60,597 nt of DNA from a bacterium (GCA_044869275.1 JBIOXB010000177.1:1-60597); one strand, 5' to 3'; positions 1 to 60,597 are shown, counted from the stretch's first letter. The notes: generated by a model not told the origin, from the sequence alone. Numbers and translations are program-made.

Positions 1-162
1 ATGTGGCAGAACAGAACTTGTTATGATGAAAATCTCTTCTTGGCACAAATGGCCAAACATCTCATCGCCAATCAAAACCAAAATTAAAAAAAAGCTGATT
101 TTTAACTTGACATAGTGAGTCCGTTGGTGAAGAATTCTTCAGAATTCTACTCTAACAGGGTG

Positions 163-669
163 CTAAGTTTCGATTGCCCATCGCCCACACGCTTCGCGTA
201 ATTCACTCATAATCCTCTCCGCCACCACTTGCGCCGCCTTCTCGACTTCCCGTGAAAGGCCCACGCCCGAGGCAAAATTCTTTCCTTCGACTCCATACAC
301 CACGAGCTTGGCGGGAAGCTGATTCATGGCTCTCGCCAACTCTATTGCCTCGGCCAAACCAAAGGCGTGCGTGGAATAATTAAAGAATCTTGCCGGCAGA
401 CGCTCGTCGTGAGCGTCAAAGCGATAGACGGCCCCGGCCTTGGCCGCGGTACGCGCGGCATCGATCACAACAACATTTTTCGCCCTTCGCCACGTTTCCA
501 TCAGTGCCGTGCCTTCCCCGCTTTGCTCCAGAATCGCCACCCCTTCGTGGGCCCGATCTTTTAAACGGCGCGCGACGATGAGGCCGACGGCGTCATCGCT
601 GCGATATTCATTCCCTATGCCGATGATCAATACTCGGGCTTGCGGCGGCAGAGCTGCTGTGGCGGGCAT
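163..669 (-). CDS. Hydrogenase maturation protease (HyaD/HycI family)
   Basis: IIGIGNEYRSDDAVG, VVVIDAA and STHAFG motifs; immediately downstream of the hydrogenase large subunit. Confidence 0.93.
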   Translation of the reverse strand: MPATAALPPQARVLIIGIGNEYRSDDAVGLIVARRLKDRAHEGVAILEQSGEGTALMETWRRAKNVVVIDAARTAAKAGAVYRFDAHDERLPARFFNYSTHAFGLAEAIELARAMNQLPAKLVVYGVEGKNFASGVGLSREVEKAAQVVAERIMSELREACGRWAIET

Positions 670-672
670 ATT

Positions 673-1962
673 TTACACGCGCTCAATGTGGAGTTTCAAA
701 AAATGCGTCGCGCAAGAAATGCAAGGATCATAGTTTCGAATCGCCTGCTCGCATTGCCAGGCGAGTTTATCCTGCGGCAGATGCAGGTGTTGCCGCACGA
801 AGCGGTCGAGATCGCGCTCGATCATTCTTTGATTTTGCGAGGTCGGCGGGACAATTTTGGCGTCGAGGATCATGCCATGATCATCCAGGCGATAACGATG
901 ATAAAGAATGCCGCGCGGCGCTTCGGTGCAGGCATAGCCGGTGGCGGCTTGGGGCTCGAGCTCGATAAAAGGCTTCTCCGGCATTTCATATTCGCCGATG
1001 ATTCGCAACGCCTCGTCGCAGGCATAAACCGTTTCGACGCTGCGGACGATGATGCTCTGAAATGGATTGCGGCACACCGGCCCCAACCCGGCGGCGCGCG
1101 CTGCTTCTTGCGCCAGCGGCGAAAGCCGGTCGAAGTTCAAGCCGTAGCGTGCCAGCGGGCCGACGAAATAAGCGCCGCGCTCTTTCAAAACGGAGTGCAA
1201 AGCATTGGAATGAGACACGTGTTCTTCAACAAAAGAATAGTCGTAATCGTGCACGGAAATGTCCAAACCCTTGTTCGATACGAGCCGCCCTTCGTTGAAG
1301 GGATATTCGTTGGGATGCCGCAGCGCCACGAATTCATAGTCTTGCTCGAAATCCGGAAACTCGAGCGTCGCGGTCCAGCGCACGGTTTCGAGCGCGGCGT
1401 CGCGCGCCCATTTGAGTTTTTCCGCGAGCGCGGCCAGATCACCCCGGCCCGGAACTTTGTAAAATCCTCCGACCCGCACGTTGATCGGATGGATTTCTCG
1501 GCCACCCAGGAGCGTGACGATCTCATTTCCGATCTTCTTGAGCTGCAGCCCACGTTGCACGATTTCGGGATGGCGCTTCGCCATTTGAATGGCGTCGTCG
1601 TAGCCCAGAAAATCCGGGGCATGCAGCATGAAAATGTGCAAGACGTGGCTTTCAATCCATTCGCCGCAATAGATCAGCCGCCGCAAGGCGCGCAACGGTC
1701 CTTGAACTTGCACGCCGAAGGCATCCTCTATCGCGTGCACGGCGCTCATTTGATAGGCAATGGGACAAATGCCGCAAATACGCGCGGTGATATCCGGCGC
1801 TTCACGGCAATGACGCCCGCGCAAAAAGGCCTCGAAGAAACGCGGCGGCTCGAAAATCTTTAATTTGACCTCGGAAACAGTTTTATCTTTGATCTTGATA
1901 TACAACGCGCCTTCGCCTTCGACGCGGGCGAGATAATCGATCTTAATAGTTTTCGTTTTCAT
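673..1962 (-). CDS. hydA: Group 3b [NiFe] hydrogenase (sulfhydrogenase) large/alpha subunit
   Basis: ARVEGEG, L1 motif RICGICP, L2 motif DPCISCATH followed by a cleavable tail FLKLHIERV; beta/gamma/delta subunits in the same operon. Confidence 0.93.
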
Positions 1963-2404
1963 GATCGCTTGCTCTGGCGCTCGCCTGTTTCGTCTTCAGC
2001 CAGCGCTCGATGGGAACCAGGGCGAGCAGAGTAATCAACACGATGGCGGTGGCGACCACCGATGGCCACCACAGGCTGGCGCCAATGGCGACGCCGATGG
2101 CGGAGACCACAAAAATCGTCGCTGCCGTGGTGAGGCCCACGACGGCGCCATTCTCCCGCAGAATGACACCCGCACCAATGAAGCCGATGCCGGTGACGAC
2201 CTGCGCAGCGATACGCGTGGGATCAGCATTCGTCGCCATCTGTTGCGAGATGGTCGTGAACAGCGCCGAGCCCATGGCAATGAGAATATTGGTGCGCAGC
2301 CCGGCGGGTTTGTTGTGCAATTCCCTTTCCAGCCCGATGATACCACCTAACAACGCCGCGAGTATCAGCTTGCCCGCCGTATGGGTGACGAGATCAGTCA
2401 ACAT
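1943..2404 (-). CDS. MgtC/SapB family membrane protein
   Basis: [32 protein letters not shown] and GLTTAA motifs. Confidence 0.9.
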
Positions 2405-2426
2405 GATTGCAGCTTGTCCTATTTTC

Positions 2427-3302
2427 TCACGGACTTTCTTTTGAGCTTAGACGAGCTTCATGCGCTTCACTCTCTTTACGAAAGGCTTCCGCGTAGGCAT
2501 TGAATCCACGAAAAGCAAGCACAAGCTCCTGTTCTCTGACGCCGAGACGGCGCCACCAACTGCTCAACGCCGTGGTGTTCGGCGATTCTTTCGGACCGAA
2601 GCAGCCGTAGCAGCCACGGGCATAGGCCGGGCAGATCGCGCCGCAACCGGCATGCGTCACCGGACCAAGACAGGGTGTGCCCTGGGCCACCATTACACAA
2701 ACCGTGCCGCGCCGCTTGCATTCCATGCACACGCTGTGCGGCGGCGTGTTCGGCTTGCGGCCGTTCAAAAAGGCGCTGAGCACCTCGACGAGCTGCATTT
2801 TATTGATCGGGCAGCCGCGCAATTCGAAATCCACGAACACGTGATCGGCAATCGGTGTGGATTTGTTGAGCGTCGAGATATAATCCGGAGTCGCGTAAAC
2901 GATGGCAACGAATTCCTTCACGTCTTTGAAATTGCGCAACGCTTGAATGCCGCCGGCCGTGGCACAAGCGCCAATCGTGACCAAAAACTTGGAAGCGCGG
3001 CGCACGTGATGAATGCGCTCGGCATCATGCGGCGTAGTGATGGAGCCTTCCACCAGCGAAAGATCGTAAGGCCCTTTCACCACGGTGCGGGTGGCTTCCG
3101 GAAAATTGGCGATTTCCACCGCGCCCGCAACCGCCAGTAGTTCATCTTCGCAATCTAACAAACTAAGCTGGCAGCCGTCGCAGGAGGCGAATTTCCAGAC
3201 CGCGACTTTAGGCTTTCTCCGTGCAAGTTTTTTGGCGCCGCCGCGCAGGCTGGTCCGCGCTGCGCGCAAAGAAGTCGCATTCGAGATTCGCTTTCGACGC
3301 AT
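2427..3302 (-). CDS. hydD: Group 3b hydrogenase small/delta subunit
   Basis: [24 protein letters not shown] and a C-terminal Cys cluster (CMEC, CLGP, CGAICP, CYGC); an alternative start lies at 3344. Confidence 0.9.
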
Positions 3303-3303
3303 G

Positions 3304-4179
3304 TCAGATTTCACGTTTGGCGAACCATTCTTTGATCCGGTCATAGCGAAACACCGGACCGTCTTTGCAGATAAAATGGCGGCCGAATTGGCAATGCCCG
3401 CACAGTCCGATCGCGCACTTCATGTTGCGCTCGAGCGACAGAAAAATATTCCCGGCCAAGACCCCGCGCTTTTGCAGCTCGAGCACGGTGAAACGCATCA
3501 TGACTTCTGGGCCGCATATCATGGCCACGGTGTTGCGCGAATCGAACGGCGCTTTGGGAATGAGTGTGGTGACGACCCCGACGTTGCCGCGCCACGCTCC
3601 CATCGCGCGATCGACCGTGACGTAAGCATGAACATCAAAGCGCGAGCGCCAGCCTTCCAGCTCGTGCCGGAAAAGAATATCAGCCGGGCTGCGCGTGCCG
3701 TACAACAAGACAACCTGGCCGAATTTTTCCCGCTGCGCCAGCAGCTTGTACACCGCCGGGCGCAAGGGCGCCAGGCCAATGCCGCCTGCGACGATCACCA
3801 CGTCGTTCCCGGCGGCCTCGCTCACCGGCCAGTGGCTGCCAAAAGGGCCGCGCACACCGAGCATGTCGCCGCGTTTCAATTTGCGCATCGCCTTGGTCAC
3901 GGTACCCACGGCGCGGGTAGTATGCACCAGAATTCGCGCACGGCTCGAATCGCCGCTGATGGAAATAGGCACTTCACCCACCCCAAATACGTAGAGCATG
4001 TTGAATTGTCCGGCGTCGAATGAAAAACCGTTCGCGCCCTCAGCCGCTTGGAGCTCAAGCGTAAAAGTGTCATCGGTATCATGCCGCAACTGCTGCACAC
4101 GATAGGGAAGCGGCAGCATGGCGTCACCAGGAGACGACGGTGTGTTGCCATTTTCTTCAAGCATGCGTGCCATAGACAT
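3304..4179 (-). CDS. hydG: Group 3b hydrogenase gamma subunit (FAD/NAD(P)-binding, 2Fe-2S)
   Basis: [26 protein letters not shown] and [12 protein letters not shown] motifs. Confidence 0.9.
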
Positions 4180-4618
4180 CCAAAAGCTGCAAGCGTGTGG
4201 CCTGCATGCGTTGCTCGATGATGTGCGTAAATCGCTTCAGAAGCTCATAACCGAGGTCGTGATCCTGCTCGCATTTCGTGCGCAGGCATTTGCCATCCAG
4301 CGCCAGCACGCGGGTGAGCTCCACCGCGCGCGCGTCGAAATGCCACTCATAGGGCGGAATCAGCCACGACCAACCCAGCACTTCACCTTCCCCCAGCGTT
4401 TGAACGGTGATCGGCCCGCGCTCCGCGGCGAATATCTCTATGGCCACGCGTCCATGGCGAATGATGAAGAATTGATTGGCTTCTTCCCCCTCGCGGCAAA
4501 GGAATTGTCCGGGTTCAAAGCGCGCGTTGGAGGCGCAGCCGACGAGCAGCTGCAGATGCTTTTCCTCGATGCCCTGCAAAAACGGGTGCTCTGCTAAAAC
4601 GGGTTCAAGCGTTTCCAT
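4157..4618 (-). CDS. Cyclic nucleotide-binding domain protein
   Basis: [25 protein letters not shown] and GEVLGWSWL; start METLEPV at 4618 follows the RBS AAGGAG. Confidence 0.88.
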
Positions 4619-5732
4619 CGTTTTGCTCCTTTTCACTTGCACGGAGGGCCCGAACTTCTTCCGTGATGTCGATTCCCACCGGGCACCAGGTGAGGCATCG
4701 TCCGCAACCCACACAGCCTGAGACGCCGAATTGGTCGATCCACGAAGCCAGCTTGTGCGTCAGCCATTGGCGATAACGCGCCCTGATTGAGGGCCGGACA
4801 CTGCCACCGTGGATGTAGGAAAAGTCCATGGTGAAACAGGAATCCCACTTGCGCCGGCGCTCGGCCTGCGCGCCCGCCAGGTCGGTGACGTCTTCCACCG
4901 TGGTGCAAAAGCACGTCGGGCAGACCATGGTGCAGTTGGCACAGGTCAAACAACGCTTGGCGACCTCGTCCCAGCGCGGATGTTCGGTGCTGTGGTAGAG
5001 CAGATCCTTAATACCGGAAGTGTCAAGGCGGCGCCCCATCTTGCCGGCCGTAATCGCCACCACTTGTTCGGCTTTCGCCGTCTCCGCTTCATTCGCCGGG
5101 TGATGCGGAATTTCACGCAGTATCTCTATACCCGCTTCGGTGCCGGTCTCAACGACAAAATAATGCCGATCCGTTTCCAGAATTTCTGTGAGCGCCAGAT
5201 CGAATCCTTGCTGCGCTTTCGGCCCGGTATTCATGGAAACACAGAAACAGGTGCCTCCGGCTTGGCCACAATTCACGGCAACGATGAAGATATTCTCCCG
5301 CCGAGACTTGTAAAAGGGATCCACGTATGGGCCATTCATGAAAATCTTGTCTTGAATGGCGAGGGCATGCAGCTCGCAAGAGCGGACGCCGATGAATGCC
5401 AATTTTTTTGCTTCCGCTTGCGCCGCTGAAACTTGAAAGCCATTGCGCGCGCGCCGGGCTTGCCACAGGCGCAGGGCAGGCGGATGCAGAAATTTCTTCC
5501 ACGACTGCGGGCCCACGGTATAGCCAAACAGCGCTTCATCCACACGTTGCTTGAGACGATACCCGCCGCTCTCTTGTTCATCGGTCCAGCCGATGGGCAG
5601 ATCGCGGCTCGAGCGCAGCTTGCCGAGAACAATGGCGCCGTCACGAACCGTTGGCCCAAGGATGGCGCCATACCCATGGTGCGTCAACACTGCGAAAAGG
5701 GCATCGAGGCCGTTGCGATCGATGATATTCAT
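4605..5732 (-). CDS. hydB: Group 3b hydrogenase beta subunit (4Fe-4S dicluster, AsrA-like)
   Basis: [25 protein letters not shown] and [12 protein letters not shown] motifs. Confidence 0.9.
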
Positions 5733-5751
5733 AACCCGGACAGCCGGAACC

Positions 5752-5815
5752 CCAAAATTCAAATCACAAAATCCAAGAGTGGTTTTGAGTCTCGAGTTTT
5801 GGATTTTGGATTTCG
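5752..5815. repeat. Heptamer-array inverted repeat (CCAAAAT / ATTTTGG type)
   Basis: ccaaaat tcaaatc acaaaat ccaagag ... ttttgag tctcgag ttttgga ttttgga tttcg. Confidence 0.65.
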
Positions 5816-5859
5816 TTGCTCAAAAAGCACAGATTTCACTTCTAATGAAGTTTAGCGGA

Positions 5860-5887
5860 TTTTCATCCCGAAGGGCCGGGATGAAAA
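5860..5887. repeat. Perfect 11-bp stem hairpin (REP-like)
   Basis: ttttcatcccg-aagggc-cgggatgaaaa. Confidence 0.6.
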
Positions 5888-5927
5888 CCGAAGCTCGTTA
5901 CGGAGCAGCTTTAGACAAAAAAACTCT

Positions 5928-5989
5928 CCAACGGATCAAAAACGACCAACGGATTATTCTGAATCCGTTGGTCGCTTCCCATCCGTTGG
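5928..5989. repeat. Nested inverted repeat (CCAACGGAT x2 / ATCCGTTGG x2)
   Basis: ccaacggat..cgaccaacggatt-attctg-aatccgttggtcg..atccgttgg. Confidence 0.65.
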
Positions 5990-6067
5990 CGAGGAAGCTT
6001 TCAGATTTTATTCTGACTTTGAGTGCCTTATGGCATAAAACGTTTTCTGTTCTCTTGCCGCACCGCC

Positions 6068-8320
6068 TCACTTGCCCTGGGCCTCCACCACCGCAATCGC
6101 CGTCATGTTGATCACATCGATCTCGCTCATGCTGCCGATTTGCAGAACGTGAACCGGCTTTTTCATGCCCATGAGAATCGGGCCAATGGCTTCGGCATGG
6201 CCGAGGCGCTGCAGCAGCTTGTAGGCAACGTTGCCGCTGATCAGATCCGGAAAGACGAGCACATTGGCGCCGCCTTTGATCGCACAAAAGGGATAAAACT
6301 CGTCGATGATTTCAGGCGTCACCGCAGTGTCGGCTTGCATCTCGCCGTCGACGATGAAGTCCACCTCTTTGTGGCGCAAAATGGCCAGCGCCTCCAGCAC
6401 TTTCTGGGAAAGGGGATGTTTGACGCTGCCGAAGTTCGAAAACGACAACAACGCCACGCGCGGCTCGATATTGAACCGGCGGACTTCCTTCGCCGCCAGG
6501 ATCGCGATCTCCGCCAAATCTTCGGCGCTCGGATCGATATTCACCGTCGCATCGGCAATGAAGTACACGCCGTTTTTGAACACCATGGCGTACAAGCCTG
6601 CCACTTTCTTCACGCCTTCGCGCAACTTGACGATTTGCAGCGCCGGGCGCAGCGTGTCGGGGTAATGTTTGGTCAAGCCGGAGACCATGCCGTCGGCTTC
6701 ACCCAAATGCACCATCATGGGCCCGAAATAGTGGCGATGCCGCATCAGCTCTTGGGCGTCGCGCCGCGTGAGGCCATGGCGTTTGCGCAACTCATAAAAC
6801 GCGTTGACGTAGGCCGGCAGCTTCTGCGAGACCAGCGGATTGACGATCTCCACGCCGCCATGCAAATGAATGCGCATTTCCTCCACGCGGCTCAGAATCG
6901 CCTTTTCCTCGCCGAGCAGAATGGGATGGGCGAGCCCTTCGTCCAGAATGACTTCGCAGGCCTTGAGCACCGCCGGAAAATCGCCCTCGGGATAAACGAT
7001 GCGCTTGGGCGCGGCTTTGGCTTTGTTGATCATCACCCGCATGAATTTCCGCGAAACCCCCAAACGCCCTTCCAGCTCTTCGCGATATTTGTCGAGATCG
7101 ATCTGCTTTTGCGCCACGCCGCTGTTCATCGCCGCTTGCGCCACTGCCGGCGCGACCCACAGCAGCACACGAGGATCGAACGGCTTGGGGATAATGTAGT
7201 CGCGGCCGAATTTGAGATTTTGCAGACGGTAGGCTTTGATCACGGTGTAGGGCACGGGCTCCTTGGCGAGTTCAGCCAAAGCGCGCGTGGCGGCATGTTT
7301 CATGTCTTCGTTGATCGTGGTCGCACGCACGTCCAACGCGCCGCGAAAGATGAACGGAAAACCGAGCACGTTGTTGACTTGATTGGGATAGTCCGAACGG
7401 CCCGTCGCCATGATCAAATCCGAGCGCACGGCGGTCGCTTCCTCGTAGGTAATCTCAGGATCGGGATTCGCCATGGCGAAGATGACCGGGTCCTTGGCCA
7501 TGGACTTCACCATCTCCTTCGTCACCATATTTGCGCCGGAGAGCCCGACGAAAACATCTGCGCCTGCCATCGCTTCAGCGAGCGTGCGCGCCTTGGTTTC
7601 AGCTGCGAGCTTGGCTTTGTAAGGATTCATGTTGTCGGTGCGGCCGGCATAGACGACGCCTTTGGTGTCACACAAAATCAGATTCCGTCGTGACACGCCC
7701 AGGCTCAGATAATAGTTGGCGCACGCAATGCCCGAGGCCCCCGCACCATTGAACACCACCTTGACCTTGCTGAGGTCCTTGCCCACCAATTCCAGCGCAT
7801 TGAGCAGCGCCGCGCCCGAGATGATGGCGGTGCCGTGTTGATCGTCGTGAAACACCGGGATCTTCATGGTCTTTTTCAGTGTTTCCTCGATTTGAAAACA
7901 TTCCGGCGCCTTAATGTCTTCGAGATTGATGCCTCCGAACGTCGGCTCCATCAGCTGCACGGCTTTGATGATCTCCGCCGGATCGTGCGAATTCAGCTCG
8001 AGATCGAAAACATCGACATCGGCGAAGCGTTTGAAGAGCACGCCCTTGCCTTCCATGACGGGCTTGCCCGCTTCCGCGCCAATATCACCGAGACCGAGCA
8101 CCGCGGTGCCGTTGGATACCACCGCCACGAGATTGCCGCGCGCGGTATATTCCCAGACCTTTTCGGTATGGTCATGAATTTCGCGGCAGGGCTCGGCGAC
8201 GCCGGGGGTGTAGGCCATCGCCAAGTCCGTTTGCGTCGCGCAAGGTTTGGTCGACACCACCTCGATTTTGCCCTTGCGGCCTTCGCTATGGTAACGCAGG
8301 GCTTCGGCTTTGGATATCAT
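6068..8320 (-). CDS. maeB: NADP-dependent malic enzyme with phosphotransacetylase-like domain
   Basis: [38 protein letters not shown] and C-terminal DGEMQAD; 750 aa. Confidence 0.96.
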
Positions 8321-8355
8321 TGTAGTTCTCCATCAGAGAGTGATTCAACGGCAGT

Positions 8356-8474
8356 CAGAATGTGCGAAAACTTGGGAATGCCGCACCCTGAGCTTGTCGA
8401 AGGGTGCTAAGTTCAAAAAATCCGGCTTCGACAAGCTCAACCGGCGTTAAGACCAAGCGTTTTCACACAATCTG
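8356..8474. repeat. REP/REPIN-like palindromic doublet nested in an outer imperfect inverted repeat
   Basis: tgagcttgtcgaag (8389-8402) and cttcgacaagctca (8426-8439) form a perfect 14-bp IR; outer arms cagaatgtgcgaaaacttgg / ccaagcgttttcacacaatctg. Confidence 0.65.
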
Positions 8475-8483
8475 AGTCTTCTT

Positions 8484-8546
8484 TGGATTGATGGAGTATT
8501 GGAGAAATGGATTATTGGGGTCGGGATGGTAGGTTCCAACAATTCA
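8484..8546. repeat. Partial octamer-array element (TGGAxxxx)
   Basis: tggattga tggagtat tggagaaa tggattat; only a short opposite arm (ttccaacaattca) reaching the ald-like stop codon. Confidence 0.55.
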
Positions 8547-9692
8547 TTGTTCCGCCGCTCCGTTATGTATGGGCGCAACCAGTTCCTCCATCGGCACGGC
8601 GGGCCAGCCCAGCAGTTTCCCCATCTCGGCATGGGTGCATTGCCCGTTATAGAGATAGGCCCCGTGCCGGAGCAGCGCGTTGGTTGCAAACGCCGATTCC
8701 CCACGTTCGGCCACGAGCCGGAGAAAAGGCAAAATCACGTTGTTGAGCGCGTGCGAAGCCGTGCGCGCTACCAGCGCCGGAATGTTCGGCACGGCATAGT
8801 GAATCACGCCATGATGAATGAAAACCGGATCGGAGTGCGAAGTCGGCCGGCTGGTTTCGATGCAGCCGCCCTGGTCAATGGCAACGTCCAAGATCACACT
8901 GCCCTTGCGCATGCGCTTGACTTGCGTCTCGGTCACGATATGAGGAGATTGCCGGCCGTGAATCTGCACTGCCCCGACCAGAACATCGGTGTTTTCCATG
9001 TAACGATCGATACTATAAGGCGTGGCCATGACCGTATTGACTTTGTTGTGCAGTTGTTTTTCAAGCTGGCGCAGGCGCGAGAGATCACTATCCATCACGG
9101 TGACGTCAGCGCCGGCGCCGGCAAATGCCTCTGCCGCCGTGCTGCCGACGATGCCTGCCCCGATAATTACCACATGCGCCGCGGGGATTCCGGCGGCGCC
9201 GCCGAGAGCAATGCCGCGACCGCCTTTCGGCGTCGCCAAAAACTGGCCCGCGATTTGAGGCAAGAGCATGCCCACGATTTCGCTCATGGCCGTGAGCACG
9301 GGCAGATTGCCCGCGTCATCCTCCATCAGGTTATAGCCGATCGCGGTGCATTTTGCTTCGCACAAGGCGGCCATGATCTTTGGATTGACGACGCCGAAAT
9401 TGATAAAACTGAAAAGCATTTTGCCCGCCGTGAGCCATTCCACTTCCTGCCAGGTGGGCGGCATGACGGTCACGATGAGCTGGGCATTCCCAAAGACCTC
9501 ACTTGCGCCAAATCCCAGCGTGGCCCCAGCCTCGTCGTAAGCTTCGTTGGTGAAGCCACAGACCAGGCCCGCACCCATCTGCACGATGACCTTGTGCCCG
9601 GCCTTCACCAGCGTGTTGATGCCAGCAGGGGTCAAGGCGACGCGATGCTCGTCGCGCCAGCTTTCCTTGGGAACACCGATGATCATCGTCAT
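8544..9692 (-). CDS. ald: Alanine dehydrogenase family protein (divergent; catalytic motifs altered)
   Basis: GVPKE..EHRVALTP, GAGIVG, DVAIDQGGCIETS and HYAVPNIP are present, but KVKEP reads TVMPP and YLHLA reads FINFG. Confidence 0.75.
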   Translation of the reverse strand: MTMIIGVPKESWRDEHRVALTPAGINTLVKAGHKVIVQMGAGLVCGFTNEAYDEAGATLGFGASEVFGNAQLIVTVMPPTWQEVEWLTAGKMLFSFINFGVVNPKIMAALCEAKCTAIGYNLMEDDAGNLPVLTAMSEIVGMLLPQIAGQFLATPKGGRGIALGGAAGIPAAHVVIIGAGIVGSTAAEAFAGAGADVTVMDSDLSRLRQLEKQLHNKVNTVMATPYSIDRYMENTDVLVGAVQIHGRQSPHIVTETQVKRMRKGSVILDVAIDQGGCIETSRPTSHSDPVFIHHGVIHYAVPNIPALVARTASHALNNVILPFLRLVAERGESAFATNALLRHGAYLYNGQCTHAEMGKLLGWPAVPMEELVAPIHNGAAEQ

Positions 9693-9710
9693 CCTCTGCG
9701 TTGACTTGGT

Positions 9711-10820
9711 TCACCACGCGTATCGCTCGCCGCGAATTTGGCGCGGACGGCTCAACACATGCATGCGTTTGAGCTTTGCCACCTGCTCGAGACGATGCTC
9801 GGCCAGACGATTGGAAGCCTCGCATGTTGGAATGTTCTCCTGGCGCGCAATGGCAATGATTCGTTTCAGGATGTTGTAGATGCCTTCCGCTTCCTTGATG
9901 GCCTTGTCGCGATGATAGCCCTCGATCTCATTGGCAACATTGATCAGCCCGCCGGCGTTGATGACGTAGTCGGGAGCATAGAGAATCTTTCTTTCCATGA
10001 GCATGCGGCCGTGTAGGTGCTCGTCCGCGAGTTGATTGTTGGCGCCGCCCGCGATGATCTTGACCTTCAGGCGTGGAATGGTCTCGTTGTTGATGATGGC
10101 TCCCAGGGCACAGGGCGCAAAGATTTCCGCCTCCACGTCATAGATTTTTTCCGGCGCGACCCCTTCGACGCCCAACTCCCGCACGCAACGCACGACCCGC
10201 TCATCGCGGATATCGGTCACAAAAAGCATGGCACCCTCTTTGCGCAGCAATTCCGTCAGATGATACCCGACGTGACCCACACCCTGCACCGCCACCCTGC
10301 GCTCGCGCAAGGAAGGGGTTCCAAAAACCGCCTCGCAGCATGCCTTGAGACCGTAATAAACCCCGCGCGCGGTCACCGGTGAGGGGTCGCCGCTGCCGCC
10401 GAGTGCTTCAGAAATCCCAAGCACCCAGGGTGTCTCCATTCGCACCCATTCCATGTCGCGCACTTCCACGCCGACGTCTTCGCCGGTGATGAAGCGGCCA
10501 TTGAAGCCTTGCACGAATCGTCCGAAGGAGCGGAACACCATCTCATTTTTATCGCGCTGCGGATCTCCGATGATCACCGCCTTGCCGCCGCCGAAATTGA
10601 GACCGGCGGCCGCGGACTTGTAAGTCATGCCGCGCGCCAAACGCAGCACGTCTTGCAATGCTTCCTCTTCGGATTTGTAGGGCCACATACGGGTGCCGCC
10701 CAAAGCCGGGCCGAGCGTGGTGTCGTGAATCGCAATGATCGCGCGCAGACCGGTATCACGATCCTGGCAAAAGACGATCTCCTCATGATTGTATTCTTTC
10801 ATGGCATTGAAAACCTTCAT
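9711..10820 (-). CDS. ldh: Leucine dehydrogenase (Glu/Leu/Phe/Val dehydrogenase)
   Basis: IAIHDTTLGPALGGTRMW, GMTYK, GGGKAVI, GSGDPSPVTA and APDYVINAGG motifs. Confidence 0.92.
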   Translation of the reverse strand: MKVFNAMKEYNHEEIVFCQDRDTGLRAIIAIHDTTLGPALGGTRMWPYKSEEEALQDVLRLARGMTYKSAAAGLNFGGGKAVIIGDPQRDKNEMVFRSFGRFVQGFNGRFITGEDVGVEVRDMEWVRMETPWVLGISEALGGSGDPSPVTARGVYYGLKACCEAVFGTPSLRERRVAVQGVGHVGYHLTELLRKEGAMLFVTDIRDERVVRCVRELGVEGVAPEKIYDVEAEIFAPCALGAIINNETIPRLKVKIIAGGANNQLADEHLHGRMLMERKILYAPDYVINAGGLINVANEIEGYHRDKAIKEAEGIYNILKRIIAIARQENIPTCEASNRLAEHRLEQVAKLKRMHVLSRPRQIRGERYAW

Positions 10821-10832
10821 GGCCGTCTCCTT

Positions 10833-11045
10833 TCAAGCTCTTTCCCAGATGTCATGCTCCGTCCAGGGGCCCGCGGTGGCTTCCAGTTTTTCGAGCAGCC
10901 GTTCGAGTTGCGCCTCCTCGCTTTTCAATCCTTGTTTGAATTGCGAGGAATCGGTATGATAGATCTCGGCGCGCAGTTCCATGTAATATTGCCGCACAAT
11001 GCGCCGCAATTGTTCAGCTTCTTGCGGAGACAAAGTAATAATCAT
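10833..11045 (-). CDS. Small hypothetical protein (70 aa, helical)
   Basis: RBS GGAGGT before the ATG; fits the operon between the OFOR beta-gamma gene and ldh. Confidence 0.7.
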   Translation of the reverse strand: MIITLSPQEAEQLRRIVRQYYMELRAEIYHTDSSQFKQGLKSEEAQLERLLEKLEATAGPWTEHDIWERA

Positions 11046-11081
11046 GGCTCACCTCCGCGAACTGAAGTTCACTGCGAATGA

Positions 11082-12509
11082 TCAGGGTGACAGCACAAAT
11101 TCCCTGCCGGCGCGCAAAGCTCTGACATTCAGCTCGGCGATGTCTTTGCGCGATTTGGCCTTGGCGTTCAAGGCGCTGAGAATCATCTCCTCCGGCAGGA
11201 AACCGGCGCACCCAAGATAGGCGCCCAGCATCACGACGTTGGCCACTTTGCTGCTGCCTAAGCCCTCGGCGATTTCCGTGGCCGGCACCGGCACCAGGCG
11301 CACGTCCTCGCGCAACGCCACGCCGGAAATCAACGAACGATTGTACAGGATCAGGCCGCCCGGCCGCACTTCCTGCTGAAATTTTTCCAAGGAAGGCCGG
11401 TTCATCGCAATCAGCACCTCGGCCTGGGAAACCAGGGGCGATCCGATACGTTTTTCAGAAATAACGACGTGGCAATTTGCCGTGCCGCCGCGCATTTCCG
11501 GACCGTAGCTCGGCAACCAACTGACGTGGCGGCCGGCCCGCATTCCAGCGTCTGCCAGGATGACCCCGGCGAAGAGCACGCCCTGTCCGCCAAAACCCGC
11601 GATTTTCACATGCAGACTGAGGCCGTCCACATTCGGCTGCGTTTCTGCCTCCTCGGTCTCCTCGGCGAGGCCGAGCAGGCTGCGCATCTTGGACGCGTCT
11701 TTGCTCGCCCCATTCGTGGGGAGAATGGCCGCTGCCTTTTCCTTTTTGTCCCGGAACACACCCAGGGGAAATACGGGCAGCATGTTTTCGATGAGCCAGC
11801 GTTTTGCGGCCGGCGGCGTCAAGCCCCAGCCAGTCGGGCAGGTCGATAGCAGCTCGACCAGCGAGAATCCGCGGCCTTCAATTTGATATTGAATCGCCTT
11901 GCGGATGGCTTTGCGCGCCGCCATGACGTTTTTCGCCTCCGTGATGGCCACGCGTTCGAGATAGGCCGGCGCTTCGAGCGTTGACAACAACTCACAGACG
12001 CGCAAAGGATAACCCTCATTGGCGATCGTGCGCCCCAAGGGGGTGGTCGTGGTTTTCATGCCGAGCAGCGTCGTGGGCGCCATCTGCCCGCCGGTCATAC
12101 CGTAGATGGCATTATTGACGAAGATCACGGTCATGTTCTCGCCGCGATTGGCTGCATGCAAAATTTCATTGCCGCCGATCGCGGCCAGATCGCCGTCGCC
12201 CTGGTAACTGATCACGATGCTGTGGGGCAACACCCGCCTTACGCCCGTGGCGGCGGCGGGCGCGCGGCCATGCGCGACCTGCACGTTGCCGCACTTAAAA
12301 TAGTAATAAGCAAACACGGCGCAGCCCACGGGCGAGATGAACACGGTGCGATCTCGAATGCCGAAATCGTCCATGGCCTCGGCGATCAATTTGTGAATCG
12401 TGCCGTGGCCGCAGCCCGGGCAATAATGCGTCGAAGTTTTGTCCGCGCCGGGTTTGCGCGTGAACGTCTCATAGAAAGAATCCGGGCGGTGCAACACCGT
12501 GGCTTCCAT
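11082..12509 (-). CDS. 2-oxoacid:ferredoxin oxidoreductase, fused beta (TPP-binding) and gamma subunit
   Basis: [17 protein letters not shown] and [11 protein letters not shown] (beta); AGFGGQGV and [12 protein letters not shown] (gamma). Confidence 0.92.
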
Positions 12510-12528
12510 TGTTCTCTCCTCGCTTTTG

Positions 12529-12650
12529 AATCGAGGATCGAGGATTGAAGATCGGAGATAGAAGCTCGGCTCTCAGTGGAATCTTCTATCCTCGACCTTC
12601 CATCTTCGATCTTCTATCTTCGATCTTCCACTCTCAATCTACGCTTCTCA
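12529..12650. repeat. Heptamer-array inverted repeat (GATCGAG / TTCGATC type)
   Basis: gatcgag gattgaa gatcgga gatagaa ... ttctatc ctcgacc ttccatc ttcgatc ttctatc ttcgatc. Confidence 0.8.
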
Positions 12651-12657
12651 AGAAATC

Positions 12658-12867
12658 CTACTGAAACACAACCTCATCTTCCTCCCCCACTTCCACCGCG
12701 GACGCCTGCGCCTGTTGCCGGGTGTGGATCAACAGCAAGCAAGGTCCGCAGTACATTTTTTCGTTTTCCTTGTCGAAGATCAAGGAGTGCGTCGAGCCGC
12801 ACCGGCTGCAGAAGAAATCCAATTCCCATTCATATCCGGCCAGCAATTCTTTTTCAACGGTGGCCAT
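12658..12867 (-). CDS. Small CxxC..CxxC (zinc-ribbon-like) protein
   Basis: RBS AGGAGG; MATVEKELL...CSRC...CGPC with an acidic tail. Confidence 0.6.
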   Translation of the reverse strand: MATVEKELLAGYEWELDFFCSRCGSTHSLIFDKENEKMYCGPCLLLIHTRQQAQASAVEVGEEDEVVFQ

Positions 12868-12886
12868 ATCGACCTCCTGAACAAAA

Positions 12887-13005
12887 GAGGAGCATCTGCG
12901 GGCTTTCAAATGTAATCGTCAATTTGCTGAGACGTCGAGTGAGGTTTACTTCACAAAACTCCTTCATGCTCTGGCATCGTCTCCGCTGCATTGCAGATGC
13001 TCCTC
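12887..13005. repeat. 13-bp perfect inverted repeat enclosing about 93 nt
   Basis: gaggagcatctgc (12887-12899) / gcagatgctcctc (12993-13005). Confidence 0.55.
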
Positions 13006-13034
13006 GTTCTTGTCGGTTGTGGGGAGCGGTCCTT

Positions 13035-14102
13035 TCAGCCCGCTTCCCCTTCCAATTCCTTCCACAAGCGTTCGATTTGGAGAAGCAGCTCTTCCGCGGT
13101 GGGCACCATGCCGCCGGTGCGACCGTAGAACTCAACCAGGGTCCGGCCATTCACCGCCAGCTTCACATCTTCCACCATTTGGCCGGTGCTCAATTCGCAG
13201 ACCAGCAAACCGTAAACGCGTTCGCTCAATTCATCAATCTTTCGGGTTGGAAATGGCCAAAGCGTGATGGGCCGCAATAGTCCGACCGGAATATTGCGCG
13301 CGCGCGCCAAATCCACAGCCGTGCGCAACAGGCGCGCCACGATGCCATATCCCACCACGACGATTTGCGCATTATCCAAACAGTAACCTTCGCACAGGGA
13401 TTCTTCACGGTTCACGGTGGCATATTTTTCTTGCAGATGCTGCACGTGGGCTTCCAATTCTTCCGGTACAAGCTCAATGGAAGTGATGAGATTGTCGCGC
13501 GTCTCCGGCGTTGCGGCAACGGCCCATGCTTTGGGGGGCAGCTCCGCCAACGGTTTCGGAAATTTTACCGGTTCCATCATCTGGCCGATGAAACCGTCGG
13601 CCAGCACCACGACCGGATTGCGGTAACGATCCGCCAGCTCAAACGCGAGCATGGTGAGATCGCACATTTCCTGGGCACTGTTCGGCGCGAGCACGATCAC
13701 ACGATAATTGCCATGGCCGCCGCCCTTGACGACTTGAAAATAATCTCCTTGCTCCGGCGCAATATTGCCGAGCCCCGGGCCGCCGCGCATAATATCGACG
13801 ATGACGGCGGGCAGCTCGGCGCCGGCCATATAAGAAATACCCTCCTGCATCAGCGAGATGCCGGGGCTGGAGGACGCGGTCATCGCACGCACGCCGGCCG
13901 AAGCAGCGCCATACAGCATGTTGATGGAGGCCACTTCACTCTCCGCCTGCAAAAATGTCGCGCCCAATTTCGGAAAATACTCCGCTGCGGCTTCGGCAAT
14001 CTCACTTGCCGGGGTGATGGGATAACCGAAATACGCGCGGCAGCCGGCGAGCAACGCGGCTTTCACCACAGCTTCATTGCCTTTGATGAGTTGTTTTTGC
14101 AT
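13035..14102 (-). CDS. vorB: 2-oxoisovalerate (VOR-type) ferredoxin oxidoreductase alpha subunit
   Basis: [38 protein letters not shown] and GGGHGNY motifs. Confidence 0.9.
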
Positions 14103-14211
14103 GGCTCACTCAAACTCGAAGAAACGCTTGCTGCGTACCCGACATGACTTTCAGCCAAAAGCTCTAGAGGTTCATCCATTGGTCAATCGCAATCATGACC
14201 CTCGTCACCGG

Positions 14212-14502
14212 CTATTTCATCGCGTGATCTTCCTCTCCCGCGAGTTCCATCCGCCTTTTTTCATCCCTCCGCTTGTACACCATAATCGCACCCGGCTCGG
14301 GGCAAATGTAAAAGCATACACCGCAGCCCGTGCACGCCACACCGAGATACTCCGCGGGATGATAACCCATGCGGTTGAGCGCAGCGGAAATTTTCAGCAC
14401 GGACGGCGGACACACTTCCACGCACAAGCCACAGCCCTTGCATTCCTCGGCATCAATCACCACCAGGCCGCGGCTGCCACTTTGCTTTTGCATCTTTTCC
14501 AC
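14212..14502 (-). CDS. 2x[4Fe-4S] ferredoxin (OFOR delta subunit)
   Basis: [12 protein letters not shown] and [15 protein letters not shown] start after GGAGGA. Confidence 0.9.
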
Positions 14503-14563
14503 GATTCTCCTCCGCCAGAAGCTTGCGAAATACTTTGCGCCAAACCGAAGCGACCGCTTCCGG

Positions 14564-16408
14564 TCATTTCACGCCATTCTCAAACCGAATCGTGACCTTG
14601 AAGACCCCGTCATCGAATTTGCGCTCGACCCCGCCGACGCGGTCGAAGGCATATAACATGGCCGTGTTTTCCGGCAGCACGAAGGCCACAAATCCTTCAA
14701 AACCGTTATTTTTGGCAACGCTGGTGAGTTGTTGCAGCAGCAGACGGGCAATGCCCTTGCACCGGTACGCTTCGTGGACGACAAAAGCGATTTCGGGAAA
14801 ATTGGAAGTGGGCGAAGACATGTAACGCCCGATCGCAATAATGCGTTCTTTACCAATTTCGCCGACGACGCCGACGATGGCCATGGCATTCTTGTAATCG
14901 ACATTCACCAGATACTGCGCTTTTTCATGCGGCATGGTTTTGATCATGGCATGATAGCGCATGAAGATGGTTTCCTCGCTGTGTGAGTAGAAAAAGTCCT
15001 GGAGCATGCGCTCGTCGGTCGGTTTGATCGGACGGAAGAGAATCGGCCCAACGTCCTTGAAGGTCTGCATGGTTTCATATTGTTGCGGATAGAGGCGGCC
15101 GATGGTCTCCAACTTCTGATCCGGATAAACGTAATGCCTCGCTTTCATGGCATCCAAAAGCTCGCCACGAAAGTCCGGATGCGCGATATTGATCAGCTCC
15201 AGGGCCCGCTGGCGCACCGACTTCCCGTACAGGAAAGCGATGCCATACTCCGTGACCACGTAATGGACGTCGCCGCGCGAAGTGGTGACGCCCGCACCGC
15301 GCTGCAGTTCAGCCACAATGCGTGAGAGCGTGCCTTTTTGGGCAGTTGAAGGAAGGGCGATGATGGGCTTGCCGCCCGGCGAGCGCGCGGCGCCGCGGAT
15401 GAAATCGACCTGGCCGCCGATGCCGCTAAAAAAGCGTGGGCCCAGAGAATCCGCGCACACCTGGCCGGTCAAATCCACCTGCAAAGCGGAATTGATCGCG
15501 ACCATGTGATGGTTGCGGCTGATAATGAAAGGATCGTTGGTGTATTGCGACGGGTGAAACTCAATCCCCGGATTATCGTGGACGAAATCATACAGCAGCC
15601 TCGATCCCATGACGAAGCTCGCCACGATCTTGTTGTTGTGCAGGGTTTTTCTCTTTCCGTTGATCACGCCTTTTTTCACCAGTGGCACGACGCCGTCGGA
15701 AAACATTTCCGTGTGAATGCCTAGATCGTTTTTGTCGCCGAGCAACTTGAGCACGGCGTTCGGAATACCGCCGATGCCCATCTGCAACGTGGCGCCGTCG
15801 GAAATCAATCGGGCGATGTGCGCGCCGATTTGGAGCGCAACCGCGTCGGGCTCTTCCAGTTTGAGCTCGAGGATCGGCTCCTCATGTTCCAACAAATAGT
15901 GAATCTGGCTCAAATGCAGCAAACTGTCCCCCAAAGTTCTCGGCATGCACGGATTGACCTGTGCCACCACGGCGCGCGCCACGGCCGCGGCTGATTTCAC
16001 CACATCCACGCTCACGCCCAGGCTGCAATAACCGTGCACGTCCGGCGGTGAAACTTGAATGAGGGCGAGATCGACCGGCATGAGTCTGTTTTCGAACAAA
16101 CCCGGCAGTTCGGAGAGAAAAATGGGCGTGTAGTCCGCCTCGCCCTTGGCCACCGCGTCCCGGACGTTTGGCCCGATGAAGAAGGCATTGTGCCGGAAAT
16201 GATGTGCGTATTGCGGCTGCACGTATTCAGAGCGACCGGCGGTTAAAAGATGTAATATTTCGGCATCGGCAAAATATGAGGCGCTGTGCACGAGCTGCCG
16301 CACCAGTTCTTGCGGTTCCGCGCATCCCGAGCCGATAAAGATGCGGCTACTGCGCGGCGTATGAGCCAGAATTTCAGACAACGATGAAATTGTTCTTGGA
16401 GCATGCAT
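14564..16408 (-). CDS. Acetyl-CoA hydrolase/CoA-transferase fused to a C-terminal GNAT domain
   Basis: [20 protein letters not shown] and [13 protein letters not shown]-terminal [20 protein letters not shown] motif. Confidence 0.9.
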
Positions 16409-16433
16409 GGAGACAATCCACAAGGAGGAGTAA

Positions 16434-16491
16434 TTTACGCCTCACGTTTCACGCATTAGACTCGTCGGTTGTAAAACGTAATGCGTTAGAT
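16434..16491. repeat. Short heptamer-array inverted repeat (TTCACGC type)
   Basis: tttacgc ctcacgt ttcacgc attagac ... gtaaaac gtaatgc gttagat. Confidence 0.5.
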
Positions 16492-16529
16492 AACTTTCGC
16501 TGTTGCCAGAGCGTTAATTCGAAATGAAC

Positions 16530-17447
16530 TCAGACCAACGATTTCCCAAATGCCCGCACGCTAAACACGGGACAGGGCGCACGGCGAACAACTTTTTCAG
16601 CGACGCTGCCGAGCAGCATATGTTCGATTCCCGTTCTGCCATGCGTTGCAATCACGATGAAGTCGCTATGGAAATTCTCTGCAAAATGGACGATATCGCG
16701 CGCCGCATAGCCTTCGATGACGTGCAGGCTGGCCGCGACTTCCGGGCCCTTTGCTGCTTTGAGTATTCTTTTCATCTCTTGCTCAGCGCTGGCTTTGAGC
16801 TCGGGCTTGAACATGATGAGGGATGGGCCGGTGGCCATGTAACATTCCGGCGCAATGACTTGTTCGACGACATGCAGCAATTGCAGCCGCGCGTGATAAA
16901 AAGCCGCGAGCTCTTTGGCATACCCCAACGCTGCTTGTGCATATTCGGAAAAATCCACCGGCGTCAAAATGCACTTCATGCTCTCCACCGGCATCGGCTC
17001 CTGGCGCTCGCGAATGGTTAACACCGGGCACGGCGCTAAACGCACGACTTCCTCAGCCACGCTGCCAAGGAACAAATGCCCCAACCCCCGCCGGCCATGG
17101 GTGCCCATCACAATGAGATCGGCGTCGTTGTCTTTCGCATATGCTAAAATCGCCGGCGCCGTGGAAATGCCCCGAATTTGTGCCTGCTTGATCTGGATGC
17201 GATCGGCTTGCAGGGCTTTGATGGTGGCGGACAATTGGCTCTTCGCGACATTCTTCAATTGCTCTTGCATCTGGCGCGCATTCGGCAGCGCCTCCGGATT
17301 GTTTTGCCACTGCCCCACGGCATCCACTGCATGCACAACATGCAGTTCGGCGCCATATTCTTCGGCCCAATGGACGGCGTGAAGCAGGGCTTGCTGGGCG
17401 CAGCGCGAAAAATCCGTCGGGAACAAAATTCTCCGGATCTTCATCAT
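16530..17447 (-). CDS. Universal stress protein (tandem Usp domains)
   Basis: Two copies of IL.P.DFS ... GTHGR.G ..LGSVAE.VVR.APCPV. Confidence 0.93.
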   Translation of the reverse strand: MMKIRRILFPTDFSRCAQQALLHAVHWAEEYGAELHVVHAVDAVGQWQNNPEALPNARQMQEQLKNVAKSQLSATIKALQADRIQIKQAQIRGISTAPAILAYAKDNDADLIVMGTHGRRGLGHLFLGSVAEEVVRLAPCPVLTIRERQEPMPVESMKCILTPVDFSEYAQAALGYAKELAAFYHARLQLLHVVEQVIAPECYMATGPSLIMFKPELKASAEQEMKRILKAAKGPEVAASLHVIEGYAARDIVHFAENFHSDFIVIATHGRTGIEHMLLGSVAEKVVRRAPCPVFSVRAFGKSLV

Positions 17448-17458
17448 CTCACACCTCC

Positions 17459-17836
17459 TTATCTCGATTCCAAAGCCCGGCGCGCGGAGTCGAAAATCTC
17501 CTGGCGTTTCAGCGGCTTTTTCAGATAGTCAAATGCACCCGCGGCCATAGTCTCGCCAGTATTCGCGTCATCCCCACTGGCGGTGACGACGATGACTTTC
17601 GAGGCCGGGCTTTTTGCTTTGATATCTCGCAGCAAGTCAATGCCGGATCTACCCGGCATTTTCAAATCCAAAACGATGAGCGGATACTCCTCCCTATTCA
17701 GCAAGAGCGCGGCCTGATAGCCAGTGGAGGCGTTGCTGACTTGAAAGCCGGCCTTTCGAAAGATCTTGGTCAACGAGCGTCGAAACTCGCGATCGTCGTC
17801 GATGATAAGTATATGTAGATCGTTTCCTGCGGGCAC
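17459..17836 (-). CDS. Single-domain response regulator (REC)
   Basis: ILIIDDD, LDLKMPG and YLKKP; GTG start after AGGAGG. Confidence 0.9.
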   Translation of the reverse strand: MPAGNDLHILIIDDDREFRRSLTKIFRKAGFQVSNASTGYQAALLLNREEYPLIVLDLKMPGRSGIDLLRDIKAKSPASKVIVVTASGDDANTGETMAAGAFDYLKKPLKRQEIFDSARRALESR

Positions 17837-17872
17837 GCTTTGGCCTCCTAAACAAGTTCCGCCATGGGTGAT

Positions 17873-17888
17873 TCCAAAAAACGCGCCA
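17873..17888 (-). promoter_or_regulatory. Possible sigma54 (-24/-12) promoter, imperfect
   Basis: Minus strand TGGCGCG-TTTT-TTGGA versus consensus TGGCACG-N4-TTGCW; upstream of the REC-usp...hydrogenase run. Confidence 0.35.
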
Positions 17889-18030
17889 CAAATAAAAAAG
17901 CCGTTGGCTCCGAGCCAAACGGCTGTAAAAAAAGACGATGTGGGTTCACGGCCGAGTCAGAAAATCACCAAATCAAGCTGCCCTTTTCTTAGAGTCGGTA
18001 ATCTCAACGCTGCAATTCTTGTTTTTGAGA

Positions 18031-18143
18031 AGAGCAGAAAGCAAGCAGCAAAAGGCAAAGAGCAAAAAGAAAAGAGCGAAGAGCAGAGCTTCTTGCTTTT
18101 TGCTCTTTTCTTTTTGCTTTTTTCTTTTTGTTTTTGCCTTCTA
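18031..18143. repeat. Heptamer-array inverted repeat (AGAGCAA / TTGCTCT type)
   Basis: agagcag aaagcaa gcagcaa aaggcaa agagcaa aaagaaa agagcga agagcag | cttcttg ctttttg ctctttt ctttttg...; abuts the regulator stop codon. Confidence 0.8.
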
Positions 18144-19499
18144 CTCCTTGCTCGGAATACCCAGTTCCGTCATCTTGCGATAGAGTGTGGACAAGCTCAT
18201 GCTCAACATGGCAGCCGCTTTGCTTTTGTCTTGACCGGCTTGCTGCAAAGCCTTGAGAATGGTCTCCCGCTCGAATTTTCGCACCGACCCTTTCAAGCCT
18301 TCTTCCGATTCCTGCATAGAGGTCCGGTGCGCGAGCATCGGCGGAAAGTGCTCGAATCGCAATACCTCCCCATCGCACATGATCATGGCACGTTCGAGGG
18401 CGTTTTCCAGCTCGCGCACATTGCCTTTCCATTCATGGCTTTTGAGCGCCTCCAGCATAGCCGGGTCCACCTCCCGGATGTGCTTGGTCAATTGCGCATT
18501 ATAGATTCTAATGAAATGACTCGTCAGCGCCGGGATGTCCTCTGATCGATCTCTCAAGGGAGGCGAATTGATGCCGACCACATTCAAACGGTAATAGAGA
18601 TCCTCGCGAAATCTGCCCTGGGCTGATTCTTCCGCCAAGTCCTTGTTGGTCGCCGCAATAATGCGCACGTCGATGATCTCGGGCGAAGTGCTGCCGACCG
18701 GCAAAATCTCCTTTTGTTCGATCGCCCGCAACAGCTTGGCCTGCAAATTCAACGGTACGCTGGAGATTTCATCGAGAAAAAGTGTGCCTCCTTCGGCCAC
18801 TTTAAACAGGCCCTGTTTATCGCGCATGGCGCCGGTAAAGGCGCCTTTCACATGGCCGAAAAGCTCACTTTCAATCAGATTTTCAGGTATGGCCGCGGTA
18901 TTGACCGGAATGAACCTGTTTTTGGCGCGCGGGCTTTTGCGATGAATCGCGCGTGCAATCAGCTCTTTACCGGTGCCGCTTTCGCCGGTAATCAATACGT
19001 TGGAAACCAAAGGCGCCACCCGCTCGACCATTTGCAATACGACGGTCATCGCCTGGCTTTTGCCGATCATTTCATCGAAAAATCCGTCTTTCCCCAATTG
19101 GGCTTTCAAATACTTGTTCTCTTGCGCCAGATTTTGGCGCTCGAAGGCTCTTTCGACGGTGCTGAGAATGACGGCCTTTTTCGGCGGCTTGGCGATGAAA
19201 TCATAGGCTCCTTCTTTTATAGCTTCCACCGCGATTTCAATGGTGCCATATCCGGTCAGCAAAATCACTTCGGTATCCGGGAATTTTTTCTTGAGGTTCT
19301 TGAGCAGGGAAATACCGTCGCCATCCGGCATGCGCAAATCCGTCAAAACCAAATCCGCCGCATTCTCGGACATCAACGCGAGCGCTTCCTCGCCCGAGCT
19401 CGCGGTGCGGGTCAAATATCCGGCGCGCTTCAAGACTTTGTCCAAAGACTCCCGTACGCTTTCTTCATCATCCACGATTAAAATGGATTTTTCTTGCAT
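18141..19499 (-). CDS. Sigma54-dependent response regulator (REC-AAA+-Fis HTH, NtrC/AtoC type)
   Basis: ILIVDDE, GESGTGKE, GHVKGAFTGA, LFLDEI, FREDLYYRL, WKGNVREL and a C-terminal HTH. Confidence 0.95.
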   Translation of the reverse strand: MQEKSILIVDDEESVRESLDKVLKRAGYLTRTASSGEEALALMSENAADLVLTDLRMPDGDGISLLKNLKKKFPDTEVILLTGYGTIEIAVEAIKEGAYDFIAKPPKKAVILSTVERAFERQNLAQENKYLKAQLGKDGFFDEMIGKSQAMTVVLQMVERVAPLVSNVLITGESGTGKELIARAIHRKSPRAKNRFIPVNTAAIPENLIESELFGHVKGAFTGAMRDKQGLFKVAEGGTLFLDEISSVPLNLQAKLLRAIEQKEILPVGSTSPEIIDVRIIAATNKDLAEESAQGRFREDLYYRLNVVGINSPPLRDRSEDIPALTSHFIRIYNAQLTKHIREVDPAMLEALKSHEWKGNVRELENALERAMIMCDGEVLRFEHFPPMLAHRTSMQESEEGLKGSVRKFERETILKALQQAGQDKSKAAAMLSMSLSTLYRKMTELGIPSKE

Positions 19500-19508
19500 G
19501 CCTTTTCC

Positions 19509-20669
19509 TCACTTCGCTTCGTCTATGGGAAGTACGATGGAGAAAGTCGTTCCCTGTCCTGCTTTGCTCGTGCAGGAGATTTGCCCGCCGTGGTCATGGA
19601 TGATTTGTTGTACCAGTGCGAGACCCAGGCCGGTGCCGACTTCCTTGGTGGTGAAAAACGGCTCGAAAATTCTGCCCATCACCTCTTCTGGAATGCCGAT
19701 GCCATTGTCCTCGATTTGAATGATGGCTTCCTGTCCCTTTTTCTCAGCGCGAAGGCTGAGCTTGCCGCCGCGCGGCATCGCCTCGGCGGCGTTGCGGATA
19801 AGATTCAATAGCGCACGCCGTATTTGCACGCGATCAAATCGCATCTCATCCAGGGCCTCGGACACGAAGCTCTCGACGGCGATGCGTTTCTGCCGCAATT
19901 CATGGCGCACAAAATCAACCGTCTCTTCCAGCGTATGCGCGAGATGGGCGCGCGCGAGCCGGGATTCGGGCAGCCGCGAAAATTGCAGATATTCTTCGGT
20001 CAACGCCGTCATGCGATCGATCTCCGAGATGATCGCCCGCAACAGCGTTTTCGCTTCGTCGGTATTGACGCACTCATACCCGCTGACCTCGTCCTGCAAC
20101 AACTCCGCATTCAAGCTGATGGAGGAAAGCGGATTTCTGATTTCATGCGCCACCTTCGCCGCCATTCTGCCAATCGTCGCCAGACCCTCGGCCTGCGACA
20201 CCTGCTTTTCCAGCATCTTCCGTTCTGTCAGGTCGTGCACGATACCGGTGAACAACCTGCGCGGTCCCAAGTGGACTTCGCTGACGGACAGGTGCATGGG
20301 GAAAGTGCTGCCATCTTTGCGCTGCCCCACCACTTCACGACCGATGCCGATGATTCTTTTCTCACCCGTCTTCAGATAATTCATCAAATAACCGTCGTGC
20401 GCCTCGCGATAGAGCGGGGGCATGAGCATCTTGATATTCTGCCCGATCACTTCATGCTTCGCATAACCGAACATGCGTTCCGAAGCCGGATTGAACGATT
20501 CGACAATGCCGCGCTCGTCTATGGTAATGATGCCGTCGACTGCGGTTTCCAGAATTCCGCGTAGTCTGGCTTCCCCTTCTTGCACGGTTGCTTCCGCATG
20601 CTCGCGCATGGAGAAGGGTTGCGCGGCGGAGGAGGCCGGTGCGGCGTCGCCATGTGGATTGTTCATCAT
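19509..20669 (-). CDS. Cytoplasmic FixL-like heme-PAS sensor histidine kinase
   Basis: PAS with HDGYLMNYLKTGEKRIIGIGREVVGQRKDGSTFPMHLSV; AHEIRNPL H-box; N, G1, F and G2 boxes. Confidence 0.9.
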   Translation of the reverse strand: MMNNPHGDAAPASSAAQPFSMREHAEATVQEGEARLRGILETAVDGIITIDERGIVESFNPASERMFGYAKHEVIGQNIKMLMPPLYREAHDGYLMNYLKTGEKRIIGIGREVVGQRKDGSTFPMHLSVSEVHLGPRRLFTGIVHDLTERKMLEKQVSQAEGLATIGRMAAKVAHEIRNPLSSISLNAELLQDEVSGYECVNTDEAKTLLRAIISEIDRMTALTEEYLQFSRLPESRLARAHLAHTLEETVDFVRHELRQKRIAVESFVSEALDEMRFDRVQIRRALLNLIRNAAEAMPRGGKLSLRAEKKGQEAIIQIEDNGIGIPEEVMGRIFEPFFTTKEVGTGLGLALVQQIIHDHGGQISCTSKAGQGTTFSIVLPIDEAK

Positions 20670-20712
20670 TCTTGCTTCAAGTTCGAAATCTCGTGATCGG
20701 TGCGTGAATAGT

Positions 20713-20728
20713 ATCAAAACTCGTGCCG
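20713..20728 (-). promoter_or_regulatory. Possible sigma54-like promoter upstream of the kinase, imperfect
   Basis: Minus strand CGGCACG-AGTT-TTGAT. Confidence 0.25.
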
Positions 20729-20820
20729 AAAAGTCAAGGGCAATTTTCGGGTTTGCGCTTCCTTCTGCTTTTATCACTTGCATTCGCTTTCATAGAACGA
20801 TCAATGTAAAAGCGCACCGT

Positions 20821-21195
20821 TCAGGCAGCGCTGCCGAACGTGCCGGACCGCACCTCTTCCCGCAACGAATCGATATCCCAGCCGGCATCACGCTCGAGAT
20901 CGGATTTGGCATCGTCAGCCGCGATCAACGCTTCCAACTCGGCGATCCTTTGGCGTGCGACGTTGATATAGGATTTATGGTCGGGATAGTGTTGCGCGTG
21001 CTCGGCGCCGGCGGCGTGGTGAGCACTCGCGGGGGCGAGCAACGGAAAGATCGCCAGCATCGGAATGACCGCGATATCTTGGAAGAGGAGCACCGCGAAG
21101 GAGCTTTGGCCCGCAGCGGTTTTCATTTCAGCGCAAACACGGCCTCCTCCAAGTGCAGGTTCTATTTCGAGTGCGCATGCGTCTCCCCCCAGCAT
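20821..21195 (-). pseudogene. Internally deleted KefB/KefC (CPA2) potassium-efflux antiporter remnant
   Basis: MKTAAGQSSFAVLLFQDIAVIPMLAIFPLLA (CPA2 membrane motif) is joined directly to a C-terminal-like tail YINVARQRI...DAGWD; 124 aa versus about 600 expected. Confidence 0.7.
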
Positions 21196-21210
21196 AACCG
21201 GACAACGGCA

Positions 21211-21636
21211 TTACGCCTCCAGTTTGGCGTCCAGCGTAATCGTCGCGGTGAGTGCGCGCGAAATGATGCAATTCGTTTTGGCGTCGTTCGCCAACTCGTC
21301 GAATTTGGCGCGATCCACTCCCGGTGCCTTGCCCCGCAATTCCAAATGAATCGTGGTAATGCTCCAATTGCCCTGCACTTGCTCGAGCGTCAGATTTGCG
21401 CGCGTGCTCAGTTTCTCCGGCTTGAACCCCGCAGCGCTCAATTTGGCCCCAAGTGCCATGGTGAAACATCCCGCCAGCGCGGCGGCGATCAATTCCTCGG
21501 GATTCGTGCCCGCCCCGGATTCAAAGCGGGTGCTGAACGAATACGGTGTTTCCTGCAGAACACCGCTTTGCGTGGACAGCGAACCCTTGCCTTCCTTCAA
21601 AGTCCCTTGCCAAACGGCTGAAGCGTGGCGTTTCAT
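21211..21636 (-). CDS. osmC: OsmC family peroxiredoxin
   Basis: ASAVWQG.LKEGKG, GTNPEELIAAALAGCF and AKTNCIISRAL. Confidence 0.92.
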   Translation of the reverse strand: MKRHASAVWQGTLKEGKGSLSTQSGVLQETPYSFSTRFESGAGTNPEELIAAALAGCFTMALGAKLSAAGFKPEKLSTRANLTLEQVQGNWSITTIHLELRGKAPGVDRAKFDELANDAKTNCIISRALTATITLDAKLEA

Positions 21637-21768
21637 GATTTCTTTCCTTTCTAATAAATTGCTCAAAGATTGTGGGGGAGTACAATAAGGATCCGGCCTG
21701 CGAAAGTCGTGAAATGCCTCAGTTCATTTCGCATCCGTCGTGGGTTTCACGAGCAATGCCATACCAAC

Positions 21769-22045
21769 TTACCACGGGACAGCTTTGCGATCGCGCAAAA
21801 ACTGGCCGGTCAAACCTTGCGGCGCTGCCGTCGCGAGCCAGACAATCGTCTCCGCGCCTTTTTCTACGGAACTCGGCGCCAGGCGGCCACCCATGTCGGT
21901 TCTCACCCAGCCGGGACAGACTGAATTCACGGCAATGCCCTGGCTTTGCAATGCCGCTGCAAGCTGCCGCGTGACCGCATTCAAGGCGGTTTTGGAAATG
22001 CTGTAGGCCGCGATTGGCGCCGGTGATTAAAGCCGTTTTAGGCAT
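21769..22045 (-). pseudogene. Short-chain dehydrogenase remnant (internal deletion plus frameshift)
   Basis: MPKTALITGANRG is joined out of frame to AYSISKTALNAVT...VNSVCPGWVRTDMGG (YxxxK motif). Confidence 0.8.
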
Positions 22046-22134
22046 GCTTTGCATACCTCTAGTTTGAGATGACGCTCTTAGTCCAGCTGCAGGATGGCGT
22101 GGTTAATTGCTGCAGGTTGAGCCCCGCCGTCATG

Positions 22135-23019
22135 TTATGCTTCCACAACAATTTCTATCCCGTTCCCATCCTGATCGCGCGTCAAAATAGATGGCCGGCG
22201 CGTGGCCGCACTCTCATCTTCAAACGGCAGGCCGGCCGCTTGCAGGCGATCGGTCAACAATTCAAGAGTCTTCAGATCTGGAATTCGTAGGGAGAAAGAA
22301 AGCAATCCCACCGCCTCGGGCGGTGGGGGCGGCGCGCCTTGACCGGCCCAAATATTCACGCCCACGTGGTGATGATAACCACCCGCCGACAGAAACAATG
22401 CCCCGGGATATGTTCGTTGTGTGACTTCCAATCCCAGCACGCCATGATAAAACGCTTCGGCTCGTTTCAGATCGGAAACGTGCAGATGCACGTGGCCAAT
22501 ATCTGTTTGCGCATGGATTTCATATCGTTTGCCGGCATCCTGTTCGGCCTCGCGCAACAGGGCGTCAACCTGCAGCGGCTCGGTAAACATGGTCACCGCG
22601 CCGTTGCGCCACACCCACTGCTCGCGCGGCCGGTCGGCGTAAAGCTCGATGCCGTTGCCATCGGGGTCGGTCAGATACAGCGCTTCGCTCACGCCGTGAT
22701 CGGAAAAGCCTTGAAATGGCCAGCCATGCTCGAGCAATCGTCGAAAGACACTTGCCAAGGCACGCCGATGGGGGAACCGAATAGCCACATGGTAGAGCCC
22801 CGTCGTTCTTGGCGGCTTGGGCCTGGCATCTGGGTGCACGTTTAACGCCAGGTGCGCTGGAGGACGGCCGGTGGGGGAGAGGGCAGCGCTCACCTGGTTG
22901 CGCTTGATTTCTTTGAAGCCGATGTCATCTCTGTAAAAGCCCAAAGCGCGTTCCAAGTCCGACACTTGCAGTTTCGCATGGCCGATCTGCGTGGCTGCAG
23001 GCAAACGGAAATCATCCAT
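22135..23019 (-). CDS. catE: VOC family ring-cleavage dioxygenase (CatE-like)
   Basis: TTGLYHVAI, SDHGVSEALYLTDPDGNGIELY, IGHVHL and GGYHHH motifs. Confidence 0.85.
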   Translation of the reverse strand: MDDFRLPAATQIGHAKLQVSDLERALGFYRDDIGFKEIKRNQVSAALSPTGRPPAHLALNVHPDARPKPPRTTGLYHVAIRFPHRRALASVFRRLLEHGWPFQGFSDHGVSEALYLTDPDGNGIELYADRPREQWVWRNGAVTMFTEPLQVDALLREAEQDAGKRYEIHAQTDIGHVHLHVSDLKRAEAFYHGVLGLEVTQRTYPGALFLSAGGYHHHVGVNIWAGQGAPPPPPEAVGLLSFSLRIPDLKTLELLTDRLQAAGLPFEDESAATRRPSILTRDQDGNGIEIVVEA

Positions 23020-23325
23020 ATCCAAACCTCCTGTCAAGCGCCGTTCGCCGCTATTTTCGCCGCGAGAAGCTTCGCGGCCCCCGCCTGCGCCAGCGCGACT
23101 GCGGGGTCGTTCTGCTGCGCACCGAAGTATGCTCTGCGGAAGTGGCGACAAAAGTGGCTGGGCGAGGAATCATGGCTGAAGTATTTCGGGCTTGCACAAC
23201 TTTGCACAAGGCCATAATAATGCATCAAAAGACCACTTGCAAGAAATAAGCGCATATCGCTGGCAGCATGGGCGGGCTGCGCCGTGCCGGTCGTCCCTCC
23301 GCGCTCGCTGTGCCGCATGGACGAT

Positions 23326-23934
23326 TTACTGCTTGGGCGCCTCTGGTGCTTTCGCAATCGCTTCGATGTTCAAAGTAATCTCCACGTCCTTGCCCACGAC
23401 CAAGTTGCCCGGCTCGAAAGCGCGATCCCATTTCACGCCATAATCGAAACGATCGATCGTGATCTTGGCCTCGACGCCCAGGCGCTTGTTGCCGTGCTGA
23501 TCTTTGATCGTCCCGAGGACGGCAAAGGGCAGGGCAATTTCCTTCGTCACGCCGCGCAAAGTAAAATCCCCGACCGCGACGTAGCCCTCGCCCTTCTTTT
23601 CGATTTTCTTGCTGGCGAACGTGATGACCGAGTCACTCGCGGCGTTGAAAAAATCAGCGCTGCGCAGATGGTTGTCGCGGTTTTCATTTGCCGTGTTGAT
23701 GCTGGCGGTCTTGATGGTCACATGCACGGACGATTTGGTGAGATCATTCTCGTCATAGTTAATCGTGCCGGAAAAATCCTTGAATCCGCCGCTCACTTTG
23801 GCAATGGCCATGTGCCGCACGGTGAAGCCGACATTGGAGTGCGAAGGGTCGATTTCGAATTTCTCGCCGGCAAAACTGCTCGCGGCAAACAGGCATAAAA
23901 CAATCAACGCCACCACCGAAGTTTTGAAACGCAT
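23326..23934 (-). CDS. yceI: YceI family secreted isoprenoid/quinone-binding protein
   Basis: Signal peptide; IDPSHSNVGFTVRH, RDNHLRSADFF and GDFTLRGVTKEI. Confidence 0.9.
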   Translation of the reverse strand: MRFKTSVVALIVLCLFAASSFAGEKFEIDPSHSNVGFTVRHMAIAKVSGGFKDFSGTINYDENDLTKSSVHVTIKTASINTANENRDNHLRSADFFNAASDSVITFASKKIEKKGEGYVAVGDFTLRGVTKEIALPFAVLGTIKDQHGNKRLGVEAKITIDRFDYGVKWDRAFEPGNLVVGKDVEITLNIEAIAKAPEAPKQ

Positions 23935-24029
23935 GGTTCCTCCATTGAAGTTGAATAGGATGAGTGAACAATGATGACCCGCGCATTGCCGTACGCGGGC
24001 CGCAAAAATACCTGCACGGCAAATTACGC

Positions 24030-24515
24030 TCACCGTGAGGCTTGAATGGACTTGCCTAATTTCTTGAGCAGCTTGAGCAGCACCGTTTTTTCATGCGCTG
24101 AAAGCACGCCGGTCATCTTTTCGATGGTTTGGGCGTGCGGTGGAAAAATCTCCGTCATCAGCCGGCTGCCGGCTTCGGTCAAATGAATGCGAAACATGCG
24201 GCGATCGCCGGCTTCCATCACCCGCTGCACCAGCCCCTTTTCCTCCAAGCGATCGACGACGCCGGTGATGTTGGCGCCGCTGGTGAGATACTTTTGCGCG
24301 ATCTCGCACATTTTCATGGGACCGAGATGCGCCAAGGCTTCCAGCACCCCGAACTGTGGCGCGGTCAATTCATAGCTCTTTATCTCGGTGGCCTCTGCTT
24401 GCGCACAGGAATTATAACAGCGCGCCAGCGCCACCCACAGTTTCAACGCCAGCCGTTGCTCGGCGCGGTACCGGTCGCGGTCCAAAATGGCGTTTTTGAT
24501 CAGGCGCAAGTTCAT
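24030..24515 (-). CDS. MarR family transcriptional regulator
   Basis: LTAPQFGVLEAL, GANITGVVDRLEEKGLV and DRR motifs. Confidence 0.92.
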   Translation of the reverse strand: MNLRLIKNAILDRDRYRAEQRLALKLWVALARCYNSCAQAEATEIKSYELTAPQFGVLEALAHLGPMKMCEIAQKYLTSGANITGVVDRLEEKGLVQRVMEAGDRRMFRIHLTEAGSRLMTEIFPPHAQTIEKMTGVLSAHEKTVLLKLLKKLGKSIQASR

Positions 24516-24716
24516 GCCGGGGATTTCTTTTTGATATCGTTTTTGTCCAGATATTCAATACTTAAACTATATACAATTTAAAAATCAAAATCGAAAAAGC
24601 AAGCACATTTTCTTTCGGGAAGTTCCGGGAAGGAGTCGAGGCTATCGCGCTGGGGCGAGGACGGAGGGCGTGGCTGGCGCGGCATGGCGGTTTTTCAGGA
24701 TGCGGAAATGAATAAT

Positions 24717-25625
24717 TCATTCCAGCCGGAAGAGTTTTTTGGCATTCTCGCGCACGACTTTGTCAAAATCGCTTTTCGGCAAGTTCTTTTCCAAATGCCC
24801 GATCATGGCCGAGTATTTTTCATAGTGCTCTTGGCCGTAATAAGTGGCATCCGTGCCAAAAAGAACGCGACCAGCGCCGGCTGCGGAGATCGCCTGCAGC
24901 ACCGCCGTGGGATCGGCTTGCGAAGTTTCTAAATAAAGATCGGCGTCTTTCCCGGCCCGCGCTCTGGATACGATCGCAATAGCGTCGTCATGCGGTCCTA
25001 AGAATCCCATGTGGTAGAGAATAATCGGAACGCTTGGATGCCGTCGTGCCGCGGCATATATTTTTTCGGGGGCGGAGGCACTGCCCTTCTCCCCGCAATG
25101 AAACACCGCTGGTACGCGATACTTCTCGCAGAGCTCGAGATAGCCATCGACGCAAGAACTGTCCGCCGCAAACTGGTTCATTTCCGGATGCAATTTCACG
25201 CCGACGAAACCATGATCGCGCAAGAACGGCTCGACATTTAGTGGAGAGGCTTCGGGGTCTGTGGGCCGCGTCCAAACCAGGCCGCGAAATTTGCCGGAAT
25301 ATTTTTTCACCGTTTCCAGTGTGATGCGATTCGCCGTGACCTCATCCAAATCCAGCGTTTGGCCGGGAAGGTGTGCGCCATCTATGTTTGAAATCAGCAC
25401 CAGCCTAATCCCGAAACGATCGATGTTCTCCAGCAAAGTTTCCGTGCGCAAATCATATCCGCGGAAGCTGCCAATGTGGCCGTGGATATCTATGATCTGC
25501 AAGTCCGCCCAGACCGGTTTTTGATTCATATTCTTTTCCTGCGCAAAAACTAAAGCATGGCGGAACAGACCTGAAGAAATGAACGAAAGCAGCGCTGCGC
25601 TTAGCGCCCATTTAGGATTGAGCAT
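24717..25625 (-). CDS. Amidohydrolase family protein (Amidohydro_2), probable signal peptide
   Basis: IDIHGH, GVKLHP, FHCG, YHMG, LETS and LFGTD motifs. Confidence 0.85.
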   Translation of the reverse strand: MLNPKWALSAALLSFISSGLFRHALVFAQEKNMNQKPVWADLQIIDIHGHIGSFRGYDLRTETLLENIDRFGIRLVLISNIDGAHLPGQTLDLDEVTANRITLETVKKYSGKFRGLVWTRPTDPEASPLNVEPFLRDHGFVGVKLHPEMNQFAADSSCVDGYLELCEKYRVPAVFHCGEKGSASAPEKIYAAARRHPSVPIILYHMGFLGPHDDAIAIVSRARAGKDADLYLETSQADPTAVLQAISAAGAGRVLFGTDATYYGQEHYEKYSAMIGHLEKNLPKSDFDKVVRENAKKLFRLE

Positions 25626-25646
25626 TAAATAACTTTCGCAGTTCTC

Positions 25647-25717
25647 AAACCGCGAATGGACGCGAATTCACGCGAATTGAGAAAATATTTGCGTGCATTC
25701 GCGTGAATTGGCGGTTT
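25647..25717. repeat. Decamer-array inverted repeat (CGCGAAT type)
   Basis: aaac cgcgaatgga cgcgaattca cgcgaattga gaaaata tttgcgtgca ttcgcgtgaa ttggcggttt. Confidence 0.8.
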
Positions 25718-25795
25718 CAATAAACGGGCAAGTTGTTTAGACGGCAATCCTTCGCATTTCCCGAACGTGAAACTCGTGTACGGGCAAATCCAGCG

Positions 25796-27058
25796 TTATG
25801 CAAGGTCCTGCAGAACCCGCATCAGCCGCGTAATTTCCTCTGCCGTATTGTAGTGCACCAATCCGATGCGCACGACTCCTCCCTGCTCTTCCACGCCCAA
25901 ACGCGTCGTCACCTCGAGCGCATAGAAGTTACCATCCCATACATAGATATTCTCCGCCGCCAGCCGCTCGGCGATCCTGCGCGGCGAATGCTTGGGCATG
26001 CGCATGGCCACCGTCGGCGTGCGATGATCGAAGCGTGCCGGAGCGGTGAGACCGTAAATTTTCACGCCTGGAATGGCCTGCAAGTTTTCAATCAATTTTT
26101 CCGCAAGCTGCTTTTCATACGCTTGAATCGCTGCCAACGCGCATTTGAGCTGCAGTTTTCTTCCGGCAAAATTGCTGAACAATCCAGAGTATTCGGATTC
26201 GAATTTTCGGCCGAGATCGGCAAGATAATCGATTGCAGCGCCTGTTCCGGCCAAGCCTTCGTGATTCAAGGTTCCAGTTTCAAACTTGAACGGCGGGGTG
26301 ATTTCTTGGGGCCGGACTTTGTAGGCCTGCAATCGCTCCAGAATTTCGTGCCTGCCGTACAACACGCCGACATGCGGTCCGAAAAACTTGTACGCGGAAC
26401 AAACGAGAAAATCGCAATCCAGGGATTGCACGTCGAGCGGCGCATGCGGGGCGTAGTGCACGGCGTCAACATACACCAGCGCCCCGGCGGCATGCGCCTT
26501 TGGAATGATGCGCTTCACGTCATTGATCGTGCCCGTGGCGTTGGAAGCCAGCCCCACGGCGACCAGTTTGGTCCTAGGCGAAAGAAGCCGATCCAGGCCT
26601 TCGTAATCGAGCGTGCAATCCTCGGGATGGAAATCCAAAAACCGCGCCTTAATTCCCCGCTCCTGCAGCGCGAGCCACGGCGCGAGATTGGCATCGTGAT
26701 CGAGACGCGTGACGATGATTTCATCGCCTTCGCGCCAATCGCGCGCGAGGCTGCGGCTGAGGTGAAACGTCAGCGTGGTCATGTTCGCGCCAAAGACGAT
26801 TTGTGTCGCGGAGGCATTGCAAAAATCCGCCATGGCCTCGCGCGCGGCATGTAGAATCTCATCCGTGCGCGCGCTGGTAGCGAATGCGCCGTGCGTGTTG
26901 GCATTATGGGCGAGCAAATAACTCGACATCGCGTCCGCGACGCGTTGCGGCACTTGCGTACCGCCGGGGCCGTCGAAATAAACCGCGGTCCGGCCCTGTG
27001 CATCGCGCCGCTGCAGCGCGGGAAATTCACTACGGAAGGAAGAAAGATCTGGGGTCAT
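25796..27058 (-). CDS. Cysteine desulfurase-like PLP enzyme (class V aminotransferase, VC1184 type)
   Basis: YFDGPGGTQVP, DHDAN, DAVHYAPH, CSAYKFFGPH and FETGT; the usual catalytic Cys is not evident. Confidence 0.88.
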   Translation of the reverse strand: MTPDLSSFRSEFPALQRRDAQGRTAVYFDGPGGTQVPQRVADAMSSYLLAHNANTHGAFATSARTDEILHAAREAMADFCNASATQIVFGANMTTLTFHLSRSLARDWREGDEIIVTRLDHDANLAPWLALQERGIKARFLDFHPEDCTLDYEGLDRLLSPRTKLVAVGLASNATGTINDVKRIIPKAHAAGALVYVDAVHYAPHAPLDVQSLDCDFLVCSAYKFFGPHVGVLYGRHEILERLQAYKVRPQEITPPFKFETGTLNHEGLAGTGAAIDYLADLGRKFESEYSGLFSNFAGRKLQLKCALAAIQAYEKQLAEKLIENLQAIPGVKIYGLTAPARFDHRTPTVAMRMPKHSPRRIAERLAAENIYVWDGNFYALEVTTRLGVEEQGGVVRIGLVHYNTAEEITRLMRVLQDLA

Positions 27059-27068
27059 GATTGCTCTG

Positions 27069-27719
27069 TTATGCCATGAGACTTTCATTCGGATTGAGCA
27101 AGAACTCTTGCAACGACTCAAAAAACTGGCCGACGTGCAGGCCATCCATCAAAGCATGATGCGCCTCGACGGAAACCGGCATTCTGGCCGCGCTCGAACT
27201 GCGATCGTATTTGCCGAAGACAATTTTAGGCACGGAGTTTTGAGTTTTGAATCTTTTGGCATGCGAAAAACTCGTGAAAGAAATCCAGGGGATGACGGAG
27301 CAGTGTATCAAATCGTCCCGTTCATCCCGCGGCTCGAGTTTCTTGTTCCCCGCCGCATAGCGCTTTAACTTCTCGGAAGCTTCGTCATGAAATTGCCGGA
27401 AGTTGGGATGATAGTCAAAATAACAAAAACCGAAAGTTTGATCTGGATTCAGAACCGTGGACCCAGCATGAATCACTTCGTGCACCAGCACCTGCTCTCC
27501 ACGGAGGCGATAACGGAACGCAGGGATGGCATTCGTGGATTTTAGGGCAAGGTACAGATATGAGATAAAAAACGAAAAGCCGCACTCTTTGACGTGAGCC
27601 AGCGCAGCCGAAATCTCCACTTCGGCGCAGATATTGAAGAAGGGGTCGTCAAAATCCTTGTAGAAGCGAAAATGCTCTTTGCGATTCCACTGGTCGAGGT
27701 CCAAGTAGCTTGCCATCAC
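27069..27719 (-). CDS. CatA-like (type A chloramphenicol) O-acetyltransferase
   Basis: W.RKEHF, SVIPWISFTSF, PKIVFGK and HHALMDGLH motifs. Confidence 0.88.
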   Translation of the reverse strand: MMASYLDLDQWNRKEHFRFYKDFDDPFFNICAEVEISAALAHVKECGFSFFISYLYLALKSTNAIPAFRYRLRGEQVLVHEVIHAGSTVLNPDQTFGFCYFDYHPNFRQFHDEASEKLKRYAAGNKKLEPRDERDDLIHCSVIPWISFTSFSHAKRFKTQNSVPKIVFGKYDRSSSAARMPVSVEAHHALMDGLHVGQFFESLQEFLLNPNESLMA

Positions 27720-27797
27720 GCCAACTCATTCGATTTAAAACAAGAATGGCTGTTCCTGCGCGCAGACTTTCGATTTGCCACGGGATGCCATTCGGCC

Positions 27798-28955
27798 TCA
27801 GAACGCGGCAAAATAAATCTGCAGAATTTCCTCCTCCGTCAAAGCACGAGGATTGAATTTCCCGGTCCACTCCTGCAGCGCGGCTCGCGCCAGCGCCGGC
27901 AGGTCATGCTCCGCGACATGGCAATCGCGCAAGCGCAACGGTAATCCGGCGAGGGTCAGGAACTCTTTCACCTTGCCGATCAACGCCTCGACGCTATTCC
28001 CATGTGCCGCTGGCGCCGCGTTCACCGCTTCGAGTAAAACGGCATAATCTTCGGCCGCGATCAAGCCATTGCACTGTATGACGTGCGGCAACATCAATCC
28101 GACGGCAATGCCGTGCGCAATGCCGTATTTTGCGGTCAAAGGATTGGCACAGGCATGCGCGGCACCGAGCATGGAATTCTCGATGGCATGTCCGGCGAGA
28201 TGCGCGCCCAGCAGCATTTCTGCGAGTATAGAAAGATCATTTGAATTTTGCAAACTGGGAATGAGATTTTTTGCGAGCAGCCGCCAGGCTTCTTTTGAAA
28301 ACATGCGCGAGATCGGGTTGGCGCGAGTGGAGACAGAACTCTCAATCGCATGGGCAATGGCATCAATGCCGGTGATCGCAGCGACCCTTTGCGGCACAGA
28401 AGTCAACAAAACCGGATCGAGGATCACGGCACGAAATCTTGCTTTCAAATCGCCACATGCCATTTTACGATGTGTGCCAGCTTGTGCGATCAATGCATAG
28501 GATTGCGCTTCGCTGCCCGTGCCAGCGGTGGTGGGAATGCCAATGGCAGGCAGCATCGGCTTGGCCGCTTTGCCGAAGCCCCAGTAGTCTTCCATCCTGC
28601 CGCCGTTGCTGAGCAGAAAATTGATACCCTTGGCGCAATCCATGGCGCTGCCGCCGCCGAGGGCGATGATGAGATCGATTGCCTGCGCGCGTGCGTAAGC
28701 AGCGCCTTTTTCAACATGAGCCGTGGTGGGATTCTCTTCGACTTGGTCAAAAACAAAGCAGGCGAGATTTTCCAGTGCCAAGCTTTTCAGTGCCCTCTCG
28801 ACATGGCCGGAAGCGATCAGACCACCATCGGTCACCAGCAGTATCCGGCGCCCTCCCAGTTCTTTTGCCAACTCGCCGAGACGAGCGAGTTCATTTTCTC
28901 CAAAGATGACGCGAATGGTGGGGTGAAAATCGAACTGTAACAAATCAGGAAGCAT
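27798..28955 (-). CDS. Iron-containing alcohol dehydrogenase
   Basis: GGGSAMDCAK, PTTAGTGSE, DAIAHAIE, GAAH and HG motifs. Confidence 0.92.
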   Translation of the reverse strand: MLPDLLQFDFHPTIRVIFGENELARLGELAKELGGRRILLVTDGGLIASGHVERALKSLALENLACFVFDQVEENPTTAHVEKGAAYARAQAIDLIIALGGGSAMDCAKGINFLLSNGGRMEDYWGFGKAAKPMLPAIGIPTTAGTGSEAQSYALIAQAGTHRKMACGDLKARFRAVILDPVLLTSVPQRVAAITGIDAIAHAIESSVSTRANPISRMFSKEAWRLLAKNLIPSLQNSNDLSILAEMLLGAHLAGHAIENSMLGAAHACANPLTAKYGIAHGIAVGLMLPHVIQCNGLIAAEDYAVLLEAVNAAPAAHGNSVEALIGKVKEFLTLAGLPLRLRDCHVAEHDLPALARAALQEWTGKFNPRALTEEEILQIYFAAF

Positions 28956-29009
28956 CAGTTTTCAATTGATATCCAATAAATCTTATAAAGACGCCCTGTG
29001 CAAGCGTTC

Positions 29010-30437
29010 TCAGACCTTTATGAGCAACTGCAGAGCACGCTGGTGATAGAGATGCTCGAACAAATTCCCTTCGTGCGGTTGATCCCAATAAATCTTGTTG
29101 GTGGGAATGGGCCCGATATTGAGGCGATCAACGTTGCGTGCGGAAATAAGCGCGCGTGTGAATTCTTCCGCCTCCGTTATTGCCGTCAGCACCAGCGTCG
29201 AGCCGATGCGATCCAGCAGCTCGGGTTGCGGCGTTTGCACGACGCTGGCAAAGGGAAATAAAAACTCAACATTTGCCAAGGGATGCGCGGCATCGTCACA
29301 CCAGATGATCGTTGGCAGCAGGAAGGTACATCCCTCCTTCTCCACCAGCCGCTCGCCGTCGCGATACTTGGCGGTCAAATCTTCCGCACCGGAAACGTGA
29401 AGCTGCTGGTCGATCATGTCGTTGATGCGTGCGGCAAATTTCTTGTTGGTGAAAGCGGAAATTTGCGCCTGTGGGTCGTCCATCGACCGCGCGGTGATCT
29501 TGGCCAGGCGCTGCGCCAGCGCTTCGGCGATTTCGCGGCCATGCGCCGGAACCCAAACACCAGAGGCGTTCAAACAAGACCGGCCGCCGTTATCGGCAAT
29601 AGAAGTTACCATCAAATCGAGATGATTTTCCCAAGCGTGGATTTGATCTTCGGCGATTACAATCTTGCTCCATCCCGGACCATGAATTTCTACGCGCGGA
29701 TCGTTGGCCCAGGCTTGCACACTGGATTGGTCACCGAAAAACATGGAGCGGCCGCACCGCAACAGTATTTCGGTCGCACCGGCGTGGTCGGAAGGATAAT
29801 AGCTGAACGCCTCCGCCGGACAGCCGGCAGCGATGAAGGCCTGCGCAATGCGGTAAGGCGTCCACGGTTCCTCCCGGCCTGGTTTGAGCACCAGTGGAAC
29901 CTTCAATGGAATCGCAGGCAGCCACAGCGAATGCACGCCCGGTGAATTGCTGGGTAAAATTGCGCCGAGCGCATTCGCCTGGCTGGAAAAACTCACCAGG
30001 CTGTCGTTGTGCACAATCCAGCCGGAGTCCAGAATGTCCAGATCGAGGCCGCGCATAAGGCCGCGCAAAATCGCCGGCATTTCGGTCAACACGCGCTCGA
30101 TCTTCGCCATATTGCGGCGGCAAAGCGTGTGCGGCATGCCGGTGGTGGCCGACAGTTGTTGTACATAATCCTGCGGGCTTTGCGCGGTGCCATCGAGAGG
30201 CAATTCCGCGTGCATGAAAAATTCCGCCGCCCGGCGGCAGATATCCAGCAATTCTTTGACAGGAATTTCTTGCAGGCGGCGACGATGATTTTCTGCTTGC
30301 GCAAAATCCTTGGCGATCAAGCCACGATTGGCCTGGCTGACGACGGCCACCGGTTCGCTGTCCCGAAAGTGTTTTAAGGCAGTCGTATCCAAACTTTTGT
30401 ACGGCTGGCCGGCGCGGAGAATGGGGATGTGGAGCAT
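29010..30437 (-). CDS. Aldehyde-dehydrogenase-fold reductase (EhpG/LuxC-like)
   Basis: ILPSNSPG, LKPG, HGPGWSK, catalytic Cys in GGRSCLNAS and EFLFPF; near the EhpF-like gene. Confidence 0.8.
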   Translation of the reverse strand: MLHIPILRAGQPYKSLDTTALKHFRDSEPVAVVSQANRGLIAKDFAQAENHRRRLQEIPVKELLDICRRAAEFFMHAELPLDGTAQSPQDYVQQLSATTGMPHTLCRRNMAKIERVLTEMPAILRGLMRGLDLDILDSGWIVHNDSLVSFSSQANALGAILPSNSPGVHSLWLPAIPLKVPLVLKPGREEPWTPYRIAQAFIAAGCPAEAFSYYPSDHAGATEILLRCGRSMFFGDQSSVQAWANDPRVEIHGPGWSKIVIAEDQIHAWENHLDLMVTSIADNGGRSCLNASGVWVPAHGREIAEALAQRLAKITARSMDDPQAQISAFTNKKFAARINDMIDQQLHVSGAEDLTAKYRDGERLVEKEGCTFLLPTIIWCDDAAHPLANVEFLFPFASVVQTPQPELLDRIGSTLVLTAITEAEEFTRALISARNVDRLNIGPIPTNKIYWDQPHEGNLFEHLYHQRALQLLIKV

Positions 30438-30473
30438 GGCTGTAAATAAGTTTATAGAGTCTTATAGTTCACA

Positions 30474-30615
30474 TGGAGTGTTGGATAAATGGATTGATGG
30501 ATTGACGGATAGATGGATTATTGGATTACTGGATTCTTGGATTGGGTATGAATTGTAGAGCTCCAGTGATCCATCAATCCGATAATCCATTCAATCCATC
30601 AATCCATCTATCCCA
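30474..30615. repeat. Octamer-array inverted repeat (TGGATTxx / xxAATCCA)
   Basis: Nine degenerate TGGATT-type units, then about six TCCATCAA-type units in the opposite orientation. Confidence 0.85.
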
Positions 30616-30624
30616 ACGCACCCT

Positions 30625-31134
30625 TCACGCTTGCTTGCCGGGTGCAAGGCCACTCAGCGACCGCCCGATGAGGGCCGCGAGCGCCATCATAATGCCGTTG
30701 ACCACAACACCGACAACGCGACCAATCATGGCTTGCGACATGGGCGCGGTGAGTTGTTCCGGAGGGTTCGTGAGGGCGTCGGCCATCGAGATGGAAAACT
30801 TGGCCGGATCCACATTCAACGCATCCCAGTGAATGAAATAAGTGTTCAAACCGGCGGCATAGCTGATGAGCGTGGCCACCAGAATGAGAATCTGTGCCCA
30901 TACACCGATGCTGGCGCCAATCAGCGCAGTGCCTTTCCAGTTAAATCCACCGATGCGCTGCGAGAGCGCGCCGTAATAAATGCTGCTCAATAACATCACC
31001 GAATAAACGGAAAACATGGCATTGCCACGCGGCGCATAAGGCACGCCGGCCAATCCCAAACTGAAGCGCGCCACCGTCCAAATGAGCACCAACAAGAACG
31101 GCAAACGCACGAAACGTAATACCGAGATCAACAT
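30625..31134 (-). CDS. Hypothetical membrane protein (about 4 TM)
   Basis: RBS AGGAGG; four hydrophobic segments. Confidence 0.75.
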   Translation of the reverse strand: MLISVLRFVRLPFLLVLIWTVARFSLGLAGVPYAPRGNAMFSVYSVMLLSSIYYGALSQRIGGFNWKGTALIGASIGVWAQILILVATLISYAAGLNTYFIHWDALNVDPAKFSISMADALTNPPEQLTAPMSQAMIGRVVGVVVNGIMMALAALIGRSLSGLAPGKQA

Positions 31135-31170
31135 GCTTCCTCCTCCTGCAAAAGTGAAAGGGAACTGCAA

Positions 31171-31352
31171 TGGATTGAAGGATTACTGGATTACTGGATT
31201 ACTGGATTACTGGATTACTGGATTACTGGATTACTGGATTACTGGATTGATGGATTGATGGATTGATGGAAGATCCACGCATGCAACAATCCAACAATCC
31301 AACAATCCAACAATCCGACAATCCGACAATCCAACAATCCAACAATCCAAAT
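31171..31352. repeat. Octamer-array inverted repeat with perfect (TGGATTAC)7
   Basis: About 12 TGGATT(AC/GA) units at 31171-31266 and 8 (A/G)ACAATCC units at 31285-31348. Confidence 0.92.
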
Positions 31353-31354
31353 CA

Positions 31355-32443
31355 TCAATACACACCAACCACAACCGACTCTTGCAGCCGTGAGAACAGC
31401 CGCAAGTTCGAGACGCCATCCCAGGGATACTTTTCGATGGGCTCGGCGCGCTCGCCTTCATCGCGTTCAAGAAAGCGCGGCATGAAAAACTCCTTGGTCA
31501 ATGTCGTCAACATCACGCGGCCGGTCTGGCCATATGCGACCGGCTCTTCGGGGTTGTCCGGATTGACCAACTCGAACACAGCGCGGGGCAAGGGCGGATA
31601 ATACGTAATCGCGTAATTGTCTTCCAGATCGAATGGCTTGTGACACGCCAGGCCCATCAGAGTATTGCCATAAGTTGGCACAAAGTCAACACCCGGCACG
31701 AGTTCTTCGCGCGCGAAGCGATGGAATTGCGCGTTCATTTCGGTGCCACCGCAAAAAATGCCGGTGATCCCGTATTTGACCAGATTGATTTTTTCGCACA
31801 AAGCTTCAAGCAGTTTGGGGGTGGTGAAAATACATTTGATGTTTTCGTGGGCCCGCAGGATGGTCAAACCTTGATCGATCACGTGCGTCTTGTAAGCTTC
31901 CAATTCCTGGATTTTGCCGCGCTTGATCAGCTTATTCACCCACCGCGGATCGAGATCGACGTGAAACGCAATGCCGCCACGATGCTGTGCAAGATGCTCA
32001 ATCGCTAGACGCAATCGGCGCGGACCGGTAGGGCCAAGCATGAGCCAATCGCTATTTAAAGGAAAAGTATCCGGCGCTAGCGTTGCGCTGAACATTTCGT
32101 AATCGATGCGAAAATCATCAATGCCGATGCGGGTTTTGGGCACGCCGGTGGTGCCGCCGGTTTCAAAAACATTAACGGGCTTATTCGCCAGTGCCTTCGG
32201 CACCCAGCGCCGCACCGGTCCGCCGCGTAACCAACCATCATCGAAATGACCCAGCAATTTGAGATCAGCATACCCCGAGATTTCCTTGCGCGGATCGAAA
32301 CTTAGTTTGCGCGCAAATTCCAGCCAAAATGGGCAGCCGGTGTCGGGATTGAAATGCCATTGCACCATTTCGCGCACGTGGGCGTCGAGCTTTCTGCGCG
32401 CCGCGGTGATTTTGCTTGATAGGGAGGTTTTGGAGATGTCCAT
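31355..32443 (-). CDS. EhpF-like adenylate-forming enzyme (PaaK/LuxE-related)
   Basis: WHF..TG.PFW, ETGGTTG.PK, PTGP, DLDPRWV, TTP, GGTE, YGNT, PRFLERD and terminal GVY match my recollection of Pantoea EhpF. Confidence 0.8.
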   Translation of the reverse strand: MDISKTSLSSKITAARRKLDAHVREMVQWHFNPDTGCPFWLEFARKLSFDPRKEISGYADLKLLGHFDDGWLRGGPVRRWVPKALANKPVNVFETGGTTGVPKTRIGIDDFRIDYEMFSATLAPDTFPLNSDWLMLGPTGPRRLRLAIEHLAQHRGGIAFHVDLDPRWVNKLIKRGKIQELEAYKTHVIDQGLTILRAHENIKCIFTTPKLLEALCEKINLVKYGITGIFCGGTEMNAQFHRFAREELVPGVDFVPTYGNTLMGLACHKPFDLEDNYAITYYPPLPRAVFELVNPDNPEEPVAYGQTGRVMLTTLTKEFFMPRFLERDEGERAEPIEKYPWDGVSNLRLFSRLQESVVVGVY

Positions 32444-32451
32444 GTTCGAGC

Positions 32452-32828
32452 CAGTGATCAGTGAGCAGTGAATAGTGATCAGTAAGTTACTGATCCAAAT
32501 GATTCATCGTAAAATACTCAGCCATTTCCTCTCTTACTATACTTGGCGTCAGTTAGTTTGCTGATGAAAAGTCTTCCATATCTTCGCTTCGCCCAGGCTT
32601 CCGATATCTGCGCGCCAATACACCTTGAACACCGACGAATTTGATCAGTCAGCGAATAGGCTTCTTCTCGTGGAAATCTTTTCGATAACTGAAAAATATC
32701 CTTCGAAAGCAACTTGGCATTCCGATAAACTAATAAATCGCGAAAACTCTTCGCATGAGATAAATGACTCATATTTCCCCCATAATAGTCAATTGACTGA
32801 TCACTGACAACTAATCACTAATTACTGA
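32452..32828. mobile_element. Heptamer-array inverted-repeat element enclosing a four-helix-bundle gene
   Basis: Left arm cagtgat cagtgag cagtgaa tagtgat cagtaag; right arm tgactga tcactga caactaa tcactaa ttactga; mobility is inferred. Confidence 0.55.
32487..32772 (-). pseudogene. Four-helix-bundle protein (23S rRNA IVP family), internally deleted
   Basis: SFRDLLVY, FPREEAYSLTDQIRR and EAWAKRRY..FISKLTDA, then stops at 84 aa; a probable C-terminal tail IVREEMAEYFTMNHLDQ* survives in another frame. Confidence 0.78.
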
Positions 32829-34497
32829 TTTGTAAAACCGGCAACTCATAACACGCCGCCTCACGATCATTGCGCACCAGCAAATACGGGCCTGCCAGCG
32901 CGGGATGGTTCCACGTTTTGCCGTTTAACGCAGCGAAGCGGGTCAGCTCGTGATGCGCTTGCGGTGCCGCTTCCACCAAAACGACTTCACCATTTTCGGC
33001 TTGCACGAGCAAGATGTCCTCAACCAAAATAACTTGTCCGTGGCCGTAGCGACCGCCTTTCCACTTGCGCTCGCCATTGGCAGGATCGAGACAAACCATA
33101 ATGCCATCGTCCAAGCCGTAAATGTAGTCCTGATGCAGCACCACATTGGTGAATTTCGCTTTCAGGCGAAGCGTCTCATACAAGAGTGTGGCCTGCCAGC
33201 CGCCACTTTCGTCGCGTTGAATTTGAAACAGCTTGCATCCGATACCATAGCCGCTCGAGACGAAAACGCGGTCGCCGGGCACCGGCAAAGGCTGGGAGAC
33301 ACATTCGGTATTCTCCGGCCAGGGATGCTGCCAGAGAATTTTCCCGGATTGCGGATCATGCGCCACAACATTCCTGCGATTGAACATCAGGATTTGCGGC
33401 TGTCCCGCCAGTGTTGCCATCGTTGGAGAGCTATATCCCGCGCGATCGTCGCCCGCGCTCCACACACGCACGCCAGTATCTTTATGATACGCTACCAATG
33501 ATTTGCCATTCGTTCCGCCGGCGCTTACCACGACCAGACTGTCAACTACCAATGGCGAGCTCGCCATGCCATAGGTATTGACACCGGCATCATTGTCCCG
33601 ACAAATATCCTTCGACCAGATACGCTCGCCGTCAGGAAGATTCAGGCAATTGAGCAAGCCTGTTGCTCCCAATGTGTAAACACGATCGCTTGAAATAGTC
33701 GGTGTGGCGCGCGGCCCCATGCCGGCGACAGGGTTATCGAATTTGATTTCATCGCCGTGGCTCCATATCACCCTTCCGGAAGTGAGATCATAACCAATCA
33801 CCATCTCCTGCGCACCACGTTGTTCTTGGGTGATGGCGTAATCGCCGGCGACGGCAAAAGCGGACCACCCTGCACCAATCGTTTGGCGCCACATGCGCCG
33901 TGGCGGCTGTTGTGACCACTCGCGCGCCAGTTTGAGGCCGTATCTCGTGGCATCACGATGCGGGCCAAGAAATTGGGGGTAATCATGGGCGGGAGGCACC
34001 GCTTTTGTTGCACCGTTTGTTTTGGAGATAACTTTGCGAGAAGGTTCCGCTCTTGCCGCATCCACCATCGTTTTCCGTGGATCGAGTGCCTCCGGTAGAG
34101 ACACGACTGAATCTGGAATTGTTGCAAGCGATTCCACCCGAACTGCCATATTTTCCGCCACTGAAGCAGGCGGCGCGGACCAGCGAAACTCCAGAACGGG
34201 AATCACATTGCCGCTAACGCCGCGCACACGAAATAATGCGGCAGTGATCTTGCCCAGCAAAATGACCGTTACGAAAACGCCCCATCGGATTTTCCGGCGC
34301 AGACACGAGAAGAAGAGCAACCAGATCAAAAGCAACAAAATGGCAACGACGATAATACCGGCCGTTTGCATGAACTGGAGCTGGTGGTTCAAGTCATTCT
34401 TGAACCAGGTGTAGCTGCCGGCAATCGCCGCGAAAGCCACGATCACGGCAACCGGCCACCAGCGTATTCCTTTTTCCCTACTGTCAACTATTGGCAT
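32818..34497 (-). CDS. Membrane-anchored PQQ-binding-like beta-propeller protein
   Basis: Three N-terminal TM segments; YPQFLGP, GPRATP, SSPLVV, GYSSP and TWNHPAL. Confidence 0.85.
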   Translation of the reverse strand: MPIVDSREKGIRWWPVAVIVAFAAIAGSYTWFKNDLNHQLQFMQTAGIIVVAILLLLIWLLFFSCLRRKIRWGVFVTVILLGKITAALFRVRGVSGNVIPVLEFRWSAPPASVAENMAVRVESLATIPDSVVSLPEALDPRKTMVDAARAEPSRKVISKTNGATKAVPPAHDYPQFLGPHRDATRYGLKLAREWSQQPPRRMWRQTIGAGWSAFAVAGDYAITQEQRGAQEMVIGYDLTSGRVIWSHGDEIKFDNPVAGMGPRATPTISSDRVYTLGATGLLNCLNLPDGERIWSKDICRDNDAGVNTYGMASSPLVVDSLVVVSAGGTNGKSLVAYHKDTGVRVWSAGDDRAGYSSPTMATLAGQPQILMFNRRNVVAHDPQSGKILWQHPWPENTECVSQPLPVPGDRVFVSSGYGIGCKLFQIQRDESGGWQATLLYETLRLKAKFTNVVLHQDYIYGLDDGIMVCLDPANGERKWKGGRYGHGQVILVEDILLVQAENGEVVLVEAAPQAHHELTRFAALNGKTWNHPALAGPYLLVRNDREAACYELPVLQISN

Positions 34498-34527
34498 AGA
34501 TAATTGGGTGACTCATAAAAAACCTTA

Positions 34528-34576
34528 GAACGCAGATGGCGCAGATTCACGCAGATATCTGCGACAATCTGCGTTC
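34528..34576. repeat. 9-10-mer-array inverted repeat (CGCAGAT type)
   Basis: gaacgcagat ggcgcagat tcacgcagat atctgcgaca atctgcgttc. Confidence 0.75.
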
Positions 34577-34602
34577 AAAATCTCTTTCTGATAGCTGGTG
34601 CA

Positions 34603-36807
34603 CTATTGTCCAATGCCATAAACATGCCGTTGCGTGCGCACAAAGATCATACCTTCCGAAATCGCCGGCGTGGCCATGCACACTTCACCCATGGAATTGG
34701 TGGCGAGCAATTCATATTTTGGTCCGGCTCTAACCACAAAGATTTCGCCGTCTTCGCTGGTGAAATAGACCTTGCCCTCGGCGGCAACGGGTGAAGCGGT
34801 AAAAGCATAGCCGCTGCCTTGGGCGCCGAGGCGCTCGCGATAAATTTGCTCGCCGGTTTTTGCATTGTAACACGTTAGCGTACCGTTGTTGGCGCAGGTG
34901 TAGAGATAGTCGCCATAAACAATCGGCGTGGGCATATACGGCCCTCCGCGCTTTTTGCTCCAGGCTATGTGCGCGTTAGATTCCTCATTTTCTTTGAGCG
35001 AAATGTCACCGGTGGCGCCCACACGAATGGCATAAATCGGTTGGATGGGCCGATAACCGCTGGTGACAAAGATGAGATCGTGTGCGACAAAGGGCGTCGG
35101 CGTGGTCACCTCGGAATTTCCGGAGAGCTGCCACAGTTCCGTGCCGGTCATGGGGTCATATCCGCGAATGCGATTTGTACCGTTGGCAATGAGCTCGGCG
35201 CGGCTCTTGCCTTCGTAAATCGTAGGCGTGCCCCAGGAGGGAATCTCGTCGCGTTGTGTGCGCCATACTTCCTTGCCGTTTTTGAGGTCGTACGCTGCGA
35301 TGAAAGAATTCTTTTGAATGTCGCATTGCACGATGACGAGGTTCTTGTAGATGACCGGCGAGCTGCCATGCCCCCATTGATAATCAGGATCGTAGAACCA
35401 GCCGCTATCGAGCATGCCCAGATCTTTTTTCCACAGCAGTTTGCCGTTGAGGTCGTAGCAATATAGCCCCTCTGCGCCGAACAGTGCAACCACATGCTTG
35501 CCGTCCGTCGCCGGCGTTGAATTCGCTTGCGTCGCTTTGGTGTGGCGCTTGACTTTCGGTATGCCTTCGAAGGCGGTTTTTTCCCAAACAATTTTTCCCG
35601 TTTTCTTATCCAGACCGTAAACTTTCCAAATGTGCCTGGAGACATCTTTATCCGGAGCGACATCGCCATAAAGCCCGACGCGCAGCTTGGAGCTGGTGTC
35701 GCTGCTGACCGCGGTCGTGATGAAAACGCGATTGTCCCAAATCACCGGACTGGAATGCGCCATGCCAGGAATCGGCGTTTTCCATTTGATGTTTTCAGAT
35801 TTTTCCGCGTTCCATGTGGCCGGGAGATCATATCCGTCAGCGACGCCTAAAGCGTGGGAGCCGCGAAAAGACGGCCACTGCTGGGAAGATGGGACCGGAG
35901 GTTTTTGAGTTTTGTCCATCACCGGCGCTGCCACAGCTGCTTTCGCGTCTTTTTTCTCTGCCGGCGTCCCAGGTGCGCTGACCGCGGCTTCCTCTGTTTT
36001 GACTCTCTTGAAAACAAAAGTGCGCTCTCCTTGCTTGAGCGTGAAATCGTTGGCCTGATTGTTGAGCAAATTGAAAGTGACGTTGATGCCGCTGAATTCC
36101 AGCGCTTTGAAATTGGTGTTGTCAACGGGCGCATAAGTCAACGCCGGCTGACCCGGAATGGTGCCGGTGAGTTTGCCCTCATTCACCGTGAAAGTAACTT
36201 GCAACCCGATATCATCATTTTTGTATTGTCCCGCATAGATTTGCAACAAAGAGGGTGCTATCTTGAAATCAGGCACGGTTGCTTCCGTTGCACCGGCCGT
36301 TTTCAACAAGGCGACGATTTCGGTCTTGCCGTTCTTGGTGGCGTCGGATAACGCCGAAGTGAGCGTTTCCGCCTTGATCTCGCCCGACGCCAAAACCGCC
36401 TTGACCATGTCAAGATCGCCACTCTCGACCCCGGCCATCAATACGGCGTCTTTGCCCTCGCTTGCGCCTTTTTCAAGCATGAGCTTTACGGCTGCGGTGT
36501 GGCCATTGTAAGCTGCCCAAGTGATGGCTGGCGCATTGTAAAAAGTGTCTTTCATATTCATGTCTGCGCCATTTTCGGCCAAGACTTTGATCACTTCAAC
36601 ATGGCCGCGATCGGCGGCGAAAGAGAGCGCCGTGGCGCCATAGCGGGTTTTCGCATTCACTTCCGCGCCTTGGCTGAGCAAAGCCTTAACGGATTCGGCA
36701 TCGCCCTTGCGGGCGGCGGCCCACAAGTCTTCATTCAGATTTTGCGCTAACGCAGCAAAAGGAAACAGAAAAACGCAAACAAACAGAGCTATTCTTCGGT
36801 GCGACAT
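34603..36807 (-). CDS. Secreted ankyrin-repeat and PQQ-like beta-propeller protein
   Basis: Signal peptide; ankyrin repeats (GATALSFAADRGHVEVIKVL); middle YAGQY domain; WPSFRG, HSSPVIW and ATPAI. Confidence 0.87.
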   Translation of the reverse strand: MSHRRIALFVCVFLFPFAALAQNLNEDLWAAARKGDAESVKALLSQGAEVNAKTRYGATALSFAADRGHVEVIKVLAENGADMNMKDTFYNAPAITWAAYNGHTAAVKLMLEKGASEGKDAVLMAGVESGDLDMVKAVLASGEIKAETLTSALSDATKNGKTEIVALLKTAGATEATVPDFKIAPSLLQIYAGQYKNDDIGLQVTFTVNEGKLTGTIPGQPALTYAPVDNTNFKALEFSGINVTFNLLNNQANDFTLKQGERTFVFKRVKTEEAAVSAPGTPAEKKDAKAAVAAPVMDKTQKPPVPSSQQWPSFRGSHALGVADGYDLPATWNAEKSENIKWKTPIPGMAHSSPVIWDNRVFITTAVSSDTSSKLRVGLYGDVAPDKDVSRHIWKVYGLDKKTGKIVWEKTAFEGIPKVKRHTKATQANSTPATDGKHVVALFGAEGLYCYDLNGKLLWKKDLGMLDSGWFYDPDYQWGHGSSPVIYKNLVIVQCDIQKNSFIAAYDLKNGKEVWRTQRDEIPSWGTPTIYEGKSRAELIANGTNRIRGYDPMTGTELWQLSGNSEVTTPTPFVAHDLIFVTSGYRPIQPIYAIRVGATGDISLKENEESNAHIAWSKKRGGPYMPTPIVYGDYLYTCANNGTLTCYNAKTGEQIYRERLGAQGSGYAFTASPVAAEGKVYFTSEDGEIFVVRAGPKYELLATNSMGEVCMATPAISEGMIFVRTQRHVYGIGQ

Positions 36808-36838
36808 TTTCCTTCCTCACATTCCGCTTTGCCAAGGC

Positions 36839-38746
36839 TCATCTCGCCGAGATTTTCTGAATGCCCTTGAGATGTTCATCCAAAAAACTCAAGATCGCCT
36901 GATAGCCTTTTATTTCATTTTCTTTTTTGTCAAAGCCGTGCCCCTCGTCGTCAAAGACGAGGTATTCCACCGTTACGCCGTTTTTCTTGACTGCGTCAAC
37001 GATCTCGTCGGATTCCACCTTGAGCACGCGCGGGTCATTGGCGCCTTGCAGCACCAGGAGAGGCTTGCTAATTTTGTTCGCGTGAAAGAGCGGTGAAATC
37101 CGGCGCAGATACTCTTCGTCCGTGGCGGGATTGCCCATCTCCTTATAGAGCGCTTCGCGGAATGCCTCCCACCACGGCGGAATGCTTTGCAGCGTACGCA
37201 GCCAGTTGGCGACGCCGAAAATATCGACCCCAACGGCAAATGCCTCGGGCTGAAAAGCGAGCGCCGCCAAAACCATGTAGCCGCCGTAGCTGCCGCCAAT
37301 GATGCCGATTTTGCTGGTATCGATCTCACCAGAGGCGGCGAGGAATTTTTTGGCGGCCACGCAGTCGGCCAAATCTTCTTCACCGTGTTTCAAATCATCC
37401 ATTTTAAAAAAGGTCTTGCCGTATCCCGAGCTGCCGCGATTATTCACGGCCATAATGGCGTAACCATGATTCACCAAATACTGGATAAGCGGCGAATAGC
37501 CCACGCGCGATTGCCCGCCCGGCCCGCCGTGCACCCAGACCAGAGCCGGCGCTTTTTCGCCCGGCCCGAGCTGCTGCGGCCGGTAATAGATCGCAGGAAT
37601 CGCGACGCCGTCAAACGAGGGATACCGCACTACCTTCGCTGCCACCAAATCGCGCTGGTCGATCTCGGGATTCATTGTTGCGCTCAGTTGCGCATGCCGC
37701 TTCGTGGCGAAATCATACACGTACAAATTGTTCGGCGCACGTGAGCCATTGAGGTAGAACGTCATGAGCTTTTCGCTTTTCGAAATATTCAGCGACGAGA
37801 TCTCGGCCTCGGGCAAGCGGGGAAGCTTGACCGTCTGGTTGGCCGCCGTGTCGAAAATTCGAATCTCGGTTTTGCCGTCGTTGTTGATGCCCATGACGCG
37901 ATACTTGCCATGGCGCGAAAAATAAGCATACGAAATGTCCCAATTCATTGCTGCAATTTTTCCGGAGTGGCCGGAGGCAATGTCGTAACGCTTGAGATAC
38001 TTGAATTCACTGGCCTCGTCGGTCAAATAATACAGGCTCTTGGAATCGACACTGAAAGTGGCGGGGGCATAACTCACTTCGCCCTCATGCGGCGTCAGTT
38101 GCTTCAGTTCCCCGGTTCCGCGGTCGTAGAGATATATGTCCGAATTGCTGGTCGTCATCGGTTTGACGAAGGCAAGATAGCGCTCATCATCCGAGATTTC
38201 ACCAAATTGGTACCCGCCTTCATTTTTATAAATCATGCCGGGCGCGAGCGTCGCGACTTCCATCTCGTAAATATCCATGAACCGGCGGTCGCGTTGATTG
38301 CAGCCGTAAAAAAAACTTTTCTCATCGTAGCTCCAGGCATAGAATTGTGCCTTCGCAGTGTCCACCGGCGTCAAATCCCGCACGGTGCCGTCCGCGTTGC
38401 GCACGTACAGGTGCGAGATTTCGTTGCCGCCCTTGTCGCTCGAATACAAAATGCGCTCACCGCTTGGAAAAAACGAGATCGCAAGAATGGCGTTATCTTT
38501 GGAATCCGTGACCGGTGTGGGTTCGCCGCCAGTCACGCGCACGGTATAGGCATTGTAGATTCCGCTTTTGTTGCTCGTGAATAGAATCGTCTTTTCATCG
38601 GGTGAGAACGAACTGCCGAAGATATCGGTGGTGTTCATGAATTGTTCGATGGTGTATTGCTTCATCTGGCCCGGAGCGCTCTTTTGACAACTGGAATAGA
38701 CGAGAGCGGCAAACACAACCATGATTGAGACTAAAAGCTTATTCAT
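36839..38746 (-). CDS. S9 family (dipeptidyl aminopeptidase/acylaminoacyl) peptidase, probable lipoprotein
   Basis: Start MNKLL after GGAGGA; lipobox-like YSSC; HGGPG, GGSYGG, NDPRV and DEGHG. Confidence 0.92.
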   Translation of the reverse strand: MNKLLVSIMVVFAALVYSSCQKSAPGQMKQYTIEQFMNTTDIFGSSFSPDEKTILFTSNKSGIYNAYTVRVTGGEPTPVTDSKDNAILAISFFPSGERILYSSDKGGNEISHLYVRNADGTVRDLTPVDTAKAQFYAWSYDEKSFFYGCNQRDRRFMDIYEMEVATLAPGMIYKNEGGYQFGEISDDERYLAFVKPMTTSNSDIYLYDRGTGELKQLTPHEGEVSYAPATFSVDSKSLYYLTDEASEFKYLKRYDIASGHSGKIAAMNWDISYAYFSRHGKYRVMGINNDGKTEIRIFDTAANQTVKLPRLPEAEISSLNISKSEKLMTFYLNGSRAPNNLYVYDFATKRHAQLSATMNPEIDQRDLVAAKVVRYPSFDGVAIPAIYYRPQQLGPGEKAPALVWVHGGPGGQSRVGYSPLIQYLVNHGYAIMAVNNRGSSGYGKTFFKMDDLKHGEEDLADCVAAKKFLAASGEIDTSKIGIIGGSYGGYMVLAALAFQPEAFAVGVDIFGVANWLRTLQSIPPWWEAFREALYKEMGNPATDEEYLRRISPLFHANKISKPLLVLQGANDPRVLKVESDEIVDAVKKNGVTVEYLVFDDEGHGFDKKENEIKGYQAILSFLDEHLKGIQKISAR

Positions 38747-38775
38747 GACTCCTCCCGGGAGTTTGATGAACGAGT

Positions 38776-40125
38776 CTATTTGCCCCCGACCTCGTCCCAT
38801 ATTCTCACATGATTCGTCTCCGGTAAAAACAGCGAACCAACAATGAACGTCATCAGCGCGATGGCAATGGGATACGCGAGGCCGGCGTAGATGTTGCCAG
38901 TGCCGGCGACGATGGCCGAGGCAATGAGCGGCGTGAAGCCGCCGAACTCGCCGTTGCCGAGATGATAAGGCAGCGACATCGAGGTATAGCGTATCTTCGC
39001 CGGAAATAGCTCGACGAGAAACGCGGCAATCGGGCCATAGACCATGGTCACATAGATCACTTGCATGAAGACCAAGACTGTGAGCATGACCGGGTTGAGA
39101 GGGTTGGCGTATTGGCTCATGGCCTGGTAGATCGGAACATAGGTGAGCGCCGCCAGCAGGCAACCGGCCATCATAATTCGCTTTCTGCCCAAGCGATCCG
39201 AAAGTTTGCCAAACACCAGAAAAAAAGGTGTGCCCAGTGCCAGTGCAATTGCAATAATAATGTAAGCAGTCACGTAATCGACTTTGAGTGTCGTCTGCAA
39301 AAAGTAGAGCGCATAAAATTGTCCGGTATACCATACTACCGCTTGCCCGGCGGTTGCACCGAACAGGGCGAGCAAAATCAGTTTCCAATTGCGTTTGTTG
39401 CCGAAGCTGTCCATGAGCGGCGCTTTTGAGGTTTTGCCCGCGTCTTTGAGCTTGCTGAACAGCGGCGATTCCCGCAATCTCATGCGTATATACAGTGACA
39501 AACCCAACAGCAATGCGGAAAGAATAAACGGTATTCGCCAGCCCCACGATTTGAATGCCGCATCGCCTACCGCAAGCCTGGTCGACAGCACCACGGCAAG
39601 CGCGAGAAAGAAGCCGAGCGTGGCCGTGGTTTGAATGAAGCTGGTGTAATAGCCGCGCTTGTCATCGGGCGCATGCTCGGCAACGTAGGTTGCCGCGCCG
39701 CCATATTCTCCGCCCAATGCCAGCCCTTGCAGTAATCTGAGCAACACCAAAATGATGGGCGCGGCAATGCCGATTTGTTCGTAAGTCGGCAGCAAGCCAA
39801 CCGCAGTTGTGGCCAAGCCCATGATCGTGAGGGTCACGAGAAAAGCATATTTACGGCCAATTAAGTCTCCAACGCGGCCGAAGAACACTGCGCCGAAAGG
39901 CCGCACCGCGAAGCCTGCGCCGAACGTGGCTAAACTCGCCAGAAATGCCACCGTGGGATTCCCCGGTGGATAAAACAGTGTTGAGAAGAATACCGCTAAA
40001 GTGCCGTAAAGATAAAAGTCGTACCATTCGATCATCGTGCCGGCGGAAGACGCGGCAATAACGTGCCCGATTTTATAGTCGGGTGTCGCGCTCGTTCGAA
40101 GCGTAGGCTGATCGTGTGGCGGCAT
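38776..40125 (-). CDS. MFS transporter, metabolite:H+ symporter family
   Basis: GTMIEWYDFY, RPFGA..GD.IGRK, LQGLALGGEYGGA and WGWRIPF. Confidence 0.93.
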   Translation of the reverse strand: MPPHDQPTLRTSATPDYKIGHVIAASSAGTMIEWYDFYLYGTLAVFFSTLFYPPGNPTVAFLASLATFGAGFAVRPFGAVFFGRVGDLIGRKYAFLVTLTIMGLATTAVGLLPTYEQIGIAAPIILVLLRLLQGLALGGEYGGAATYVAEHAPDDKRGYYTSFIQTTATLGFFLALAVVLSTRLAVGDAAFKSWGWRIPFILSALLLGLSLYIRMRLRESPLFSKLKDAGKTSKAPLMDSFGNKRNWKLILLALFGATAGQAVVWYTGQFYALYFLQTTLKVDYVTAYIIIAIALALGTPFFLVFGKLSDRLGRKRIMMAGCLLAALTYVPIYQAMSQYANPLNPVMLTVLVFMQVIYVTMVYGPIAAFLVELFPAKIRYTSMSLPYHLGNGEFGGFTPLIASAIVAGTGNIYAGLAYPIAIALMTFIVGSLFLPETNHVRIWDEVGGK

Positions 40126-40261
40126 TTTTATGTTGCTTCTCCTGAGGAGTGACGTTCATTCTGTTTGCTGGGTATTCTGGGCGTTTGGGGGAAAGCAGTT
40201 CGTCGGCAACAGGAATAAGTCAAAAAATGTTCAAATTTCCAAGCTCATTTCTCCCGCACGC

Positions 40262-43200
40262 TCACACTCCCGCTTTGAAATTCTGTCTCACCTCGGCCTG
40301 GGTGAAGGCATGATTGTAAACCGCGATCAAATAAAATTCGCCGCGCCAGGGATAATTTTGCGTGAGCTCATTCGCCAGCGCCAGCTCGTAATTCTCCCAA
40401 TTGGCAAAGCTGCCGCCGATGGTGGGGCGCGCGTTTGGCGCGGGATCCGTGCCGTTGAGATAAAATCTGATCCGGCCCGAGGCATTGCGCGTATAAACCA
40501 CGTGGCACAACTCCTGCGCCAAATCGAGGTCTTGATAAGCCGGCTGCCCGTTGTTCAAACGCACTCCGTCTTCGTCCGTCTCCGTGGTGCGCAAGCGTAT
40601 TTGGAAACGGTTCTCGACGAGCTGGCCGAGCGTGAAATTGCGCCGGCCGCCGTCCACCGAAAGCGTAACGATTCTGTCCGGGCTTTTGACGCCGGGGATG
40701 CTGGCGGGCTTGATCCAGGCTTCGAGGGTGATTTCGTTCGTCGTTTTCAACGCGTTGAGCAAGCGCAGCGCCGGGCCATTGGATTTGATGATCGTAGGCG
40801 CGACGATGCGCAAACCTCCGTCGAGCCATTGCAGAGGCTGGGTGTTATTGCCGATTTGTTGCATGCGCAAATCAATGGGTGCACCCACGCCGGACACGTC
40901 GTGAACCACAATGCCACTGCCTTCATCAAATAGATACAACACCTGCAAGCCTTCGAGCACACGCGGCGAGGGATGCACCTTGAGATTGATCTCATCGAAC
41001 ACCGGTGCGGCCTGTGCATAATCTTTTGCCGTTAGGCGCAAAACATAGTCGCCCGGCTGCGAGAACCTTGCCGTGGTGAATAGCGCCGCCGCATCGCCGA
41101 AGGTGACAGTTCCAGGCCCGCTCACTTTCGACCATGCCGAGGAGACGACTCCCGGAGGATCGGGCAAGCCATCGTCGGTGATGATGCCGTCCAGCTCTGC
41201 GAACGCGGGCAAAGTAAGCTCAAAATCAGCGCCGGCTTCGACTTCAGGCGCATGGTTGGCGGTTAGCGTAACCAGGGCTTCACTTGCAAGCTGGAAGCTG
41301 GCACCGCGAATTTCCACCGTCAGTTTCAACACGTACACACCGCTTTTCGAGAAACTTGCGGTGGTACCGAGCAAGCCTTCATCTGCAAAACTCACTTCTC
41401 CCGGGCCGCTCACTTTTGTCCAGCGCCTCACGATGACGCCATCGGGGTCGGCAAGCCCTAAATCGATTACCTCGCCGGTGAGTGCGGCGGTATGCGGTAA
41501 TGTGATGATTGGCTCCGTGCTGGCGCGAATCACTGGCGCTTGATTCACAAAGACCGTTACCGCGGCCGTGGCGGCCAGATGGCCGTTATGCACCGACAAT
41601 TGCAGCACATACTTGCCATATGCGGTAAAGCTGACGGGCGTCTGCAAATCGTGCGGATCCGCGAATATCGCCTGTCCCGGCCCCTCGAGCTGCGACCAAT
41701 GCAACTCGAGATTCTTTGGCAGAGATTCATCCCCCAAACCGTCATGCGAGATGAGGGCATGCAGTTGCGTGATCGCGGAGGGCATGGCCAGCCATTGCGT
41801 CTGACCGGCAACGATAGTCGGTGCTTTGTTGACAGTGAGCTTCAGCTCATCGCTGGCGGAAAGCTGTTCGTCGGAGGCGGTGAGACGCAAGATGTAAACT
41901 CCGCTGTCGCTGCATGCCGCCGTTGTGCTCAAAGCATCGGAGTTATCAAATGCCACCGTGGTCACGCCGCTCACTTGCGTCCACTTCACCGCGATTTGTT
42001 CGGGCTGCAAACGATCATCGATCAACAAGCCCTGCAGCGTCGCAGCGCTGGGCAGATTGATGGTTTGATCGTTGCCCGCAAATACGAACGGCGGCAAATT
42101 GGTGTCCGCGCCGAATTCAAAATTTTGCAACACTTCTGCCGCAGACAACGCACGATTATAAATCGCGGCCAAATGAAACTCGCCCGACCACGCGCGATCG
42201 TGCAGGCCCTCGTCGTCCCATTCGTTGCCCAGTGCCAGGCGCGCGTTGCGATCCCAGTTCGAAAAATTCCCCGACAACAGGCGCTGGCCGGCCTCTGCGC
42301 CGTCAATGTAAATGCGCAGCACGCCCGCGGCTTCGCGTGTGAGCACAACGTGCGTGAGCTGGCTCACTTTCACCTCGCCGGCAGCCAGTGCTTTGTTGCT
42401 CGCGTTGAAATTCGTGGTATCCGTACGCACCGCCGCATAGTAGCGCTTGCCACGTTGTCCGAGGGTAAAGTTGCGGCTGCCCGGTCCCGAGGAGAGCGTC
42501 ACCATACGCGCCAAGCCGCTTTGTTCTGCCTGTGCCGGCTTGATCCATGCTTCGACGGTCAACGCATTCGTTTGCTGTATCGCGTTGAACAAGCGCGCAG
42601 GCGGCTGGCCGATTTGCATGCGCGCTGGTTCTTGCAAAGCCAAACCGCCTTCAACCCAGCTCGTACCCTGCATGGGCAGCGCGAGCGGCAACGCCGGCTC
42701 GACGGCGGCAACGTCACGCACCCAAGCGCCGCTGCCTTCTTTGAACACGTACAGAGTTTGCAGACCTTGCATCACGCGGCCGGCGACCGCAATCACGATA
42801 TCATCACTGGCGTTGAAAAAGCCGTTGCTCACCGTGAGGCGCAGCAAATACGGCCCGCTTTTCGTAAACGTTGCCGCAGTGGACAAGGCCTCATCGTTGG
42901 CAAAATTCACTTGACCTGGCCCGCTCTCCATCGACCATTTGTAAGTGAGTTGACCGCCCTGTTCGTCGCCCAGCCCGGAATCCAACAACGCGCCAACCAG
43001 TTGCGCGGTCTCGCGCAAGCGGATTTCTTTGTCCTCACCCGCAAAAACCACCGGCTCGCTGTTCACCACGACGGTGAGATCGTCGCTCACCGCAAACAGA
43101 CCATCGTTAATGGTAAGGCGCAAAACGTAAACCCCGCGGCCACCAAAACTCGCCCTGGTGTTCAGGCTATTCTCGTTTTCAAACGTCACATTGCCCGGCC

Positions 43201-46200
43201 CGCTGATTGTGCTCCACAAGATCAATAGGTTTTCCAACGGCTGCTGGCTATTGATGAGCGTGCCCTGCAGCTCGAGACTCTCGTTGATGGGTATGTTCTG
43301 CGGATTGTCCGGCCCGGCATCAACTTCGGGCAATAACGGCGCGCCGGCATCGACAAAATCCTCTTCACCGCTACCCAGCAACAGGGTGTCTGCCGTGATG
43401 CCGAAGTACAAGCTCATGTATTGAATGATGGCTTCGGTATGCGGCTGCAGCTCGGGATGATAGGTCTTGATGGTCTCGCGAATGGTGCGCGAGAACTCCG
43501 CAAAATTGGTGAGCTTGTTGGCCACGAAGGGTTCGAGCAACTTAATCAGCTCATAGTTGCTGTCGAGGTCGAGCAGCTTCAGCGTCTGTTCCAGCGGCGA
43601 GGCGGTGGGGTCGGGAAAATCGCGCAAGATGCGGCTCACGAAGGTGACGCGGTGCATCACGCGCCAGCACGGCGGCTTCTTGCCGCTTTGCCGCGCTTCG
43701 CGCAAGGCTGCGGCATTGGGATCGTCGCTTTGCTCGATCCAAATCGGGTCCACGACTTTGCTGAAAAACGTATCGAAATTTTCAGGCTTGGGCTCGAGGT
43801 AAAACGTCATGAAGCGATACGCATTGACTTTGCCCGGCCATTTTTTCGGCTTGGGATTGTTGGGATCAGTGTGGTCCATCACGATCTCGCCTTCGGGCGT
43901 ACGGAAATAAATGTTGCGCTCCACTCCGCTGAGCTCGGCGTTCACACCAAAGGTGGTTTCCGAGACTTCACTCTTGGTCACGGTGAGATTGATGTGCCCG
44001 CCGAACATGGCCTGCACTTCGAGCTTGGCGGCAACGCCGAAAACCGTGAAGGCCGCCGTGAGATGGCCACCCGCCTGGCCTTTGAAGGCATAGGAGCCGC
44101 CCATGGACTCTTGCAGCACGTCGAACGTCTCTTGCGTCTCGGCAAACAAGCCGCCGTCGGAAGTCCACACATACGTGTTGACCAAATTGCGCTTTTCGAT
44201 TTTCGGCAGGTTGTTGAGCATCCTGCCTTCGGCCAAATCCTTGCTGGAAAAATGCACCGCCTCTTGCCGCCGGCCTTTTGCGCCCGCGTCCCATTGCTCG
44301 TAAAACGCGCGCAACGTTTCTTCTTCGCGCGTGATGCGGTTCTTCAAGCCGTACGCTTCGAGGGGTTTGAAGTAGCTGCTATCCGGACTATAAGTAAGCG
44401 CGTTGGGGTAATCGATGTCGGTCTCGAAACCGACTTTGCCGTCGAGCGTGCCCTGCTTGGTGTAGTGCGGATTGAGGGGAAACGAGATGATGTTCCAATC
44501 TTTGGGAATGTCGGGATTGGGCCGCATTTGATACGATACCAGCGCATCGTTGTGCGCCAGGCGCAGCGCGAACACGTCTGCGGTTTCGGATTGCACCAAG
44601 GCAAAGCCGGCGTTGTCCGGGAGGTAACGGCGCCCCACTTTGGGATAGGGATACCTCACACTGTTGAGGTTTTCGACGATGCCGCGCAGCTCGAGCTTGC
44701 TGGTTTTCGTCGTGGTGCGGCCGCGGCCGATGCTGGCGTCTTGCAGCCAGCCCAGGCTGTGCTCGAACGTGGCTTTGATGCCGCCGCTCACCTCCGCTTC
44801 CACCACCTCGGTGAGCACGATGGGCGCCAGCGGCACCACCGGCGTGCTCGTGAACACCTGCGCGCCGCCGCCCAATTCCGCCGACAATTCGACGTTCATA
44901 TCGAAGCCGCGATCGCGCTCCGCGGAGTACGTGAACGTGGTCTTGTCCGCGTCCGAGATTTCGATGGCAGTCGCGCCATCGTAATCCGTGAATTCCTTCA
45001 GCACATAGTCGAAGAAAGTGAGATTCTCGCTCGGCGCCGGTGGCGGGCCTTCGATAAAACCGATGAGCTCGGGATCGAACTGCACCTGGCCGACCCACTC
45101 CGTCACCAGATTGCCGACTTTGAAGCCGGTGATCAAATGCCATTGTCCGTTTCTGACGAAACCATAGCAGCGTTTGAGCACGCCCAGGAGATTGCCTTCG
45201 ACGTCGTACTGCAAATCGCCGTACTCCTGCACCGCCACGCGGCTCTGTAAAATACCGCTGAACGGCGTGCGGATGCCGGCGAGCGCGCTGCGCACCTGCG
45301 GCGTGTCTTCCGCAATCGGCGCGGTGGAGAACACGTACAGCGTGTCAACCAGGCTGAGATCATTGCCGCGGAAGGAGTGGTCGGTCAGCTCGCCGGGTTT
45401 TTCCGCATCGAAGGTGTAATACGCAATCAGCTCTTCTTTTTCGCCCAGCAGGCGCGTGAACAGGTTGTCTTGAATTTGCTCCTGCGTGCGCGGCATGCGC
45501 CAGACGCGCACTTCTTCCATTTCGCCCTGGAAAAAACTTTGCACGGTATTATTGTCAAGCGCACCCAGAGCGAATTGATCCTTGTCCACCGGAAAGCCGG
45601 CGGCGTTCTTGAACTCCGTGGCCACGGTCTCACCGTTGCGATACAGCGTCAAACGGGAGGCATTGAATTCGGGATTCTTGATCCATTCGATATTGCCTTT
45701 GAAGCGCGCATGGTTGCTGCTTTTGGCGTCGAAGGCGATATTGCCCTCGTTCTCTTCAAAGCGCCACCACGAGACCAGGCCCTTTTCATTGCCGATGAGA
45801 TCGACGCCGAGGTTCTCCGGCTCACGCGCGACGTTCCAGATGCGCACCTCGCTGATCACGCCTTTGCAGCGCGCTTCGATGAGATTGGGCATGAACGCGC
45901 GGCCGATCTCCAGCGCATCGCCGCTGCTGCCAATTTCCGGCCCCACATACTTCGCCGAACCGCAGGCCGCCATCGCCCCCGCATAATTCTTTTTGTAGAA
46001 CTTAATATCGTGCCACTGCTCCACTTTCGTGCCGGTGAGATTGCCGCTGCTGTCGCGCTGCTCGGTGGTCACCACTTGGTGCTTGCGCGTGATGGCGATA
46101 CGGTTGAAATAGCCGCGGCGCAGCGCACCGGCTTCGGACTGGAACGCGTGATTGCCGTTCTCCACATCTTCGAAAGCGAAAACCAGACGATCATCCTCTT

Positions 46201-49200
46201 CCGCGTAAAGCGCATAGGGCGAATTCTTCTCGGTGCCGTCGTCGATTTTGCCTTTGCTGAGAATCCCGAACGGGTGGCGATGCTCCGCGCGCAAAAAGAC
46301 TTCGAGGGTTAAATCGCCGACAATATCGAGCGTGCTGTCGCTGCCGCAATCGAGATACGAGGCGCCGTCGAGTTTTACGGCGTAGGACTGATTGTACGCC
46401 GCCGCGAGATGGGTCCAACTGCCGGCGGCGAACACCTCTTTCGCTTGTACGAACAACTCGCCCACACCGGCGTAAGCGGCGTAACCCGGCAGCGGCGAAA
46501 CCGCAAGCTGCGGATTGCCGTGGCGTACACCGTCATTGCGGTATCGCGAAAAGTCGCGCGCGAAGCCTGCTTCAAAATGCCAATAGCCCACGAGATCGGT
46601 TTCATTGCCGCCCAGTTGGCGGTTCATATCGCCGCGAATTTCGGTCTCGCTGCGCCCGCGTTTCCAGATGCGCACGTCGTCGATCTCGCCTTTAAACAGC
46701 CGCTCCTGGCTCCCGCCGCGGCTGCCGATGGCCCAGTCCGCCTGCACTTGCAGCGCGCCAGTGGTTTCGCTTTGCAATGCGACTTCGACACCGTTGCGAA
46801 ACAGTCGCCATGCGCTGCCGTCATAAACTCCGGCGAGATGAATCCAATTGAGGCCGGTCTGATCCGCCGCCGGCATTTCAAATGAGGCCAGGTGATTGCT
46901 GCCGTTCCAAGAACCGACTTGATAAAAGTATTTGTTGTTGTTGCGGAGGAGACGCAGAAAAACTTCACGGTCGGGATTATTGGCATAGCCGTGCGCTACG
47001 ATATTCTGAAACGGTTTATTGGCATCGACTTCTGGCTTAATCCACACCTCGATGGTAATGGCGCCGGAAAAATTTAACGCCTCATGATTGGGAATGCTGA
47101 CGTAATCATCCACGCCATCAAAACTCAGCGCCGACCTTAGCTCCTTGCGCTCCAACCCCAGAGCGTAGCGCGAATCCGGAGAACGATGTTGTAGGATCTG
47201 GCCCTTGTTTTCGATCACTTGCGGCCGTACCCAGGCTTCCAGCGTGATATCGCCGCCGGCAGCGAACTTTTTCATATCCGCCGCCGAAGCGAGATGCGCA
47301 TAGCTTTTCGCACCGTCGAACGCCAGCGTATGGCCGGGCGCGGCGGCGGTCCACAAACACGAAATAGTGTTACCGCTCGCGAGCTCTTGATCGATTTGAA
47401 CTTCGCCCGTGGTGTTGAGCGCACTCGCCAAAATGAGAAGCGAGCCGTTGCTTAAGTCGCTTGGGATTTTCGTGGCACTCGCATGTTGCGCATAATCATA
47501 CTCGATAAAAAAGACGGGCACGGCCTCACCCGGCGCGCTGGTGGCCGCGCTTTGCACGAGAATCGTCGTCGCGCCTTTGGGCGTGCTTTCCACCACGGTC
47601 ATGCGCAGCTCGCCCGCGCGCAGCGTCATTCCCACTTCCAACGCGCGGTGGCAGCCGGCCGCGAGGTTCACGCCTTCGATGCGGCCTGCATTCACCACGA
47701 TGGTTCCGGTGCCGATATAGGCGCGCTCGTTTGCCAGGCCGTTCAACACCTTGGCAAAACGCTCGGGATGCCGGGGCACTTGCCGCCAGGTTTCGACGAT
47801 CTGATTGCCGTCTTTATCCTCCGGCCCGGTGATCGTCACCGTGCAAGCCGCATCATCCAGATCAACACCGACCTTGATCTTGAGCTTGTCCATCTCCGGC
47901 TCGGTGGAACGCGCCACGCAGAGCACGCATTCGCTCCCGCGCGCATCCACCAGACGATATTGCGGCCGTTGCGTTAGGGTGTTGTAATACGTCACGAAGA
48001 ATTGATCATCCGTGCCGCGAAAATAAAGCGCGAGCTTGCCTGTGGCACTGTCGAACAACAGCGGGGCTTCATTCGTCCAAGCAAACTCCAGCAGGCCGCC
48101 GGTGAGGCTCAAGCCGACGGGGTCAGTGAATACTAACGACATGGGCTTGGCCACGCCCTGGCTGAGCGACACCCGCAGCTGAGCCAATTCGGTCTGCTGG
48201 CTGGTCAGCAACGATTCTTTTGCACTCCGCTGTCGCGATTTGTCTTGCCGGCTGAGGTCGAGATTGGTGCGTTCGTCACGCAAGGCTTGCGTGGAATTCG
48301 CCACGGCATTCTCGGCGTCAACGCGCGCTTGCGCCGCAGCGCTCAATTGTTGATCGAAGCTGGTGTTGGTGCGAATATCCAAACTTGAAATGATGTCGTT
48401 CCAATCCTCACCGACATAGCTGGTACCCGAAGTGAAGGTCTTGGACTTGCCGCCGCGATTGGCGTGCTCATACACCGTGACTTGCAGCGCTTCGGATATG
48501 GTGATGGAAGAGATAATGTCGTTAAAGCCGTGCCCGCGTAAATCCGTATATCCCACAAAGCCACCGCCGAATTGACCGCCATTGCGGCCGTATGAAATGA
48601 CGCGACCGCGAAAACTGCTGTGCTCGTACAGCCATACCCGGCCGCTGGCCAGCTCGTTCTGCAACGTTTGCTCGCGGCTGCGCGCTTGTGCAAGCGTGGC
48701 GCGATCATCCTGCAGTTTTTGAATCTTGGTGTTGATACGTTCGCGCTCGGTGAAGCGAATGTCCGTGACACGCCGGTTGTCGGTATTGCCGATGGCCTCG
48801 TTGACGATATCGACCACGCCATTGAGCACCTCGATTTCATCCGTGAGATTGACAATATCGTTGCGCAGGCTCAACACCTCTTGCTCGCGCACGCTGGCCT
48901 CGTTGAGCTGCTCGTCGATCGTCTTGCCGCCCAGCGTCGGCTGCGGAATCAGCGGCAGCTCCAAGTGGTCCGGAGTCTGCGCCAGGCGGCCCGTGCTCGC
49001 CACGCCAAAATCGAGCGCAGCGATTTCTTTATTCACGCCATTTGCGCTTTGGGTGGCCACGGCCAGCATCACACGCGCGCTGTGTTTGAGCGGCTTGGCC
49101 GCCCTTTCATATCCCGTTGCGGTTTTTTCTTGGTGATAATACAACAGCGCCGCCGGACCGGAAGCCAGCTCGCGGCCCGCAATGCGAAAGCTGCTGCGCT

Positions 49201-50764
49201 GCAAACCGGAATTCTCGCCGATCGGTGCCTCGGAAGTGACCCACTCACCGCCATGAATCGTACCGTTTATCGCGGCCTCTGTTTGATCGTATGCGACCTC
49301 GCCCGAAGCCTCGTCAAAACGCCAATAGCCTGCAAGCCCGGGCTCGAGACCGGTGAGGCGCTGGCGCATCTCCGCTTGAATCTCGGCCTGCAAACGCGGG
49401 CGATGCCACAAGCGAATCTCGTCCAGCATGCCTTGCCATGAATTGCCGTTCGGGTCGCCGAAATAGCGCGTGCTGCTTGCCGCCGGATTCTTGCCGGCAA
49501 GAAGCTCGCGCACAACTTGTTTCGCACCGCCGATGTAAACCTCGACCTGCGAGGTGCGATGCCTTTCATTGCCGTTCACATACACGCGATAGGAGTCACC
49601 ATTGAACGTCACCGCGAGATGATTCCACGCGTTGAGCGTGAGAATGTGGCCGGTGGTGAATTCGTACCATTTCTCCCCGTCGCCAAAGCCCGCACGCACG
49701 GCTTTGCCTTGATAAGTCCACAGCGAGGGCGGCGCAGCGTGATCCCTGCCGTTACTGCCGTTGCCGGTGAGCAAAGCTTGTGTGCCGACATCGCTGGTGG
49801 GATAAATCCAAGCTTCTTGCGCAAACGTGCCGCCGGCTTTCACGCCGCTGCCCAGATCAACATGCCAGCTGCCATTTGCAAAACGCAAAGCCGATTCGGC
49901 ATGGCCGAAGAAAATTGGCTCTTGCGAACCGCGGGTATTGAACAACCCATCAGCCGCGCGTTCGAGGTTATGAGAATCCATCGCGCCGGTTTTGCCGTTA
50001 TGGCTGAAGATTTGCCAGCGCTGCACGCCCACCACTTGCGTGGGCAGCAACAATGCCGTGAAACGGCCCTCAGTCAAATTGCCAATGAAGCGTAATTCCT
50101 GCGTCGGCTCGAAGAAGGGTTTGTCTTCCATGTCCTTCGCGCCGAGACTATCTTTGCGGCTTTCCGGCCGGGACTTGCTGCGACTGCGCTGATAGCGCAC
50201 TTCCATTTTGGTTTTCAATTCCGTGCCCGCGAGCACGAAGCGGTCAACAAGCAATGTCGAGTTGACGATGGGCACGGGATTGCCGCCGTCGTCTTTGACA
50301 GGATTGCCGTCGGCATCGAGCTTGAACACCATGTCAACATGATGCGCGTTAATCGCCTGCCGGAAGATGAACACGTGCCGGCCATCGGACAATGCTTGAA
50401 ACGGCGCATCCGCCGTGAGCCGCGCGGTGGTGGAGAGAAATAGATCTTTTTCTTCTTCGCGCACGCGCATGCCCGGCGCCACCGGCGTGCGGCTGCCTTT
50501 TTTGACGGGCGGCAGCATGGTCTGATCAGCCACGCCCACACCGACTTCCGCAATTTCGTTGGGAAAAAATAGTTCCTTGGGGTTGCCCAGCCAATAATTC
50601 ACATCGAGGGGGGATTTGATGCTGGTGTTTTCGAGATCCAAAACCGAGTAGAAAATGCGCCGCTCGCTATCGAGCGCAAACGCAATGACCGTGCCTTTGT
50701 GGCGCACGGTGGTAACGTGTTTGTAGATGCGGTTGCTGTAGGTCTTGATGAAAGTGCTGAGCAT
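40262..50764 (-). CDS. Giant 3500-aa multidomain protein (LamG-like jellyrolls, beta/gamma-crystallin, coiled coil, PKD-like repeats)
   Basis: ATG at 50764 after AAAGGAG; repeated TLEAW.KP / G.IDEVR.W / GYW.F.E LamG motifs; LYEH..F.G and WND.ISSL crystallin motifs; six V.AG.D..W....GPG repeats. Confidence 0.88.
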   Translation of the reverse strand: MLSTFIKTYSNRIYKHVTTVRHKGTVIAFALDSERRIFYSVLDLENTSIKSPLDVNYWLGNPKELFFPNEIAEVGVGVADQTMLPPVKKGSRTPVAPGMRVREEEKDLFLSTTARLTADAPFQALSDGRHVFIFRQAINAHHVDMVFKLDADGNPVKDDGGNPVPIVNSTLLVDRFVLAGTELKTKMEVRYQRSRSKSRPESRKDSLGAKDMEDKPFFEPTQELRFIGNLTEGRFTALLLPTQVVGVQRWQIFSHNGKTGAMDSHNLERAADGLFNTRGSQEPIFFGHAESALRFANGSWHVDLGSGVKAGGTFAQEAWIYPTSDVGTQALLTGNGSNGRDHAAPPSLWTYQGKAVRAGFGDGEKWYEFTTGHILTLNAWNHLAVTFNGDSYRVYVNGNERHRTSQVEVYIGGAKQVVRELLAGKNPAASSTRYFGDPNGNSWQGMLDEIRLWHRPRLQAEIQAEMRQRLTGLEPGLAGYWRFDEASGEVAYDQTEAAINGTIHGGEWVTSEAPIGENSGLQRSSFRIAGRELASGPAALLYYHQEKTATGYERAAKPLKHSARVMLAVATQSANGVNKEIAALDFGVASTGRLAQTPDHLELPLIPQPTLGGKTIDEQLNEASVREQEVLSLRNDIVNLTDEIEVLNGVVDIVNEAIGNTDNRRVTDIRFTERERINTKIQKLQDDRATLAQARSREQTLQNELASGRVWLYEHSSFRGRVISYGRNGGQFGGGFVGYTDLRGHGFNDIISSITISEALQVTVYEHANRGGKSKTFTSGTSYVGEDWNDIISSLDIRTNTSFDQQLSAAAQARVDAENAVANSTQALRDERTNLDLSRQDKSRQRSAKESLLTSQQTELAQLRVSLSQGVAKPMSLVFTDPVGLSLTGGLLEFAWTNEAPLLFDSATGKLALYFRGTDDQFFVTYYNTLTQRPQYRLVDARGSECVLCVARSTEPEMDKLKIKVGVDLDDAACTVTITGPEDKDGNQIVETWRQVPRHPERFAKVLNGLANERAYIGTGTIVVNAGRIEGVNLAAGCHRALEVGMTLRAGELRMTVVESTPKGATTILVQSAATSAPGEAVPVFFIEYDYAQHASATKIPSDLSNGSLLILASALNTTGEVQIDQELASGNTISCLWTAAAPGHTLAFDGAKSYAHLASAADMKKFAAGGDITLEAWVRPQVIENKGQILQHRSPDSRYALGLERKELRSALSFDGVDDYVSIPNHEALNFSGAITIEVWIKPEVDANKPFQNIVAHGYANNPDREVFLRLLRNNNKYFYQVGSWNGSNHLASFEMPAADQTGLNWIHLAGVYDGSAWRLFRNGVEVALQSETTGALQVQADWAIGSRGGSQERLFKGEIDDVRIWKRGRSETEIRGDMNRQLGGNETDLVGYWHFEAGFARDFSRYRNDGVRHGNPQLAVSPLPGYAAYAGVGELFVQAKEVFAAGSWTHLAAAYNQSYAVKLDGASYLDCGSDSTLDIVGDLTLEVFLRAEHRHPFGILSKGKIDDGTEKNSPYALYAEEDDRLVFAFEDVENGNHAFQSEAGALRRGYFNRIAITRKHQVVTTEQRDSSGNLTGTKVEQWHDIKFYKKNYAGAMAACGSAKYVGPEIGSSGDALEIGRAFMPNLIEARCKGVISEVRIWNVAREPENLGVDLIGNEKGLVSWWRFEENEGNIAFDAKSSNHARFKGNIEWIKNPEFNASRLTLYRNGETVATEFKNAAGFPVDKDQFALGALDNNTVQSFFQGEMEEVRVWRMPRTQEQIQDNLFTRLLGEKEELIAYYTFDAEKPGELTDHSFRGNDLSLVDTLYVFSTAPIAEDTPQVRSALAGIRTPFSGILQSRVAVQEYGDLQYDVEGNLLGVLKRCYGFVRNGQWHLITGFKVGNLVTEWVGQVQFDPELIGFIEGPPPAPSENLTFFDYVLKEFTDYDGATAIEISDADKTTFTYSAERDRGFDMNVELSAELGGGAQVFTSTPVVPLAPIVLTEVVEAEVSGGIKATFEHSLGWLQDASIGRGRTTTKTSKLELRGIVENLNSVRYPYPKVGRRYLPDNAGFALVQSETADVFALRLAHNDALVSYQMRPNPDIPKDWNIISFPLNPHYTKQGTLDGKVGFETDIDYPNALTYSPDSSYFKPLEAYGLKNRITREEETLRAFYEQWDAGAKGRRQEAVHFSSKDLAEGRMLNNLPKIEKRNLVNTYVWTSDGGLFAETQETFDVLQESMGGSYAFKGQAGGHLTAAFTVFGVAAKLEVQAMFGGHINLTVTKSEVSETTFGVNAELSGVERNIYFRTPEGEIVMDHTDPNNPKPKKWPGKVNAYRFMTFYLEPKPENFDTFFSKVVDPIWIEQSDDPNAAALREARQSGKKPPCWRVMHRVTFVSRILRDFPDPTASPLEQTLKLLDLDSNYELIKLLEPFVANKLTNFAEFSRTIRETIKTYHPELQPHTEAIIQYMSLYFGITADTLLLGSGEEDFVDAGAPLLPEVDAGPDNPQNIPINESLELQGTLINSQQPLENLLILWSTISGPGNVTFENENSLNTRASFGGRGVYVLRLTINDGLFAVSDDLTVVVNSEPVVFAGEDKEIRLRETAQLVGALLDSGLGDEQGGQLTYKWSMESGPGQVNFANDEALSTAATFTKSGPYLLRLTVSNGFFNASDDIVIAVAGRVMQGLQTLYVFKEGSGAWVRDVAAVEPALPLALPMQGTSWVEGGLALQEPARMQIGQPPARLFNAIQQTNALTVEAWIKPAQAEQSGLARMVTLSSGPGSRNFTLGQRGKRYYAAVRTDTTNFNASNKALAAGEVKVSQLTHVVLTREAAGVLRIYIDGAEAGQRLLSGNFSNWDRNARLALGNEWDDEGLHDRAWSGEFHLAAIYNRALSAAEVLQNFEFGADTNLPPFVFAGNDQTINLPSAATLQGLLIDDRLQPEQIAVKWTQVSGVTTVAFDNSDALSTTAACSDSGVYILRLTASDEQLSASDELKLTVNKAPTIVAGQTQWLAMPSAITQLHALISHDGLGDESLPKNLELHWSQLEGPGQAIFADPHDLQTPVSFTAYGKYVLQLSVHNGHLAATAAVTVFVNQAPVIRASTEPIITLPHTAALTGEVIDLGLADPDGVIVRRWTKVSGPGEVSFADEGLLGTTASFSKSGVYVLKLTVEIRGASFQLASEALVTLTANHAPEVEAGADFELTLPAFAELDGIITDDGLPDPPGVVSSAWSKVSGPGTVTFGDAAALFTTARFSQPGDYVLRLTAKDYAQAAPVFDEINLKVHPSPRVLEGLQVLYLFDEGSGIVVHDVSGVGAPIDLRMQQIGNNTQPLQWLDGGLRIVAPTIIKSNGPALRLLNALKTTNEITLEAWIKPASIPGVKSPDRIVTLSVDGGRRNFTLGQLVENRFQIRLRTTETDEDGVRLNNGQPAYQDLDLAQELCHVVYTRNASGRIRFYLNGTDPAPNARPTIGGSFANWENYELALANELTQNYPWRGEFYLIAVYNHAFTQAEVRQNFKAGV

Positions 50765-50784
50765 GGCGGCGGCTCCTTTGTTGT

Positions 50785-50892
50785 CATTGACAATTGACCA
50801 TTGGCAATCGGTGATTATCAATTCATCATTCACAATTGGCAATTCACCATTCTCAATTCACAATTGGCTATCAGCAATGGTGAATGGCGAAA
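50785..50892. repeat. Heptamer array (CAATTxx/CATTxxx) with a short opposite arm
   Basis: About 13 units cattgac aattgac cattggc ... aattcac aattggc, then aatggtg aatggcg; directly upstream of the giant gene RBS. Confidence 0.8.
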
Positions 50893-51237
50893 TTTCTTCA
50901 ACGCATAGCTGCATTGCAATCCAAAGCGATCGCTCTTTAATGTGACATTGATCAGTTTTTTTGAACACGGATAACATAGATTTGCGATGGTTTTTTGTTG
51001 CTGCCGGCCCTAGAATTGCTTTATGAATGCTTCAGCCTATGCGCGGCTTTAGCGTGGTTCAATTGGCGACCAAGTTAAAGTGCTTCTTGAAACGGTGGCA
51101 TCCTTCATTCATCTACGTCGAACTTGCAAATTAACTACTCAAGGCCGGCGGTCACTTCAGGAATATCAATTGTGCAACCCATCTAAAGTGATAGTTTAAG
51201 AATTTAGAAGAGATATTCAAGTGACGCTTTAAGCTCT

Positions 51238-51500
51238 TTATTTTGGAGCTGAAGCTGAGCATGATTCAGCAAAGTAGAGAATACGGCTTTCAGAATCGCC
51301 AATTTCACGCCTTATCGACAAACTCTTTTCCAAATACTCCATGACTTTCTCTAATACCCAAGCGCCTTGCTGAATTCCACCAAAATTGTCTACGCTCCCC
51401 CCCTTCGCACGCGCCAATTTCACGGCTTATCGACGAACTCCTTGCCCTGGTCTCTCGGCGAGAATCACTCTTGACTATTGCTCTAACGCCAAGAATATGC
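51238..51500 (-). pseudogene. Degraded tetratricopeptide-repeat gene remnant
   Basis: MEYLEKSLSIRREIGD, and SISREIGA in another frame; 23-nt direct repeat (1 mismatch) at 51297 and 51412. Confidence 0.6.
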
Positions 51501-51750
51501 GACCTCAAACCTTCGCTGTCAAGTCAATATTGGCCGGCAATTTGAAAAAATACGAAAATGTACATTTTCACGCATCGCGCCAGAGGCAACTTTGGACCTG
51601 TGACGGAGGTGATGTGGAGGTTGGAAACAGAGGTATTGCGTCAAGCTTGTATCCCCCCAACATGGGAAGCCGTAGTGCAACGAGATCAGCCTAATACTCT
51701 TTCAAATAGAAAAAACTGAAACCCTTGACAGTGTCAAAAAGCGCATTTGC

Positions 51751-51838
51751 ACACGGATGACGCGGATGAAACGGATTCTCACGGATTTTTAACCTTGCTT
51801 TATAGTGTCCATTCACTCAATCCGTGTCATCCGCGATC
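51751..51838. repeat. Nonamer-array inverted repeat (ACGGAT type)
   Basis: acacggatg acgcggatg aaacggatt ctcacggatt ... aatccgtgtc atccgcgatc. Confidence 0.75.
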
Positions 51839-51864
51839 AAAAAACAACCAGAAGGCTTTCAGAT

Positions 51865-53322
51865 TTATTTTGTTTGCAGCGCAAACAGGGTCGAGCGGTT
51901 GGTCACGTACAGCACCCCGCTCTTTGCCACCGGTGTGGTGTAAACCGCGCTGCCCATGTTGACTTCGTGCAGCAATTCCATCTGCTTGCCGGTTTTGAGC
52001 ACGGCGACATCGCCGTCTTCGTCGCCAATGTAAACTTTGCCATCGGCCACCATGGGCGAGCCCCAAATCGCGGCAAAGGTATCATATTTCCAATACAGCT
52101 CGCCGGTCTTGGCATCGAAGCAATACACAAACCCGCTGAGGTCGGCCGTGTAGAGCAGTCCGTCCGCAATGGCGACCGTCGACATAGTGCGATTGAAGTC
52201 TTTATAGCCGCGATGCCAAACGAGTGCGGTTTTGGTCACCTCGCCTTTTTGCGTGGCATCGATGGCATATAAGTGGCTGATGCCTTCGCCATGTTCCGGA
52301 TCCTGTCCCAAGCCGACGTAAACTTTATTATCGAAAATTACCGGCGTGGCGATGAAATCACTTTTCGTGCCGGAGCCGCCGAGCTCATAGAATGCCTCCG
52401 GCGGGTTGCAGGTGAATTTCCAAATCAGCTTGCCGGTAGCAGGCTCGAACGAATAAAGCACGCCGTCGCCACCGGGAAAGATCACTTGCGGCACGCCGTT
52501 GATCACGCTGTACGCCGGATTCGACCATTGCCCGTGCATAATATTCGTGCCCGGGGAATTGTCCTGCCACACGAGCTTGCCGGTGTTCTTGTTCAGGGCG
52601 ATGAAACTGGGCGCCTCGGGGGAAGGGATGTGGATATGGCTCTCATCGACGCCGTTGGCCGTCACGACGAAAAGCAAATCGCCGACGGAGATGGGCGAAC
52701 ACACCGCGAGATTGTGAGGAAACACGTCCAATTCGCCAATCATGTCGTATTTCCAAATGACATCCGCATCGATCAAGCTGGTGTCGGTTTCGGTTTTGAA
52801 GGCGCCGTCATTTTCACCATCGATAAAGCCTTCGGTATCCAAACAAACCACTTCAGCGCGATTGGTAACATAATAGAGCCGGTCGCCTTCAACAAAAGGG
52901 CTCGAGCACACGCCTTGCATCGGCCAGTCATTCACCCGGCCCGCCGCGAGCTTGGTGGAGGTGGCTTCCCACAGGAATTTGCCGTCGGCTTCGCGAAAGC
53001 ACATGACCACGCCGCGATCGCCGCCGAGCTTGGGATTGCGCCGGCCTTCGTTATTTGTGCCGGCAAAAACTTTGCCATTGCTGATGATGGGGTTGCCGAA
53101 TGTTTGCGAGCCTAAAGACGCGGTCCATTTGATATTCAATCCCGAGCTGGGATCCCATTGCGCGGGCAGATTTTTTTCGTTGGAAATCATGTTGCGCTCG
53201 GTGGTGCCGCCCCACATCGCCGATTCGGCGGAGTAAAAACCAATCGTGCACAGCGTGAGCGCGGCGATCAGCAGGCGCGTCCGTTGAATGACCTTCGCGC
53301 GGCGGGTATTCTGGCTGAACAT
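51865..53322 (-). CDS. Secreted PQQ-binding-like beta-propeller protein
   Basis: Signal peptide; MWGGT.ERNM, LGSQTFGNP, HGQWSNP and WGSPMVADGKVY; TAATG overlap with the upstream gene. Confidence 0.87.
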   Translation of the reverse strand: MFSQNTRRAKVIQRTRLLIAALTLCTIGFYSAESAMWGGTTERNMISNEKNLPAQWDPSSGLNIKWTASLGSQTFGNPIISNGKVFAGTNNEGRRNPKLGGDRGVVMCFREADGKFLWEATSTKLAAGRVNDWPMQGVCSSPFVEGDRLYYVTNRAEVVCLDTEGFIDGENDGAFKTETDTSLIDADVIWKYDMIGELDVFPHNLAVCSPISVGDLLFVVTANGVDESHIHIPSPEAPSFIALNKNTGKLVWQDNSPGTNIMHGQWSNPAYSVINGVPQVIFPGGDGVLYSFEPATGKLIWKFTCNPPEAFYELGGSGTKSDFIATPVIFDNKVYVGLGQDPEHGEGISHLYAIDATQKGEVTKTALVWHRGYKDFNRTMSTVAIADGLLYTADLSGFVYCFDAKTGELYWKYDTFAAIWGSPMVADGKVYIGDEDGDVAVLKTGKQMELLHEVNMGSAVYTTPVAKSGVLYVTNRSTLFALQTK

Positions 53323-55511
53323 TATTTGCTCCTCGTGATCTTGATATTGTCATAATAGATGTCGGACGGCGAATAACCGTACAAACCCGGGCTGCCTTCG
53401 TAATTGGGCAAATCATCATCCAAGGTGATCGTCCAGGCCTCGGGTTCGTTGTCGGCTTTCCGCCAAACCTTGCCTTTGACCGTGGCTTTCTTTCCCACAA
53501 AATCCACCTGCAATTTCATGGTATACCAAACTTCGGGATCCCATTTGAAATCGACGTTCTTAGACTTCAACAATTCCGCGCCCCACGTGCGCATTTGCAG
53601 ACGTTGCGACACCCCCATCAGATCGAGCGTATAGCGATAGGCGGTCAAGCCGATATCCGGCAATTGGCGTTTCTTCATGCCCAGCAAATCCGCTTGAATG
53701 GTATAGCCCTTCATCCCTTCGGGACCGAGGAAAATGTCGGAGCGATTCAAACCCACGCTGGCAGGAGGTTTCACCAGGACTTTATTGCCACTTTTCGTTT
53801 GCACGGCAAACTTGTTGGCGGCCCCGACAAAATACGCCGGCACCTTGCCCTCGTCGATCGCTTCAAAATCTTCCTGCCAGGGGACATCGGCAATCACACG
53901 CACGCGCGCCGTGCCTTTGAGATTTTCAAAGGCCCCGGTGATCGTTCCCGCTTGCATGCCCTTATTTTTATCGAAAGTGAATTCGCCGTTTTTGCTCGCA
54001 AGCGCCGCCATCTCCGTCGTCCACACCGCATTCACTTCGCGCAGGAAGCGGCCCTTGTCGTCGAACGCACGCGCGCGAAATTTTGCTTTCTGGCCCGGGC
54101 TCGTCAAAATTTCTGCAGGCACGATTTGAAGGTGAGTGGCCGCGGCATGGTTGCCTGCCACCGATTCATGCAAGAGGTTCGGCATCGGCGGCGTCATTTT
54201 GAACGGAACACTTTTGTCGCCGAGGCAATAGATTCCGCTTTCCGAAGTGAAATAAACGCGCTGATAAGCGATCGCCGGCGAGCCGTACATTTCCGCATAG
54301 CGGCCGTCTTTCACCGTGATTTTTTCCGCATCCAGAGATTCACATTTTTCCGCTTCAGGCTTGAGAATGTGAAACCACCCATTCACTTCGGTCGCGTAGA
54401 TTTTGCCGTCCGCCCATACCGGCGAGCCTTTTCCTACAGTGCCGAGATTGTACTGCCAGCAACGTTTGCCGTCGTTGGCGTCAATGCAAATCAAATTGCC
54501 GGAATTGTCGATGATGTACAGGCGGCCATCGTGGATCATGGGCGAAGGATAACCCACTTCGCAGTTGTCGAGGCGCCACACCTCATGCGTTTTGGTAACG
54601 TCGCCCGTGCCCGTGCCATCGATGCACACTACGCGGCCCATTGCCGTGTTGTCGAGATTCTCTTCACTGTGCATGGCATACACGCGATTACCCTCGACCA
54701 CTACGGAGGAATTGATCGCCGCTTTGGACAATTTGAATTCCCACACCTTCTCTCCGGTGCGCGCTTTCATGGCCAGCACGGCCCCGTCGCCGCCGCCGCC
54801 AATGAGCAGGCGCTGGCCATTGATCACGGCGACCACCGGCGTGGAATAGTTGGTGTCAAACGGCCTGCTGCCCGGCTCGGATTCCCACACCAAATCGCCG
54901 GTGCGCTTGTCAAAGGCAAAGAAGCGATGTCCCATCGCAGTTTGATTGCCCCAGCCGGTGTTCAGATAGCTGATGATAACGAGATTCTCGTCAACCACCG
55001 GCGTCTGCGTGCGGCCGCCGTAACCGGAGAAACGGCCGAACTCTTCGGTCAGTGAGCGTGACCACAGGGCTTTGCCGTCGCTATTGTACGCATAAAACAT
55101 CCCGCCCACGCCGTAAGCATATACGTTCCCCGTTTCCGGATCGCCGGCCAGACAACTCCAGCCCACGCGATTGAACGGCACCGTGGTGAGAAATACGTTG
55201 AAGCGATGCTCCCATAATTGCTTACCGCTCTCGGCAGCAAAACAAGCGACCACTTCCTGCCGGGACAACCCTTCGCCCGCGCGGCCGATGACATACACGC
55301 GCCCGTTCATGACCACAGGCGTGGAACGGCCGACAAAATCCGCTTTCCAAATTAAGTTTTCACCGTTCACCGACCAGGTCGAAACCAAACCGGTTTCAGT
55401 TGATACGCCATTTTGCCGCGGACCGCGCCAGTTCGGCCAGTCAGAAGCAAAGGCATAGTCAAAGCGGTCACACATGAACAGGAACAGAGCGAATACAATT
55501 CTGCGATACAT
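53322..55511 (-). CDS. Secreted PQQ-like beta-propeller protein with C-terminal Ig-like and lectin-like domains
   Basis: Start MYRRIVF after AAGGGAG; DWPNWRGP, GRSTPVV, YSTPVV and YGSPAI; C-terminal GSPGLYG..YYDNIKI. Confidence 0.85.
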   Translation of the reverse strand: MYRRIVFALFLFMCDRFDYAFASDWPNWRGPRQNGVSTETGLVSTWSVNGENLIWKADFVGRSTPVVMNGRVYVIGRAGEGLSRQEVVACFAAESGKQLWEHRFNVFLTTVPFNRVGWSCLAGDPETGNVYAYGVGGMFYAYNSDGKALWSRSLTEEFGRFSGYGGRTQTPVVDENLVIISYLNTGWGNQTAMGHRFFAFDKRTGDLVWESEPGSRPFDTNYSTPVVAVINGQRLLIGGGGDGAVLAMKARTGEKVWEFKLSKAAINSSVVVEGNRVYAMHSEENLDNTAMGRVVCIDGTGTGDVTKTHEVWRLDNCEVGYPSPMIHDGRLYIIDNSGNLICIDANDGKRCWQYNLGTVGKGSPVWADGKIYATEVNGWFHILKPEAEKCESLDAEKITVKDGRYAEMYGSPAIAYQRVYFTSESGIYCLGDKSVPFKMTPPMPNLLHESVAGNHAAATHLQIVPAEILTSPGQKAKFRARAFDDKGRFLREVNAVWTTEMAALASKNGEFTFDKNKGMQAGTITGAFENLKGTARVRVIADVPWQEDFEAIDEGKVPAYFVGAANKFAVQTKSGNKVLVKPPASVGLNRSDIFLGPEGMKGYTIQADLLGMKKRQLPDIGLTAYRYTLDLMGVSQRLQMRTWGAELLKSKNVDFKWDPEVWYTMKLQVDFVGKKATVKGKVWRKADNEPEAWTITLDDDLPNYEGSPGLYGYSPSDIYYDNIKITRSK

Positions 55512-55995
55512 TTTTCCAGACTCCCTTCGCTTGACCTCATGCCTTGGGAATAGACAGCTCATTCCGAGTGCACAGATTTTATCTATGTCAGGACTATTGT
55601 ACAACCGTTTCGTTGCATAACGGGCGACAGCAGACACAAAAATGCGAAACCTTTTTAGGAAAGTCAAGTCGAAGAAAGTCTTTGCACTGGTGTGCGGGGA
55701 CGCTACCATTCTTAGCTTTTTGTCTTGATAATCATTAGTAGGCAAAAATTTTCTTTACGTTCTGCAAACCAGCAATTGTAACAGTATAATTTCAGTGTGG
55801 TTTTTTTTTTTGTATTTGCCGGGCAGGTATGCCTCCGGCAAGGCTCTTTTCCCACCTGAGCATTTTAAAACGTTCACGGACGAATCATTCCACCTCGTTC
55901 ATCTTCTGAAATTCAAACAAGCGTGAATGATGGCCGCTCCACTGAAACATTAGACGGCACGGACGAGGCACTCAGATATTTGAAAGGATTGTCAC

Positions 55996-58900
55996 GTGAC
56001 AAAATCTCGTATTTTGGCAGACAGTGTTCCTGGTTTCACCGCGGAAATCAGCTCAAGTACCGCATCGCATCTGCGCTCCTTACAGCACCATCACCCACAG
56101 CCGGCCAGGTCCACGAGATTTTGCGCGATGGCCCTCCATTTGTGTGTTTGGGCTGCCATTTTATGCGCCTGGATTCCTGGGGCACACGCTCAAACGGTGG
56201 GCGCAGCGCTCTCAGCCAACAGTGAATCGAATTTCAGCAAATCCAACCAGAACAAAGTGTTTTATCACGACGGCAAATGGTGGGCGATCGCGCTTTTGAG
56301 CGGCGCGTCCGATTGGTACATTTGGCAATTTGACGCGAACGCGGGCACCTGGAATGCCATGGTTCTGGTGCATACTTCTTCTTCGCGAAGGCCGGATGCA
56401 TTGCTCGAAGCAGCCAACAATCGCCTTTACGTTTTCCTCTCCAGCAGCTCCAAATCCGAGATCAATCGCTATTCGTACAGCGGCGGCACCTGGGTTTTGG
56501 ATTCCGGTTTTCCTGTGAGCCTGTCTGATTTTCTCGATGGCGGCACTGGGGATCCCATCAGTCTGGTGCAAGCGAAAAACGGCAATCTCTGGATCTTTCG
56601 CATGACCAACAACACGCTTGAAGCCAAAAAATCCTCAAACAACGGCAGCACCTGGACGAGCATCACGACGGTGAAAACCGACTTGACCACCAGCACCGGC
56701 ACCGCAGACGGAGTTGTTTTCACCAATGCGTCTGCACAGAATTGCGTGGGTGTGGCGTATGCAGAAACGGATGATGACGGCAGCCGTTTTGGCTTTCTGG
56801 TGCATCGCGACAGCGACGCGGACAACGTTTGGACGGACGAAACGAGTTCATTGACTTTTAGCGCGGACGAGCGCGCGACCAACGAAATCTGCGCGACTTC
56901 TGATAATGGCAACAACGTTTATGTGCTGACGCAGAATGCCAATGCCACCGGCTCCGTTCCGCGCAACACTCTGTACAAGCGCAGCCCTGCCGGAACGTGG
57001 CAGCGTTTTACCGTCAACACTGCGGCGGACTGGACCAATCCTGCCGTGGCCGTGGATAACGGCCACAGTGTTTTATTCGTGCTCGGTATCAACACTGCCA
57101 ACGGACAAGGCGAATACAAAAGCTGCACCCTCGGCCAAGAAGCAAATTTAGCGACTGCCACCCAAACGACCCTGTTCAGCAATGGCACTGCTTCGAATGA
57201 TTTTACGGATTTGAGTGTACCTTCGCCGCGCAACTTAGGATCAGCTACCGAGCTCATGGTTTGTGTTGGCAACCAAGATGACGAACTCGTCTGGTACAAT
57301 CGCATTCCATTCAGTGGCGGTCCCACCCCTCTCATCGTCGGCAACATCACGGTTTCGCCGAACGAGGCGAATGCCATCGCCGCCTATACGCTCCCGATTA
57401 CGCTGGGCAGCGCTGGCGCTTTGGCTGCAGGGACCGGCACGATTGCGATCCAGTTTCCCGACAACACTTTCGTTCCCAACAGCATCAGCGCCAGTGCCGT
57501 CACCGTCAATGGCACGGCGGCCACGACCGTCATTGCCAATGGCGCGACGCGAGAGGTGACGATCACCACACCGGTGAATCTGGCGAACAGCGGGAACATT
57601 ACAATCGCTTTCGCTATTGGCGCGGGTTTGTTGAATCCCTCTGCTGCCGGCAACAAAACGCTGTCGGTGTGGACGAGCGCCGAACCCGCACACGTTGCTT
57701 CGCCGAACTATGCCATTACCCCGGCCACTACCAGCGTGTCGGCAGCCACGGTGACACCCAATCCGGTTTTGCCGAATGCGGCGGCGGCCTACACTATCGT
57801 CTTCAATCTCGGCGCGCATGGCCGGCTAATAGCGGGCAGCAGCACGATCACTATCACCTTCAATAACGCGACGACGGTGAGCAACGGCAGCATCAGCGGC
57901 GCGCAAATCAATGGCATCAATGCGATCGCGACCGGCAACAGTGCGGCGAAAACGGTGGTCCTGGCAGTGCCAGCTTCCTTGAATCTTGCCAATGGCGCGG
58001 CAGTGACGATCAGCCTTCCCTCCTCTGCCCTCATCAATCCCGCCGGCGCGGGAAACTATACGATCACAGTCGCCACGAGCGTTGAGACGACGGCAACAAC
58101 TTCCAGTCCATATGGCATTTCATTGGGCACTTCTTTGACCATCGGAACCGTCTTGCTGTCCACCCACGAAGCCAATACCAACGCGAGCTACACGATACCC
58201 TTGACGCTGGGCAGCAGCGGCGCGTTGAGCGCGGGCAGCGGCACCATTGCCATGCAATTTCCCAACAACACTTTCGTCCCGGTCAGCATTGCCTCGAATA
58301 AAGTCACCGTGAACGGCGTGGCGGCCGGAGCCGTGGTTTCCAACAGCAGCACACGCGAAATAACCGTGACCGTGCCCAGTAACCTGGCAGGCGGCGCCAA
58401 TGTCAGCCTGGTCCTTAACGCCGCGGCCGGCCTGTTGAATCCTTCCGCTGCCGGCAACTATACGTTGCAGGCCTGGAGCAGCGTCGAGCCTGCGCACGCC
58501 AATTCAGCGGCATACGCGATCAATGCGGCAACGACGAGCGTGACAGCGGCGAACGTGACTCCCAACCCCATGGTCGTAGGTGCGGCTGCTTCCTACACCA
58601 TTGCATTCAATCTCGGCGCGCATGGCAGATTGATCGCTGGCAGCAGCACGATCACGATTATGTTCAACAATTCAACCGTGGTGAGCAATGGCAGCATCAG
58701 CGGTGCGCAAATCAACGGCGTGAATGCTGCAGCGACCGGCAGTAGCGCCAGCAAGACGGTCACGCTCACGGTGCCGGCAGCATTGCCGCTGGGCAACGGC
58801 GCTGCCGTCACGATTCTCTTGCCCGCCGCCGCAATCAGCAATCCTGCCATCGCGGGCAATTACACCTTGATGGTTGCGACCAGCGTCGAGGGCACGCCGG

Positions 58901-60597
58901 TGACCTCAAACGCTTACACCATTTCACCCCCACTGCCCTTCACTGTGGGAGCGCTTTCCCTGGCCAGCTACGAAGCCAATGCCAACACCAGCTACACGAT
59001 TCCATTGACGTTGGGCAGCAGCGGCGGCCTGAGTGCCGGCAGCGGCACCATCACGATAAAGTTTCCCGCCAACACTTTAGTTCCCAACAGCATTGCGACG
59101 AACCAGGTCACCCTCAACGGCGTTGCCGCGAGCGCCGTGGTTTCCAGCAGCAGCACGCGTGAAGTGAGCATCACCGTACCCGCCAGTCTGGTGGGCGGTC
59201 TGAATGTTAACCTGGTGTTCAACCCCGGCGCAGGATTGTTGAACCCCTCCCAGTCAGGCAATTACTCTGCGCAAGCCTGGAGCAGTGTTGAGCCCACGCC
59301 TGTGGCCTCGCCAGTTTATGCGATCAACGCTGCCATGACCACGGTCACCGCCGCGCAGGTCACGCCCAATCCCAACACCGCGAGCAGCGCCTCCGCTTAT
59401 AGCATGGCCTTCAGTCTGGGCGCGCGTGGGCGGTTGATTGCGGGCAGCAGCACGATCACGATCACGCTCAACAATTCCACCGTGGTGAGCAACGGCAGCA
59501 TCAGCGGCGCGCAAATTAACGGCGTAAATGCGATCGCGACCGGCAGTAGCGCCAGCAATACGGTGATCCTTACGGTGCCGGCGGCATTGATTCTCGGCAA
59601 TAACGCAGCGGTGACTGTCAATCTTCCCGCTGCTGCACTCACCAATCCCGCCAGCGGCGGCTATTATACGCTCATCGTCGCCACGAGCGTAGAAGCCACC
59701 GAGGTGGTTTCGAACGTTTACTTGATTCAAGGCAGTGGCGGCGTACCGCCCCCCGGCGACGCTTCGCCCATTGCGGGAACTGGCGCCGATTTTGACAAGC
59801 CGCATCAAAGCCGCGTGTTCTATCATGACAGCAAATGGTGGCTCACCGCGGTCAAGCAGAGCGACAATACCTGGAAGCTCTGGAAGTTCGACGGTGCGAA
59901 CTGGATCGAACAATTGCAGGTCGCCGATACCAGAGCCTCACGCCCGGATTGTTTCGTCGATAATGCGAACAACAAGCTTTACATCTTTGTCTCACACAGT
60001 TCGCAATCGAGGTTTCTGCGCTTGAGCTACAGTGCGGGCGCCTGGAGCATGGATGCGGGTTATCCGGTGAATGTGCCAAATTTTACGCATTCCGGCGAAT
60101 ATTCCGTAAGTTTCTCGCGCGCAAAGAATGGCGAGCTTTGGGGCTTTCGCGTGCCGAGCAGCCAGCTCGAAGGAATCGTCTCCTCCAATGAAGGCCAGAC
60201 TTGGTCCAGTGTCATTACCCTCAAAAGCGGACTGAGCAATAAGGCCCTCACCGACTGCCATGCCTTTTCGGCAGGCGGCGATTATATGGGCGTGTGCTAT
60301 TCGGAAAATTCCACGGCGAATTCGATCGTGGGATTTCTGTGGCACCAGGATGGCGCCAGCCAATCCACATGGACTGATGAAAGCTCGCAGCTGCCACTTT
60401 ACAGTGGAACCCAATCAGACGACCATATCAACATGGCGGTTGCCAACGACGGTACGGTTTATCTGATCACCAAAACGGACGGCGGCGGCAACACCATTGT
60501 CGACAACGGCCTTTATAAGCGCTCGACCGGCGGCACCTGGCAATTGTTTGCGGTCAATCGCGGCGGCGGCTGGACCCGGCCTGCGCTGGGCATCGAT
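55996..60597 (+). CDS. Large secreted surface protein (Asp-box propeller, 3 x 268-aa Ig-like repeats, second propeller); 3' end outside the window
   Basis: No stop seen in frame 1 from GTG 55996 (RBS AAGGA; alternative ATG 56128) to the window end; signal-like LCVWAAILCAWIPGAHA|Q; KVFYHDGKWW and RVFYHDSKWW; SSNNGSTW and SSNEGQTW; repeats start at 57331, 58135 and 58939. Confidence 0.85.
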   Translation, partial: MTKSRILADSVPGFTAEISSSTASHLRSLQHHHPQPARSTRFCAMALHLCVWAAILCAWIPGAHAQTVGAALSANSESNFSKSNQNKVFYHDGKWWAIALLSGASDWYIWQFDANAGTWNAMVLVHTSSSRRPDALLEAANNRLYVFLSSSSKSEINRYSYSGGTWVLDSGFPVSLSDFLDGGTGDPISLVQAKNGNLWIFRMTNNTLEAKKSSNNGSTWTSITTVKTDLTTSTGTADGVVFTNASAQNCVGVAYAETDDDGSRFGFLVHRDSDADNVWTDETSSLTFSADERATNEICATSDNGNNVYVLTQNANATGSVPRNTLYKRSPAGTWQRFTVNTAADWTNPAVAVDNGHSVLFVLGINTANGQGEYKSCTLGQEANLATATQTTLFSNGTASNDFTDLSVPSPRNLGSATELMVCVGNQDDELVWYNRIPFSGGPTPLIVGNITVSPNEANAIAAYTLPITLGSAGALAAGTGTIAIQFPDNTFVPNSISASAVTVNGTAATTVIANGATREVTITTPVNLANSGNITIAFAIGAGLLNPSAAGNKTLSVWTSAEPAHVASPNYAITPATTSVSAATVTPNPVLPNAAAAYTIVFNLGAHGRLIAGSSTITITFNNATTVSNGSISGAQINGINAIATGNSAAKTVVLAVPASLNLANGAAVTISLPSSALINPAGAGNYTITVATSVETTATTSSPYGISLGTSLTIGTVLLSTHEANTNASYTIPLTLGSSGALSAGSGTIAMQFPNNTFVPVSIASNKVTVNGVAAGAVVSNSSTREITVTVPSNLAGGANVSLVLNAAAGLLNPSAAGNYTLQAWSSVEPAHANSAAYAINAATTSVTAANVTPNPMVVGAAASYTIAFNLGAHGRLIAGSSTITIMFNNSTVVSNGSISGAQINGVNAAATGSSASKTVTLTVPAALPLGNGAAVTILLPAAAISNPAIAGNYTLMVATSVEGTPVTSNAYTISPPLPFTVGALSLASYEANANTSYTIPLTLGSSGGLSAGSGTITIKFPANTLVPNSIATNQVTLNGVAASAVVSSSSTREVSITVPASLVGGLNVNLVFNPGAGLLNPSQSGNYSAQAWSSVEPTPVASPVYAINAAMTTVTAAQVTPNPNTASSASAYSMAFSLGARGRLIAGSSTITITLNNSTVVSNGSISGAQINGVNAIATGSSASNTVILTVPAALILGNNAAVTVNLPAAALTNPASGGYYTLIVATSVEATEVVSNVYLIQGSGGVPPPGDASPIAGTGADFDKPHQSRVFYHDSKWWLTAVKQSDNTWKLWKFDGANWIEQLQVADTRASRPDCFVDNANNKLYIFVSHSSQSRFLRLSYSAGAWSMDAGYPVNVPNFTHSGEYSVSFSRAKNGELWGFRVPSSQLEGIVSSNEGQTWSSVITLKSGLSNKALTDCHAFSAGGDYMGVCYSENSTANSIVGFLWHQDGASQSTWTDESSQLPLYSGTQSDDHINMAVANDGTVYLITKTDGGGNTIVDNGLYKRSTGGTWQLFAVNRGGGWTRPALGID

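Follow-up and report, generated by a model that had tools for sequence, protein, structure and literature searches.

Inverted arrays of short words at gene junctions of a bacterial genome share their words with four-helix-bundle and GxxExxY genes

The inverted-array hairpins that lie between genes of a 60,597-nt stretch of bacterial DNA (GCA_044869275.1, JBIOXB010000177.1:1-60597; hereafter the window) are real and genome-wide. They appear to be the gene-less members of about twenty families, each of which shares its short word with a gene for either a four-helix-bundle protein or a GxxExxY protein; by profile, the two partner families are PF05635 and PF13366. The explanation towards which we lean, on balance, is that of selfish cassettes: the protein of each family would probably bind its own word on DNA and would spread the cassette, together with gene-less copies, into gene junctions.

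Array pairs in the window and across the genome

The assembly analyzed comprises 6.67 Mb in 255 contigs and is 94% complete; the sequencing runs that match it best carry the label soil metagenome. A preliminary description of the window had listed twelve gaps between co-oriented genes; periodic runs with an inverted partner were seen at all 12, and the genes on either side of each site are on the minus strand and belong to ordinary operons. A thirteenth element, at 5924-5993, was absent from that list (period about 18, fold z -8.8). The features are given below; strand is stated for the gene, the arrays having none assigned.

5747..5814: gene-less 7-nt array pair of a 68-copy family; near-identical whole copies, with 10 loci at least 85% identical over at least 60 nt
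5924..5993: gene-less element; each arm carries its motif twice, at a distance of about 18 nt; 15 loci, the best at 90-97%
8484..8553: degenerate 8-nt array pair; the sense 5' arm overlaps the alanine dehydrogenase stop codon
12528..12633: gene-less pair of 7-nt arrays, with a small gene on one side and an oxidoreductase beta/gamma gene on the other
16434..16486: short, weak 7-nt array pair; no match in the genome at E 1e-6
18031..18137: gene-less pair of 7-nt arrays, 10 nt past a stop codon; the rRNA spacer has arrays like these
25647..25717: gene-less 10-nt array pair in mid-spacer; arms common to a GxxExxY cassette on contig C113
30474..30613: gene-less 8-nt array pair; its family has 70 copies and is linked with four-helix-bundle genes of contigs C165 and C174; also in genome G001
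31171..31350: gene-less pair of 8-nt arrays, in one family with 30474; same family in G001, another family in G016
32452..32488: 7-nt arm, downstream (sense 3') in a gene-bearing cassette; ends beside the next gene's start codon
32518..32772, minus strand: four-helix-bundle gene (TIGR02436 / PF05635); truncated, compared with G001, by an internal deletion of 167 nt near 32542
32791..32827: 7-nt arm, upstream (sense 5') in the gene-bearing cassette; the stop codon of the gene before it falls within this arm
34525..34590: gene-less 9/10-nt array pair with a GxxExxY-type word; the G001 junction has a different 7-nt arm
50785..50900: degenerate 7-nt arrays forming a weak hairpin just before the start of a 3,500-aa gene
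51751..51835: gene-less pair of 9-nt arrays; the family has 28 copies, with arms common to GxxExxY cassettes on C235

No partner gene was found in the genome for the 68-copy family at 5747. The arms of the 5924-5993 element also flank double-domain GxxExxY genes, those of the 12528-12633 family are common to a four-helix-bundle cassette on C98, and the 25647-25717 element is missing from the same junction in G001, which belongs to the same genus. The sites had all been described as hairpins. At eight of the 12 the sense strand folded with z-scores of -2.9 to -9.9 against dinucleotide shuffles; 5747 (-1.9), 8484 (-2.3), 16434 (-2.2) and 50785 (-1.1) are periodic, with weak hairpins. Several window sites folded better on the antisense strand, and no Rfam matches were found in the window.

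Arrays were more numerous in the genome than after codon-block shuffling at period 7 (466 vs 2), period 8 (179 vs 2), period 9 (64 vs 14) and period 10 (23 vs 2). Closed inverted array pairs numbered 515, compared with 6 in the shuffled genome, an excess that the preliminary description had anticipated, and these elements occupy 407 of the 3971 co-oriented gene junctions (about one in ten). Among gaps of at least 50 nt they are enriched between co-oriented genes (416/474 vs 2825/3570) and depleted between divergent genes (24/474 vs 424/3570), and filled junctions neighbour one another (odds ratio 2.4). Seventeen of the 515 elements lie inside called genes, most of these being false positives; because genes were called with an own hexamer model, start codons are approximate. 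Elements are also present in a cas locus and in the rRNA spacer, where the arrays of the rRNA operon are located; inside the 16S and 23S genes of this genome none were detected.

The units had been reported as different at each site. They fall instead into genome-wide families: clustering by 5-mers gave 22 clusters with at least five members, and the elements at 30474 and 31171 share one of them. Most words occur in one polarity, three cluster pairs being reversed. The idea that the 5' arm supplies stop codons in all frames found no support in words of 7 nt, which gave 375 stops and 348 reverse stops; the 8-10 nt words have a modest excess of stops over reverse stops. Lone arrays numbered 337, and a distant partner was found for 56 of them; what lies inside these distant pairs is, by eye, either a four-helix-bundle gene or ordinary host genes flanked by two separate elements, with no sign of a third family of cargo.

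Partner genes and their words

One copy had been said to enclose a gene, and the cassette at 32452-32827 does encode a PF05635 four-helix-bundle protein between its complementary ends. At the junction equivalent to 32518-32772 the gene is intact in G001, and the window gene is without 167 nt that are present in the G001 copy. This deletion is not an assembly error, because a source-like sequencing run covers 31400-36500 without differences and the contig of a related strain from another study, compared over the same interval, carries the same deleted form. Several further cassettes are internally deleted, and no known transposase or recombinase (DDE, HUH) is encoded in the cassettes.

In the genome and its relatives, at loci with sufficient flank, arms with a stem score of at least 15 enclose 53/72 four-helix-bundle loci and 31/35 GxxExxY loci, compared with 10/646 ordinary small genes, which bears out the proposed association with cargo genes. 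Within the genome itself, arms were recognized by eye at nine of the ten TIGR02436 matches and at most TIGR04256 (GxxExxY) matches.

On a 71-protein tree (quick method, 133 columns, word labels set by hand) the word needs 33 changes, where the minimum is 30 and shuffled labels need 59; the host genome needs 60 on the same tree (shuffled 56), i.e., it is unclustered. A comparison free of labels, made on pairs at different loci and leaving out those with common flanks, showed that proteins at least 70% identical share arms in 20/21 and 6/6 pairs, and proteins less than 30% identical in 1% and 5% of pairs. Three clades are mostly confined to one locus or to paralogous neighbours, and their common locus is a matter of plain descent. 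In other clades the flank is common to 0/10, 0/10 and 1/15 pairs, and the cassettes of several clades sit at unrelated loci. In these comparisons the arm word tracks the protein clade and not the host, and the genome has about ten clades with matched word-protein pairs. The elements had been supposed to be defined by their architecture, but architecture alone does not suffice: each family has a word of its own, which is tied to a partner protein. The partner proteins are under purifying selection, with median dN/dS values of 0.07 (37 unsaturated pairs) and 0.09 (6) for the four-helix-bundle and GxxExxY proteins, respectively.

The two kinds of family differ in placement and in the way copies resemble one another. 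Abutment on a stop codon or ribosome-binding site, described earlier as frequent, applies to the four-helix-bundle-linked families, with units of 7-8 nt at a median of -0.5 to 13.5 nt from the upstream stop, and not to the GxxExxY-linked families, which lie mid-spacer (medians 44 and 145 nt). Copies of the four-helix-bundle type have the word alone in common, not the whole sequence, and in the 7/8-nt families unit number varies and loops are unique; dispersed copies of the GxxExxY and 5747 types are nearly the same throughout, and the likeness extends to their flanks. By eye, arm spacing goes with protein build (8-10 nt for single-domain and about 17-19 nt for double-domain GxxExxY proteins).

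The predicted model of the GxxExxY protein (pLDDT 94) matches PD-(D/E)XK nucleases (alkaline exonuclease, Cas4, lambda exonuclease, Hjc) at modest E-values, and D69, E79 and K81 are conserved in at least 90% of 65 sequences; in double GxxExxY proteins the second domain is, by eye, without these residues. No solved structure was found among the sequence relatives. The protein is predicted from this model to be a nuclease of the PD-(D/E)XK fold. The four-helix-bundle proteins match 2gsc and 2rld, of five chains each, and one cassette protein scores above the bAvd cut-off; we know of no catalytic role for this protein family. If the elements are selfish cassettes, the arrays would be inward-facing binding sites. 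GxxExxY would nick or cut at the arrays and host repair would complete the insertion, while the four-helix-bundle protein, a ring-forming Avd relative, might recruit host enzymes, its arms being laid right behind stops. The logic would be that of REPIN-RAYT minus the transposase.

Copy number, turnover and the level of action

Plain linkage also predicts that arms move with their gene, and could by itself explain the coupling of word and protein; the number of gene-less copies was therefore compared with the presence of the partner gene across 41 genomes. The 31171 family is abundant (at least 23 matches, a threshold chosen after the counts were known) in 8/41 genomes and its partner gene is present in 8/41, with an overlap of seven genomes from four genera; the Fisher p of 3e-6 is overstated by kinship and by the post-hoc threshold. 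Two matches with an internal stop and one partial match are included in these seven, and G007 has the family in abundance without the partner gene. The link between gene and abundance is weaker for the 5919 and 12529 families. The former is abundant in four genomes, all with a close gene or a fragment of it, and has 0-3 copies in four further genomes that carry a gene at least 67% identical. For the latter, the five genomes with the partner gene are all within the top six by first-look candidates; scored matches in these five number 13, 20, 0, 3 and 1, and G036 has nine without the partner gene. Partner genes are patchy across genomes and often broken.

An alternative is a neutral origin, in which slippage of the polymerase and switching of templates would generate the arrays where they now stand and the small genes would merely carry arms. 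Variable unit numbers and unique loops in the 7/8-nt families would fit such an origin, and the idea that heptamers favour slippage is relayed in the available text of Rehm et al. (PMC4692102). We nevertheless hold it to be very improbable, given the fixed polarity of most words, the limited set of families, the near-identical dispersed copies in other families and the abundance of the 31171 family, which follows its partner gene.

At 286 orthologous junctions shared with G001, elements were found in both genomes at 40, in the own genome only at 16, in the relative only at 11 and in neither at 219; the comparison covers 831 kb (about one tenth of G001), and the detector misses some long-period elements. 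Presence and absence thus vary between relatives. At 11 of the 40 junctions filled in both, the word differs; 40 of the 56 own elements have a counterpart in G001, and turnover is therefore slow. The 12529 junction, inspected by eye in relatives, holds the same family in three, a 6-nt family in three and no element in five. At two junctions the same flanking genes enclose cassettes of different kinds, the cargo being a four-helix-bundle gene in one genome and a GxxExxY gene in another. From these shared, differing and swapped fillings, the junctions are taken to be preferred sites that are refilled slowly.

The proposal that the hairpins are empty forms of an insertion element gains support from shared arms, unrelated loci, differing junctions and the decay of cassettes by deletion. 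The loops do not have the look of collapsed cassettes: loops of gene-less copies match cassette interiors in 8/185 cases, mostly through arm repeats, compared with 2/185 after shuffling, and a reading of the loops as remnants of cassette interiors is not supported. Target-site duplications above chance were not seen in 105 GxxExxY-type copies, whose ends were set by motif and for which no close empty allele was available. GxxExxY proteins about 75% identical are labelled Chloroflexota, and proteins 66% identical are labelled Planctomycetota and Blastocatellia. Partner genes occur on 39 plasmids, and a Nostoc plasmid has a four-helix-bundle gene with 8-nt arms that begin at the upstream stop.

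That words swap at one junction, that partner genes are patchy and frequently broken, that close GxxExxY relatives are labelled as other phyla, and that elements also lie in the rRNA spacer and a cas locus makes it improbable that the arrays serve the host as mRNA stabilisers or translation modulators, with the proteins as domesticated regulators of operon output. The placement of elements at stop and start codons, their retention at 40/56 junctions in G001, the joint filling of neighbouring junctions and the purifying selection on the partner proteins would nonetheless suit such a role, and translational control was suggested for a heptamer by MacGregor (PMC4679880, available text).

Processing of mRNA, also proposed earlier, finds no support as a general rule. 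Mismatches between arms on the sense strand are G-U in 574 and A-C in 583 cases over all elements, while two controls lean weakly to G-U (29 vs 16 in rRNA, p 0.07; 432 vs 374 in spacers without periodicity, p 0.04); the 8-nt family of 70 copies departs from the overall balance, with 147 vs 96. In gene-less copies, pairing of an element's own arms is about equal to pairing with the arms of other members, and in three families it is worse. We take this to mean that the word, more than the stem, is conserved. Gene-bearing cassettes behave otherwise: pairing within a cassette exceeds pairing with the arms of clade-mates (23.9 vs 18.5).

A system working at the RNA level, in which RNase III would cut the folded stem, the ring protein would bind single-stranded words, and spread would pass through RNA or cDNA with the help of a host reverse transcriptase, would fit the orientation: in each of the 10 cases where a neighbour of a four-helix-bundle gene was called, the two are co-directional, elements are depleted between divergent genes, and in nine hand-picked stop-proximal clusters lone 5'-type arms are closer to the stop in 52/55 cases and lone 3'-type arms closer to the start in 26/32. 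We regard it as rather unlikely, however, since an overall G-U bias is missing, own-arm pairing scarcely beats cross-pairing, the antisense strand folds better at several window sites and the 16S and 23S genes are without detected arrays. The bias of the one 8-nt family, the match of a cassette protein to the bAvd family and the three reverse transcriptases encoded in the genome count in its favour, as does the Coxiella IVS, a stem with heptamers that is excised by RNase III according to the available text of PMC4990558. A gene for RNase III was not found in the own 94% complete assembly but is present in 39/41 genomes, including element-rich ones, and its apparent loss was set aside as an assembly gap.

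Relation to known systems

As a wider and more tentative proposal, to which we give somewhat less than an even chance, the elements may represent a widespread, transposase-free mobile class. Two unrelated small proteins, the four-helix bundle of 23S intervening sequences and the GxxExxY nuclease, would each read the tandem word of a family, write or copy inverted arrays of it at gene junctions (past stop codons in the four-helix class) and maintain populations of gene-less copies, with rRNA intervening sequences and the heptamers of many bacteria as products. According to the available text of Rehm et al. (PMC4692102), bacteria show an over-representation of heptamer repeats, which have received little study. 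If each word family is indeed spread by its partner gene, these long-unexplained 7-base bacterial repeats would have a testable origin, and matched word-protein pairs for about ten clades make binding, cutting and mobility testable with swap controls. Should the proteins work as proposed, they would serve as compact DNA tools with sequence specificity and would mark a further, new way in which operons are colonised by repeats.

In MITEs and insertion sequences, gene-less copies with inverted ends accompany a few gene-bearing copies, as they do here; the cassettes differ in having no DDE, HUH or recombinase gene. Integron attC sites have a conserved core sequence at both outer ends, whereas the commonest outer trinucleotide of the present elements occurs in just 48/515. 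The preliminary description had rightly set the arrays apart from REPs and CRISPRs: CRISPRs are direct repeats with regular unique spacers, and the arms described here consist of degenerate head-to-tail words of 7-10 nt with an inverted partner.

The heptamer repeats of Xanthomonas, Nostoc and Beggiatoaceae are closer. In the available text of PMC4692102 and PMC4679880 they are intergenic, lie between co-oriented genes, often form inverted pairs and differ in strand near stop and start; heptamers in inverted pairs are reported for Xanthomonas (PMC4692102), and heptamers close to start codons for Beggiatoaceae (PMC4679880). These texts, as available, propose quadruplexes or translational control and do not link a partner gene, and 'four helix' has no occurrence in that of PMC4679880. 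No paper that connects such repeats with these genes was listed in searches of mostly open-access literature.

The ORF-bearing intervening sequence of 23S rRNA in Coxiella burnetii (S23p) resembles the window cassette in having a decaying PF05635 gene in a stem with heptamers in its 5' part, and the function of S23p is given as not known (PMC4990558, available text). It differs in lying in the 23S gene, whereas the present elements occur at junctions between mRNA genes and within the rRNA spacer, with hundreds of gene-less copies, about twenty words and a second, unrelated family of nuclease fold that follows the same design.

REPIN-RAYT systems share with the present set extragenic inverted pairs of about 100 nt with a variable spacer, hundreds of copies per genome and a low-copy gene that carries the repeat (10.1101/2021.07.10.451892, available text). 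The repeats of REPINs are palindromic REPs and not degenerate tandem words of 7-10 nt, and the RAYT partner is an HUH tyrosine transposase, in place of which PF05635 and PF13366 proteins are found here. The RAYT gene remains at one locus and is inherited vertically, whereas here the locus changes and close relatives occur in other phyla. Involvement of a RAYT is not supported, five of six Y1 transposase loci being without an array within 500 nt. The element set thus combines a REPIN-RAYT-like way of working with the anatomy of an ORF-bearing intervening sequence and, by the features tested, is a member of neither.

Genes and palindromic repeats of the window

Positions 40262-50764 of the window encode a protein of 3,500 amino acids, which shows only partial family matches and whose counterpart in the same-genus relative genome G001 is 81% identical. 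For a CatA-like O-acetyltransferase gene (27069-27716; match scores under the curated cut-offs) no counterpart was found in the syntenic region of G001, and a gene that resembles a short-chain dehydrogenase by eye (21769-22130) carries an internal deletion relative to G001. Palindromic repeats without periodicity (8385-8480 and 5868-5885) adjoin elements, i.e., the inverted pairs of tandem word arrays (arms) at gene junctions; part of the former repeat (8441-8480) was found again at further loci.

Further word classes, arm orders and the rRNA spacer

A class with 6-nt words, of the same design as the elements of the window's own genome (G000), was found in relatives (loci L007, L008, L011, L049 and L106), where the arms enclose a four-helix-bundle gene in two cases. 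Cluster 36, a word family of G000 (46 copies; e.g., contig C1:9266), has loop-less copies in which, by visual comparison, the two arms adjoin in an order opposite to that of the gene-bearing C208 cassette, resembling an end-to-end junction. The 16S-23S spacer of G000 (C223:109563-109848) contains two 7-nt array pairs, located immediately behind tRNA-Ile and tRNA-Ala, which resemble the gene-less window element at 18031-18137.

Reverse transcriptase and CRISPR/cas loci

At C184:4194-6051 of G000, a 115-aa gene, Avd-like in appearance when inspected by eye, is followed by a reverse transcriptase gene, and the pair is possibly a diversity-generating retroelement. In a locus with cas6, reverse transcriptase, cas1 and cas2 (L181; C154:33000-43300), nearly all gene junctions are filled by elements of several families, and one of these elements holds a truncated four-helix-bundle gene. 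At C203:44-1010, a four-helix-bundle cassette of approximately 480 nt lies immediately behind the seventh CRISPR repeat and in front of a partial one, resembling in its placement the last spacer of the array.
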